In this document: positions 1 to 64,000 of the stretch, piece by piece
How positions within the stretch are numbered: the stretch's first letter is position 1
Layout: every line of letters starts with the position of its first letter
NCBI RefSeq assembly: GCF_030028105.1
Contig: NC_092375.1
Location: forward strand, 34,261,130 to 34,325,129
Length of the DNA stretch: 64,000 nucleotides
Reading direction: 5' to 3'
DNA from: Mobula birostris
Taxonomy: Eukaryota
Notes under the pieces: generated by a model
What the model saw: the letters and a program-made list of their open reading frames with translations, nothing else
The model's database searches: none
What the model was told of the DNA's origin: nothing
Made by a program: the position numbers and the translations under genes

Positions 1-1075
1 ACCACCACTCTCTGGCTTCTTCCATCAAGCCAATGTCTAATCCAATTTACCACCTCTCCATGTATACCTAGCGACTGAATTTTCCTAACTAACCTCCCAT
101 GCGGGACCTTGTCAAAGGCCTTACTGAAGTCCATGTAAACAATATCCACTGCCTTCCCTTCATCCACTTTCCTGGTAACCTCCTCGAAAAACTCCAACAG
201 ATTGGTCAAACATGACTTACCACGCACAAAGCCATGTTCACTCTCCCTATAAGCCCCTGTCTATCCAAATGCTTGTAGATTCTGTCTCTTAGTACTCCCT
301 CCAACAACTTACCTACTACTGACGTTAAACTCACTGGCCCATAATTTCCCGGATTACTTTTCAATCCTTTTTTAAGCAACGGAACAACATGAGCCACTCT
401 CCAATACTCCGGCGCTTCACCCGTAGACAGCGACATTTTAAATATTTCTACCAGGGCCCCCGCAATTTCACACTAGTCTCCTTCAAGGTCCGAGGGAACA
501 CTCTGTCAGGTCCCGGGGATTTATCCACTTTAATTTTCCTCAAGACAGCAAGCACCTCCTCCTTTTCAATCTGTACAGTTTCCATGGTCTCACTACTTGA
601 TTCCCTCAATTCCATAGATTTCATGCCAGCTTCCTTAGTAAATACAGACGCAAAAAACCTATTTATGATCTCCTCCATTTCCTTTGGTACCGCACAAAGC
701 CGACCACTCTGATCTTCAAGAGGACCAATTTTATCCCTTACAATCCTTTTGCTCTTAATATACTTGTAAAAGCTCTTTGGATTATCCTTCACTTTGACTG
801 CCAAGACAACCTCATGTCTTCTTTTTGCCCTCCTGATTTCTTTCTTAAGTATTTTTTTGCACTTCTTATACTCCTCAAGCACCTGATTTACCCCGTTTCC
901 TATACATTTCATACAACTCCCTCTTCTTCTTTATCAGAGTTGCAATATCCCTTGAGAACCAAGGTTCCTTATTCCTATTCAATTTGCCTTTAATCCTGAC
1001 AGGAACATACAAACTCTGCACTCTCAAAATTTCCCCTTTGAAGGCTTCGCACCTACCAATCACACCTTTGCCATG
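1..1075 (-). mobile_element. CR1 LINE ORF2 fragment (RT N-terminal region), frameshifted
   Basis: ORFs 875-1117, 448-912 and 206-436 carry CR1 motifs PWFS, NPKSFYKYIKSKR, KSPGPD and NY.PVSLTSVVGK.LE. The element runs off the window edge. Confidence 0.9.
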
Positions 1076-1719
1076 ATCAACATATAAATACATGCAAGAA
1101 CTGTAATTTGTACCCAACAGCCTTGAAACTTAGTTTTGTTACATATTGTTGGAAGTTATTCGTGTTAAAAGAGTAGCTAAGTTCAATGCAGATAAAGTAG
1201 TATTAACTGAAACATTTTCATGGTCTCAAATATTTAGCTTAATGTTTACATCATATTTTCACAGAAAAAAGTAATTTTTAAAAAATTTGCTCTTTGGATT
1301 CAGAGAAACAGGCCCACCATATTCATGCCAACTGTGATATCTATGCTAAATGCATCTCTTTCACCTGAAACCTGAAAGTTTCCGTATTCCCTTTGTTCTT
1401 TCCAAAACTATGTCTCACATAATCCAGAAATTATTGAATCTCTGTAAATCTATTTCTTTGTCATTCTAAATGGCAGGAATGATAATGTAGAACTTCAGCA
1501 ACAGTCCCTATATTTCAGTATATTATTTTCTATAGTTCTCATTATATTTGAGAGAACATTTGTGAACACTGATCATTAAATTTGATCATATAGTTATGAT
1601 AGGATTCCAGTGAGTGATATCTGTGATATATGTATAATGACAAAGAAGTCAATGATTCAAACTAAATATTTATTAGAACTTAAGAACAGAGAATTCTGGA
1701 AACACTGTAAACCAGGCAG

Positions 1720-3520
1720 CATCTTTTACAAATATAAATATATAAAGCTGAAGAGGGTAGCTAAGATCAACGTAGGTCCCTTGGAAGATGAGAAGGGGAA
1801 ATTGATATTGGGTGATAAGGAAATGGCTGAGGCATTGAACGACTATTTTGTGTCTGTCTTCACGGTGGAGGACAGGGCTAATATTACAAAGAATGATGTT
1901 GTGGACGAAATGGTTGGAGAGGACCTCGATAAAATCGCTGTCACTAAAGAGATAGTGATGAGCAAACTAGAGGGCCTGAAGGTAGATAAGTCCCCTGGTC
2001 CTGATGGGATGCATCCCAGGGTGCTGAAGCAATTGGCGGAGGTTACAGTAGACATGTTGGTAATCATTAATCAGAACTCTCTAGACTCTGGGCAGGTCCT
2101 GGCAGATTGGAAGACAGCCAATGTCACACCACTTTTTAAAAAAGGATGTAGGCAAAAGAAGGGCAACTATAGGCCAGTTAGCTTAATGTCTGTAGTCAGG
2201 AAAATGCCTGAAGCTGTCATTAAGGAAGAAATAGCAAAACATTTAGAAAGGAGTGGTTCCATTAGACAGACGCAGCATGGATTCAGAAAGGGCAGGTCCT
2301 GTTTGACAAGCTTACTGGAGTTCTTTGAGGACATAATGAGTGCAGTGGATAGAAGGGAACAGGTGAATGTCACATACTTGGATTTCCAGAAGGTGTTCGA
2401 TACGGTGCCAACAAGAGACTTATGAATAAGATACAGATGCATGGAGTCGGAGGAAGTGTATTGGCATGGATAGTGGATTGGTTAACCAATAGAAGGCAGA
2501 AAGTTGGTGTAAATGGGTGTTTCTCCGGTTGGCAGTCAGTGGTGAGTGGGGTGATGCAAGGGTCAGTGCTGGGCCCGCAGCTGTTTACCATTTACATTGA
2601 TGATTTGGAAGAGGGGACTGAGTGTAGCATAGCAAAGTTTGCTGATGATACTAAACTGAGTGGAAAAGCAAACTGTACAGAGAATGTGGAGAGTCTGCAG
2701 AGGGATATAGATAGGTTAAGTGAGTGGGCCAAGGTCTGGCAGATGGAATACAATGTTGGTAAATGCGAGATCATCCACTTTGGAAGGAATAATGGAAGAA
2801 CAGATTATTATTTAAATGGTGAAAGATTGCAGCATGCTGCTGTGCAGAGGGACTTGGGAGTGCTTGTTCATGAATCACAAAATGTTGGCTTGCAGGTACA
2901 ACAGGTTATTAAGAAGGCAAACGGAATGTTGGCCTTCATTGCTGGAGGGATTGAATTCAAAAGCAGGGAGGTCATGCTGCAACTATACAGGGTACTGGTG
3001 AGGCCGCACCTGGAGTACTGTGTGCAGTTCTGGTCTCCATACTTGAGGAAGGATGTACTGGCTTTGGAGGCAGTGCAGAGGAGGTTCACCAGGTTGATTC
3101 CAGGGATGAAGGGGTTAACCTATGAGGAGAGATTGAGTCGCCTGGGACTATACTCTCTGGAATTCAGAAGAATGAGAGGGGATCTTACAGAAACATACAA
3201 AATTTTGAAAGGGATAGATGAGATAGAAGTAGGAAAGTTGTTTCAGGGGAGATTTAGGACAGAGATGAGGAGAAACTGTTTTTCTCAGAGTGGTGAATCT
3301 GTGGAATTCTCTGTCCAGGGAAGCAGTTGAGGCTTCCTCACTAAATATATTTAAGAAACAGTTAGATAAGTTTCTATATAGTAAGGGAATTAAGGGTTAT
3401 GGGGAAAAGGCAGGTAGATGGAGCTGAGTTTATGGACAGATCAGCCATGATCTTATTGAATGGCGGGGCAGGTTCGATGGGCCGGATAGCCTACTCCTGC
3501 TCCTATTTCTTATGTTCTTT
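1720..3520 (+). mobile_element. 5'-truncated CR1 LINE with RT domain and 3' tail
   Basis: ORFs 1610-2425 and 2422-3330 (one frameshift) contain NYRPVSL, QHGF, YLDFQK, QGSVLGP and KFADDTK. It ends in the CR1 tail cctactcctgctcctatttcttatgttc. Confidence 0.95.
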
Positions 3521-3628
3521 TCATGGAAATGAGAAAGAGTTGGCCTGCTGAGTGTTTCCAACATTTGTTATTTTTACTTTGGATTTGTGGCATCTGACAT
3601 TTTTTATTGATTTTCAATTTCTTCTCAG

Positions 3629-3806
3629 AAAAATGAAAGGAAAGGTACGTCGCATCCAGAGTTTCACTGGTTAGCGGACAATTTCCCTCCACATCTCTCT
3701 GACGTAGTGGGGAACAGCGTCCGAGGCAAGTTACAGCAGTGGTTTGCCACTGCCTTCTGCTGGGTGAGTTTCCAAAGAGACCACCAGCTCGTACTAAAAA
3801 CAAAGG
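3629..3806 (+). other. Candidate exon of an unannotated antisense transcript (exon A)
   Basis: Acceptor ttttcaatttcttctcAG at 3627-3628 and donor AAG-G/GTAAGC at 3807, with an alternative donor TGG/GTGAGT at 3764. One frame is open for 59 codons. I do not recognise it as a repeat. Confidence 0.3.
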
Positions 3807-4295
3807 GTAAGCACACACAGGAATGGGTTAACAGAGTGGCAATGCATCTATTTTCAAAGTTAAGTGGCTCATTAGGTTTAGTGATTTATTCTTGTTAACC
3901 AAAGCAAAAATAAGTGTTAATAATAAGTACAGTGAATTCTGTTATTACTTAACACCATCCACAATTTTAGTTGAAGCATACAATAACTTGTATGCTGGAA
4001 ATCAAATGCATAGTGATATAAATTTAAAATATTTAATCCTTCCGAATTCTACAAATAGGGCAGATGCTATGAAGTAATAGGCAAATGCAAGATCTAGAAA
4101 AAGAAAATTCACTGTTATCTCCCTTCCTATTCAGGATGTGAGCCCAGTAAGAAGGCTATGCATCTTAATGCTATGAATTAGTGTTATGCAGAAACGACAT
4201 TACTGCTGTGTGGAGAATGTAGTGTGAGCCCTTGCCCTCCTTGCTGATATCACTCTTTCACTGCCCTGGGAGCTCAGCACTGCACAGCCTGAGTA

Positions 4296-4325
4296 TATAT
4301 CTTTATACTATATATATATATATAT
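4296..4325. repeat. Imperfect (TA)n microsatellite
   Basis: tatatatctttatactatatatatatatat. Confidence 0.8.
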
Positions 4326-5144
4326 TTTTCTTTTCAATAGTATAAGGATATGTACTCGTGAGGACCACAGCTAAGATAACAATTGAGGCTTCTGGAGTGT
4401 AGAGCTAAGGTGGCTACTGGGTGAATAGGTAAAGCAGGGTTGTGGAAGCTACATGATAATTGTGGTTCATACACAAATATAGGTAACTATCTTCAATTCC
4501 ATATGCTTTTATTGTTCTTTAATTGCTGATGTCTTCAACATTTCTAACATTTATATGTAAATAATTCCAACTTTTTAAGTGGCTTAATAAAAATAATACC
4601 TGTAATATGGCAGCATCCCTAGTTTATGCTGAGCTATCTCGAGAATGATGACGAGAAGAGGAAAGGGAAAAGAATCAAGTCGCAAGGTTTGCACAGGGGC
4701 AAAATTTTAAAACTTGGGCACAAACGTGAACCCTGAATTGCTAAGTGGAATGCACATGTAGAATAATTATAGAACTTGACTAAAATAGATTTATAAGGAC
4801 TCCAGATGGCAGTGGAGCTGAATGGGAACTGGAGTAGTTTCAGAACTGGTCTGGATCAGATTAGGACAGGCAAAATAGCATTCTAAGTGAGAATTTGAAA
4901 GACATTATTTGCTTTGATGATTACAGCTAAAAATGCTTTGGTAGGTTATTTCTGTTTGAGGGAGGAACATTCTGAAGGTTTGATTTATGTACAAGTCTCA
5001 CAATTTAAAAAAATCTTTAAGTCAGGTTTAGGATGAAGAAAATGAAGGATGTATAGGGTTTGCAGCAGTGTGGATGATAGTAACCATGTTGTATATCAGA
5101 TGTCATTTGGCATGCCCACTTATTATTCACTTTATATTCCACAG

Positions 5145-5248
5145 TTTATGACCCAAGTACTACATTTCGGGTTTACATGGAACGTGGGAGACAGGCGCAT
5201 GATGTGTTGAAGAAGGGCACAAGAAACAAGAGGCCTTGTGAGCTATGA
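5145..5248 (+). other. Candidate terminal coding exon of the antisense transcript (exon B)
   Basis: Acceptor tttatattccacAG at 5143-5144. It is phase-compatible with exon A and reads (V)YDPSTTFRVYMERGRQAHDVLKKGTRNKRPCEL-stop. Confidence 0.25.
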
Positions 5249-5739
5249 GTCATTTTATATGCTCAGTGGTGCAGTCTGCCCCCATCACCTGGGAAATAAT
5301 CTATTCCAACAGCACCAGGAAACTACAGTAAAAGGCATACAGTTTTCATAGAGCAGACAGTTGAAGAATTGAGTTTTTTTTTGCGAGAGCTGAGTAACAC
5401 TGCAGGTGGTGCAGCTGCTGGGACCTGGGAGGGTGGAGGGATCAGAAACTGGCAGTGAAGCCCTGAAAAGGGGAAACAGTAGCAGCTGGTGGATGGTCTG
5501 ACTTCGAGACAAGCTGAAGCAAGAGGTTAGAGAATAGGCACAGGCTGGTTTAGAAAAAATTAGGGGGAAAAGGGGTCAGAGGAAAGAAGCTGAAAGGCAA
5601 TTAGAGAAAAGGGAACAGAGGTACGGAATGTGGTGCAGGGACGCACCAAAGGAAGACATTAGAAAGGGATATCTGCTCACCAGCAAGTTTGAACAGCAGA
5701 GCTCAGCCTACAATCATCTGGGACCCCCCTCAACACTGA

Positions 5740-6190
5740 ACATAGGAACACAAAAAATAGAAGCCGGAGTAGGCCATTTGGCCCTTTGAGCCTGCTCTAT
5801 TATTTAACAAGTACATGCCTTATCTGGCTGTGGACTCAGCTTCACTTACCTACCCCTTCTCCATAACTTTAATTCCCCTACTATGCAAAAATTAATCTGT
5901 CTTAAATATACCTAATGAGGTAGCCTCCACTGGGCAGAGTATTCCACAGATTCGCCACTCTCTGGGAAAAGAAGTTCCATCTTAAATCTACTCCCCAATA
6001 TTTTCAGGTGATGTCCCCTAGTTCTAGCCTCACCTACCAGTGCAAACAACTTCTTTGCCTTGATCGCATCTAGTCCTTTCATAACTTCTTGGTTCTATAA
6101 ACTCCCCTTCCATTCCTCTGAGTTCTCCAAGTACAGTCTGAGGTAACCAATCTCTCCTCATAGGCTAACCCCTCATCTCTGAAATCGATC
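5740..6190 (-). mobile_element. CR1 3' end fragment
   Basis: Reverse complement of the CR1 3' UTR and tail (atagaagccggagtaggccatt...), followed by decayed ORF2 C-terminus. Confidence 0.75.
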
Positions 6191-6458
6191 CCTTGCTCAT
6201 GACACCACACTAAAGCAAATTCGGTCACGGGCATTTTTTACTTCTCCTTGTGGAGTGGAAACGTACTATTCTCAGCCCCAAAGGTCTGCAAAAGGAGGCG
6301 GCACTGTTTGGTAGATGCAATGTTTCTAAGTTGACCGCTTCCAGGGAAACACTAGTGTAGATGGACATATAAGAGTTCCTTTACATGCTGATACTAAGAC
6401 ATTGGTAGACGACTGTGCGAACATTTTAGACTGCAGCCATCAATTACAACATCCCTAC

Positions 6459-6514
6459 CTTCCCATATTCTTCATGCGCATTTTTGCTTCTGGGGGCATT
6501 TCTTCTGGCTCACT
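6459..6514 (-). CDS. PCNP: PEST proteolytic signal-containing nuclear protein, coding exon 4
   Basis: 56 bp, tttacAG/.../GTAGGG. Encodes SEPEEMPPEAKMRMKNMG(R), near-identical to vertebrate PCNP. Confidence 0.95.
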
Positions 6515-7216
6515 CTGTAAAGAGAGATAATTCCATTAAGCAATGTTATTTATAGATGTTATGGTCAAGCCATTTCCATAAATTTTATGTTGGAAGAATT
6601 GAGTATTCAAATTTTTTACGCTAAATTCTAACTGTAATTCAACAAATAATCTACTGGGTTGAGCAGCATCTGTGGGAGGAAGAATTGTCAAAGTTTCAGG
6701 TCAAAATCCTGCACATGGACTGATCCAGGTGAAATGTTGGTCTCTTACTGAACCCCTGCAGCAACAGTTCAGTGAGAAAGTAGCCATGCCCTGTAAGAAA
6801 TCAATCCCATTTAGTGAATTAGCTTTGACTCCATGTATACTAAGGGCTTAAGTTTTTCTGTTATGAAATGGTAGCATAAAAATGCTACAAAATGTAACTA
6901 CTAAAAAACTGAACTAGTCATTTGGGAATTCTTAGACTCCGATTTGTAATCAAACAATAAAGTGAAAGAAAATTTCTGAACAGTTCTAAAATCAGCAATT
7001 CATTGATATCTAAATCACTGTATTGGGATATGTATCCAAATGTTAAAAAAACTCAATGTTGATCTGAGACATGGGTGTCATACACAGATCACTGTTAACA
7101 TACAGACTAAGCATGCGAGTGGGAAGGTAAATCAGGTGCTGACCTTTACTGCAAGAGAATTTGAATATAAAGGTAGAAATGTTTTTGCTCCGTCATATGG
7201 TGCACGAGTGAGAGTA

Positions 7217-7880
7217 TATAGTGGATTCAGGTTAATTGAATCATCGGTTAATTTGGGCAGCCCCTTGTTTGGGACAATTCTTAATGAACAAAAATTAAAC
7301 AAGAAAATAGATGGGATTCTCTTTGCTCTCTTTGTTGCTAATTGGGGCAGGAGACTGTTGTCAAACAGCTTCAAATTAGTGTCAGTCATATGCACTTGCG
7401 TGGCTGTTAGACACTACACCATGCTTGGTGAGAACAGTTTTTAAATAGCATCAGTTGTGTGTGTTTGTATTAAAAAAGTGATTTTGTCACTAATAGTTGG
7501 CAAGAAACAAACAATTCAGAACTGTTTTGCTCACTACAGTTTCAAGTATTCAGGCCTAGAGATGCCAGAAACAGCCAGGAGTAAAAATGAAACAAATTCA
7601 CTACTTCAACAAGTTAGGAACAATTAAGAATTTCAAGGTATCGACAATCATCTTGAATGTTACAATGAAAATGAAGAATTGGAGGATGCAAACAAGAGAA
7701 AATCTGCAGATGCTGGAAATCCAAGCAACACACACAAAATGCTAGAGTAACTCAGCAGGCCAGGCAACATCTAGGGAAAAGTGTACAGTTGACGTTTTGG
7801 GCCGAGACTATTCAGCAGGACAGATGGAGGTTGTAATCGTTGATAGCATTGTATGAAGGCATTCTATTATCTACAGTAGG
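7217..7880 (+). mobile_element. Decayed Tigger/pogo-type DNA transposon derivative, interrupted by a PLE terminal repeat at about 7692-7822
   Basis: TA-anchored terminus tatagtggattcaggttaattg and a remnant IQNCFAH..FK transposase C-terminal motif near 7515. Confidence 0.5.
7692..7822 (-). mobile_element. PLE terminal-repeat copy with decayed hammerhead
   Basis: Minus strand reads CTGCTGA...AAAACGTC (core mutated). Imperfect TSD tggaggatgcaa/tggaggttgtaa. Confidence 0.75.
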
Positions 7881-9345
7881 CATCTTCTCTAGAGTACTGA
7901 AGAACAAGGGGTGTTCTTATTAAGAGTTTTTTTAAAAAATGAGACTTAAAAAGGGAGACATTTCCATTGTCAATCTCAATAATAAAGGATTGACTACTCA
8001 GATGAGAAGAGGAAGTGAATCTTTTGAAATGTCTATCCAAGAAGACTGTTGTATATCCAACACATAGATCTTGGAAGTTAAGAGGACTGGGAAGCTTTTA
8101 AAAAGCAACAGAAGGCAACTAAAAAAGTCATTAAGGCAAAGATAGAATGTGAAAGTAAGCTAGTTAATAATACTGAAGAGGATACCAAAAGTTTCTTCAA
8201 AAATATAAAGTGTAAAATAGAGAACGTGAGTGGACATTGGACCACTGGAAAATGATGCTGGAGAGGTAGTAATGGGACAACAAAATGGCAGGCGAACTGA
8301 ATAAGTAGTTTGCATCGGTCTTCACTGTGGAAGACATTAGCAACATTGTGGAAGTTCTAGGTGTCAGGGAGCATGAAGCATGTGAAGTTACCATAACTAG
8401 AGAGAAGGTTGTTGGGAAACTGAAAGGTCCGAAGTTAGATAAGTCACTTGGACTAGATGGTGTACACCCCAAGGTTCTGAAATAGTTCCAGAAGATCGGA
8501 AAATTGCAAATGTTACTCCACTCTTCAGAAAGGGAAAGAGGCAGAAGAAAGGAAACTATAAGCTAGTTGGTCTGAACTCAGTGTTTAGGAAGATGTTGGA
8601 GTCAATTATTAAGACTGAGGTCTGGGTACTTTGAGGCACATGATAAAGTAGACCATAGTTGGTATGGTTTCAAAGGAAAATCTTATCTGAAAAGTCTCTT
8701 GGAACTCTTCGAAGAAATAGCATTTAAAACTCCACAATGTGTTGTACCTTTGGATGCTGAAAAAGCGTTCGACCGAGTCGAATGGAAATATTTATTCAAT
8801 GTTTTAGAGAAATTTGGCTTTGGTGCTAATTTTAATAATTGGATTAAAATGATATATAAAGCCCCTATTGCTACTGTTGTCATTAACAATTGTAGGTCTC
8901 CTTTTTTTCAGCTTTCACGGGGGACGAGGCAAGGCTGTCCATTAAGTCCTTTGTTGTTTAATTTAATATTAGAACCCCTTGCTCTTCGTGAGGCTAAAAA
9001 TATCCATGGGATTTTTGTGAATGAGACCATGCATAAGATCTCTCTTTATGCTAATGATTTATTGGTTTATATATCTAACCCTGACGAATCCATTCCTGCC
9101 TTGCTAAAATTATTTAATGAATTTGGAGGTTTTTCAGGATATAAAACAAATTTTAGTAAAAGTGAATTGTTTCCTTTAAATGATTCTGTCTCTATATATG
9201 ATAATACTCCTTTTAAAGTTACAGATTCTTTTAGATATCTAAGTATTATATTTACCAAAAAAAATAAAGATCTTTATAAAGCCAATTTTGTTCCTTTAGT
9301 AGATTCTATGAAGTATTTACTTAGTAGATGGAGTCCACTTACATT

Positions 9346-9480
9346 CTAGTCCTGACGAAGGGTCTCGGCCTGAAACGTCGACTGCATCTCTTCCTACAGA
9401 TGCTGCCTGGCCTGCTGCGTTCACCAGCAACTTTGATGTGTGTTGCTTGAATTTCCAGCATCTGCAGAATTCCTGTTGTT
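9346..9480 (+). mobile_element. 135-bp PLE-derived mini-insertion (hammerhead plus 3' tail)
   Basis: Perfect 12-bp TSD tccacttacatt (9334-9345 and 9481-9492). Removing it restores the L1 frame SRWSPLTFSLVGRTHIVK. Confidence 0.92.
9348..9383 (+). ncRNA. Minimal type I hammerhead ribozyme (PLE type), intact
   Basis: AGTC-CTGACGA-AGGGTCTCGGCCT-GAAA-CG-TC^GACT. Stem I is AGTC/GACT, both core boxes are intact, stem III is the palindrome ACGT, and the GUC site predicts cleavage after 9379. Confidence 0.85.
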
Positions 9481-12400
9481 TCCACTTACATTTTCACTTG
9501 TTGGTCGTACTCATATAGTTAAAACGATGATTTTACCGAAATTTTTATATTTATTTCAGAATATTCCTGTTTTTTTGACTAGGAAGTTTTTTGATCGGAT
9601 TGATTCTATTATTTTATCTTTTATTTGGAATAATAAAAGACCAAGAATTAGTAAATGTCACTTACAAAAATTGAAAAAGGATGGAGGTCTTGCTTTGCCT
9701 AATCTAAGAATGTATTATTGGGCTGTTAATGTGCGATATATGTCTTTTTGGTTATACTGGGTTGATAACAGTGATCGGCCAATTTGGGTAGACCTGGAAC
9801 TGGAAGTTGTAAAACAGTTTTATTTAACCTCGTTATTGGGAGCTCCTTTACCTATGCAATTAGTTAAAGTTGTTAATCTAAACCTATATCCTGTGATTAA
9901 GTATTCTTTACAAATTTGGCTCCAATTCCGCAATTTTTCTAATCTTAAAAAATTTAAACTTTGTAGTTTAATTTACCGAAATTACTTTTTTTAAGCCTTC
10001 TTTGAGTGATCCAATTTTCTTACTTTGGAAAAATAAAGCTATTAATTCTTTTTTGGATTTATTTAAAGGAGATAGATTGATGTCTTTTGAACAATTAATT
10101 GATAAATATTCTCTTTCATACACTCTCTGCAGTACCTTCAAGTTAGACATTTTTTACAAAAATATTTAAATAATTTCCCTTACATATTGGAGGCTGACCT
10201 GTTAGATACTATTATGAGTATGAATCCTTTGATTAAGGGTTCTATTGGAAGAATTTATAATTTATTATTACAATGGGATAAGCGTCCTTTATCTAAGATT
10301 AAACAGGATTGGGAAAAGGAACTTAATTTGACTTTTACGACGGAGGATTGAATGCGGATATTGAAGATGGTTAACTCTTCTTCAATTTGTGCTAGCCATT
10401 CATTGATTCAATTTAAAATTGTACATCGTTATCATTTGACAAAGGAGAGACTTTCTAAAATCTTTCCTTATGTTGATAGTCATTGTGATAGATGTAAAAC
10501 TGAGATAGCTACACTGACACATATGTTTTGGTCTTGTTCTATATTGGAACAGTTCTGGAAGTCAGTTTTTTCCACAATTTCTAAAACACTTAAAATTAAT
10601 TTACAACCTAATAAATTAACTGTGCCTTTTGGAATAGTTCCTCAAAATATTCATGGTATTTCTGTGTCTGACCAACATGTTATTGCATTTGTTACATTGA
10701 TAGCTAAGAGGGCCATTTTGTTGAAGTGGAAGGATACATCAGCTCCCACTTTGTCACACTGGTTCTCTCAAGTGATGCTATGTCTTAGATTGGAGAAAAT
10801 TAGAAGTCAAACCTTTGAATCTTTGATTTTGAGAAAAGATGAGGTTCATTTGCTCGTTATTATCATTTGAGTTAATTGATATAATTTTTCCACGATCTAA
10901 TTGTAAATTTTTTCGTATATTTTCTTTTCTTGCTGGTGGTTTGATGTTTATTTTTAGAAGTTTTTTGTATGATGCATGACTCCGGGGTTGTACACCTAAT
11001 GGGTTCTTATTTTTCCTCACTTTTCTGCTTAGTAGGTTTTCGTTGTTATCACAAAATTTTTTTTCAATCTTTGTGATAGTCTTTTTTGAGACATTGTAAG
11101 TGTTGTTACTTCAATGTACTCATGTTATTTTTCCTGTATAATATAACAATAAAAATATTTGAAAAGAAAAGAAGACATAGCAAGCAGGATATAGACAAAG
11201 GAGAATCAGCTGATGTTGTGTACTTGAATTTTCAGAAGGCCTTTGACAGGGTGTCACACATGAGGCTGCTTAACAAGCTACGAGCCCATGCTATTACAGG
11301 AAAGATTCTAGCATGGATAAAGCAGTGGCTGATTGGCAGGGGGCAAAGAGTGAGAATAAAGGGAGCCTTTTCTGGTTGGCTGCTAGTGACTGGTGGTGTA
11401 CCACAAAGGTCTGTGTTGGGACCAATTCTTTCTACGTTAGAATTTCAATGATGTGGATGATGTAATTGTTGCAAAGTTTGCAGATGATGTAGATGGTGCA
11501 AGGTTAGGTAGCTTTGAGGAAGTAGAGAAGCTACAGAGGACAGACAGATTGGGAGAATGGGCAAAGAAATGTCAGATGGAATACAGTGTCAGAAAGTGTA
11601 TGGTTATGCACTTTGGTAGAAGAAATGAAAGAATTGACTATTTTCTAAATGGAGGGAAAATACGAAAAAAGCTGAGGTGCAAAGGGACTTGAGAGTCCTT
11701 TTGCAGGATTCCCTAAAGGTTAATTTGCAGGTTGAGTCTGTGGTGAGGAAGGCAAATGTGATGTTAGCATTCATTTTAACAGAACTAGAATATAAAAACA
11801 ATGTTGTGATGTTGAGACTTCATAAAGCACTGGTGAGGTCTCACTTGGATTATTGTGAGCAGGTCTGGGCCCCTCATCTTAGAGAGGATGTGCTGAAACT
11901 GGACAGGGTTCAAAGGAGGAGCAAAAAATGATTCCAGAATTGAACAGCTTGTCATATGAAGAGCATTTGATGGCTCTGGGCCTGTATTCACTAGAATTCA
12001 AAAGAATGAGGCATGGCTCATTGAAACCTATCAAATGGTGAAAGTCCTACATAGAGTGAATGTGAAGACAATGTTTCCTGAACTGGGAGAGTCTAAAACC
12101 AGAAGACACTGTCTCAGAATAGAGGGGCTTCCTTTTATAACAAAGATGAGGAGGAATTTCTTTAGCCAGAGTGGTGAATCTGTGGAATTCTTTACCACAG
12201 GCAGCTGTGGAGGCCAAGCCTTTATGTATATTTAAGGCAGAGGTTGACAGATTCTTGATTGGTCAGGGCATGAAGGACTATGAGGAGAAGGCAAGAGATT
12301 AGGGCTGAGAGAAAAAATGGATCAGCCATGATGAAATGGCAGAGCAGACTCAATGGGCCAAATAGCCTAATTCTGCTCCTATATCTTATGGTCTTATCAA

Positions 12401-12541
12401 TGAGATGTTTAAATATTAATATCAAAGTTAATGCACAAAGTGATGCAGCGGTACAAGATCAGTCACCATGGAAAGGCCAAATGGCTTTTTCATAATTCTG
12501 CTTTGGCTCTATAACATATTACTTTTAGAAAATACACTTAC

Positions 12542-12616
12542 ATCATCATCTTCATTAAAGACTGCAGCAACTGAAGGCTTCTTTGGAGCTAGGACAGGTG
12601 GATTTTCTTTTGGTTT
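12542..12616 (-). CDS. PCNP: PCNP coding exon 3
   Basis: 75 bp, ccctAG/.../GTAAGT. Encodes KPKENPPVLAPKKPSVAAVFNEDDD. Confidence 0.95.
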
Positions 12617-14349
12617 CTAGGGACAGGAATAGATCGTGCATGAATCAATATAACCAAAATAAGAACAAAAAGTTATATGAACTATTTTCCTTAACTAGAT
12701 GTTATGAGACTCTGTTTGAACCTTCACAACTACTCAAACACATTATAGTGAAACTACACATGAAATCAGTTTTTCCTTATTTATCAATACCATTAATAAA
12801 TTTGAACGTCATTCAGATTAAGTTTCTGTCTTTCGAAGAAGTGTCTCTTTTATTTCCAAGTGCAGTCCACCACATTCCCTTGCTAACCACTCAATTCCTT
12901 TATAAATATTTCAGTTCAATTTGATGAGTGCATAAATAACCTCACTTTCCCTTCCATTTTAACTCTTTTAATTTCCTTCTATTAATCATGGCTATTCTAA
13001 TAATGATCCATGCTTATGCTATTCTATCAATAGTCTGAATGATACAAAAGTATCACCAGTATGTACCACCAGGCACAATATTTGAGCCTAAAGATATGGT
13101 CTGAGCAACTGAGCACTGTGAAAATACTCAGAGAATTAGTTACCATCAACATGATTTTCCAAAGAAGTTTACTCAAATGAAAAATAAGTGACCTGAAACA
13201 CTAACTCTATTCTTCAAATGCTGCCCCACAAGTCAGGTATTTCTGGAATTTTCTATTTTTATTTCTGATATCCAGTATTTACAGTAATTTACTTTTGTAT
13301 TTTAAAGGATATGCCAATCCTGATGAATCTATGTGAAACTTTGCAACAAGGTGACAAAAAGAGCATCTACTGAAATTTTAATACGGAGTCACTAATGTCT
13401 CAGTGACATTATATGATGCTAGCTCAGACGAAGTTAATGGAATTGATGGTGAATTACTGTTCTAATTGTGAAAATGTCTGAGCAGCAAGAGGTAGTGAGC
13501 ACGGATACTGGGGCAAATGCTCCAAGATCTACCCAACTGATCCCCCACAAGGACTCAGGTTTAATTAGTCACCCAAAAAATCTACTGACTAAAAAAAATC
13601 ACACAACTATATATATTTTTACATAGTTTGTAAGAAAATCAACAACACTGCCTGAATAATTTCATCTAAAATATTCCAACTTGGTAAGCATAGCCCAACT
13701 TAAGAGTTAAGAATTTACACTGTCATTTCAGAATCAGGTTGGATAATAAGGTTGTTATTACAAAAACACGTTATTCCAAATTAAATTTGCAACAATTTTT
13801 TCAATTTCTATATTTTACCTTTCTTACAAGAATCACCTTCACAAACTATGAACTGTTTGATATTCAAGTGCTCTAAGGGGACAGCCTAATACTGACCATT
13901 AACAGACAGACTGGAGATAAGTGCATTCTGAAAGTAAAACAACAATCTGAGCCTGACTTTGAACTTTAACATTTCATAACGCTGCACTGTTCACATGCTT
14001 TAGATTAAGTACACTCCACTTAATTAAGAGAATGTTAGAATTAAATGAAAATAGGATGAACGAAAAGACTGACAGTATACCTCCATGAAATTTAGTTTGG
14101 CCCTCAATGCAATCCATTAGTAGGTTTAATGCTCATAGTATCTCATACTAAACTGATACTCTTCTGCCTCAGTTATATACATCACAGCTTATACTCCATT
14201 TGAATCTGAACGAGTTAAGCTGTTTAGTAGGGAAAACTCAATGTAAGAAAAGTGCCATCCCATTTACTTGGTTTCAATAAATTATTGTCATTAACTACTC
14301 CATCCTCCCAACACATTAAAAACAAAACAAAAAAGAAGTCATTACTTAC

Positions 14350-14588
14350 ATTTGTTCCTAACTTGATGGATATTGGGGCTGGCTTCTTTAATGTTGTATT
14401 TCCTATCGAAAATCCAACTTTTGTGACTTTTGCAGGCGTGGGTTTGTTGTTTGTATCCCCAACAGCTGAGTCGTCTTGATCTCTTTCGTTAGCTGCTCTT
14501 TTCTCTGCATTTCGACTTGAACTTTCTCCTTCATTACTGGAAGAAACAGTCTTAGTTTTCATAGTTTTCTCTGCTTTCTCTTCTGGTC
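14350..14588 (-). CDS. PCNP: PCNP coding exon 2
   Basis: 239 bp, ccaccAG/.../GTAAGT. Encodes (G)[30 protein letters not shown]...GFSIG...ISIKLGTN. Confidence 0.95.
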
Positions 14589-16229
14589 CTGGTGGAGTCG
14601 AAACAACTTACCAAGATGAGATACTTTTATCGAGCACTGTGACGATTGCAGCAACCTCAATAAGCATTTAAGGAGCTTCTGTGGGTGTGCACTGCCTGAA
14701 CCAGCAGTCTCTTCCACTGTTTGTCAGATAGAGTAGATGCAGGCTCTAGAAAACCATTTCATAGATGGATAGACTCTAAATTTCAGTTTCAGGGCAGGAT
14801 TAATCCAGTGCTCCTGTTTCTTGGACCCCAGAAAAAATTCACAGGACCAAAACAGTACAGATTTTAGTAGACCAAAAGGTCCACAGTGAATACACATTCA
14901 CCAAGTACTTTTCAAACTGTAGATTTTCTGGTGTTACGTTTTAAACGACGTTGGGAATATAACATTTTAGCCACATTGGCAACATCCTAAAATAACTGGT
15001 GGCCAAAATCAATACCAGGATAAACAGATTCACAGTTCAAGAAATTTCATTTTCTACATTTGTGAATCTTGGTCTTACTTTTCATTGTCCAGCAGCATAC
15101 ATATGTTCCAGTGATGTTAAATTTAAAAATAGACAATTTTTCAAATCTGACAATTAGTTTGAAATCTGTCTGATTAAATTAAAGTTAATTCTGGAGACAA
15201 AATTCAGAATAGCAAATGACAACCAAAAACTTAAGGTTGAATAGTTTTACATATGTTGATTTACTATAGAATAAAATTTTGTTTTGAGAAGTAATTATTT
15301 TCAATTCAGAATTGACAGTTCTAAAACAAATTCCTCCTAATTTTCAACAAAGAACTTGCATAATAGTTTTCAGATCCAAATGATTTTAACATATGTACTA
15401 GCTAAGAGCCTTATTTCTATTTGCCCCCAATATCACATTTTTCTTAATAAATATTCTCTGCATTCCAACAAAACAGCCCAGGACCTAGCAAGCATTCCTT
15501 TCATTGGCCTGTTAATTAGAAGATAGAAATGGATACAACATTGGGCTGTTATATACAAAACATACACAATATGAAAAGTCCACTTTGACTCCCTAATCGC
15601 TATCGCTCTCCATTTATACTATACAAAACTTTATTTCTGCAAGGTCATTACTATAAGAATTAAATAATTCTTAAAAGAAGTGATTTATTCCACAACAAAT
15701 TAGGGTAAGTTTTAAACACAGCACAATCAATGCATTATTTGAAAGAAAACTATATTCAAATTTGCACACCAAAAATATACTAGAGGAAATGCAAAACACT
15801 AACTTTCAAAAATACTCCGACCAGGCAGCAACTAATCAACCACCATTCATCAGAACTGGAAGCATGAATCAGTCCTGATTTTAAAAAAGTCGCTGATTTG
15901 TAAGATTAATCTCAACACAAACAGTGTACAGTCTGTTGAGTATTCATAGCATTTTCTTTTCCTATGCTGAAAATAGAATGGAATCATCTCATGTCAGAGC
16001 ATGGTTAAACAAATCTAAGTTGCAAGCTACCTGTTACTGTAATGTGAATTTACATTTACTTGGCAAGTTGCTGCAATGCCCCCTATGATACTGTTGTATT
16101 CAATTTCGTACACAGCAGCAACGAGGATACTTCATTAATTAAAACTAGTACTGATTTGGTCCTACTGGATTTTTTGTGTTGCCAAAATGTGAATCACACA
16201 ATGCAAAATAGGCGAAGTTGGTATTAGTA

Positions 16230-17790
16230 AAAAATAATCTACTAGAAAAGATAATGAGCCAGAGTACTGATAACCTCAAAACTTGAAGATTTTCATCGCA
16301 GAGTTTTGAAACAGTTGACTATAAAGATGATAATGGCTCTGAATATGTTACAGAATTCTATAGATCTTAACCTCTGCAGATAGCAGAGTGGCAAATGGGA
16401 CACCACCATTTAAGAAATGGAGAGACAAATTGGAACTTTCCAAACTGTTACCCTGATAACAATGGTGGGGAAAATGCTGGAATCTATTAATGCTTGGAAA
16501 ATATCAGCACTATTGATCAGTCTCAACATGGATTTATTAAAGAGAAATTGCATTTGACTAATGTACTGGAGGCCTTTGTGGATATATCCAGCAGAGCACA
16601 TAAGTGGGAACTAATGGATTTTCAGAAAGATCAAAGTCCCACACAGAAGCTTGATAAACAAGTTTAACATGAAGTTATGGTGATATAATGACACAGATTG
16701 AGAATTTGTAGAAAACAAGAGTGTAAAAATTAATGGATCTTTCTTGGGTTGGCAAGCTGTCAACTAGTTGGCAATGACAGAGCTCCAACTACTCACAAAT
16801 CATGTCAATGATCTGAGCCAGAAGGACCAAATGCAATATTTCCACATATACTCCAGCTACAAAACTAATCAGAATGAGAGTAACAAGGTGATCAGAAATA
16901 GATTTCAGACAGGCATTGACAGGCTGAATGGACAAAATGTGGTCAGTAGCATAAAATGTGGAAAAATGCAAGGTTAAAAAAAACGCTAAGTACTTTTTAA
17001 ATTGAAGAGTCTGAAATATTTATGTTCAAAGGGAAATGTGTGTCCTTATGCATTAGAAATCGATAGGTAATATGCAGGCACAACAATTAGGAAGGCAAAG
17101 GACTTACTGGAATTGACTTAACAAGTGATTAGAAGATTAAGAGTCCTGAAGAAGAATTTCAGCCCAAAACATTGCCTGTTCATTCCTCTTCATAAGTGTT
17201 GCCTGAGCTGCTGAGTTCTTCCAGCATTTGTGTGTATTACAGAAGAGTAACTGTGTCACACTGGAGTTATAGAAGGCCTAGAAACAGTGGAGTACTGTGT
17301 ACAATTTTAATTTCCTTTCTTAAAAATATACTATACTTGCTATAGGGTGAGCACAGTAAAGGTTTACCAGACTGGTTCCTATCATGCCAGGTCCATTATG
17401 TCAGGAGAGATTGAATAGGACAGACTTCTATTCTTCAGAGATTGGAAGACTCAGAAGTTAATTCATTGAAAAATACAAAATTCTTAAGAGGCACATCAAG
17501 ACAGACACATGGAGGGTATTTCCTAAAACTTTATGTCATTATCAGAGAATACAGCTAGATCGATTTGTATTGAACTCTTTTCACCCCAGAGTGATGAATC
17601 CTTGGAAATTTCTACCACAGAAGATCAGTCATTAGCTGAGATTGTAGCAGATTTCTGGGGAGTTAAAATATTCAAGCAATATGGGTTGGGAGAGGACTTA
17701 AAAACAGGACTGAGTTAGAAAATCAGCAATAATCTGATTGAAAGGCAGAGCAGGATTGAGTGGCCTATTGCCCTTGCCATGTTCTTAGCT
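16230..17790 (+). mobile_element. Old, heavily decayed CR1 LINE with a decayed PLE terminal repeat inserted at about 17142-17240
   Basis: Remnants of QHGF, DFQK and the CR1 3' tail. The insert AGTCCTGAAGA...AAAACATT is a decayed hammerhead. Confidence 0.65.
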
Positions 17791-18077
17791 CTTATCAAGA
17801 ACTAGTTTTACACTGTATTTTGTGGCAAATTAACATTCAATACACAAATTAAAAAAAGATTAGTACAGCCAAAAAGATGGTACCTACAAAATTATAAGCT
17901 GGACCCCTCAAGAAGTACATGGATGTAAAAAAAAAATGGAGGGTTACAGGCTACGTAGGAGGGAAGGGTTAAATAGATTGTAGACTAGGTTTGTATAGGT
18001 TGGCACAACATCATGGGCCAACCTATACAACCTGTGCTGCACTGTTATATATTCTTAACCTTGCCCAAAGTGTTAAT

Positions 18078-18273
18078 TTAAAAACGCAAACACGAGGAAT
18101 TCTGCAGATGCTGGAACTTCAAGCAACACACATAAAAGATGCTGGTAAACGCAGCAGGCCAGGCAGCATCTCTAGGAAGAGGTACAGTCGACGTCTCGGC
18201 CCGAAATGTCGACTGTACCTCTTCCTAGAGATGCTGCCTGGCCTGCTGCGTTCACCAGCAACTTTGATGTGTG
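18078..18273. mobile_element. Fold-back (inverted dimer) PLE terminal-repeat insertion
   Basis: 17-bp TSD ttgcccaaagtgttaat (18061-18077 and 18274-18290). Inverted arms of about 70 bp at 18123-18192 and 18208-18277. Confidence 0.9.
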
Positions 18274-19135
18274 TTGCCCAAAGTGTTAATGCTTTCTTTC
18301 AGCTACCTCAATTAAATAAAATAACCAATTTAAAATCAATAATGTAAAAGTTAATTCCAAATCAAGATATTAGATAGGATTGCAAGATTATAAAAGCTGC
18401 ATAATTAGGCCATATGGTCCTTTGCATCTCATCTGATTCATTAAGAACATGGCTGAAATTACAGAATAATTTAAAGTGAACTTAAACTACAATCAAATAC
18501 ATATTAAGACACATCAGGTGGCGGTATTTTACATCAAACTGACATAATAGGAGTCAGATACATTTCATTAAAAAATACAGAAAAGATATTAAATCTGCAA
18601 CTAAGCTTGCAGAAGTTATATCAAGTACAAAATTATTTTTTAAATCTGAAAGGTTGCTTTTAAACAAATGTGTCAAGTTTGATAAATTTTCACTTGAACC
18701 CCAACATTTAGGCATGAGGAACTTTATTTTGTTCGTTCACAGGATCCGCCTCCAAACTGGGTGGCCTGCTGGGGCAGTTTGAGTCAACCACGTTATTAAG
18801 GATCTAAAGTTCACAGATAGGGCTAAGGCTGGCTAACGTTAACAGAACTCCTCGCTGATGAACACAACCCCATTAAATGATTTAAAACTGGAAGGTGAGC
18901 CTTTAACGGCAACATATCAAATTAGGCGTGACGGATCTAAGGTGGGGGGGGGGGGAAGAACCGCTTTCGCCTCTCATCTCGCTGGGGGCCCGCCCCGGTC
19001 ACCCTCCCGCACTCCTCCATGCGTCCTTATGAATTTTATACACAAATGTCTTTCCTTCACTAACGCGGTAGCATGTAATGTGTAGCACTGCACTTGCTGC
19101 CGCGCTCGGTGTGGTAAAAGATTAGGAACCGGCAC

Positions 19136-19181
19136 CTTCATCCTGCAGCTTCGCCTGCTCCAAATGCGTTCGCTCCGCCAT
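19136..19181 (-). CDS. PCNP: PCNP coding exon 1
   Basis: ATG at 19181 in GGAAATGGCG within a CpG-rich region. Encodes MAERTHLEQAKLQDE(G). The phase-1 donor AAG/GTGCCG fits exon 2 but is weak. Confidence 0.75.
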
Positions 19182-19270
19182 TTCCAATCACCCTAACACT
19201 GCCTGGAGGCTCCTGGGAGCAGCCGCTACGTCACTTCCTGGCGCCATGGGACGAAACATCGGAGTGGCGC
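19175..19270 (-). promoter_or_regulatory. PCNP promoter with composite ETS-CRE motif and YY1-like motif
   Basis: Minus strand CAGGAAGTGACGT at 19228-19240. AAATGGCGG overlaps the start codon. Local CpG enrichment at about 18900-19270. Confidence 0.6.
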
Positions 19271-19439
19271 ACCTTTGCAACTGGGCTCTTCAGGGCACAG
19301 TCTAGTTGTGATTCTTAATTTTACAGTTCGTTGAATTCTGTAACTCTAGCACAAATTTACTTTTCTGACACTATATTAGTCGAGCTTTCATTATTTACAG
19401 AATTTTTATTCACTTTTCTGTGTATTGCTGAAGAAGTCA

Positions 19440-20330
19440 GTGTTATTCATCTCTAATTGAAATATTGTTGTCACATGTAAGGAGATACAGTTGAAAAGCT
19501 TGTCTTGCCTACTTCACAAACAGATCAGATCGTTACACAGTGCACTGAAGGTAGAACAACGTAAAACAACGATGCAGGCCTCACCTTACCTATCACCTGT
19601 CAGCTGTACTCCATCCCCTTCCTATCCAGTCATGAAGGGCCTGAAATTTGACTGTTTATTCCCTTCCAGGAATACAGCCTGTCTTGCTGAGTTCCTTCAG
19701 CAATTTTTTTTTGTTGCGTAAGATTTCTATCATCTCCAGAACCTCTTAATGTACAGAATAATGTGTAACTGCTATAGTACAGGTAGATTACGAGGTCAAA
19801 AGCTTAATTTATTATTCCTGGGAACCTTTTAATAGTCTTATAACAGCAGGTTGGAACCTGTACTTTGGCCTGGTGGTATGTGCTTTCAGGCTTTTTGCAT
19901 CTTCTGCCCAATGGAAGAAGAGAGTGACCGGAGTGGGTGGCTGCTTTACTGAGGCAGCAGGAACTGTAAATGTAGTCCAGTGAGGGGAGGCTGGTTGCTG
20001 TGGTGTGTGCGCTGCAGTTTCTTGCAGTCACGTGCAGAGCAATTGCCATACCAAACTGTCGTGCAGCCAGATAGGATGCTTTCTTTGGTGCGTCGATAAA
20101 AAATGGTAAAAGTTGATGGGGAAGTAGTGGTGTTGGTTAGCTTTCTTGGTGGTTACATCTATGTAGTTGGAGCAGGACAGCATCATGCTCACAAGCCCCT
20201 CAACCACAACATCATTGATGTAGACAGGAGCATGTGCTCCCCACCCCTGTCTGAACTGAATGACCTGCTCTTCTGTTTTACCGACATTGAGGGAAAGGTT
20301 GTTGTCATGACATCACGTTACTAAGCTCTT
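19440..20330 (-). mobile_element. Decayed Rex1/Babar-like LINE 3' part, with a decayed PLE fragment at about 19580-19745
   Basis: ORF 19804-20049 resembles the Rex1 C-terminus (SLPSLDYIYSSCCLSKA..HSGHSLLPLGRR). Confidence 0.6.
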
Positions 20331-20339
20331 TCTCAGGTT

Positions 20340-21770
20340 GACATCAGAACATCCTTCAAGAGGGTGAGTGAACCCTGACACGGAGTCCAACCCCAATGAC
20401 GCACCTGGCTGGAGTATTCGAGGATGTTTTCAACCACTCACTGCAGCAGTCAGAAGCTCCCATCTGCTTCAAAAGGCCACCAATCATGCCATGCCCAAGA
20501 GTAGGGTGGGCTGCCTCAGTGACTATTGCCCAGTAGCTGTCACATCTACTGTGATGAAGTGCTTTGAGGTTGGTCATGGCTGGAATTACCCCCCGCCTGA
20601 ACAAGGATCTGTACTCTGCCAGCAGAACAGATCTATAGTGGACACAGTTTCACTGGCCTTTGGACCACCTGGACAGCAGCAATATCTACATCAGTCTGCT
20701 GTTTATCGAGTATAGCTCAGCGTTCCATACCATCATCCCGGTTGTACTAATCAACAGGCTTCAAAATCTAGGCCTCTGTATCTCTGCAAATGGATTCCAA
20801 ACTTCCTCAAAGGGAGCTGACAGTCAGTATGGAATGGTGGTAACATTTTCTCGCTGACAATCTACACAGACACTCCTCAAAGATCCATGCTTCGTCCGCT
20901 GTTCTACTCCATAGAGCAGCTGTTCCTAACCTGGAGTCCACAGCCCCCTTGCTTAATGATACTGGTCTGTGGCATAACAAAGGTTGGGAACATCTGCTCC
21001 AGCTCATTGTCTGTGTGGCCAGGCACAGCTCAAATGCCATTTATAAATTTGCCAATGATACAATTGTTGTTGGCAGAATCTCAGGTGGTGACAAGGAGGT
21101 GTTCAGGAGTGAAATAGATCGGCTGGTTCAGTGATGTCGCAGTAACAAGCTTGCATTCAACGTCAGCAAGATGAAAGAGCTGATTGTGGATGTCAGGAAG
21201 GAGAAGTCAAGAGAACACGCATGTGTCTTCATTGAGGGGCCAGCGGTGGAAAGGGTGAGCAGCTTACGTGGCTGTCAATGTATCAGAGGATCTATTCTGG
21301 GGCCAACATTGATGCGATCATTAGCAAGACGTCCCAATGGCCATACTTCATTGGGAGTTTGAGGAGATTTTGCTAAGTCACTGAATTTCTACATTTGTAC
21401 CGTAGAGAGCGTTCTGACTGGTTGCATCACCGCCTGGTAGGGAGATGCCAATGCACAGGAGTGTAAAAGGCTTCAGAGGGTTGTAGACTCATCACGAGCA
21501 CAGGTTTCCCTTCCAACGAGTTGGCAGTTCCTCAGGACGCTGGCATCCATTGTGAAGGGCCCTCACCGTCTGTGACAGGATTCCCACACTCAACAGTTTC
21601 TTCCCCCCCGCCATCAGATTTCTGAACAGTTCATGAACACTACCCTTCTCTTCCTTTTTGCGCGGCTTATTTATTCTTTACTCTAACTTACAGTAATTTG
21701 TTTTGCCTGCACTGCACAGCTGCCACAAAACAACAAATATCGCAACCTACATCAGTGCCAATTAACCGGA
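20340..21770 (+). mobile_element. Decayed Rex1/Babar-like LINE RT region
   Basis: CLSDYCPVAVTSTVMKCFE, LLFIEYSSAFHTIIP, IYKFANDTIVVGRI and KELIVD.RK across frameshifted ORFs. Confidence 0.85.
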
Positions 21771-22359
21771 TTCCACTCATTCCTGTATTCCAACTCATTG
21801 TTGTGTGAGATATGGTCCACTTTGCCAAATTGTGTTCTAGCAGTGAGCCACCTTTTAGAAACTCTCGTCAAGTTAGGAAAACAGCTCTCTGGGAGCGCAC
21901 GCCAGGATTTAGACCTGGGGAGATGGCTGGAAGTACTGTTGTATTTCCAAGTTAAAATGGTGTCGCTTCCTGCTTTCAGTGGTAGAGGTAGATTTGGGAG
22001 GGACTGATAGACCAGGTAGATAACTGCACTGCATTTTGTAGATGGTATAAACCCCAGTGCGCAGTTAGCGGAGGAAATGAATATTTAAAGTAGATGGGAT
22101 ACCAATCCAGAGTTTTTCTGTTCCTGGGCATTGGCAATTCCGATGATCACTTTGTGTGCTCATGTGGTTGGATCAACTGTGTTTCTGGTCATCTAGATGG
22201 GAAACTGGTCCTGGATGGTGTCGGTTTTGTGTTGTTTCAGGTACAGTCAAGTGGAGAGTATTCCAGCACATGTCTGATCTGTGCCTGGCTGTAAGTGCTA
22301 GAAATGTGGTGTTAGGAGTTTGGTCACCAGCTGCAATATTTGTCAAGGTCAAAAATTTA

Positions 22360-22860
22360 TTATCTAAGTACATATACAATATGTTAGCATATACTACCTT
22401 GAGATTCACCACCTTGCTGGCATTTAAAAGAAAATGAAGAAATACAATAGAATTAATAAAAATCTATACATAAACAAACAATGGAAAACAAAGGCTGCAA
22501 AAGATGACAAACCGTGCAAATAAAAAATAAACAATGCTGCGAACATGGGTTGTAGAAGCCTTGCAGGTGAGTCTGTAGGTTGTGGAATCAGTTCAGAGTT
22601 GAGGTGAGTGAAGTTATCCACGCTGGTTCAGGAACCTGATGGTTGTAGGGTAATAACTGTTCCTGAACCTGGTAGTGTGGAACCTAAGGCTCCTGTACCT
22701 CCTGTCTGATTGTAGTAGTGAGAAGAGAGCATTGTGGAGTTCCTTTCTTGTGAATGTGCTCAATGGTGGGAAGGGCTTTGCCTGATAGACTGTGTCCATC
22801 ACTTTCTGTAGACTTTTCTGTTCCTGGGCATTGGCAATTCCAATGATCTCCTCATGCATC
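22360..22860 (-). mobile_element. Rex1/Babar-like 3' fragment
   Basis: ORF 22614-22931: LFSLLQSDRRYRSLRFHTTRFRNSYYPTTIRFLN. Confidence 0.7.
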
Positions 22861-22943
22861 ATGTGGTTGATCATCTGTGTTTCTGGCCATTTGTGCTCCC
22901 TCCCTCCCCAATCTGAAGATGTGAAAAACAATGGAATGACATT

Positions 22944-24110
22944 TTCTCTGGGTGTGAGTCAATCTGTAGACGCTGCAAAACTAAAGCACACACACAAAAT
23001 GCTGGAGAAACTCAGCAGGCCAGGCAGCGTCTACTGTACCGTCAACACTTTGGGCCAAGACCCTTCAGCAGGGCTGGAGAAAAAAAATGAGTAGATTTAA
23101 AAGGTGAGGTGAGGGGAGAGAGAACCACAGGGTGATAGGTGAAACCAGGAGGGGGAGGCATGAAGTAAAGAGCTGGGACGTTGATTGGTGAAAGTGATAC
23201 AGGGCTGGAGGAGGGGGAGTCCGATAAGAGAGAACAGTAAGACATGGAAGAAAGAAAAGTGGGGGAGGAGCACCAGGGGGAGGTGATGGGCAAGCACGGA
23301 GATAAGGTGAGAGAGGGAAAAGGGGAACGAGAGGGGTGGGGGCCATTACTGGAAGTTTGAGGAATTGATGTTCATGCCATCAGGCTGGAGGCACCTAGAC
23401 AGAATATAAGGTGTTGTTCCTCTAATCTGCATGTGGCCTCATCACAACAGTAGAGGAGACCATAGACTGACATGTCAGAATGGGAATGGGAGGTGGAATT
23501 AAAATGGGTGGCCACTGGGACCTCCAACTTGAGTGTCACCTCATTGTGACAGAAGAGGATATATCCCATTACCATGCAGATATGTCCCAGTGGGCATCCA
23601 TTTTAATTCCACTTCCTATTTCCATTCTGATATGTCAATCCATGGGCTCCTCTATTATCGTGATGAGGCCACACTCAGGTTGGAGAAACAACACCATATA
23701 TTCCAACTGGGTAACCTCCAACCTAGTGGCATGAACATTGATTTCTCGAACTTCCGGTAATGCCCCCCCCTGCCCCTTCCTCATCCTCTTTGCCCTCTCT
23801 CACTTTATCTCTTTGCCTGCCCATCGCCTCCCTATGGTACTCCTTCCCCCTTTTCTTTCTTCCATGGCCTTCTGTCCTCTCCTATCAGACTCCCCCTTCT
23901 CCATCCCTGTACCTCTTCCACCCATCAACTTTCTAGATCTTCACTTCATCCTTTGCCCTCCCAGTTTCACCGATCACCCTGTGCTTCTGCCTCCCCTCCC
24001 CCAACCTTCTAACTCATCTCTTTTTTCTCCAGTCCTACCGAAACATCGACTGTACTTTTTTCCCATAGATGCTGCCTGGCCTGCTGAGTTCCTCCAGCAT
24101 TTTGTGTGTT
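22944..24110. mobile_element. Older inverted PLE dimer (two GIY-YIG C-termini plus 3' UTRs, diverging)
   Basis: Minus arm ATHFNSTSHSHSDMSVYGLL.. and plus arm GIHFNSTSYFHSDMSIHGLL... Candidate 10-bp TSD gaatgacatt (22934-22943 and 24111-24120). Confidence 0.8.
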
Positions 24111-24379
24111 GAATGACATTGACTATCAAGAAAAGGTAATTTGAGTCTCTGATGGTGGAGAGGGTCATGGCCTGTTACTTTTGTGGCATGAACATTAGTT
24201 ACCACTTAAGTCTGTGCCAGAATGTTATTGAGGTCTTGCTGTAAGCAGGCACAGGCTCCCTCATTTAATGAGAACTTGTGAATGGAAATGAACATCCTGC
24301 AGTCATCAGTAAACATACAATCTTCTGAATTTCAGGTGGAAGGAAGATAGTTGATGAAAGAGATGAAGATGGTTCACTG

Positions 24380-24902
24380 GAATACAAATTCGGTAACAAG
24401 CAAGATTTCCAATCCCCATTCCCATTTCGACACGTTGACCACCATGAGGCCACTCTCAGGTAGGGGGAGCTCATTCCGTTTGTGTAGCCTCTGACCTGAT
24501 TGTATCAACATCCATTTCCCTAACTTCTGATAATTTTTCCCCTTCCCTCCAACTCCCCATTTCCTCTCCCCTGGTGCCCCTCTTCCTTCCCTTTTCCCCA
24601 TAGTCCACTCACCTCTCCTATCAGATTCCTTCTTCTCTGGTCCGCTGCCTTTACTAACCATCACCTCCCAGCCTCTTACTTCATCCCCTCTCCCCTACCC
24701 ACCTGGCTTCACCTTTCAGCTTCTACGCCTTCCCCTCTCCCCATTTTGACTTCCCTTTTCTTTTCCAGTCATGATGAAGAGTCTTGGCCAGAAACATCAA
24801 CTGTTTATTCATTTCCAAAGATGCTGCCTGACCTGCTGAGTTTCTCCAGAATTTTGTATGTATTACTCCAGATTTCCAACATCTACAGAAGCTCTTGTGT
24901 TT
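24380..24902 (+). mobile_element. PLE 3' end with decayed hammerhead
   Basis: Pyrimidine-rich UTR followed by CAGTC-ATGATGA-...-GAAACATC-AACTG at about 24766-24803 and the typical tail. Confidence 0.75.
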
Positions 24903-26384
24903 ATCGTTTACATGATGTTTATCATATGTTCTGTACCTTAATTCTGTAGAAAACCTCAGGAGGACTTTATATTTCATAGCAATTTTCTGTGTTCATAATG
25001 CAGATAGACTTTGCTCTTATCTTAGCTCAGTTGTCCCTGAAACTCTTACCCTTGCCTTTCACTAGCAGTCTCTCTCATTCCGTGCTTTAGAAACATGTCA
25101 TCCAAACCACTGCTACCCATGGATTCATTTGTTGTGAATATTATTTGCCAGTTATGCCATGAGCTGTTAAGAGCCTATCTCCAAAGTAGGTTAATTACCT
25201 CCCTCTTTCTAAACAATCTTCAATAATCTACCTTCGTGGGTCATTTAATTTAATCTTTTTATGTAGCACAGATTAAAACGTGTTTGGTAACTTTCTTTAC
25301 CACCTTTAACATTTCAAAATGTGCAGATAGGTGCTATAGAAAACGAAGCTGCATTTTCACATAGTTGCTATAGAAAGGGATACTGCATTTTACTTGCCGC
25401 TGCAGAGTATCCTGGGCCTGCAATCATTGAATGAAGCAAGAAAAGTGAAGCATATTGTATCCTTTTTCAAGTGTTCCCCCCCCCCACTATAATTTCTGAA
25501 GAAAGCAGGCACGTGAAACACCAATTAGAAATCAACTGAGGTGACGTGGTTACTAGAAAGGAAAAAGATCATAAAAGAATTTACATTTAAATTCTAAATA
25601 GAGACAGATATTTTATTGATCCTAAAGGAAATTACAGTGTCACAGTAGCATTACAAATACAATATTAGAAATTTAAAAATCTGAATAAGTTACCTTAAAT
25701 AGTCTAACAGGAGGGGTCATCACATCCCCAGCTATAGGTTGACTCCTGATAGAGCCTAATGGCAGAGGGCAAGAATGGTCACAAATAGGGATATTCAAAA
25801 CTGAACTTTATCCATAAAATATTTAGAATACAGAAAGTGCTGAAATAGGAAGTGATCAAAGCAAACATCATAGGCCAAGGCATAGGTAAATACCATCAGA
25901 GAGAAAGAAACAAAGTACTGTATTTAAAGAGAGGCCTAAGAAAGCAGTAGAGTTATTTAAGGAAAACTACCAAATCATATTGAGAATGACAGGTGTTATG
26001 ATTTGTCAGCATCTCAAAGTGTCACTATGCTGAAATTCCCAAATTTTCCCGAAGTCTCTCTACTTCAGAAATCTCGACCATGAAGAAATATTCTTCACTA
26101 GATGAAAAGAAATCCAACACACAATTTGAATACCCAATGGACATTCTTCATACATGCACCTACACTGTTAATGCTAGAGGTCTATTTTGCAATCACAGTG
26201 GGCCATATGAAATTAAGCTGCTATAGTTCAGTACAGCATCCATATATTAAATGGGATTTGTATCATGTTTTGTCATTCACTTTTAAGCAATCAAATCTTT
26301 TCACTGAAGTGGAAGTTTGTGATATACCAGGTAAAATTCTTACACTTTAAAAAGTGAGGTAAATTTTCATCATAACTGCTTTGG

Positions 26385-26840
26385 ACCACAAGACGCAGGA
26401 GCAGAATTAGGCTATTTGGCTCAACGAGTCTGCTCTGCCATTTCATCATGGCTGATCTTGTTCCCCCCCCCAGCCCCACTCCACCGTCTTCTCCATGTAA
26501 CCTTTGGTGCTGTGTCCAATCAAGAACCTGTCAACACTCACAACATACTGGAGGAACTCAGCAGGTCAGGCAGCATCTGTGGAAAAAGGCTGCCCAACCT
26601 GCTGAGTTCCTCCAGCGTGTTGTGAGTGTTGCTTTGACCCCAGCATCTGCAGAGTATTTTGTGTTTAAGAACCTGTCAAGCTCTGCCTTAATTACACCCA
26701 ATGACCTGGCCTCCACAACTGCCTGTGGTAATAAATTCCACAAATTCACCACCCTCTGGCTAAAGAAATTTCTCCACATCTGTTTTAAATGGATGCCCCT
26801 CTATACTGAGCCTGTGCCCTCTTGTCCTAGACTCCCAGCA
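26385..26840 (-). mobile_element. CR1 3' end containing a fold-back PLE insertion
   Basis: RNFFSQRVVNLWNLLPQAVVEA and the CR1 tail. Confidence 0.85.
26535..26666. mobile_element. 132-bp fold-back PLE terminal-repeat insertion (ribozyme region absent)
   Basis: 13-bp TSD aagaacctgtcaa (26522-26534 and 26667-26679); inverted arms of about 43 bp. Confidence 0.88.
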
Positions 26841-26931
26841 AATTCAGAAACACAGATTGTGGAAAGGGGCAACACACATAAAAGTTGATGGTGAACGCAG
26901 CAGGCCAGGCAGCATCTCTAGGAAGAGGTGC

Positions 26932-26967
26932 AGTCGACGTTTCAGGCCGAGACCCTTCGTCAGGACT
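26932..26967 (-). ncRNA. Minimal type I hammerhead ribozyme, intact
   Basis: Minus strand AGTC-CTGACGA-AGGGTCTCGGCCT-GAAA-CG-TC^GACT. Confidence 0.85.
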
Positions 26968-27720
26968 AACTGAAGGAAGAGTGAGTAAGGGATTTGAAAG
27001 TTGGAGGGGGAGGGGGAGATCCAAAATGATAGGAGAAGACAGGAGGGGGAGGGATGGAGCCAAGAGCTGGACAGGTGATAGGCAAAAGGGATAAGAGAGG
27101 ATCATGGGACAGGAGGTCTGGGAAGAAAGACAAGGGTGGGGGGGGACCCAGAGGATGGGCAAGGGGTATATTCAGAGGGACAGAGGGAGAAAAAGGAGAG
27201 TGAGAGAAAGAATGTGTGTATAAAAATAAGTAACAGATGGGGTACGAGGGGGAGGTGGGGCATTAGCGGAAGTTAGAGAAGTCAATGTTCATGCCATCAG
27301 GTTGGAGGCTACCCAGACGGAATATAAGGTGTTGTTCCTCCAACCTGAGTGTGGCTTCATCTTTACAGTAGAGAAGGCCGTGGATAGACATGTCAGAATG
27401 GGAATGCGACTTCTCTAACTTCCGCTAATGCCCCACCTCCTCCTCGTACCCCATCTGTTACTTATTTTTATACACACATTCTTTCTCTCACTCTCCTTTT
27501 TCTCCCTCTGTCCCTCTGAATATACTCCTTGCCCATCCTCTGGGTCCCCCCCCCCCGTCTTTCTTCCCGGACCTCCTGTCCCATGATCCTCTCTTATCCC
27601 TTTTGCCTATCACCTGTCCAGCTCTTGGCTCCATCCCTCCCCCTTCTGTCTTCTCCTGTCATTTTGGATCTCCCCCTCCCCCTCCAACTTTCAAATCCCT
27701 TACTCACTCTTCCTTCAGTT

Positions 27721-27756
27721 AGTCCTGACGAAGGGTCTCGGCCTGAAACGTTGACT
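27721..27756 (+). ncRNA. Minimal type I hammerhead ribozyme, GUU cleavage triplet
   Basis: AGTC-CTGACGA-AGGGTCTCGGCCT-GAAA-CG-TT^GACT. Confidence 0.8.
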
Positions 27757-28687
27757 GCACCTCTTCCTAGAGATGCTGCCTGGCCTGCTGCGTTCACCAG
27801 CAACTTTTATGTGTGTTGCTTGAATTTCCAGCATCTGCAGAATTCCTGTTGTTTGTGGAAAGGGGTTTATCTCTGATACACGTCAATGAATCCGCTTGTT
27901 GCATTACATTACTGAGAAATAAGGAGCATGCCTTTGATTTTCCAAGCATTTATTGCCATGTGAGAAAATCAGTTGATCTTCTACCTAGTCATTTTCCTGC
28001 ACCATTCCCATATCCTTGATTCTATTAGCATCTAGTAATCTATCCATCTGTTTTCACAGAGTTTGATTACTGAGTATCCAGAGATAGCAAATTGCAAAGG
28101 TTCACCTTCTGCTGTGTGAAGAAATTTCTTCTTATCTTGGCCCCAAATAGCCTACACCATATTCTGAGACTGAGATCCCTCCTTGCTAGACTTCTCAACT
28201 CTATGCACAACAAGAGTCGAATTCCAGGAAGGACACGACGCCCGAGGCAGCGTTGTAATCCTTGTGTCTATCCGAGTATCCAAAACCATTAAATATGTTA
28301 AAACTTCGGATAAATTGTAAAACCGGCCTTATTTTACTTACTTGGCATGCAAATTGAATCAACTATTTTTTAGATTTATTTTATTTTTCGCAGTCCCAAT
28401 TTAAGTTCAAATGTCGAAGGAAATGAATTATAATTAAAATTATTATATGGTTTCACTTGAATTAATGAACGTGACACAACACTAAAGCCAGTGTTTTTAT
28501 GCGAGGAAATTCTTGCGAGCAAAAGTATGAAGCCAGCAAAACTGAAAGAACACCTCACGTCTGTTCATCCTGAAAATGTGTTTTTCCCCCTATGTGAAGA
28601 AAGCTCAATTCGAAAAAGTTGGGACACTTCCACAACTTGGATTTGCCAGTTTATAAAAACCATTTCTTGAAACATCCTATGAAGTTG

Positions 28688-28832
28688 TTTGCCAGTCCTG
28701 CCGAAGGGTTTCAGCTCCAAACGTCAACTGTACTCTTTTCCTAGATGCTACCTGGCTTGCTGATTTCCTCCAGCATTTTGTGTGCATTTTCCGGATATCC
28801 AGCATCTGCAGATTTTCTCTTGTTTGTGATTG
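28688..28832 (+). mobile_element. PLE mini-insertion with decayed hammerhead inside the hAT
   Basis: CAGTC-CTGCCGA-...-CAAACGTC-AACTG plus tail. Imperfect TSD tcctatgaagttg/tccataaagttg. Confidence 0.75.
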
Positions 28833-29475
28833 TCCATAAAGTTGCTTACTGGATTGCCAAGCAAAAGAAGCCCCACACTATTGGAAAGACTTTTGGAAAG
28901 CCATGTGCACTGGAAATAGTCGAGCTGGTTTTTTGGACTGGAACCGAGGGGAAAAAACTGGAAGCGATTCTCTTATCAGATAATGTGATGTGTTCTAGAA
29001 TAGTTGCTATTTCTTTTAATGTTTTGAAGCAGGCTATTGAAGAATTAGCAGCCTCAATTCCCATTCAATCTGCTATGGGATAAAATGTCAGATAACTCTC
29101 AATGTAGTTAGCTCCGTGTTTTTTGTTTGTTATGTGCATGCTGACGCCAAAGGATTCTATTTTGTGGGTCCCTTTTGGAAACTGCAAAGACTGTCAATGT
29201 TTTTGAAATGGTAATTTTTTTTTGCCAAACAAAACTGACTGGAAAGAAAAACTTCATACTCTTTGCACAGATGGAGCTCCTGTGATACTTGGTAATACAT
29301 CTGGGTTTCTGCTTTAGTAAAAAGGAAGCTCCTCATGTCGTCACTACTCGCTTCCCCCCCACACAGACATACACTGGGAACAAAGACTCTTCCAACGACC
29401 CTGACAGAAATATTGTCAACAGCCATAAACGTCACCAACTTTATCAGAAGCTGGTCTCTGAATAATCACTTTTTC

Positions 29476-30538
29476 TGCCGTCATCAATGATGCCCTCACC
29501 CGCATCTCCTCCATTTCCTGCACTTTGGCCCTCATCCCATCCTCCCGCCACCACAACAGGGACAGAGTTCCCCTTGTCCTCACCTACCACCCCACCAGCC
29601 TCTGGATCTAACACATTATCCTCCGCAACTTCCGCCACCTTCAACAGGACCCCACCACTAAGCACACCTTTCCCTCTCCACCCCTCTCTGCTTTCTGCAG
29701 GGTTCGGTCCCTCTGTGACTCCCTGATCCACACGTCCCTCCTCACGGATCTCCCACCCGGCACTTATCCCTGTAAGCATAAGTGCTACACCTGTCCCTAC
29801 ACCTCCTCTCTTGCCACCATTCAGGCAACACTTCACTTGTGAGTCTGTTGCAGTCACCTATTGCATCCGGTGCTCCCGGTGTGGCCTCCTCTACATCGGT
29901 GAAACCCGACGCAGATTGGGCACCTTCGTCGAGCACCTCCACTCTGTCCGCCACAACAGACAGGATCTCCCGGTTGCCACCCACTTCAACTCTGCTTCAC
30001 ATTCCCATTCGGATAGGTCCATACATGGCCTCCTCTACTGCCATGATGAGGCTAAACTCAGGTTGGAGGAGCAACAGCTCACATATCGACTAGGTAGTCT
30101 CCAGCCCCTTGGTATGAACATAGAATTCTCCAACTTCCGGTAATTCCTTCCCCCTCCCTTCCCCTATCCCTATTTCACTCTGTCCCCTCCCCCAGCTGCC
30201 TACTACCTCCCTCATGGTTCCGCCTCCTTCTACTACCCATTGTGTTTTCCCCTATTCCTTCTTCACCTTTCCTGCCTATCACCTCCCTGCTTCCCCTCCC
30301 CCACCCCTTTATCTTTCCCCTTACTGGTTTTTCACCTGGAACCTACCAGCCTTCTCCTTCCCTCCCTCCCCCCACCTTCTTTATAGGGCCTCGGCCCCTT
30401 CCCTCTACAATCCTGACGAGGGTTTCCGGCCCGAAACATTGACTGATCGTTTCCATGGATGTTGCCCGACCTGCTGAGTTCCTCCAGCATGTTGTGAGTG
30501 TTGCTTTGACCCCAGCATCTGCAGAGTATTTTGTGTTT
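29476..30538 (+). mobile_element. 5'-truncated Penelope-like element with GIY-YIG endonuclease, 3' UTR and hammerhead
   Basis: ORF 29811-30143 FTCES..VTYCIRCSRCGLLYIGETRRRL..F.EHL...VATHFN is a PLE GIY-YIG domain. Imperfect 8-bp TSD actttttc/acattttc. Confidence 0.92.
30408..30445 (+). ncRNA. Minimal hammerhead ribozyme in the PLE 3' repeat (core intact, stems mutated)
   Basis: CAATC-CTGACGA-GGGT TTCCG GCCC-GAAA-CA-TT^GACTG. Confidence 0.7.
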
Positions 30539-30603
30539 ACATTTTCAAGAGACCTTGTTGAGAAATGGGTGCAGAATATGAAGTGCGTGGTAGAGAAGTT
30601 CAC

Positions 30604-30912
30604 TGTGATGAGAATCCTTGACGAGGATGGCTTGAACCCAAATGCTGGAGTTTCTGAGGCTAGGATCGAGACAAGGTTTCAAACCAGATAGAGAATCTGC
30701 GCACAAAGCAAACACCAGACAAAATCACGAGTAGGCTTACGATTGAGCACTGAACATCACTTCAGGTGCTCCTTAAATGGTCAATCCTTGGCACCCAGAA
30801 TGTGGTTGTCAATTAGCAGGACTATCCTGAATCTTTAAAGGGGCCGTGCCAGCTATCCATACTCCGGGAGCTGAACCTCGGAAGCTGGTGCGAATGGGTA
30901 TGTGTCGTAACA
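30604..30912. mobile_element. Solo LTR (309 bp, Gypsy-like)
   Basis: TGTGATGA...TCGTAACA termini with a 5-bp imperfect TSD ttcac/ctcac. It splits the hAT motif EVH/WLSRG. Confidence 0.7.
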
Positions 30913-31932
30913 CTCACTGGCTTTCAAGAGGACAAGTCTTGAAGGCTTGTTCGAACTAAGAACATAAGTTTCACTTTTTCTGAACAAAAAAGAAAACCCA
31001 GTATTGGAACAATTTGAAGAAAAGATTGTATCGATGGGTTGGCTTACCTAGAAGATATTTTTATTCATAATGAATAAAATAAGTCTTTCAAATCCAGGTC
31101 CTGAAATCACCATTATGTTTGCTACTGAAAAATTACAAGATTTCTTGTCTAAGCTGCTAATAAGGAAGGAGAGAGTAGAGACCAACATCTTCGCAAACTT
31201 CCCAATGCTGCAGGAAGTGCTTTACCAAAATTCTCTGTCAATTTCTTTGAAGAGAGACGTCAGCAAACACCTGGAAACACTTCAGAACTCTTTCAAAAGT
31301 TATTTCCATCTTAATGGCATTAATATTCAACCATGGATCTGCAGTCCTTTTCTTTCTGATATAAACTGTCTTGCAGATATTGATCTAGCCAAAGATGAAT
31401 TCATTGACCTTAGGACAAAAACTTTCTACACTTGGAGTTTAATGCAAAAGCCATGGAGTATTCTGGTGTTCCTTGAGAGAAGCCTACCCTCGCCTTGTAA
31501 AGCGAGCTATGAAAGCTTTAATTCCATTTGCAACAACTTATCTTTGGAAATCAGGATTTCCAGCACTTGTAACCATTAAAACAAAAAATCCAGATCAATA
31601 GGATGTCCAACATAACACACATGTTGCTTTGTCAGAGAACAAACCGTAGTTTAATGTTCTTATTGAAGCTGAGCAACAACAGCCTTCATACTTATGTGTC
31701 TTTAAAATAAATTTTAACTTCCCTATATTTTCTATGTATAGTCTTGTTATTTAATGCATTAATAAATCACATACAGTACATTACTATATCACAAATCAGT
31801 CTTTTAAACATTTTGATATCTGTATTTCAATATATTGCTTTCTTTTGCAATCCTATATATTTTATTTTATATATTTAAATACATTATTATGAGAAGGGGT
31901 CCATAGGCTTCACCAGACTGCCAAAGGGGTCC

Positions 31933-34900
31933 TTAAGGCCTTAAAATATAGGAGCAGAATTAGGGCATTTGACCCATTGAGTCTGCTCCGCCATTTCATC
32001 ATGGCTGATCAATTCCCTCTCAGTCTCAGTCTCCTGCCTTCTCCCCGTATCCCTTCATTCACTGACTAATCAAGAATCTATGAACTCCAATGACTTGACC
32101 TCCAGTCATCTGAGGCAATAAATTTCACAGATTCATCACTCTTTGGCTAAAGAAATTCCTTCTCATCTCTATTCTAAATGGACATCCCACTATTCTGACG
32201 CTGTGTCATCTGGTCTTAGACTCCCTCACCATAGGAAACATCCTCTCCACATCCACTCCATCAAAGCCTTTGAACAGTCAATGAGATTTCCCCCTCATTC
32301 ATCTGAATTCCAGTGAGTGGAGGCCCAGGGCCATCAAGTACTCCTCATATGTTAAGCTTTTCAATCCCAGAATCATTTTTGTGAACCTCCTTTGAACCCG
32401 CTCCAGTGTCAGCACTTCCTGTCTTAGATAAGGGGCCCAAAACTGCTCACAATTATGCCAAGTGAGGTCTCACCAGTGCCTTATAAAGCTTCAACATTAC
32501 ATCCTTGCTTTTATATTCTAGTCATCTCAAAATGAATTTGCGTATTTGCATTCCTCACCACCAACTGAACCTATAAATTGACCTTCAGGAAATCTTGCAC
32601 AAGGACTCCTAAGTTCCTTTGTGCCTCAGATTTTTGAATTTTTCTCCACTTAGAAAATAGTCTATGCTATTATTTCTTCAAAAAAAAAGTGCATGACCAA
32701 ACACTTCCCAACACTGTATTCCATCTGCCCGTTCTCCCAATCTGTCTAAGTCTTCTGTAGCCACTCTGCTTCTTCAAAACTATCTGCCCCTCCACCTATC
32801 TTCGTATTGTCTGCAAACCTGGCCACAAAGCCATCAATTCCATCATCCAAATCGTTGATATATAACATGAAAAGAAGTGGTCCCAATGCAGACCCTTGTG
32901 GAACACCACTAGTCACTGGCAGCCAAGCAGAAAAGACGCCCTTTAATCTCACACTTTGCCTCCTGCAAATCTGAAAATGCTCGATACATGCTAGTATCTT
33001 TCCCTTAATACCATGGGCTCTTAACTTGCTAAACATCCTCACATGTGGCATCTTGTCAAGGGCCTTTTGAAAATCCAAGGACACAACATCCATCAATTCT
33101 CCTTTGTCTATCCCACTTGTTATTTCAAAGAATTCCAACAGATTTGTCAGGCAAGATTTTCTCTTATGGAAACTATGCTGACTATGGTCTATCTATTGTT
33201 TCATGTGCCTCCAAGTACCCCAAACCACATCCTTAACAATCGACTTCTACATCTTCTCAATCACTGATATCAGGCTAAGCGGCCTATAATTTCCTTTCTT
33301 CTGCCTCTCTCCCTTCTTGAAGAGTGGTGTGACATTTGCAATTTTCCAATCCTCTGGAACCCTCAGAGTCCATTGATTCTTGAAAGATCATTTCTAATGC
33401 CTCCACAATCTCTTCAGTCACCTCTTTCAGAACCCTGGGGTGTAGTCCATTTCAGTTCGGATCTTTCAGTTCCCCAAGCACCTTCTCTCCAGTAATGGCA
33501 ACTTCACACACTTCTGTTATACTTCTAGCATACAGCTAATGTCTTTCACAGTGAAGACTGATGCAAAATACTTATTCAGTTCATTTGCTATTTCCTTGTC
33601 TCCAATTATTACCTCTCTAGCATCATTTTTCAGCACTACGATATCTACTCTCGCCTTTCTTTTAAACTTTATATATCTGAAGAAACCTTTGGTATCCTCT
33701 TTAATATTATTGGCTAACTTACCTTTGTATTCCATCTTTTTCTTCTTGATTTTTTTAGTTGTCTTCTGTTGGTTTTTTAAAGCTTCCGCTCCTCTAACTT
33801 CTCACTAATTTTTGCCCTGCAAAAATCTTTGTATTTTATGTTGGTTTTATTTCAGCCACTGTTGCATCATCCTACCTTTAGAATACTTCTTCTCTGGGAT
33901 GTATCTCTCCTGCACCTTCCAAATTGCTCCCAGAAACTCCAGTCATTGCTGCTCTGTCATCATTTCTGCTAGTGTTCCTTTCCACTTAACTTTGGCCAGC
34001 TCCTCTCTTATGTCTCTGTAATTCCCTTTTCTCCACTGCAATAGTGGTACATCTGACTTTAGCTTCTCCTCCTCAAATTGCAGGGTGAATTCTATCATAT
34101 TATGATCACTGACCCCTAAAGGTTCCTTTACCTTAAGCTCTTTAATCAATTCTGGTTCATTGCACAACACTCAATTCAGAAGAGCTGATACCCTAGTGGG
34201 TTCAGCCATAAGCTGCTCTAAAAGCCATCTCGTAGGCATTATACAAATTCCACCTCTTGGGATCCAGCACCAACCTGATTTTCCTAATCTACCTGAACTT
34301 TGAAATCCCCCATGACCATCAAAACATTGCTCTTTTGACATGCATTTTCTATCTCTTGTAATTTATAGGCCACAACTTTACTACTGTTTGAGCTCTGTAT
34401 ATAGCTCCCATCAGGGACTTTTTACCCTTGCAGTTCCTTAGCTCTACCTGCAATTCTACACCTTCCAATGCTACGTCACCTCTAATGATTTGATTTCATT
34501 TTTTTTAACCACTGGTCAGACTACAACCAGAGGTCATGGCTTAAGGGTGAAAGGTGAAAAGTATAAGGGGAACATGAGCGGAAACTTCTTCACTCGGAGG
34601 GTTGTGAGAGTGTGGAATGAGCTGCCAGCACAAGTGGTCCATGGATAGTAGGGTATCGAGGGCTATGGTTCAGGTGCAGATTGTTGGATGTGGGCAATTT
34701 AAATGTTTTCCGCTATAACAATGACTCTACCAACAGAGCCACACCACCCCCTCTGCCTACTTGCCTGTCCTTTTGATATAATATGTATCTTTGGACGTTA
34801 AGCTCCCAGCTCTAATCTTCTTTCAGCATCCATTCAGTGAAGCCCACGATGTAATACACACCAATCTGAAAATGGGCTACAAGTTCATCTATCTTGTTCT

Positions 34901-35503
34901 GTATACTGCGTGCATTGAAATACAACATCTTCAATTCTGTATTCATCACCTTTTTCAATTTTGTGCCCCTTTTACATTGCAACTCATTCCGTTCACTTAA
35001 ATTTTGCCCTATCATCAGGCTGTCCTTGCTCTGAGTCTCACTGCACACTGCCTGTTTGTAAACCATCTACCTCGTCCTCATTACTATCACTCTGGTTCCC
35101 ATCTCCCTGCCAAATTAGTTTCAGTCCTCTTGAACAGCTCTAGCAAACCTGTCCGCAAGGATATTGGACCCCTTTGGTTCAGGTGTAACCCATCCCTTTT
35201 GCACAGGTCATACCTTTCTCATAAATGATCCCAATGATCCAGAAATCTGAAGCCCTTCCCCTGCACCAGACATTAATCTGCAAAATCACGCTATCCTTAC
35301 TCTCATTGGCACATGGCACAGGCGGCAATCCAGAGATTTTCCCCCAGAGGTGCTGCTTTCTGCTTTCTACCTAGCTCCCTAAAATCTATCTTCAGGACCA
35401 CAACTACCTATGTCATTATTCCCACCGTATATTCCAAGAGTTCTGGCTGTTCACTCTCCCCCTTTAGAAGGCCATGGACCCAATCTGAGAGATCACTGAC
35501 CCC
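31933..35503 (-). mobile_element. Long decayed CR1 LINE: ORF1 esterase remnant, APE endonuclease, RT and 3' tail
   Basis: GFRFLDHWD...YDLCKRDGLHLN (SGNH, about 35165-35260), YFNARSIQNKIDEL, SDHNMI, QGSALGP and RFADNTK. A plus-strand CR1 3' fragment is inserted at about 34510-34720. Confidence 0.92.
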
Positions 35504-36239
35504 AGCATAAAAAGGCTCAAGAACACTGGAAAGAGAAGCATAGGAGAGTGCTGATCACTGATCACTGACAGGAATATACAAGCTTATTGTGTATCTTGTA
35601 TTGCAATTACAAATTAGACTTGGAGCAGCTTTCTTACTGGTCTATTTTTCTAGTACCACTTTTGAAATCCTGCGTAGTGATTGATTACTTCACAATAATG
35701 GCAACCATTCTAGTGATCTTCCAAAACCACTCTTTACAAGATGGGTTAATACACCAGATACTGGGAAATGCCAGCACTTGAAATGTCAGCTAGTCAGACT
35801 TTCCTTCCAAAGATATGCAGTGCAGACGATAAGGTGCAAGGCCATGGAAAGATGGAGTCTTGATCTCGCAATGTACCGTCTTGGCCGTGTACCCTGTTGT
35901 CTGCCTGCACCATCTCTGTATCACTATATCCTGAATTCCATTATTGTTTATCATTTATACTGCCTCAGTGTAGTGATATGATGGAATGGTCCAACTGGAT
36001 CTTAAAAAAACTGTACCTCCGAACGTGACAATAACAAGCCCATTTACTTGGTGCTCAATTTAATTTCTGGAGCCCAGTCTGGTGTCCTACAATTATTTTG
36101 CATTAGCATCAGTATACTAACATTCAAGGTGGCATCATCTTCAAGGCATTTGTGGTTGGGTACTAAAGGCAGTCTGTTCTATCTTTAAATATAATTCAAT
36201 TCAGGACTCAAGACAACCAAAACGTACTGACACCAAAAC

Positions 36240-37583
36240 AATTTTAATATAAAATTGGTCATCTTTGACAAATAAGAAAATAAGACAAATTAATTGAGAT
36301 TTTACCTTTTTAATAATTATGCATGAAAGCTTACAGCCAGACAAGACAAATTACAATTGAAAAAAAAAATCCTGATTGCACTTTTAAATAGTTTTTTCCC
36401 CTAATATATATTTCTGGAATGCCAAGATCATTAGGAAAACAGCCATTTTTTCAGTGTTCTATATTACATGGAGGTCTTTTGCAAATTATTTTTAAAGTCA
36501 CATGTACATACACAGTTTGATTAACAGTGACTGAATTAAGAAAATTATAGACATGCATAAAGTCATAAACATATAAACCTATTATATGCACATTTATTTA
36601 CATCAATTACATTTCACGCATTTGCCCACCAAATGCCTCCTATTTGACAAAGAAAAGTAAACCAAATCTTGTTACCTGAGATTAGTATTTCTAGATTTAC
36701 AACACTTTCCTTACAACTGAAATTGTGCAATTTCACATAAGAATATAACTATCTTGCGGAATTTCCAAATGCATTCAAGATAAACTTTATCCAAATAAAT
36801 TCATCACAATTAGCATACGTTCAGATGATGATCCTTTATTAATGATTTTATGGAAGTTAATAGTTGTGGAATCATCAGAACTTAACTTGTCCAAACATTT
36901 CTTTAAATAATCCCAACAGGGCCTCAAGTCAAAATTAAATTTCAAATCCGGAAATCTACTTTCTACTTATTCAGAACAAGCACTGTGTTTATAAATACAT
37001 CACCCTGTTCATTTCTAATTCTACTGATTCCTTGCAAAATATACAAGTTAAATGAGGTAAGTTCTTCACTTTCATGCTCAGTTTGTGTATCTGACCCATT
37101 CTTGCCTGAATAGTATACATGAAATTTGTTATGAAACATGTGCCCATTTTAAGAATTTCTATGTTTATGTGTTGCAATCTACAAAATTCTGATCTCCTGG
37201 ATAAAATGCTGAAAAAGGACAGTTTCCACTGATTTTACCAATGCTTAAAATAAGGAAACGACGAAAAAAGCTTGCAATTGCAACTAAAATTGCTGGAAGC
37301 TCAAGCTTTACTGCAGAATGCTACTGGCACATCTCATAAATGTAAGCAGTTGAAAATATATTTTGGTTTTAGAACTCAGACTTTTCCTTTATTATTATCG
37401 TCACTTACCAACTTTGAATTCCTTCTCTGTGAGGAGTTCAATATACGTTTGTAAAAGTCTGCCAGTTACATAATGCTAACCTTTGTAGGATCAGGATATG
37501 ATCAGGGAAAATGATTGAACATGAACAAGTTCCCACATTATCTAATGCACACAATCAGTTATCAGGATATGTTCCAAGTATTT
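36240..37583 (-). other. ZBTB11: Probable ZBTB11 3' UTR
   Basis: AT-rich stretch with no recognised repeats after the stop codon. Minus-strand AATAAA at 37388-37393, 36835-36840 and 36593-36598, and ATTAAA at 36309-36314, followed by a GT-rich tract. The true 3' end is unknown. Confidence 0.5.
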
Positions 37584-38155
37584 TCAGTTTTCTTGCACAT
37601 TTTCTTCAGCCTCTGCAATATGGGCGACCTCAACTTCCACAGTTTCACCAATTTCATTAAGTTTCTGTCCGTGCTGTTGAGATAGTACATAGTTAACCAC
37701 CTGCATAATTCCATGATCTGTTAGTGTGGGCAATGCTTCATCTTGGCTTTCCACAGCCACAGCTTCAACAGATTCCACTGAAGTCACTGCTTCAACAGCT
37801 TCAACCGCCTCGACAGCTTCTCCAGCCACTATGACAGTCTCAACTTCTTCACCAATTAAATCTGATTTGTCCAGTTCATCTTGCATATCAGCAGCTAAGA
37901 TTCTGATGGCATGTTCTACTTGTGTTCCCTGATTATGGAACTGAAGTGTGTCTTTCTCTAACATTATTTTGCCAGGAACGTGCTCTTTATGAAACTTAGT
38001 CATATGTTTCCGCAAACTACGAGCATCAATGTAGGCATCGTTACATATTGGGCAGACGTAAGGTCGTTCTCCTGTATGTGTTCGCACATGCCGTTTAAGT
38101 GAGCGTGCATCAGCCCAGGCTACTCCACAGGTCAAACATTCAAATGGCTTCACAC
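37584..38155 (-). CDS. ZBTB11: Zinc finger and BTB domain-containing protein 11, coding exon 11 (ZF11-12, C-terminus, stop)
   Basis: 572 bp. GVKPFECLTCGVAWADARSLKRHVRTHTGERPYVCP...LEKDTLQFHNQGTQV; TGA at 37584-37586. Confidence 0.97.
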
Positions 38156-38539
38156 CTGAATAAAAATAAAATCATAATAAAATTATTCAAGCAGCGGAGA
38201 ACCAATATTATTCTTCAAATATTATGCTGATTTAGCTTTGTCCCTTTTCATGATGGCTGCAGTACCTTTAAATGTTGCTGACCAATTAACATGCAGCCCT
38301 CTCTACTAACTACAGCTGTTTTTAATATATTCTATATTAGTTTAGTTTTATGTACAGGCAGTAGAGAAGGCAAAGCATAAAACTGAGAGCTAACTTCCCA
38401 TTTTAAGACTACTTTTTACATTATTTGTCATCAATAATTTTTCTGCAAAAGTAGTAGGATTTCTGAATAGCATGGGAGTAATTATATTAATAGAATTTTA
38501 AAAGTTTCTTTTATCAAAATAACTTTAGTTTTACAGTAA

Positions 38540-38672
38540 TACACACAAAATGCTGGAGCAATCAGCAAATCAGGCAGCATCTATGGAGGGGAATAAACAT
38601 TCGATATTTCAGGCTGAGAACCTTCACCAGTCCTAATGGAGGGTCTCGGCTAGAAGACGAGAAATCCAGCAC
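38540..38672. mobile_element. Decayed fold-back PLE terminal repeat with two divergent decayed hammerheads
   Basis: tttcaggctgagaaccttcaccag followed by agtcctaatggagggtctcggctagaa. Confidence 0.6.
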
Positions 38673-39131
38673 AAAAGAAATGGGAAAAAAAAGCTAAGAG
38701 AAAAACAAAATAATTTCTAGATACTAGCTGGAATTGCACTCCCCCATTTTTTTTTTGCCTTGTACCTCTGGAAGGATTTTCAGTATCAATTTAAATTCCA
38801 TCCACTTAATCCTACTACTTCAGAAATGTAACTGCAACTCAGCAAAAAAACTTCCACTTCAGTTGAAGAAGGGAGTACAGGAAAATTGCTCTGGCAAGTT
38901 TAAGGAGAACATGGCAAACATTATCTAAATAGCAAAATGCCAAACCATTGCGAACTTTGAACAACAGGGCAAGCTTTACATAAGAGGTCATGTAAAGGGA
39001 ATATAGACAGTGGATTTATTTTGAAACTTCAGTTTTTTTCATAATTATCACAGCATTTCAATCCTGTCATGTTGTTAAAGTATGTGATAATCGAAAGGCA
39101 AGGTTTAAAGCCAATAATGACTTCAGTTTAC

Positions 39132-39307
39132 CTTGATGATTATTCATGTGCCTCCGATATTCTCTAAGTTGTGAAAATTTCTTCCCACAGTGTTCACAAG
39201 TACGGTCGAGCATCTGCTTAGCTCTGCCTTTCTTGCCATGTGTGGCTTTTTTGACATGTCGCCTAAAAAGAGCTTTTTCGAAGAATTCTTTTCCACAAAC
39301 ATTACAT
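39132..39307 (-). CDS. ZBTB11: ZBTB11 coding exon 10
   Basis: 176 bp with AG/GT boundaries. CNVCGKEFFEKALFRRHVKKATHGKKGRAKQ...HMNNHQ. Confidence 0.97.
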
Positions 39308-39714
39308 CTGAAAGTAGAAAATATCAACATGGGACTCCGTATGTTTCTTAAAAGTCTCAGGTGATTATTTTTCCACGAGTGGAATTCAGACCTCAACAAG
39401 CCAGAGGAATTATGGCAACGAATAGACAACTCTAATCAGAATTAAGTTTAGTTACTTGGCTTTCTAGTAGACACAAAGTATAAAGGTATCTATAAATTAA
39501 TAAGCAATTTCTCAGGTACAAGTTTCTAATTTGGAATCATGATCTCCTGGCAGATTGACAAGCAGACATCAGTTTTCAACTGCACTGAGGGAACAAGGAG
39601 CCCAATCCTGGAAACACAAATCTGGATGCACAAATTACCAATGCAAACCAGAGGTGATAAAAGGATGAGCTGTTTATATCACAGGTTGTACAATTTCTAG
39701 ATCTCAAATTAGTC

Positions 39715-40630
39715 ATAGAGTTATAAAGCACAGAAACAGGTCCCATAGCCCACTACGTCTATGCTTATCTATACCAATCCACCTGCCTGAATTAATTCTG
39801 TATTTGTCTATGCCTTGCTCATTCAACTACCTGTTTAAATGCCTCTTAAATGTTGTTACTGTCCTTGCCTCCACCATCTCCTATAGCAGCTCATTCCAGA
39901 CAGCGATGATTTTTTCACCAATTTATCCAACCTCTCCTTGTAACTCAGGTCCTCCAATCCAGACAACATCCTTGAGAATCTTTTCTGCATTCTCTCTAGC
40001 TTAATCACATCTTTACTGTAGTGGTAGTGTGGCAACCAGAACTGCACACTGAACACCATGTGTGTTGTAACCAAAGCTTTGTCAACTTTAATTATACATC
40101 ACAACTCTTGTACTCGATACCTCAGCAAATGAAAGCAAAGATGTCAGATGCTTCCCTCAAGTCTATCTGTGCTGCCACTTTCTGGGAAACATAGAAATCT
40201 ACAGCACATTACAGGTCTTTTGGCCCACAATATTGTGCAAACCACGTAACCTACTCTAGAAGCTGCCTAGAATTTCCCTACCACATAACCCTCTATTTTC
40301 CTAAGCTCCATGTACCTATCTAAGAGTCTCTTAAAAGACCCTATTGTATCCCCCTCTACCACCGTCACTGGCTGTGCATTCCACGCACCCATCACTCTGT
40401 GTGGAAAAACTTACCTCTGACACCCCCCTTGTACCAACTTCCAAGCATCCTAAAACTATGCCCCGCCGTGTAAACTACTGCAGCCCTGGGAAAAAGCCTC
40501 TGGCTATCCACATGATCAATGCCTCTCATCATCTTATACACCTAGGAAATATATACCTGTACCCCTAGCTCTCTTTGTTCAACACTATTGCCTAGGGCAA
40601 CACCATTTACTATGTATGTCCTTATTTGAC
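39715..40630 (-). mobile_element. CR1 3' fragments (a younger one at about 40190-40545 nested in an older one)
   Basis: VQFWLPH..KDVIKLERMQKRFSRML and two CR1-type tails. Confidence 0.7.
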
Positions 40631-40636
40631 TTCTCA

Positions 40637-41062
40637 TACGAGGGGTGATTGATAAGTTCGTGGCCTAAGGTAGAAGGAGTCAATTTTAGAAAACCTAGCA
40701 CATTTATTTTTCAGCATAGTCCCCTCCTACATGTACACACTTAGTCCAGCGGTCGTGGAGCATACGGATCCCTTCTTTGTAGAAGTGGTCCACAGCAGGG
40801 GTGATTGATTAAATTAGTGGCCTAAGGTAAAAGGAGATGAGTTATTAACTTCAAACTTTCTGCATTATCACTCAAAGAGTTGAACTGCATGTGCATGTAT
40901 CGAGCAGGTCTTGGACCTCCAGGGGGTCCACAGCAGGGGTGATTGATAAGTTCGTGGCCTAAGGTAGAAGGAGATGAGTTATACAGCTCTCGTTACATGC
41001 ACGTGCAGGTCAACTCTGAGTGAAAATGCAGAAAGTTTGAAGTTAATAACTTACCTCCTTCA
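40637..41062. mobile_element. Mariner/Tc1-like non-autonomous element with internal direct and inverted repeats
   Basis: Begins TA-CGAGGGGTGATTGATAAGTT. This unit occurs three times (about 40641, 40797 and 40936), with a roughly 65-bp inverted pair at 40838-40903 / 40989-41051. Confidence 0.55.
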
Positions 41063-41143
41063 CCAGTACTTGCATCAGATTTACGCTTTGGAGGCATGGT
41101 TACAAGGGTAAAGAAGAGAAAAATTTAAGCCAAATACAGAGCT

Positions 41144-41169
41144 ACACACACACACACACACACACACAC
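41144..41169. repeat. (AC)n microsatellite
   Basis: About 13 AC units. Confidence 0.9.
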
Positions 41170-41536
41170 CAGTGTTAACGGCAATGTGATCCGACTTAAA
41201 ATGGCGGATGGTGTTCTCCTTCCTCGAGCCAATGAATTGCTGAAGCTGTGCAATGTTTTCATGAGCATCAAAGTAGTGCGTGCGTTCATTATTACGAACC
41301 ATTGTATTTAACTCAAATTTTTAATATAACAGGCTTTATGGCAGTCCGTTCATAAGTACAAGTTGTCTGTAAGTTGGACGTTCTTAACCCGGAGACTTAC
41401 TGTAAACACATCTGATCTTGCATTCTTTAAAGTTTTCATTTAATATTCAAACCATTACGTACATTGATGTAATATAAATAACATTCCTATAACCGAATTG
41501 CTATAACTTTTGTAACATACACTGCACTGTACTCAC

Positions 41537-41695
41537 TTGTATGGCTCAGTAACAGAATGTGCTTTTACATGAGAATACCAGTCCTTCTTCCAGCTGTAGC
41601 ACTTCCCACAGATCTGGCACTGAAATGGTTTAACACCAAGATGCTTGTACATGTGTTGCTGCAGGTCACGTGCTTCGTAAAAACTTCGTTCACAT
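41537..41695 (-). CDS. ZBTB11: ZBTB11 coding exon 9
   Basis: 159 bp. CERSFYEARDLQQHMYKHLGVKPFQCQICGKCYSWKKDWYSHVKAHSVTEPY. Confidence 0.97.
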
Positions 41696-41959
41696 CTACA
41701 AAAATGAAGGTATCCTCTCAAAGAAAAGTTTTCATTTCAACTATAATGAATCTTCCAATAGGTTTGCATGATAAATTAGCAATACAAAACTTAAACAGTA
41801 AGTGTAAAAATGAAGCCAGGAATCTAAAATTAAATGACACAATAGAGGATCTTAATATTGAATAATCCAAACATATCAGTTCTGAACTACATTAACACAA
41901 AACCATAAATGTAATAATCTCCATCCATTTTCCTACCTTGTGCCCATTCACTCCGACAT

Positions 41960-43490
41960 AAAACAGAACAGTACAACATAGGAATAAGCCCCTCAGCCCA
42001 CAATGCCTGTACCAATTATAATGACCATACATGGTCTATATCTCATGCCTGTTCATGTGCAGGTATAAATGCCCTTTAAAAGTTGCTATCATATCTGCAT
42101 CCACAATCTCCCTTGCAGTGCCTACCAGGCACCTCCCAGTCTGCAAAAATACTTAGCTCACAAATCTCCTTTAAACTTACCCCCTTCCCCCTTAAGTTAT
42201 GCCTTCAAGTATTTCACATTTTCACCTGGATAAAGGCTATCTACCCTATCTACAGTCTCTCATAATTTTATATACTTCTATCACATTGCCCTACAGCTTC
42301 CAACATTCCAGAGAAAATAACCTAGACTTGTCAATGTTGCCTCTATTCCAAGCAATATCCTATGGAACTCTTCTGCACCCTCTCCAAAGCTGCAACATTC
42401 TTCCGATAAAGCAGCAAGTAGAACTTCACAAAAATAGTTGCCTCACCATAGCTTTATACAGCTACCACATGAGTTTCCAACTTTTATACACAATGCCCTG
42501 ATCAATGAAACCACACAAATCGTGAGCCACAAAGTCCCTCTGTACGTCAAATCTCCTAAGGGTGTCTTTTATTATATGCTTCCCTCTTACATTTGAACTC
42601 CCAAATTGCACCATTTCATACTTGTCTAGATGAAACTCCACTTGCCATTTCTCCATCCATATTTGCAAATGATGTATGTGCGACTATCCATTGACAACGG
42701 TCCTTACTATTTACAACTCCAATTCATTTGCCTTCTACAAACTCATTAATCAGCTTACCTAAATTTTCGCCCAGATCTTATCTCATAAATGACAATGGTC
42801 CCATCACTAATTCCTGTCAAAACCACTGGCCACAGATCTCCAGTTAGAATACACTCTTTGTCTTCTATAGCCAATTCCAATTTTTAAATTAACCCACCAA
42901 GTCACAATGGATCCCATATGCCGTCTATGTAGACAACTTCCATCGTCCTACCCTCAATCAATTCATTTTTGCATCACTTAATAAAACTCAATTAGGAATG
43001 TGAGGCATGACCTCCCCACACAAAACCATGCTGACTATTTCCAACATGCCCTTGCTTTTCCAGATATGAGTAAATCTTGTCCAGTAGGTTTCCTATCACT
43101 GATGTCAAGGTAGGGAACTTATTTGAGAAGATTCTTAGGAATAAATTCCAGGATTATTCATATTTCCCTTCTAAAAGAAGACTGGCTGTAGGACCTTGCC
43201 TGTACCTGCAGAAGATGCAAATATCTGTGTCAAAGACCCAGAGATATCCGTACACAATGCTCAGGGATAGATCTCACCAGGCCCTGGGTACTACTTCAAA
43301 AGACTGAACACCACATCATCCCTCCCAAACATGTCCTAGAACAACATAACCATCCCTGATCTTATTATCATCCGCATTCATCTTCTCCTTGGTGAATACA
43401 CACATGAAGTAGTATTAAATATCTCACCCATTTACCCTAGTTCTAGACACAAATTCCCTCCTTTGTCCTGGAGTGGTCCTACCCTCGTTT
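41960..43490 (-). mobile_element. Old decayed CR1 LINE
   Basis: WMEKWQVEFHLDKYEMVQFG, a QHGF remnant and the 3' tail near 41960. Confidence 0.75.
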
Positions 43491-44017
43491 TCAACATAAA
43501 TATGAAACGACAGATTCTTCGATTCTGCTTCACATATAGTAATGTAATGGAATAGAAACTAATCCTTTACAGAATCCATTTATTTTTATTATATGAAAAT
43601 CAATTTTATAAAAAAGCCAGCTCTATAAAAGTATATAATAGCTCTGCTTAATTATTCCAACTTTAAAGATGAAGAATTTGTCAGAGAACATAAAGTGACT
43701 TCAGGGAATCACAACCTCATAAAACATATATGTTGAAAGTAGTCAAGGTGATAAATCATATCAGAAATTCCCTATGTCAAGCAAATATTAACCTGGATTT
43801 TTGTTTTTGTTATTTTTTTTTTAAAAAGAAAGATAAATATCTTACAATGATTCTGAATGGCAAGGACATTAAAGAGTCTGAGTTATTTCCAGTTCCTATT
43901 TTTTTGTCTCCCTGTCAATGTGCAACCCAAGTATATACACCATTTTCAAACCTAGTTTTCATTGCCATGTAAATCCTATAAAAGACCATTTGTAAATGAA
44001 TCATTCCACTAACTTAC

Positions 44018-44135
44018 TGGGTACATTGAAAGCTTCTGATTTCAGGTTTCGGCAAATGTCTTTTTAAATGTTTGCTGAGACCGGAGGCACGTTTGAAACA
44101 TTTTCCACAAGTTGGACAGAGGTACTTGGATTCAC
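44018..44135 (-). CDS. ZBTB11: ZBTB11 coding exon 8
   Basis: 118 bp, absent from the ORF track. GESKYLCPTCGKCFKRASGLSKHLKRHLPKPEIRSFQCT(Q); ttcAG and GTAAGT. Confidence 0.95.
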
Positions 44136-45813
44136 CTGAAATGTCAAGCAAAACTTAATATCACTTAAGCACAATATTGAAACAGAATATGAAATGGGGA
44201 TCAAAATACAAATCAAATGTAGATATAACTGTAGTAGTTGTTTCCCAGTTTATGAAAACAATTAAGGAGAATGAAAACGATAGGCAAGACTAATTAACTT
44301 TTGTTCAAGAGTATTCTGTCCTTTTATTCATTGATCAGAGTCTTACGAAGAAACCAAACTCCTTCACATAGTTAACCAGAAATTCATACAGAAGCCAGGG
44401 AAGGAGAGCCACAGATGAACACAAGTAGGCTCTTAAGGCCACCTAGTCCACACTGACCATTAACCACACATTTACACCAATCCTACATTAATCCATTTTT
44501 ATTCTCCCCATTTTCTCATCTACAGCCCACAGATTCTACACTTACCTATACACTAGGGACAATTTACTGTGGCCAGTTAACTTACCAATGTGCAAGTCTT
44601 TAGGAAACCCATGCATTCACATGGAGAACCAGTAAAGCTCCATTCAGACAGGAGCCAAGTCAGGATTGTACCTGTTCTCTGGCACCGTTGAGCAGCAGCT
44701 CTACCAAATGTACCACAGGGCCTCATGGTGGGGGGGGGGGGGGGGTGCAGAAAGAGTTAGGGAGGCAAATGATATTCAATGAACAGACATAGTTAATCTT
44801 AGCAACACAGAGAAAATTAAGTAAAAAGTTTATACTGTAGGTGCACCCAATCCAGTGCAACCTGAGACAACTGCTGCGGAAAGGACATGGTAACAGAATA
44901 GAGTTTAGAACACATTTTCAATTTTGAAAGTATCTACAATGCAGCAAAATATTCTCATACCACTTCACAAGGTTGTCAGACGTTTGCTGAGGAGACGTTA
45001 GACAGCTAAGAATTGTGGACCTGAAAAGTACATAGACATGGAAAGAGCTGAAGTAAGGATGAAAATTTAAAATCCAGACATTGCTCGATCTGGAAGCAAG
45101 AGGCAAACTGGAGTTGCAGGAGATTTAAATGTTTGCTGGTTTATACAGAAAAGAATAAGGAAAGGTTTGGAATAGTGAAGTGTAGTGGTAACAAGGCTAT
45201 GGAAGAGAATACAAGTATTCAGATGAGTCCAGAGGCACACTGTGGGGCAAGGAGGTGAGATCGGAGGTCTGAAGTTCAGCTCAGGATAACATATGAAAAG
45301 TCACTCAGCCACAAAGGCACAGAAACAGTCCCTTTGGCCATGCCAACTACCAAGTACTAGTCTACCTGAATTCCATTTACCAGCCCTTGCTCAATGGCCT
45401 TCTGTTCCTGGCCAATTCAAGTGATTGACTAGATGCTTAAATATTGTGAGAGCACCCATTTTAACCACCTTCAGAGGCAGTGCTTTCCTGTTTCCAATCA
45501 TTCTTGTGGTGAGAATTTCCTCATCATTTCATGTCTAAACATCTTCCCCGGAACTTAAATCTGATAGGGAGAAATATTTCATTTATCTGGCCTGTCCAAA
45601 CCTCTCTGTTTTGTACACCTCAATCAGGCCCCCCAAGCGCACACCTCCCTGCCCACCTGAGCATAATTCTAGCTGATAAGATATAACACCACCAAAACAA
45701 ATGAAGCAAGGAGAGATATCACAATCATCGAAACCTTTCTGGAGAAAGTACACTGAGAACTCATACATTTTCTGCAAACTAGCAAGATGGATTCTAACAT
45801 TTTGTTCCCTTAC

Positions 45814-45958
45814 CTGTGTGAACACTACTGTGCTCCTGAAGACTGCGCTTTGTAGCAAATGATTTTTCACATATTTCACAGCTAAATTCCCTTTTACCTT
45901 CATGGTGAGCCATGTGTAGTCTTAGACTGTGTTTATAGCCAAAAGTCTTCCCACATAT
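45814..45958 (-). CDS. ZBTB11: ZBTB11 coding exon 7
   Basis: 145 bp. ICGKTFGYKHSLRLHMAHHEGKREFSCEICEKSFATKRSLQEHSSVHT(G). Confidence 0.95.
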
Positions 45959-46660
45959 CTAATGAACAGTGAAAGTTAAATTATTATAACATTTTTTGTT
46001 GCCTGATCAACAACCTAAAATTATCCATTCCCATCCTGAAACGTCAATCCCCTTCAGGATTTCGACAATAAAGCACTGTTTACCTTCTCATTTGTTGTTC
46101 AACCAGCTGTTATTAGCAATCAAATCTGATCCTGTCCTTAACCACTGTTCACACTTGTAGAAGTGACTAATGTACAAGTAAGAGGATATCATGGTGTTTT
46201 CTTTCTTTGCGCAGTGGTGCTGTTTCCCCCTGCATTACAACTATCAGTTTCTGTAGCTGACACCATATCAAAATGAGACCCTTAACATTTCTTTCTTAAA
46301 TTTGAAGATGCCAGTTCCATAATACCTGATTAGTTATTAATTTCTAGAAACTTAGCAATTATAATAGGAATTTATGATCTAAAAGTATATCATTCAAAGA
46401 GAGAAATAATATCAAAATAATAGACATGCAATTAGAAAGTTTGCAGAAGTATGCTGCATGTGACTTTTTTCTTTAGCTATTCCAATTAAAAGCACCTTAA
46501 TTCTCCAAGATTGTCAAATTTAGATGTCATTTCAAAACTTGCTATTATAATATTAAATCTCTGGAGATTCATAGCACTTTTAACAAAGAAAACACTCTGT
46601 TCCAATAGTAGCCACTATTAAAAGGTTCTTCTTAAAATGCAGATAAAAATAAATTCTCAC

Positions 46661-46867
46661 CTTGCACACATGTGGCTTGACACCCGTGTGCTTAAGCATA
46701 TGAAGTCGCAGGTTATAAGGCTTTGGCAATGTTTTTCCACAGATGTCACAGATGAACTGCCGCTTCGTTCTACCCGCAAGACTCTCATCTATTTGCTCAG
46801 TGGTCCTCCTGTGGCGCAGAAGATGTGAAAGCAGGGAAGCTTTGTAGAGGAACTCCTTCTCACAGAG
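46661..46867 (-). CDS. ZBTB11: ZBTB11 coding exon 6
   Basis: 207 bp. LCEKEFLYKASLLSHLLRH...GRTKRQFICDICGKTLPKPYNLRLHMLKHTGVKPHVCK. Confidence 0.95.
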
Positions 46868-47302
46868 CTAAAGCAACAGGAAATGAATCTGATATTTTGC
46901 TCATAGTAAAGATGTTAGAATAGAATATGTTCCACTATTTGCATTAATTCTACTGTCCATTTGTTTTTTTTTTCAACAGAAGCCCAGCACCATCTTGATA
47001 GAAAGTGTATGTAGACACCCTTTATTTTTAAAATACAGAAAGTGTGTGCTGGTACTTCACAGGAAGGCATTATAGAGAGACCTAATCACTGACCTTCAGA
47101 CAAGAACAATGGAGCTAATTCAGCATAGACCATTCCATCTGAATGGATCAATACTGTATCGTATAATTGATGTATCTGTTAAGTTATAATTGAACACAGA
47201 CCATGAAAATACAGACAATGGCAAGTGCTCTCAATCTGTAAAAATTGCAACTTGCTCCACAAATCTAAAATTCTTCCTATCAAAAGCATAATACTGATAC
47301 AT

Positions 47303-47581
47303 GCAACACACACAAAATGCTGGCGGAACGCAGCAGACCAGGCAGCATCTATAGGAAGAAGTACAGTCGATGTTTCGGGCCGAGACCCTTCATCAGGACT
47401 AACTGAAAGAAGAGATGGTAAGAGATTTGAAAGTGGGAGGGGGAGGGGGAGATCTGAAATGACAGGAGAAGACAGGAAGAGGAGGGATGAAGCTAAGAGC
47501 TGGAAAGTTGATTGGCAAAAGGGATACAGAGCTGGAGAAGGGGGAGGATCATGGGACGGGAGGCCTAGGGAGAAAGAAAGG
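47303..47581 (-). mobile_element. PLE 3' fragment in ZBTB11 intron 5
   Basis: 7-bp TSD gatacat (47296-47302 and 47582-47588). Closely related to the 26870-27852 arms. Confidence 0.88.
47365..47400 (-). ncRNA. Minimal hammerhead ribozyme, sense to ZBTB11 pre-mRNA
   Basis: Minus strand AGTC-CTGATGA-A-GGGT CTCG GCCC-GAAA-CA-TC^GACT. The core is intact; the stem III palindrome is changed to ACAT. Confidence 0.75.
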
Positions 47582-47630
47582 GATACATTTTACAGGAAAA
47601 AGTTATTTTTCAATTGCTCAGAATTCTTAC

Positions 47631-47807
47631 TGGACATTTAAATTCCTTGATTCTGTTGTGGGTCATCATGTGCATCATCAAGGTGTAACGCTTGGGGAAA
47701 GCCTTTCCACATTCATTACATTTATGCTCCGCCTCTGCATCATCTCCTTCAACGGTGGCTCGTTTCGGTTGCATCTTTCTACCTCTCTTCACCAGTTTCT
47801 GGGCAAC
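47631..47807 (-). CDS. ZBTB11: ZBTB11 coding exon 5
   Basis: 177 bp. VAQKLVKRGRKMQPKR...HKCNECGKAFPKRYTLMMHMMTH..EFKCP. Confidence 0.97.
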
Positions 47808-48299
47808 CTGTGGAAGAAAGTTTTTCATTTTTTTAAATATAGATATGGGTATCAGCAAATACAAGTCTCCAGCAACATAGCTCTACTGTTCACTTGAGCA
47901 AAATAAAGCCCTAATTTATACAACAATTCTGATGAAAGAAGTCAAACATGCTGACTATCCCTGTGCTTGTCCAAGGGCAAATGTTATGTGCAGGTGATGG
48001 TAGGCAAATAATCTATTCCCAAGTCTCTGAAACGTGGCTCTGAATCTTGCCAAGGATACCGCTTTGATATGCATAAATATTTATTTATGCAAGTGCTCAC
48101 AGACTAACAGGCAGGATTAGCACAGAGAATCTTTGTCTATTTCCCTTCACAAAGTCATCAATTAGTAAAGTTAACCATACACCTCAAACCATGACTGGTG
48201 CCCAAACTTTGGACATCACCATTATACAGTTTCACAACTCATCATATGTTGTATTTCACTGAATTACTTGTGGAAAAGATATACATTTTAGCATGCACA

Positions 48300-48880
48300 T
48301 AAGAAACAGAAGGCAGCCATTCAGCCCTTCAGTTTCACTTCCTCTATTCCTCAAATGCTTGATGACTCTAATATTCAAAAATCTATTGATCTCCATTTTA
48401 AATATACTTAGATACTGAGTATCCACAGTCCTCATGGGTAGAATTCTTTTGTTTAAGATTCACTACCCCCTGGATGTAGAAATTTCCTTTCATCTCTCTT
48501 TGAATTACCAAACCTTTATTTTGAGAGAATAACACCAGGTTCTGGACACTGCAGGTGGGAGAGACATCATCCCCGAATCTACCTGGTCAAGCCATTACGA
48601 TTATGCACATTTCAACAAAATCATCTCTGATTTTCCTAAACTCAAATCCTTCCTTCATGCCACAAACCCACCATCTCAGAAATCAATTCCCAATACTGTG
48701 TTTATTGTTCCCATCGTAGGGGAATGACCAGATGTGTTCAAATATTCCAGATATAGTCCCTTCGTAGCACATAAAACTGTGACAAGACTGCTCAAATGCT
48801 ATTTACCTTGCTAAACAGAAACTGCATATTAATTCTCAGTGATTCATAGACAAGGACATTCAGATCTCTCTAGCTATTCA
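48300..48880 (-). mobile_element. Very old CR1 3' fragment
   Basis: Decayed CR1 tail (aagaaacagaaggcagccattcagccc) and ORF2 end. Confidence 0.5.
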
Positions 48881-49244
48881 ACCTACCATCCACACACACA
48901 CACAATAAATGCCACTTGTGATTTCAAATCTACTCCAATTCCCTTTTCTCAGAAGCAGCTTAAGTCATTTGGTCGTATTCAACCACTGAAGATGGTAGTT
49001 TATCATTAAAACTGCAGGGTAATTATGATGAGCAACAAACGTCGCCATGAACAGACATGTCACAGCACAAGAATGAAATAAAAGTGCCAAACAATGTTAC
49101 CCTAAAACAAACCAAGAAAAGCAACAGAGAATATTAAATACATTATATGCAGTACAATATTTAGAAAGTTATAAGGGCATTTACAATCAATTCTAGCGCA
49201 TTTATAATCAAAATCAACCCAAAACTTTTAGTGCTGTAATAAAA

Positions 49245-50250
49245 CAAGGCCTTCACCCTGCCTTGTACAGCTGGATCCTGGACTTCCTGTCCGATCGCCA
49301 ACAGATGGTAAGAGTGAGCTCCCTCACCTCTGCCCCTCAACACAGGTACCCCTCAGGGCTGTGTCCTAAGCCCCCTCCTTTACTCTCTGTACACCTATGA
49401 CTGTGTCGCCACCCATAGCTCCAATCTGCTAATTAAATTTGCTGATGATACTACATTGATTGGCATAATTTCAAATAATAACAAGGCACCCAACAAAGAA
49501 ATCATCACCCTGACACAAAAAAACAACCTCTCCCTCAATGTCGCAAAAACAAAGAAGCTGGTTGTGGACTATAGGAGGAATGGAGACAGGCTAACCCCTA
49601 TTGACATCAATGGATCTGCGGTTGGGAGGGTAAACAGCTTTAAATTCCTCGGCATACACATCACCGAGGATCTTACCTGTTCTGTACGTGTGGGCTATGT
49701 GGTGAAAAAAGCACAACTGCGCCTCTTTCATCTCAGACGGTTGGGGAAGTTGGTATGAGTCCCCATATCCTAAAGACTTTCTACAGGGGCACAATTGAGA
49801 GCATCCTGACTGGCTGCATCACTGCCTGGTATGGGAACTGTACTTCCCTCAATCGCAGGACTCTGCAGAGAGTGGTGCAGACAATCCAGCACATCTGTGG
49901 ATGTGAACCTCCCTATTCAGGACATTTACAAAGACAGGTATGTAAAAAGAGCCCGAAGGATCATTGGGGACTCAAGTCACCCCAACCATAAACTGTTCCA
50001 GCTGCTACCAACTGGGAAACGGTACCACAGCATAAAAGCCAGGACCAACAGGCTTCGGGACAGCTTCTTCCACCAGGCTATCAGACTGATTTCTTCACGC
50101 TGATCAAACTGTATTTCTATGTTATATTGACCGTCCTGTTGTACATACTATTTATTACAAATTACTATAAATTGCACATTTAGACAGAGATGTAAATATT
50201 TTTACTCCTCATGTATGTGAAGGATGTAAATAATAGTCAATTCAATTCAA
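49245..50250 (+). mobile_element. Rex1/Babar-like LINE 3' half
   Basis: TGTPQGCVLSPLLYSLYT, KFADDTTLIG, LNVAKTKKLVVDYR and FYRGTIESILTGCITAWYG, with a short-repeat tail ttcaattcaa. Confidence 0.92.
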
Positions 50251-50347
50251 AAAGTCTAAATATTGCTGAGTATGACACATGAAAACTATAGAAGAGAACT
50301 CCCATAGTAGATTACATCAAAAATATCATGTTGCACTAAATTTTATA

Positions 50348-51751
50348 TAGGTGTCCCCCGCTTTTCGAACACTTTACGAAACCTCACTGTTACGAAAGAC
50401 CTACATTAGTTACCTGTTTTCGCTAACAGAAGGTGTTTTCACTGTTATGAAAAAAGCAGTGCGCGATAAAAGGCAGCGCGCGCCCCGAGCAGCCAAACTC
50501 CTCCCCGGAACTACATTCTAGCCGGCATTGCTTAAACACGTGCCTGTCAGCATCTGTGCTTTATGTTGATTTATTTTGAGCATCTGTTAGCAAGGTGAGT
50601 TCTAAGGTATCGGAAAAGCCTAAAAGAGCTCTTAAGGGTGTTACACTTAGCGTAAAACTAGACATAATTAAGCGTTTCGATCGTGGTGAACGAAGTAAGG
50701 ACAAAGTGAGTTTGGCTTGTGGAAGTTGACAAAGATGATGTTGAAGAGGTTTTGGCATCCCATGACCAAGAACTGATAGACGAAGAGCTGATGCAATTGG
50801 AAGAGAAAAGGATAACAATCGAAACCGAATGCAGTAGCAAACGGATCGAAAGTGAAGTCGTCCAGGAACCGAACGTGAAGCAACTGCGTGAGATTTTCGC
50901 TGCAACGATAAAGTACAACTTTAATTTTGAAAGGGTACGTTGGTTTAGGGCATATTCGCAGGATGGTTTGAGTGCTTACAAAGAACTGTATGATAGAAAA
51001 ATGTGCGAGGCTAAGCAGTCAAGCAAGCCTTCCACATCAGACGACAAACCTCGACCTTCGACATCGAGGCTGCCCTGATCGACAATGAGATGACACCCCA
51101 GTGTCCCACCACCCCAATCCCCGGGCCGTGGACCGATACATTGCCGTGGAGAATGCAGCGGTAGCCGGGACGCACCCAGCACATCTTTAAGAAAAAAGCC
51201 GAAATAAACAAGCTAATTAATTAGGTGCCGCCCGGCACGTAAATGTTGGCCCAGATCAGAGGCAATTGCTGACTGCGTCGCCTCTGACCTGCGCCGACAT
51301 TTACGTGGCGGGAGGCACCTAATTAATTAACTTGTTTATTTCGTTTTTTTTTCTTAGATGTGCTGGGTGCGTCCCGGCTACCGCTGTACCGCTGTTATTT
51401 GATATGATTTGGCAGCTTCATAGCTTAAAGGTTACTGGAGAGAGAGTTTCTGCCGAGAGCACTTGCGTGAGACTTTTGCTACACAGAACAGTGTGGCAAT
51501 GGTTGTAGAGAAGTATTTCTACTTTATATAGGCTGTGTATTTATCATATCATTCCTGCTTTTACGATATGTTACTGTTATTTCAGGTTTTATGTGTTACT
51601 TGGCATGATTTGGTAGGTTATTTTTGGGTCTGCGAACGCTCACAAATTTTTCCCATATAAATAAATGGTAATTGCTTCTTTGCTTTACCACATTCCGGCT
51701 TACAAACCGTTTTACAGGAACGCTCTACCTTCGGATGGCGGGGGAAACCTG
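50348..51751 (+). mobile_element. Tigger/pogo-type internally deleted DNA transposon
   Basis: TIRs taggtgtcccccgc / gcgggggaaacctg flanked by TA. The N-terminal HTH remnant VTLSVKLDIIKRFDRGE is joined to a Tigger1-like C-terminus DVEEVLASHDQELIDEELMQLEE. Confidence 0.88.
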
Positions 51752-51792
51752 TACCTGCACATGAAAAACTCATTTGGAGTTACATTTCATAC

Positions 51793-52700
51793 CTGTTGTG
51801 TTGCAGATTTTAGGTTGCTTTTCCTGGCTCGCAATTTCTTCTCTGTGCCTTTGTGTAACCGAATATATCCACCTTCAGCTAAAGTACGTTGTCGTAACCT
51901 ACTTTTGTAAGTATCATCTAAGAGGCATTTGGAAGAAGAGGCTACAGCAACTGATTTCTGTTTGTCATGTAATTTTGGTGGCCTACCACGCTTTCGTTTT
52001 GGCACATCTGACGTACAAGAATTTTGGATCTCTGTCAAATTCTCCTTCTGCTGATTCTCACTCTCATTCCCATTTACAATAGGCACATCCGTCTGTTCAC
52101 TGGTAGTTGGGGTTTCTGCAACGTCCTGGGCATTATTCTCTGTACTTTCCAGATTTGGCGTGCTTACACTAGACTCCATTGGTTCAATTTGCTCATTGAC
52201 ATGATTGTTTTCAGCACCACCATTTTCCACAGAGCAGTCGAGAATACCCTGAATTTGCTGAACCGTCAGTTCTTCAGTTGTATGTGTCGTTTGTGATTCA
52301 TACATCACAGCATCTTTTGGGGCCTCATCTTCCACACCAGATGCAGGGGCTTCAACAGGTACGGGAATTTGTATAGGCTCTTGCAGTAACACAGTTATGG
52401 AGCCATCAGCAGTGCTTTCAATAGCTTCAGGCTCTGGTTGTTCTAAAGTATTAACATCCATAGGCAGCTCCACCTCGGTGGCATGGACTCTGGAATTTAC
52501 AGTTTTTACATCTCCCTTTTGATACACAGTAATCTTCCTTTCCTCTAGCTGTTTATGCACATGTTCACACATCTCCAGAACTTCATACATTAGTAGATGA
52601 CGTGCCAATGTGGCAACATCAGCCATATGACAGAAATCAAACGCTAAGACAGACGTATAAGCAAATTCCAACAATGGAAGAAAACTTGTTTTATTAAAGC
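51793..52700 (-). CDS. ZBTB11: ZBTB11 coding exon 4 (BTB C-terminal half, acidic linker, AT-hook)
   Basis: 908 bp. GFNKTSFLPLLEFAYTSVL...KRKRGRPPK...YKSRLRQRTLAEGGYIRLHKG.EKKL. Confidence 0.97.
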
Positions 52701-53811
52701 CTGCAAAAGAATGTAAAAAGTGAAAAGATTTATAAGAATGTTATTTAAAACTAACAATAATTATAAATATACTACCCAACAGTTTGGTCACTTACTGCGT
52801 TGGAGCACTCATGTCAAATGTCCAAAAGCAAAAGAATACTAGTACGACTGTCCCTTTTGCAGAATCTCTAGTTGTTATAACCAAAAGTCAGGAAAATGTT
52901 GGGAGAACTAGGACACTGTAACTACATATTTCATGGTGTTTGCTTCAATGTTTTAACAAAAGTATCAAGGATTAAGTTGCACAATTTCTGGGAAAGGTAT
53001 TGTGTATTCATGAAACTTACCGCAGTAAATAGTATAAAAAAAAAAAGCACAATTCATATTTCAATTAGTTGCTCATAATCAGAAACATGCAAGTTACACA
53101 AATCTTTCCATTAAAGACTCTTGAATCCCAAATTTAATATTTATCACAGAAATGAAAATATAATCTCCATTTCTTTATAAAAATCAAAGCAGCTATTTAC
53201 CCATTACAAGGCAAATTTATGACAATTCACCACAGTATACCAAAAGTCAAATGGAGAAATTTAATAACAAGATAATGAGATGCCCACAAGGGAAAACAAG
53301 CACGCAAGCAACCTCATCAAATTTCAGATATTAAAAGTGAAAGATAATAGAAACAAATGATTCCATCATTTCTTCAACTTTTTGAGGAGGTGTCCAGTGG
53401 TGAATAAAACGATAAGTAATGTGTTCTGCAGATGAATAGCTGACCCACTATAGTGTCATCAGGATGCAGAGCATCTGTCTAATTGCACTGGGCCATATGG
53501 GTGTGGTAGAGAGGACTCGGGAGAAAAATACGAACAAGAACAAAAAAAAGGAGGAAGCAGGATCACAGTCAAAGAAAATAATAAACATTGTACTTTCCTG
53601 GTTTCACTACATATAGCAGCTTTAAAATACTACAATCAAGACCGCATGAAGGTCAATAAGCGTAAATACTTTTGATTTAAAACATCATCTTTGTTGCCAT
53701 TATTTCCTGTCATTTGATTAATTTCCCACATTCCTTTGCAAGGTGAAATAATAGTGCTATTTCTGTGATTTCCAGACATGATATAAACATAGGTACTCGA
53801 TTTTTTCGTAC

Positions 53812-54043
53812 CTGAAAGGTCCACAACCGCTTCATGACTGGAGACTGCTCCCTTTTCAATGAAGAGGTCTCGAAAATATTCACTGCTTGCTGCCAGAACG
53901 GACTTGTGTGCTTTGTACTCCTCTCCCTCGATCAGGAGCGTGACATCACAGAATTGGTTGGACAGCCTCTGAAAATTCAACTGTTCTAGCACTATTTGGC
54001 AGTGTTTTTCAGATTCCTGTTTCACAAGGCCCTTGCTATCCAC
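53812..54043 (-). CDS. ZBTB11: ZBTB11 coding exon 3 (BTB N-terminal half)
   Basis: 232 bp. QRLSNQFCDVTLLIEGEEYKAHKSVLAASSEYFRDLFIEKGAVSSHEAVVDLS(G). Confidence 0.97.
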
Positions 54044-56388
54044 CTGAATAAAACAATTTACACGGCAATTCCAAATTTGTGTCAACATGATTTAGGTCAA
54101 CCAACAATTGTCTGGTTATGAACTTCTTCAGAACTACTAAAAGTGCCATTACTACTTCAACTTGCACTGATAGAGTGCTTTCAAATTATAGATTGGTTTG
54201 ATTGTTTCAGGAATCAGAGCAATACTTCTATTTCTGGGGCTGTCCACAACAAATGGTCACAAATATGCAAAACATGCAATAAACAATAAATCATATAAAC
54301 AATTCTGCACAAAGAAATTTGTCCTGAAGTATTCATTAAACCTACATGTGGCTTTGGTACTGTCGTGACTCCAGGCTTTGGTATGAGAACAGGCAAATCA
54401 CTAGTTTTAATTACTGTCTTTTTTAAAAGGTTTGATAGATACAGAAGAAAGAAAGGAATACAAGGGAATCTAGGTAAGTGTGAGATGAAATGACAGATGA
54501 GGTTCTTTATATAGAGCATAAACTGGCAGAGATTATTGAACTCAATGGCTAGTTTTCATGCTGTGTAATTCTGTATGACAACGGAATGTGCTGCAAGATA
54601 TAAATACCTCAGAAAGTGGGGAAAATCAAATCTATGTTATTACCTAGTGACTTCAGTTTCTGTAGTTGTTTTTAATTGTTTCTTAGTGGTTGGTGTAGGT
54701 CAATTAACAGAAATTATCCATATTGCTGGTCATGAAAATGAAGTTGAGCATACTTTTCATAAGCAAGATGTAATAAGGCCAAACTTAAGCGTGCACTGAG
54801 TTAAAAATTGAAATAATTTACCTCAAAATTATAGTTTTACATGCTTTTAAAACATTATTTATCTAACTTCAGTTGGAAAGCTTGGAACCATTGGTGCTCA
54901 AGCCATTGAAACTGAAATCTCCTACTTCAAGACAAGCACTGTGAAATGCAGAAGTCCAAGGCAGACTCCACTACTGACCTTCTTATAGCATCTAGTACTG
55001 GAGCTCCTGGTCTTCCTGGGATTACCCAGGATAAAGATTTGGTGGGGAAGGCAGGTGGCACTTGGCTCACAGATCATAGACTGTTTAATCTTAATGGGGA
55101 CTGAGAGAATCGGAGGCAATAAATAGAGAAGATAAAAGAAAATTGCTTTGGAAAAAATTCACTTAAGGCTTAAAATTATTCCTGTGTATTTTGCATTTTG
55201 GTTAACTTTTTAAAAAGCTGATTTTTATTTTAATTGAAAAATATTCAATGCCATGGAGCCTTAACAAGAGTGGATTGAAGAGGATGTTAAATTTTGTGGA
55301 AGAACACAGAATGAGGGATCACTTTTTAAAAACATGGTATATAAGGGGTTGTTCATTTAAGATAGTGATGTGATCAAATTCCCTCACAGATGATCATACA
55401 TCTTTAAAATTATCTTCCTCGAGGCAATGCAAACAGAATCAGAATCTTTAAACATTTTAAAGGTTGAGATAAAACAGATAGTCAATTAGCAAAGTGGGGG
55501 GGTGGTTCAAAAGGTAAACAAGAGGCATAATTAAAGTTACACAGAGATGAATTGTGATCTTTTAAAAGGCAAAACATGCTTGAAGTTCTGAATGATGAAC
55601 TCTTAATATTTTGTATTTATTTTATCATTTAAAAATATCTAATTATCAAGATGCAAAATCCTCTGCTAGCAATGTCAAGCCTAAACTGTGTTGTTGTGAA
55701 TATCACTAGTATTTTGAGAGCATGGCCTTTTTTAATGTTCTGCTAATGCTTTGATACAGTTCAAAGCAGATCATTAGATTCAGCAGATCAGTTTGGGATG
55801 ACTGGAACATAATTCTAGGTGGGATGAGCGGGGATGCTGTGATGTGGCCAAATGGATTGCATGATATTGAATATTTATCATTATTTTCTTTATACATTTG
55901 GATATATAGCAGCCACAACATTCTGCTTTGATCTCTACTCTTAGACATATTTGTTTTCCTACTTCTTATTCTTTGCCTTGACAAGTAAAAAACATGACAT
56001 AATTGTAGCTTTCTTATCTGCCATATTATTGTCTAGCATCATTGTTAAGTTTACCAGTATGAATGATTATTAAATCTTAACCTTGGTGCAACATGGGAGC
56101 ATTGAGAAATTTGAGTACGAAAAAACTTATACAGGTGGTTAATTGGTATTACAAGCTGACTGAAACAGCTACCTGCATTCCACACGTAGGTTAGGTTCTT
56201 TGTGACTAAATGAATCAAATACTGTGCAAATGGGGCATTTTCTAATCTTCTAGGCTAGACTAGAAATTAAAACAGTCTAGTTATTATACGTTTTAATAAA
56301 TAAAACTTAAAATCAACGTGTAAGACTCATACTTTCAGTTGAAGCTCCCCAAAGTCCCTTAAGTACCCATAGAATCAATGGTACTTAC

Positions 56389-56627
56389 AAACACCAACTC
56401 CTGCTTTGGGGCCGTTTTCTTTCTGGTAGGTTTCGGGGGAGCTTCAGCTCTTCCCCCAGAGTTACTCAATTCATCATCAGTTTCATTGCCATTACCCGCC
56501 ACTGGAACGTCTATGCCTAGCTGTTCCAACATTTCCATTGTATCGGCACATACTGACTTGTTTCGATCGATCTTTTCCTTGCATTGAATACATTCCTTGA
56601 TATAGTCTTTCACTTGCTTAAATATAC
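56389..56627 (-). CDS. ZBTB11: ZBTB11 coding exon 2
   Basis: 239 bp. (G)IFKQVKDYIKECIQCKEKIDR...EMLEQLG...KQELVF. Confidence 0.97.
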
Positions 56628-56857
56628 CTGAAAATGAAACAAAATGGCACTGCTAATTTAGGAAATAAAAGAAAGTTCAATTCACCAAATCTATGAAAAA
56701 AAAAGGAAAAAGGTGATTTTAAAAAAGACTTCCAAAATTAACCTGGAGGGGACACGGTTAAAAATGATTCACTTGTACTTCTTCCAGTTTAGTGTATTGC
56801 ATTGAAGAAGCTCACATTCAATCTTTCACATTGAAGTTCCGTTTCTATTCAATACAC

Positions 56858-57235
56858 ACAGGTGCCAGGATAATCAAGGACACGACCCATCCAGCCAACA
56901 CACTTTTCGCCCCTCTTCCCTCTGGGAGAAGGCTCAGGAGCTTGAAGACTTGTACAGCCAGATTTGCGAACAGCTTCTTTCCAACTGTGATAAGACTGCT
57001 GAACGAATCCTGACCCGGATCTGAGCCGTAACCTCCAAATATCCGGACCTGCCTCTCGGATTTTTTGCACTACCTTACTTTCCCTTTTCTGTTTTCTATT
57101 TATGATTTATAATTTAAATTTTTTAAATACTTACTATCAATTTGTACTCCAGGGAGCGTGAAGCGCAGAATCAAATATCGCTGTGATGATTGTACGTTCT
57201 AGTATCAATTGTTTAGCGACAATAAAGTATAAAGT
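56858..57235 (+). mobile_element. Rex1/Babar-like 3' end
   Basis: ARIIKDTTHPANTLFAPLPSGRRLRSLK...FANSFFPTVIRLLN, with tail aataaagtataaagta. Confidence 0.85.
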
Positions 57236-58414
57236 AGGTGATGCTGAGCATTAATTGCCTGTCATTTCAATTCTCTATACTGGACCTAGTTGGCACAGTG
57301 TAAGTCACCAGCTCATCTTTCGGGCAGCCATGTTACAGAACTTCAGCACAACAGCGGCTTCATTAATTTCAGATTCAAACGTTTGCATCAGAACTGGACA
57401 GATTTTTCTTTCTCTCTACTGACCTTACCTAAGCTGCTCACTATTTCCAGCATTCTCACTACATCAGATTTCCAGCAACTGCAATGACACATAGCTCACA
57501 CTACAGGCATTTCCCCTACATGCCCCTCAACTTGCATCTCCTCCAATTAACAATCTTTCCTCACCACGTCTCAGTTAACCCCTTTGTTCTCCCCACCCCT
57601 TTACTTCTCCAAAAGAAAGCTAGATTTCTGAATTTTCCTGGTTTTGATTAAAGGTCAGTGGCCTGAAGTGTTATCCCTGTTTTCCACACCACTGATAACG
57701 CCTGACCTGCTTCTATAATAGTCAAGAGACTCATAAAACTTCAGTGCTAAAGTTATGGGAAGGAAAATCAAATACTTCCAAATATCATTACTTCTCTGAG
57801 CATCAAACGCCAATCGATGTCATTCGATTCACTCTCAAAACACCTTTAAAAAGACTTTTTCGATGCTGTCACATTAGAATACCCATTACTGATCTTCATA
57901 ACAGACAATTATCGACTCCATTTACTGTCATCGCCTACTTATCAGCAGTCCCCTCTCCCTTCACCACTGCCCTTGCCCCACCAAATAAACCACACACCCA
58001 AGTCATTCGACCGCTAACACATAGGACCACACTCCCCCCATTTCTTCACCAATTATTTGGCAGGGAAACGTTCTAAAATCAGGTTGTATTCAAAGTAAAT
58101 TGTCTTGCCATCACTCCACATTCCGATCCCTGTTTTCTCACTCCTCTGCTCACTGTCCCACAACTTTCCTCCAGTTCTGATCCTGTTCACTTTTTCCCGA
58201 AAACACGGCTGCTGTCTATACGTTCTCTGCCACCTTCACCGCCCATTCTTCAGAGGTTCTTGATGCCTTCTTCACCACCCGCCTTCCAACAGGTGCTTCA
58301 AATAATGTTTTTCCACACTCGTCCCGAGTGAAGTCGAAGCCCCCTTGTGATCGCGCTTCTATGCGCCATCTCCACTAGTACTCTCCCCAAGAAGACCGCC
58401 CCTACACCTCAAAT

Positions 58415-59048
58415 ACATGGTGGAGGATTACAAATGCCTGGAGATACGAATTGACAATCAACTGGACTGGTCAAAGAACACTGAGGCTGTCTACAAGAAG
58501 GGTCAGAGCCGTCTCTATTTCCTGAGGAGACTGAAGTCTTCTAACATCTGTCGGACGATGCTGAGGATGTTCTACGAGTCTGTGGTGGCCAGTGCTATCA
58601 TGTTTGCTGTTGTGTGCTGGAGCAGCAGACACCAACAGAACCAACAAACTCATTCGTAAGGCCAGTAATGTTGTGGGGATGGAACTGGTCTCTCTGACAG
58701 TGGTGTCTGAAAAGAGGATGCTGTCCAAGTTGCATGCCATCTTGGACAATGTCTCCCATCCACTACATAATGTACTGGTTGGGCACAGGAGTACATTCAG
58801 CCAGAGACTCATTCCACCGAGATGCAACACAGAGCGTCATAGGAGGTCACTCCTGCCTGTGGCCATCAAACTTTACAACTCCTCCCTTGGAGGGTCAGAC
58901 ACCCTGAGCCAATAGGCTGGTCCTGGACATTTCATAATTTACTGACATAATTTACATATTACTATTTATGGTTCTATTACTATTTATTATTTATGGTGCA
59001 ACTGTAAAGAAAACCAATTTCCCCCGGGATCAATAAAGTATGACTATG
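58415..59048 (+). mobile_element. Rex1/Babar-like 3' part
   Basis: KKGQSRLYFLRRL, MFYESVVASAI and HPLH..L, with tail aataaagtatgactatga. Confidence 0.85.
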
Positions 59049-59349
59049 AAAGTAACTTAGCGTCTGATTCAGGGTGAAGCAAAAAACCCGATAACCATCC
59101 CCCTTCCACGTCTCGTCCCTTCTCCCCCGCTCCCTGCATCTCCGTTCTTCCAATTCTTAACCAGCAGCTCTGCCAGATTATACCCTACGGCAGGTCCTGA
59201 GGGATGTGCACTCCAATTTTCTCACTCCTCCTCCTCTCCCATGTGGTTGCCCCTCTCACTATCCTCCCCAAAGTAACTTCCGGTCATGTCTCTCGTCCAG
59301 GGTGAGGCACAAGCCCCGTAGCCGTTCTCCCTCCGTAATCCTCACTCAC

Positions 59350-59659
59350 CTCTCCACCAGTAGCTCTGCGAGATGTTCCTCCAGGTCTGGTCCCGGGTGA
59401 AGTGGATGCCCTCGGCGCTCTCGTGGAACGAGGCGATCAGCTCCCGGCGAGTGCTGGCCTCCAGCACAACCTCCAACTCATCGAACTCGTCGCGGTCCTT
59501 GCGCTTCTTCTGGTAGTACAGGGTTCCGCGCCGCACCACGTAGCAGGCGGCGGCCTTGCGGATCTTCCTCTTGACGTTGCCCTCGGTCCCCGGCGCATAA
59601 GGTTCCTTCTCGTTGGTCAGGTACCGGATGATCGCTTTGTAACTCTCCTCGTTCGACAT
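59350..59659 (-). CDS. ZBTB11: ZBTB11 coding exon 1 (integrase-like zinc-binding domain)
   Basis: 310 bp. MSNEESYKAIIRYLTNEKEPYAPGTEGNVKRKIRKAAACYVVR.GTLYYQ...YWWR(G); donor GTGAGT. All 11 exons join in phase to 3243 nt. Confidence 0.97.
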
Positions 59660-59960
59660 GTCACTGCCCCTGCGGTCAGGCCGGCTGCCGCCGAGGCCTC
59701 CCCGGTTTACGTTTAAAAACAAATAATATTTTTAAACTAAAAATTGTTTAGATATTTTATTTATTAAACGTTGGTTGGTTTCGGCCGTAGGGAGCGGGAA
59801 AGGTTCCTCGGAAAGATAAAATGGCTGCTGCACAACCGGAGATGACACAAGGCGATCGTGACCCTTGAACCGGACGACCATTCTTTGGCAAATGGCTGCT
59901 ATTGCTCTGTTGGTTAAAGCCGCGACTTTCTTGGGGACGGTTCCTCACGGGACATATCAG
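59660..59960 (-). promoter_or_regulatory. ZBTB11 CpG-island promoter / 5' UTR with two YY1-like motifs
   Basis: CpG-rich at about 59280-59960. AAAATGGCTGC at 59818-59828 and AAATGGCTGC at 59890-59899 (plus strand). Confidence 0.55.
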
Positions 59961-60404
59961 GTGATACGGGTTCGTTCTCAGTTCTTCAAGTTTTTTAAAA
60001 AATTCACCTGATATTTGTCCTCAGGATAATGGAGAGGGGCCATGGTAACGAGAGGAGTGTCGGCCTTCTCTCCGCGGCCAATGCTGGTCCGAAGTCAGAA
60101 TGGCTCGGCACTTTGAGGGTGGGAGAAAGAAAATAAACGAACGATCTACAGACAATGAATGAAAATCTTTGATTCCGAAGTCCTGAAAACAAAACAGCTC
60201 AGTAGGGCATGTAGTGGCTGTGAAGGAGAAATGTCCAATATTCCAGGTCAAAGAGCTTTCACCAGAAATGAGAAACGCCCAGTACCTTCCTATTAAAAAA
60301 AATACCAGAATTTGTTGCCAAATATAACAAAGCACCCAGGAAAAGTTATTGAGACAATCAACGGCCTTATGAAAGGCCTATATATGTGCCACATCATTCT
60401 ATAA

Positions 60405-61727
60405 CAGACATCCCACCCTGCAAAAACTCATTTCAGGGAGGTTAGCACCCGCACCCCCTCGCAACACCATATCCCACGCCCCCCCCCGCCCGTCGACCTC
60501 CAAGGGTGTATGTAATACTTTGTTTAGTGATTTTGTCTAATCTGTAAACCAAGTTGGGTATATGCAGCAAATGTGACATTAAAATATGTGCTTATATTAT
60601 CATGTGTCTGACATATCATATTACAACTTTAAGCAAGTCTACAGAGAGTTTGGCCTCATCACGTAGGACATCAATAGCGTAGCTCCTTAGCAGCTAGCCA
60701 GCTAGTTTAAATAACGTTAGCTATGCTGTAATGACACCTGTTAAATTCACCTCAACATATCTTTTACATTTTAACCCACCATGGGCAATAGAAAAGTCAC
60801 TGTTGCAAGCAGTGCAGCGGCAACACTGTCATTATTTTTGAGGTCGACTGTAAAGCCTGCCCACAGAGAAAACTGATAGGTCTACTTAGCAGGGGTCCCC
60901 AACATTTTTTGCACCGCAGACCGTTTTAATACTGATAATATTCTTGCGGACCGGCTGACCCGGGGCGGGGGGGGGGAGCGGTGGTTGTTAATCACGACCG
61001 GAATATAGGTGATAAGTCAATAGCATCATAACATTTTAAGTAACGTTTCGATATTAAACACACAGCGCATATTTTCCACGTATGAACATATAAAATCATT
61101 GCAACACACCAATATTGCTGAATCAGTACGAGCCCTGGGCTTGTTTTCCTGCAACAAGACGGCCCCATCGAGGGGTGAGGGGAGACAGCGATACTCGAAG
61201 GGGGTTCCTTATGTCCAGTCTATTCCACAATTTAGTTTTCGTTGCATTCATTGCAGAAAACTCCGCTTCGCAGCGATATGATGTTGGAAATGGAAGCAAC
61301 GTTTTCAGTGCTTTCGTGGCTATCTCAGGATATTTAGCCTTGACTTTGATCCAGAATGCCGGCAGAGATGTTATGTCAAACAAACTTTTCAGCCCGCCGT
61401 CATTTATAAGCTCGAGGAGTCGATCTTCTTCCCGCGATGACATGGATGACGCGCGCGTAATGATCTTGCGTGCGTTCAACAGTGCTTGACAGGAAATGAG
61501 GAGAGGTGCAAATGACTCATATCGTTACATATCGCCAAATCATATTGTTTCCTCACGGCCCGGTGGTTGGGGACCACTCTCAGCACAAAGAGAGACCAAC
61601 CAGGATGCTCGCTCTCCCTCTCAAAAAAAATCTATTTCCGGGATATTGTATATAATTTCCGGGCATCAGGGAGCCACTATCGATATACGGGAGACTCCCG
61701 GATCTTCCGGGAGAGGTGGGATGTCTG
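60405..61727. mobile_element. Non-autonomous TIR element with 13-bp TIR and 6-bp TSD (hAT-like)
   Basis: Perfect TIRs CAGACATCCCACC (60405-60417) / GGTGGGATGTCTG (61715-61727), with CTATAA on both flanks. Confidence 0.8.
60890..61578 (-). mobile_element. Charlie-type hAT deletion derivative nested in the previous element
   Basis: Termini caggggtccccaac / gttggggaccact. ORF 61123-61479 is a hATC dimerisation domain (FWIKVKAKYPEIATKALKTLLPFPTSYRCE..FS). Confidence 0.85.
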
Positions 61728-62364
61728 CTATAATACTAATTAATACTGCCAATAAAATGCCATTGCTTGTTGCTAAAAGAACTTAGCACTATAAGGAGGT
61801 ATACATAAGTTATATTGAGAATTAATGAGAACTGTAATGTGTAGAGCAGGGGTTCCTGAACTGTTTTTAATCAAAGGTAGCCTTTTCGTATTCCATTTTC
61901 CTTGCAAATTACATTCCCAGAATTGCACAAGTTGGAAAATGATCTAGTTTGCCCTCAACTTGTTCTTCACTAACCCCTTCACCTTCCTTTTGCCTGATAC
62001 TTGATGTGACCATATATATACCGAGTCAAGATTGCACAAAAGAGCAAACTTTCGTAGACACTGGCCCGCCCTTTATAATCATGAATGTGTTAATTTCGGT
62101 CCACATTGTTCAAGCAACGGTAATTGAGCCCACTGAGTCACTGTGGTAGAGCACATTACTGTACAGTTCATTCATGTCTTCTGGATAATTTGGGGATTAA
62201 CCAATTGAATACACGAGAACATATACAATTTAGCACTGGCATCGTGAATTTCCAGTGGCCAGCGATGAATACTGTGGTTTTGCCTTGTTCATCGATCCAA
62301 TAAGGCTATCAATCAGCCTGGCACTTTTCTGTCATGACTCCTGTCACAGTAATAGCACTTCAAA

Positions 62365-63900
62365 TGAGAAGGCCTTGGCGAGCAGGATCAAGGAAAACCC
62401 CAAGGCATTCTACAAGAATGTGAAGAGAAAGAGGATAAGACGTGAGAGAATAGGACCAATCAAGTGTGACAGTGGAAAAGTGTATGGAACCGGAGGAGAT
62501 AGCAGAGGTACTTAATGAATACTTTGCTTCAGTATTCACTACGGAAAAGGATCTTGGCGATTGTAGGGATGACTTATAGTGGACTGAAAAGCTTGAGCTT
62601 ATTAAAAGCTTGAGATATTAAGGAAGAGGATGTGCTGGCGCTTTTGGAAAGCATCAAGTTGGATAAGTCACTGGGACCAGTCGAGATGTACCCCAGGCTA
62701 CTGTAGGAGGTGAGGGAGGAGAGGGAGGAGATTTCTGAGCCTCTGGTGTTTTGCATCATCAATGGGGATGGGAGAGGTTCTGGAGGATTGGAGGGTTGTG
62801 GATGTTGTTTCCTTATTCAAGAAAGGGAGTAGAGATAGCCCAGGAAATTATAGACCAGTGAGTCTTACTTCAATGGTTGGTAAGTTGATGGAGAAGATCC
62901 TGAGGCAGGATTTGTGAATATTTGGACAGGCATAATATGATTAGGAATAGTCAGCATGGCTTTGTCAAGGGCAGGTCGTGCTTTACGAGCCGGATTGAAT
63001 TTTTTTGAGGATGTGACTAAACACATTGATGAAGGTAGGTGTAGTGTATATGGATTTCAGCAAGGCATTTGATAAGGTACCCCATGCAAGGCTTATTGAG
63101 AAAGTAAGGAGGCGTGGGTTCCAAGGGGACATTGCTTTGTGTATCCAGAACTGGCTTGCCCACAGAAGGCAAAGAGCGGTTGTAGATGGGTCATATTCTG
63201 CATGGAGGTCGGTGACCAGTGGTGTGCCTCAGGGATCTGTTCTGGAACCCCTTCTCTTCGTGATTCTTATAAATGACCTGGATGAGGAAGGGAGGGATGA
63301 GTTAATAAGTTTGCTGATGACATGAAGGTTGGGGGTGTTGTGGATAGTGTGGAGGCCTGACAGAGGTTACAGCAGGACATTGATAGGATGCAAAACTGGG
63401 CTGAGAAGTGGCAGATGCAGTTCAACACAGATAAGTGCGAGGTGGTAGGTCAACTATGATGGCAGAATATAGCATTAATGGTAAGACTCCTGGCAGTATG
63501 GAGGATCAGAGGGATCTTGGGGTCCGAGTCTATGGAACACTCAAAGCTGCTACACAGGTTGACTCTGTGGTTAAGAAGGCATACAGTGCAATGGGCTTCA
63601 TCAATTGTGGGATTGAGTTTAAGAGCCAAGAAGTAATGTTGCAGCTATATAGGACCCTGGTCAGTCCCCACTTGGAATACTGTGCTCAGTTCTGATTACC
63701 TCACTACAGGAAGGATGTGGGAACCATAGAAGGGTGCAGAGGAGACTTACAAGGATGTTGCCTGGATTGGGGGGCATGCCTTATGCGAATAGGTTGAGTG
63801 AACTCGGCTTTGCTCCTTGGAATGATGGAGGATGAGAGGTGACCTGATAGAGGTGTATAAGATGAGAGGCATTGATCGTGTGGATAGTCAGAGGCTTTAA
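62365..63900 (+). mobile_element. Decayed CR1 LINE RT region
   Basis: [33 protein letters not shown] and LYRTLV.PHLEYCAQF. Confidence 0.92.
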
Positions 63901-64000
63901 TACAAATTATTAGAACTAAGACCTGTAAGAGACTAAAGTGCTGTTTCTGGAGATGCTGCCCAATCACAGTGCGTGCAGCATTTTCTAGTTTTTTTTTCAG

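Follow-up and report, generated by a model that had tools for sequence, protein, structure and literature searches.

The 64-kb window, i.e. the whole stretch of DNA that was analysed, contains pseudo-LTR (pLTR) ends of a Penelope-like element (PLE), several of them with the core boxes of a minimal hammerhead ribozyme (min-HHR):

6663..6722, minus strand: hammerhead remnant, heavily decayed
7691..7823, minus strand: decayed solo pLTR end of the A6C subfamily
9347..9384, plus strand: intact min-HHR of the young subfamily S1, located by box search and pattern filter; from 5' to 3' stem I 5' strand, CUGACGA, unpaired A, stem II GGGU/GCCU, GAAA, CG, UC, stem I 3' strand; predicted cut after 9379
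9347..9481, plus strand: 135-nt mini-insertion (hammerhead, pLTR end and tail) interrupting an L1-type ORF2; 12-nt TSD at 9334-9345 and 9481-9492
17142..17241, plus strand: decayed pLTR end of subfamily S3
18088..18277, both arms: young head-to-head pair with a 17-nt TSD; the arms begin at motif +19 and +16, so the hammerhead is incomplete
19629..19742, plus strand: decayed pLTR end with a deletion in the hammerhead
22957..24147, both arms: older inverted pair; minus arm with an A6C core (CUGCUGA) at 23076, plus arm at 24030 with the hammerhead mostly deleted; EN remnants at 23390-23530 (minus) and 23584-23757 (plus)
24766..24901, plus strand: decayed pLTR end of subfamily S3
26525..26665, both arms: head-to-head S2-type pair, truncated downstream of the hammerhead
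26869..27409, minus strand: inverted, tail-less arm of an S1 insertion; intact min-HHR 26931-26968, EN C-terminus 27266-27409
27407..27854, plus strand: direct, tail-bearing arm of the same S1 insertion; intact min-HHR 27720-27757 with a GUU site; a 13-nt TSD flanks the arm pair
28693..28824, plus strand: decayed solo pLTR end of the A6C subfamily
29474..30537, plus strand: 5'-truncated PLE of subfamily S2; RT thumb remnant 29474-29680, linker and GIY-YIG EN 29678-30140, 3' UTR, min-HHR 30408-30445 with both palindrome and stem I broken, tail
38533..38655, minus strand: decayed pLTR end; its second arm, at 38628-38655, is short and inverted
47297..47526, minus strand: pLTR end, core boxes 47364-47401, palindrome lost (C-A); intronic and sense-oriented within a BTB zinc-finger gene

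All five CUGANGA...GAAA pairs reported in the initial annotation were recovered at their sites (9352+, 26963-, 27725+, 30413+ and 47396-). The window contained 16 box pairs, compared to 7.0 +/- 2.9 in 100 shuffles. A stricter filter, demanding a stem I and a stem II of at least 3 bp each and a UH site, was passed by four copies, and by three when the self-complementary 15.2/16.2 pair was added; 100 shuffles of the window yielded no motif at either level. The repeated motif is confirmed as a genuine min-HHR pattern, real and not a product of chance. Stem I, stem II, a stem III remnant and an NUH site had been attributed to each of the five copies. This is true for 9352+, 26963- and 27725+, the only three of the five box-bearing copies that keep the whole pattern, but not for 30413 and 47396: both have C-A at 15.2/16.2, the dimer palindrome being lost through CpG decay, and stem I of 30413 is only 2 bp long beside the core. 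Since 26963 and 27725 are the two arms of a single insertion, the five motifs trace back to four insertion events. The eight decayed sites suspected near 6700, 7800, 17145, 19630, 23050, 24770, 28700 and 38620 are all family members; further members are the 18088-18277 pair, the arm at 24030 and the 26525-26665 pair. Profile matches in the window at E<=1e-3 numbered 22. An Rfam scan of the window at E<=5 matched no hammerhead family, and the Rfam matches near 26550 and 27225 were actually PLE inverted arms.

The presence of RT, linker, GIY-YIG and pLTR ends supports the motifs as the 3' pseudo-LTR ends of a PLE, and the proposed PLE link and min-HHR identity both hold. One copy had been described as directly downstream of a GIY-YIG ORF; the two belong to the same element, but a gap of about 270 nt separates them. 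This frame (29727-30140) scored 14.4 bits alone, under the Pfam cut-off of 22.6, and has 78.5 % identity to a copy exceeding the cut-off. In sampled copies the GIY-YIG domain exceeded the Pfam cut-off, the RT carried the motifs DKG and YIDD, and translation of the linker revealed CX4CXXC. In several copies the RT motifs are followed in order by GIY-YIG, each copy being broken by frameshifts, and the RT core remained at 21.4 bits below the Pfam RVT_1 cut-off of 29.6. Homologues at E<=1e-20 numbered 345, the best named one coming from Chiloscyllium punctatum (72 %). In sets largely chosen as best matches, a same-strand EN preceded the motif in 34 of 68 S1 and 17 of 34 S2 copies with enough flank, mostly at a distance of 250-305 nt; none of eight testable S4 copies had EN upstream. 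Hammerhead and tail directly upstream of the ORF start, hence partial tandems, occurred at three of 25 loci, which were chosen by the N-terminal part. Three loci (L110, L097, L088) presented the arrangement of partial tandem (pLTR), inverted 5'-truncated arm and tail. The tail is about 35 nt long, the first ATG seen lies 37 nt beyond it, and candidate TSDs of at least 10 nt were found at 15 of 30 loci. From these features we infer an element of the Neptune or Nematis type. With the EN+ Neptune/Nematis PLEs of Craig et al. (2021, PMC8557442) the element shares a C-terminal GIY-YIG, a CX2-5CXXC linker, DKG, partial tandems, an inverted 5'-truncated arm and a 30-40-nt tail. The CX4CXXC linker motif sets it apart from Penelope/Poseidon, which lack it (PMC8557442).

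Two registers had been offered for stem II. The version with an unpaired A after the core is favoured, its closing pair being formed in six of six subfamilies; the A-U register fails in three of the six. Stem I closes the two ends of the motif, 5' and 3', stem II has the G10.1 pair, and a single base separates 9 from 10.1; 84.5 % of cells are paired versus at most 45.6 % for slid partners. The only clear two-sided change at subfamily level is C-G to U-A in stem I of S4 (12 of 23 copies), stem II having one-sided changes that preserve pairing. Copy-level covariation among 28 copies was not in excess, the score being reached in 250 of 500 shuffles. Downstream of the hammerhead a search for a conserved long-range stem gave folds that disagree between subfamilies. 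For the monomer a rod of -11.5 kcal/mol was predicted versus -7.5 kcal/mol for the hammerhead shape, for the dimer a best co-fold of -31.3 versus -12.5 kcal/mol for the active-dimer shape, energies that leave out the non-standard contacts of the core. The dimer helix measures only 4 bp. Free RNA alone is predicted to form an inactive rod.

Among young copies, 22 of 42 arms had their 5' end in -12..+19 of the motif and none in +20..+41, which speaks against RT stalling at the 3' foot of the hairpin. The pile-up coincides with the 5' foot of the hammerhead stem I; near the scissile bond none of the 42 arms began. Many copies of about 135 nt have a TSD exactly at the motif start (window 9347, L011, L034, L055, L069, L126), and 5' ends range continuously up to full length, one full-length copy (L088) beginning at -20. 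Two clusters were observed for the 3' ends, 89-106 (23 of 48 arms) and 128-137 (25 of 48). Since the copies continue across the scissile bond without a break and have their 5' ends clustered at the stem I foot, the pile-up suggests that the template RNA was uncleaved. An extra G at the junction, a cap sign, was present in about one of nine simple insertions. Other readings of the ends were discarded: a branch-point stop near -12 had the support of just 2-3 ends, loose contig ends at motif 2-3 (three of four runs), considered as RNA starts, are partly upstream sequence of other subfamilies, and contig joints skipping about 300 nt are better read as divergent 3' UTRs.

Extrapolated from a 510-kb sample (51 stretches of 10 kb), the genome would hold about 0.8 million ends, and intact motifs would number about 94,000 (95 % bootstrap 47,000-150,000). 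It had been suggested that the motif could be among the most abundant catalytic ones; a very high copy number is borne out, but "catalytic" is unlikely for dispersed solo copies. The CUGANGA/GAAA core with a UH site is, CpG decay allowed for, the majority state in S1, S2, S3b and S4. That most subfamilies have kept the core is an argument for cleavage mattering to the source elements. The majority core is A6C in S3a and A9C in S5, with roughly 40,000 copies of the A6C subfamily (extrapolated from 5 in 510 kb). Older subfamilies spread while bearing these core changes, which again suggests uncleaved RNA as template. Lünse et al. reportedly treated PLE hammerhead variants in RNA Biol. The 15.2/16.2 C-G pair is kept in 69 of 74 S1 copies. 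In S2, where 21 of 34 copies have A at 16.2, a source-gene change was considered as the cause of the lost palindrome and rejected: the arms of one insertion differ there in five of seven pairs, and the query bore the same change. Decay of copies at core and CpG positions resembles that of neutral DNA.

The minimal type I hammerheads are very probably a part of the pLTR of a Neptune/Nematis-type PLE, the dispersed copies being inert and the template uncleaved. The PLE would have been amplified in several waves within a 4-Gb cartilaginous-fish genome. Following the mechanism of Frangieh et al. (2024), RT would have two internal starting points on the RNA, about 100 and about 135 nt past the motif start; because it starts downstream of the motif, every copy, however short, would bear the hammerhead end. 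The copied RNA would be uncleaved and may often start at the stem I 5' foot, as an RNA start or a processed end. Lacking helix III, the ribozyme would most likely cut slowly, as a dimer or with a PLE protein, in intact tandem-element transcripts. The dispersed copies, including those in the window, are almost surely inert passengers.

A more tentative reading, to which we give a minor share of the probability, lets the element RNA start at the first hammerhead bases, with an initiator overlapping stem I; runoff RT from the upstream tail would produce 135-nt SINE-like mini-copies, and the ribozyme would be a protein-gated off-switch. If so, runoff mini-copies would account for the huge copy number, cleavage would strip the capped first 32 or so nt and would not be required for template release, and the A6C and A9C subfamilies reaching tens of thousands would be a natural in vivo test of the role of the PLE hammerhead. 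The initiator pattern is YYANWYY, and the bases at the motif start match it in five of six subfamily majorities, which weakens the equally doubtful idea that the pile-up marks not a transcription start but a 3' splice site, with a pyrimidine tract and an AG at motif 2-3, where RT is blocked or the RNA is cut. Every subfamily does have a pyrimidine tract in front of the AG, and in D. virilis an intron has its 3' end at the 5' end of helix I (PMC4209133); this intron is 75 nt long, and the start site lies 46 nt upstream of it (PMC2377424). However, TSDs adjoin the motif start with no common upstream exon, and one full-length copy (L088) begins at -20.

The numerous copies of about 135 nt with a TSD at the motif start might instead form a family apart, non-autonomous and SINE-like or retrozyme-like, which has source genes of its own and borrows the PLE enzymes. 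Li et al. (2026, 10.64898/2026.07.22.740005) propose such derivatives, and one chondrichthyan genome has retrozymes with type I HHRs according to their preprint; these non-LTR retrozymes of animals likewise have type I hammerheads from PLE ends, but theirs are head-to-tail arrays, whereas here solo or inverted ends are tied to an ORF-bearing element. No two core-intact motifs were found on one strand in any of the 51 sampled 10-kb stretches, and the two plus-strand core-intact motifs of the window are 18 kb apart. Short and long copies fall into the same subfamilies, the short ones being 95-100 % identical to the end of the autonomous element, and the 5' ends are spread without a gap up to full length; a separate family is therefore improbable. 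Even less credible are dispersed copies as working ribozymes that cut host transcripts through trans dimers or host chaperones and shape the transcriptome. About 94,000 intact patterns exist, some copies lie sense within host introns (47396 in the BTB zinc-finger gene), and published min-HHR dimers and trimers cleave at a low level (PMC4209133). Yet the dimer helix is of 4 bp, the active shape lies energetically far above rod and misfolded dimer, core and CpG positions decay like neutral DNA, the sense intronic copy 47396 has no palindrome, and in Anolis Frangieh et al. (2024, PMC11167929) saw no RNA-seq ends where the ribozyme would cut.

The kind of motif is already published: metazoan PLE pLTRs carry min-HHRs (Cervera and de la Peña 2014, PMC4209133), and the ray genome adds one more host group, no shark or ray occurring in the examined parts of that text and supplement. 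The same study describes shared traits, namely type I without helix III, the CG palindrome at 15.2/16.2, an extra base after A9, the G10.1 closing pair (G-U among the rows of Fig. S3 too), a UH site, mainly solo truncated copies and inverted pairs 100-700 bp apart. Stem II is short here (4 bp, 4-nt loop), and the estimated 94,000 intact motifs compare with about 9,000 in Xenopus tropicalis and 4,000 in the coelacanth (PMC4209133). Beyond this, copies tend to begin at the front edge of the motif and to avoid the cutting site. In the Anolis element Poseidon_Ac (PAc; Frangieh et al. 2024, PMC11167929) the hammerhead likewise sits where pLTR and ORF meet, the tail is defined by two internal RT starts and uncleaved RNA serves as template, but the first ATG lies in stem II and not past the tail. 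The genomic copies back the in vitro result of 2024 that the template is uncleaved RNA. For the question of what PLE hammerheads do, the genome is a useful archive, its hundreds of thousands of insertions recording template ends and spreadable core variants. For annotation, the repeat of about 135 nt belongs under a PLE end, not a SINE. The core change A6C is known from a natural hammerhead of low, Mn2+-favouring activity (Perreault 2011, PMC3088659; Naghdi 2020, PMC7151607); that case is one ribozyme of a phage, whereas here the change characterises a subfamily of a retroelement.

Pairs of the two conserved core boxes occurred 16 times in the window, compared with 7.0 ± 2.9 in 100 shuffled sequences, and the five pairs claimed by the initial annotation (9352+, 26963-, 27725+, 30413+ and 47396-, labelled by core-box position) were all at their places. 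A stricter descriptor, requiring stems I and II of at least 3 bp each and a UH site, retained four motifs, and addition of the self-complementary 15.2/16.2 pair retained three (9352+, 26963-, 27725+); 100 shuffles yielded none with either descriptor. A C-A stands at 15.2/16.2 in 30413 and 47396, and stem I of 30413 is broken as well. The motifs 26963 and 27725 are the two arms of a single insertion with a 13-nt target site duplication (TSD). A profile of the 135-nt repeat gave 22 matches in the window, which included all eight sites annotated initially as decayed copies and several further copies overlooked at that stage. The Rfam hammerhead models had no match in the window at E ≤ 5. The motif has all sequence features of the minimal hammerhead ribozymes (min-HHR) of Penelope-like elements (PLE). 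The repeated hammerhead is real, its first interpretation was correct, and the family is of a known kind, PLE min-HHR. A search of published papers found no description of this elasmobranch PLE family or of its pile-up of 5' ends. The position of these ends and subfamilies with a changed core are the parts most worth pursuing.

Upstream of the motif, copies reach a variable distance into a 3' UTR about 300 nt long and, beyond it, an ORF. This ORF encodes the reverse transcriptase (RT) motifs DKG and YIDD, a linker with CX4CXXC and an endonuclease of the GIY-YIG type. The endonuclease scored above the Pfam cut-off (23.1 vs 22.6 bits), the RT core below it (21.4 vs 29.6 bits). At E ≤ 1e-20 the carrier protein had 345 homologues; the best among the named ones belongs to Chiloscyllium punctatum, a bamboo shark (72 %), which suggests that the host is a cartilaginous fish. 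By its sequence, the linker points to a placement in Neptune or Nematis, following PMC8557442. Among 25 loci that had been selected for their N-terminal part, three had hammerhead and tail directly 5' of the ORF start, the partial tandem of PLEs; in L110 the first ATG lies 37 nt beyond the tail. Candidate TSDs of at least 10 nt were present in 15 of 30 loci, two of these loci being duplicates of one another. In the N-terminal third of the ORF, a unit rich in Pro and Ser and about 70 codons long occurs once or twice per copy (L088, L089, L097, L108). The loci L007 and L008 (G000:C7, about 67 kb apart) are 99.9 % identical in the flank compared, and each carries an additional short piece of hammerhead in inverted orientation; we read them as a recent segmental duplication or an assembly duplicate. 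A hairpin with UGCUG/CAGCA arms and a variable loop of 7-8 nt lies 3' of the hammerhead (9411-9428 in the window, and equivalents), is conserved in every subfamily majority and may be the RT recognition site.

The beginnings of copies were studied on 48 young arms with at least 88 % identity, taken from random, window and incidental copies without selection for covering the motif. Counted from the motif start, 42 of the 48 reached +19. Ends at -12 to +19 were found in 22 of these 42, where the rate of 0.0016 per nt observed elsewhere would predict about 5 %; this interval was picked after the data had been seen, the ends are BLAST ends accurate to a few bases, and one of them, -12 in L040, may stem from subfamily divergence. 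Restricting the set to random and window copies, each insertion contributing a single arm, gave 11 of 15. None of the 42 arms passing +41 ended within +20 to +41, the interval holding the scissile bond at 33/34. Across all subfamilies, 62 random matches scoring at least 60, a filter biased against short copies, kept the upstream pyrimidine tract in 21 cases and ended at about -5 to +8 in 20 (two run slightly further), at 9-19 in 14, at 20-26 in six and later in one. At the other end, 23 of the 48 arms stopped at 89-106 and 25 at 128-137; it is mostly the direct arm that has the 35-nt tail. The TSD of simple insertions directly adjoins the motif start, and a shared upstream exon is absent. The continuity of copies through the cleavage site shows that the template RNA was uncleaved. 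Its end frequently lay at the 5' foot of stem I. In five of six groups the bases there match the initiator pattern, YYANWYY, and are compatible with a 3' splice site, too. The intron of the Drosophila virilis PLE ends exactly at this foot, according to PMC4209133 and PMC2377424. In the simplest reading, reverse transcription would begin at the upstream tail and run off the 5' end of the RNA, giving the 135-nt mini-copies.

The RNA of 9347-9386 was predicted to fold into a rod with G5-G8 paired to C15.2-C17 (-11.5 kcal/mol), the hammerhead shape being less favoured (-7.5 kcal/mol). An active dimer reached -12.5 versus -23.0 for two rods and -31.3 for the best co-fold; the model ignores core contacts in all these values. 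Published min-HHRs did not cleave as monomers, and dimers or trimers cleaved only weakly (PMC4209133). For the PLE hammerhead of Anolis, PMC11167929 reports cleavage only with the PLE protein, dispensability for insertion in vitro and an absence of RNA-seq ends at the cleavage site. None of 51 sampled genome stretches had a pair of core-intact motifs on the same strand. Predicted folds, published behaviour and lack of same-strand pairs together suggest that solo copies are most likely inert.

Of 335 matches, 216 with the hammerhead part were clustered; 213 formed six groups (S1, S2, S3a, S3b, S4, S5) with median divergences from 2 % to 20 %, and three outliers were dropped. Targeted searches had enriched the set for S1, S2, S4 and S5. 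For stem II, the register that leaves the A following the core unpaired fits best: its closing pair was present in 73/74, 32/34, 16/18, 29/35, 22/23 and 26/29 copies of the six groups, versus 69/74, 5/34, 7/18, 17/35, 20/23 and 10/29 for the A-U alternative. Substitutions in stem II preserve pairing (G-C to G-U, U-G to U-A), and stem I of S4 has a two-sided change, U-A in 12 of 23. In the 28 copies nearest their group majority pairing was 84.5 % versus at most 45.6 % for slid partners; covariation in these 28 was no higher than in shuffles (250/500). An apparent palindrome loss in S2 was rejected as a true subfamily change and attributed to CpG decay and query bias.

Two older groups have a changed core, A6C or A9C:

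7821 (7691-7823), window: A6C copy
23076 (22957-23076), window: A6C copy
28693 (28693-28824), window: A6C copy
L041, L058, L079, L036, elsewhere in the genome: A6C copies
L040:6146-6262, L051:2670-2795, L138-L159: A9C subfamily, the oldest, stem I reduced to 3 bp

A6C was present in 13 of 53 S3 copies and in none of 108 S1 and S2 copies; within S3 it marked 11 of 18 copies of one lineage versus 2 of 35 of the other (p 2e-5). The subfamily is extrapolated to about 40,000 copies from five in 510 kb. A6C is already known as a natural variant of low activity (PMC3088659, PMC7151607). A9C occurred in 25 of 29 S5 copies, a set fetched by an A9C-bearing query; 3 of 53 copies sampled at random had it too, as did several incidental ones. 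Weak endonuclease matches lay upstream at the usual distance in 2 of 28 copies of this subfamily.

Abundance was estimated from 51 stretches of 10 kb at round coordinates on large contigs of the 4.01 Gb genome, unplaced scaffolds being left out. The profile, refined on this sample, matched 103 times and never in reversed sequence; 12 strict motifs were found, none in 20 shuffles. Extrapolation gives about 810,000 arms (bootstrap 600,000-1,050,000), the arms of one insertion being counted twice, and about 94,000 intact motifs (47,000-150,000). The latter compares with about 9,000 in Xenopus tropicalis and 4,000 in coelacanth reported by Cervera and de la Peña (PMC4209133).

In the window, the 135-nt mini-insertion at 9347-9481 interrupts an L1-type LINE ORF2 (8576-10870, +; RVT_1 above cut-off), itself nested in a CR1-like remnant. 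The copies 47396 and 38620 lie in sense orientation in introns of a BTB zinc-finger gene (exons within 37584-59731, -) with an N-terminal integrase-type H2C2 domain, which we take to be ZBTB11-like. An exon of a neighbouring PCNP-family gene lies at 14224-14607 (-), an adjacency known from human 3q12. A 39-nt repeat unrelated to the PLE occurs three times at 40641-40973, spaced by 157 and 137 nt. A GC-rich inverted repeat at 51221-51322 with arms of about 29 nt, close to a transposase-like remnant, is possibly a MITE.

Follow-up and report, generated by a model that had tools for sequence, protein, structure and literature searches.

A 135-bp hammerhead-bearing insert as a 5'-truncated copy of an abundant Penelope-like element, and what the junctions of its family suggest about copying

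The insert and its surroundings

The window analyzed is a 64,000-nucleotide stretch of Mobula birostris DNA. A 135-bp insert occupies positions 9346-9480 (+), bounded by matching 12-mers at 9334-9345 and 9481-9492, which form a perfect 12-bp target-site duplication (TSD), extendable on neither side. The original prediction of a ribozyme-plus-tail insertion, starting 2 nt before stem I, ending at the family 3' end and flanked by a TSD, is confirmed. By sequence comparison, the insert is a 5'-truncated copy of a young Penelope-like element (PLE), composed of a minimal hammerhead, downstream pLTR sequence and a tail: it is the stump of a very abundant element and, by itself, an ordinary dead insertion. 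It is 97% identical to a long copy at 27720-27853, and 134 nt of it are found unchanged at 8 other genomic loci, mostly long copies. Its target is a decayed non-LTR retrotransposon ORF (8576-10870, +), which we take to be L1-like, with an RVT_1 match on 8576-9349 (E 1.8e-24) and ORF pieces on either side of the insertion. Several copies are inserted near the same region of this host family, as seen at 9291-9345 and in the flank of locus L073.

Positions within the family are numbered here from the A opening the 5' arm of stem I (position 0, window 9348), with the predicted cut between +31 and +32. The 5' end of the insert reads CT-AGTC, where the family has TT-AGTC: its templated start may be -1 plus one extra C, or -2 plus a substitution. 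The 3' end, at +132, coincides with the longer of the two family 3' ends. The 3' ends of copies fall near +98 or +133 (~+97 to +100 and ~+132 to +135), and the interval between them defines an optional tail of ~35 bp (9446-9480, +); by analogy with an Anolis PLE (PMC11167929), the two ends may correspond to two start sites of the reverse transcriptase (RT).

The minimal type I hammerhead motif (9348-9383, +), assigned by sequence, predicted fold and the descriptor given in PMC4209133, includes stem I (9348-9351/9380-9383), the core CUGACGA (9352-9358), a bulged A (9359), stem II (9360-9362/9369-9371) and GAAA (9372-9375); the cut is predicted after GUC, between 9379 and 9380. A palindromic ACGU takes the place of helix III. 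The sequence features of the minimal type are present: CUGANGA core, GAAA, helices I and II, bulged base and helix III palindrome. The motif is matched 6 times in the window and never in 100 shuffles, and is therefore not a chance match. The Rfam scan of the insert gives nothing at the gathering score and the whole 135-nt sequence folds no better than its shuffles (z -0.78); its minimum-energy fold includes stems I and II. In 59 diverged copies, stem pairs are retained in 34-54, with compensatory change almost absent. The conserved core, the short helix I, the bulged base before helix II and the helix III palindrome are shared with the minimal type I hammerheads of metazoan PLEs (PMC4209133), which likewise occur mostly as single motifs, in truncated copies; differences are the short helix II, with 3 clear pairs, and, in the young variant, a G-U instead of G10.1-C11.1.

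Three other stubs, 74-81% identical, belong to older subfamilies. They are located at 7691-7822 (-), starting at +1, at 17142-17238 (+), starting at 0 and with the short 3' end (read by eye), and at 28694-28824 (+), starting at 0; the first and the last were delimited by sequence comparison. The starts of these further units near stem I, as originally predicted, are thus borne out. Seven more copies in the window, which the prediction did not mention, extend upstream into the element. Sequence comparison also identifies a head-to-head pair of long copies of the young family (26869-27853) and a fold-back copy of the same family (18089-18277), with the turn inside the hammerhead, where both arms end, and a TSD-like flank on each side. 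A different PLE family is represented at 29727-30525 (+) by a GIY-YIG-like end and a pLTR; it is about 75% identical to the insert over hammerhead and tail, and has no Pfam match at E 0.001. A BTB and C2H2 zinc finger gene, presumably ZBTB11-like, has exons spread over 37584-59731 (-). Location of the insert within an intron of this gene was considered and rejected: the last coding piece found ends ~28 kb away.

The parent element and the ends of its copies

In a genome of 4.0 Gb, the hammerhead 36-mer is found in 21,387 exact copies and the tail 32-mer in 33,695, while a motif just beyond the tail, at the start of the ORF, has only 528. Most of the best 29 other matches to the insert extend hundreds of bases upstream, and the upstream sequence of long copies codes for an RT and a GIY-YIG domain, as well as a C-x4-C-x2-C linker. 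The parent ORF is a 900-aa frame, with a YIDD motif and an RVT_1 match at E 2.3e-5, below the Pfam curated cut-off; GIY-YIG, at residues 284-358 of the C-terminal frame, scores E 6e-4, also below the curated cut-off. The 900-aa stop-free stretch is found at L162:5051-7750, where a Pro/Ser-rich segment is duplicated ahead of the RT. The parent unit, ~3.75 kb long, is found as partial tandems: an upstream hammerhead with pLTR sequence of variable length is present in 15 of 30 ORF-start loci, where the partial tandems form pLTRs. An inverted arm is present in about 60 of 107 tail-anchored copies.

The features of an endonuclease-bearing (EN+) PLE are all found: a single-ORF RT, a C-terminal GIY-YIG, partial tandems, an inverted truncated copy and an optional tail. 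The Cys-rich linker that defines Neptune (CX2-5CxxC between RT and EN) is represented by the C-x4-C-x2-C before GIY-YIG. As judged from its sequence, the parent appears to be a young, autonomous, endonuclease-bearing PLE, Neptune-like by its linker. With Neptune-type EN+ PLEs (PMC8557442, PMC3846280) it shares the single ORF with RT, C-terminal GIY-YIG and Cys-rich linker between them, as well as heavy 5' truncation, partial tandems, an adjacent inverted truncated copy, the optional 30-40-bp tail, TSDs and a hammerhead in the pLTR. The element is therefore a further member of a class already known, and truncated PLE copies carrying a single hammerhead have been described before (PMC4209133). 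In contrast, the stem I truncation peak, the second passes halting at the first stop and the cut-site doublings, all presented below, are not described in the available text of PMC8557442 and PMC3846280.

The position of 5' ends was evaluated in a tail-anchored sample of 100 loci, most of them within the initial 8 Mb of a single contig, yielding 108 copies, 94 of them with an exact anchor and one censored at the locus edge. Among the 77 copies reaching +3, 24 end within -7..+3. Elsewhere ends are rare: none of 82 falls at +13..+28, 6 of 53 at -8..-35 and 8 of 90 at +29..+42, the predicted cut-site region, where the run-off peak at +32 is weak. The peak collects ends at a rate 9.1-fold that of the downstream flank and 17.6-fold that of the upstream flank (P 1.5e-15). 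Clustering of 5' ends at the ribozyme boundary, anticipated from four copies, is therefore supported: plotted against the consensus, the ends show a sharp peak at 0/+1 rather than a smooth distribution. The peak sits at the 5' edge of the fold, away from the cut site (+31/+32) and from the 3' edge.

Genome-wide, a block at -13..-9, kept by 31 of 32 long copies, is retained by 35,555 of 54,468 hammerhead 18-mers; a separate tally of non-consensus upstream bases gives 6,878. Both counts combined indicate upstream loss in ~26-33% of copies, or 14,000-18,000, with a few of the matches belonging to other families (8 of 90 in a fetched set). When the first 100 enriched matches were read by eye, the end was at +1 in 27 and at 0 in 22. 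Ninety such loci comprise 48 inverted junctions, 17 TSDs, 13 unresolved cases, 4 direct doublings and the 8 set aside as other families; for non-inverted junctions, 17 of 30 end at -1..+1. Inverted junctions account for over half of the peak copies (48 of 82; 14 of 24 in the tail-anchored set), and microhomology at these junctions moves the end call by several bases. In an all-against-all alignment of older copies, a set including some young ones, at least 11 of 59 ends are at the peak; the figure is a floor, since shared inverted arms lengthen alignments and peak ends are undercounted.

Full-unit passes behave differently: only 1 of 28 (0 of 15 and 1 of 13) stops at the peak, versus 24 of 77 (Fisher p 0.003; 15 of the 28 were chosen by identity), while three halt nearby, at +5 to +9. 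The idea that every RNA begins at stem I was accordingly rejected, as it would place the starts of full units there. No clear excess of a cap-like extra G is seen at target junctions, where an extra C is about equally common. An initial hint of an effect of the stem II closing pair (2 of 25 vs 17 of 53) disappeared in a larger set, where the closing base is C in 20 of 80 peak copies and 10 of 33 long ones.

A second type of junction emerged from 70 of the 528 loci carrying the ORF-start motif. In 36 of the 70, a normal copy (the first pass, which begins in the tail and stops at x1) is preceded by a further stretch, running from a position x2 through the tail into the ORF start, with a downstream reach of +173..+1317. 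ORF-start sequence is absent from the stub, so that the second stretch was not made by duplicating it; in 8 loci one TSD spans the whole double structure. Second passes continue more than 5 nt beyond x1 in one case, versus 16.3 expected on the basis of a control set of 26 long passes (including 7 scored as long despite one alignment break), and stop within 5 nt of x1 in 10 cases, versus 1.8 expected by permutation. Concordant stops are also found off the peak, at -22, -34, -43, -108 and +53 (5 versus 0.55 expected); first stops are at -1..+1 in 8 of 36 loci. Since second passes halt where the first ones halted, the stops behave like physical RNA ends. We infer from these junctions that one RNA was copied twice, x1 being either its physical end or a block fixed on that RNA.

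Upstream and downstream extents are correlated (rho 0.65, n=30), as would fit trimming from both sides or else the reach that looping back across a stiff hybrid would require. Microhomology is present at 21 of the 36 jumps, and the landing site, therefore, need not be an RNA 3' end. All four loci landing at +1252 to +1317 (L367, L379, L423, L424) have their first stop at 0, within a 6-nt overlap in L379. The pattern hints at a discrete ~1.3-kb RNA; a poly(A) signal is not seen at +1230..+1350 of the reference. Two loci 1.2 Mb apart and with different flanks, L357 and L358, feature an identical junction of +201 to -1/0, and 3' ends at +200 to +202 recur in L366, L394 and L416.

Origin of the stub

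The insert is likely to be a truncated copy of the autonomous element, produced when an internally started RT ran off the physical 5' end of an RNA at the first base of stem I. By analogy with the Anolis PLE in vitro (PMC11167929), the protein would bind RNA beyond the tail and nick the target through its GIY-YIG domain, and target-primed reverse transcription would begin at one of the two internal sites. The RT would then copy up to the RNA 5' end where, as the junctions suggest, it would usually join the target or fold back and, rarely, jump downstream on the same RNA and copy again. Joining to the target would leave a TSD of 10-18 bp, with microhomology or a few extra bases. An RNA end lying at stem I in about a third of the molecules would give the stubs.

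Different origins may be envisaged for an RNA end at 0. Pyrimidine-A steps at 0 and -4 resemble what we take to be the initiator consensus. Together with the promoter located inside the D. virilis Penelope pLTR (PMC2377424), they suggest the start site of such a promoter, a proposal nearly, if not quite, evenly balanced. The D. virilis start site, on the other hand, is found ~120 nt upstream of, rather than at, the intron end marking helix I (PMC2377424, PMC4209133), which counts against an RNA end at stem I. A 5'-3' nuclease stopping at the folded or protein-bound ribozyme is a candidate held more tentatively, suggested by the end being the first paired base and by the absence of a cap-like G at target junctions. 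That 0 is instead a fixed block on a longer RNA is improbable, though a block that stays in place on a single RNA molecule would look like a physical end; other causes are very improbable. Contigs from presumed RNA runs, in which neither starts nor strand are readable, show joints landing at 0 with unknown intervening sequence; we take these joints to be other subfamilies, and not splicing.

The original prediction offered two readings of the clustered ends, RT stalling at the folded ribozyme or a discrete retrozyme-like unit, as opposed to random truncation. The non-random peak stands; stalling is disfavoured and the discrete unit is not supported. Stalling or release on a longer RNA, where the stop past the ribozyme might be caused by refolding, by a hairpin in the cDNA or by protein on the upstream pyrimidine tract, is unlikely. 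It would account for the lack of ends inside the fold, with small clusters on either side; branch point-, pyrimidine tract- and YAG-like sequences upstream could bind proteins, and a molecule-fixed block would halt both passes. Yet the peak is on the far, 5' side, where the fold has already been read, while a stalling RT is expected at the 3' edge. The near absence of long passes stopping at the peak, the indifference to the stem II closing base and the concordant double stops at five unrelated off-peak positions also argue against it.

Alternatively, the stub could be the copy of a spliced RNA in which stem I marks the end of an intron, as it does for D. virilis Penelope; the AG at the start of the stub would then be an exon junction. 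A branch-point-like motif, a pyrimidine tract and YAG do directly precede stem I in both young and older subfamilies, and the intron end of D. virilis Penelope maps to helix I (PMC4209133). No upstream exon of the element, however, is joined to any of the 24 and 82 peak copies: matches in direct orientation are hammerhead doublings or older target elements, and TSDs adjoin the stub with 0-12 extra bases. Moreover, the peak is at 0/+1, and not at the exon starts predicted, -2 or +2. Copying of a spliced RNA is thus very unlikely. The acceptor-like signal at -22 to -3 (e.g. window 27699-27718), conserved in diverged subfamilies, is likely a retained intron end, by analogy with D. virilis Penelope.

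The discrete unit, a non-autonomous retrozyme- or SINE-like sequence of ~135 nt, with its own lineage and mobilized in trans, is largely refuted, and we consider it even less probable. In its favour, clean TSD-flanked stubs are frequent: of 107 tail-anchored copies, 9 lack an inversion and begin within -7..+3, roughly 3,000 copies when scaled to 33,695. The short copies do not form a clade of their own, however. When 25 of them, the insert included, were compared with 53 long ones over 129 columns, distances within and between groups were equal (p 0.43), and the tree, weakly resolved, requires 22 label changes versus 21.3 after shuffling. Nearest neighbours of short copies are not enriched for short ones, two of the three closest to the insert being long, and subfamily variants are shared by both groups. 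5' ends and junctions vary from copy to copy, no tandem arrays of a 135-bp unit are present in the fetched loci, and the stub lacks the ORF-start sequence, past the RT start, that is required by the Anolis protein in vitro (PMC11167929). Animal non-LTR retrozymes (PMC7229834; bioRxiv 10.64898/2026.07.22.740005) have a type I hammerhead of PLE origin, encode no protein and feature TSDs >4 bp, as the stub does. They differ in being tandem repeats, with a complete hammerhead in each unit, that make up their own families and give circular RNAs; the stub is a single TSD-flanked monomer and, within the limits of a weakly resolved tree on 129 columns, has no lineage apart from the autonomous copies.

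Finally, random truncation, with a peak generated by microhomology or alignment artefacts at stem I, is refuted in these samples, as the original prediction had argued: stem I and the GTCGAC palindrome do provide short inverted matches, and many junctions are inverted, but the peak persists in the non-inverted copies (17 of 30), genome-wide loss of the upstream block is independent of alignment, and shifts of a few bases are too small for a 9- to 18-fold excess.

Hammerhead doublings and a possible copying cycle

A gapped search found 61 direct doublings of the hammerhead, in about 54 loci, appearing as core repeats of 24-42 nt (86 matches genome-wide). At 21 loci (by hand count, one with a 2-nt overlap) the join to position 0 is blunt, with no extra base, and at 14 of these 21 near-blunt loci the donor ends exactly at +31 (binomial p 2e-10, against 11 allowed donors). 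Seven further matches join +31 to -4 or -5, and six read GT-G before A(0) or A(-4); an extra G before either A was seen by eye in about 12 doubling junctions, several of which have other readings. In 30 fetched matches, flanks differ except for same-locus pairs, and the end of the outer unit again lies at 0 or close to it. Of the outer units in 55 doubled-hammerhead matches, only one clearly extends upstream, and five ends called at -9 look like alignment artefacts. CpG decay was ruled out as the source of the +31 join (16 matches have CA, 3 CG and 1 TG).

The +31-to-0 joins are possibly fossils of hammerhead cleavage in vivo, a reading with about as much for it as against it. Evidence for cleavage in vivo is absent from the available text of PMC4209133, whereas here 14 loci are joined exactly at the predicted cut. 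Against cleavage, the predicted site is the centre of the GTCGAC palindrome, and run-off ends at +32 form a weak peak. In the C-variant, only 2 of 8 blunt joins are at +31, and +34 is favoured (difference p 0.09).

Stubs, second passes and doublings could, tentatively, be read as a fossil record of Penelope copying kept by the genome. The main RNA would have its 5' end at the opening base of the hammerhead, and part of it would undergo cleavage in vivo by the minimal ribozyme, with release of a 32-nt 5' fragment. The RT, a relative of telomerase, would begin internally, jump from the RNA 5' end to a downstream end, on the same RNA or on a partner, and copy again. The result would be seamless if the RNA had been cut at both hammerheads. 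If this were true, a seamless jump on doubly cut RNA would explain pLTRs and more-than-unit tandems, and give the ribozyme a role. At base level, the data predict an RNA whose 5' end falls at 0, a 3' end bearing a cyclic phosphate at +31, and renewed copying once a jump has been made.

R2 RT jumps between templates at the template boundary, with extra or microhomologous bases. Group II intron RTs also jump between templates, and DRT2 and telomerase synthesize repeats (PMC12039810); these processes similarly involve a jump at the template boundary and give direct repeats, and template-jumping RTs leave extra or microhomologous bases at the jump, as seen here. Unlike programmed jumping or repeat synthesis, the jumps of this family are rare, vary and are preserved as fossils in the genome; they do not imply a programmed product. 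There are also likenesses to PAc, a Poseidon element from Anolis (PMC11167929): its tail is defined by two internal RT start sites, uncleaved RNA is its main template, and a 5'-truncated template gives a shorter product in vitro. Its ORF begins inside the ribozyme, whereas here it begins ~170 nt downstream of stem I; its authors found no RNA-seq reads ending at the cut site, and the available text reports no second pass.

The stub is ordinary, yet the junctions of its family are informative on Penelope copying. The function of PLE hammerheads is called unclear in PMC8557442 and no obvious mechanism for the formation of partial tandems was seen in PMC2377424; the family statistics bear on both. 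For the stem I peak, the second passes and the cut-site doublings no publication was found in the part of the literature covered; the genomic end maps that accompany PMC11167929 may bear on their novelty.

One 42-nt hammerhead doubling is shared by four loci (L006, L007, L022 and L023) on a single contig (C7, 186.0-186.2 Mb), near-identical (98.8-99.9%) over 1.6 kb: it is a local segmental duplication, and not four events.
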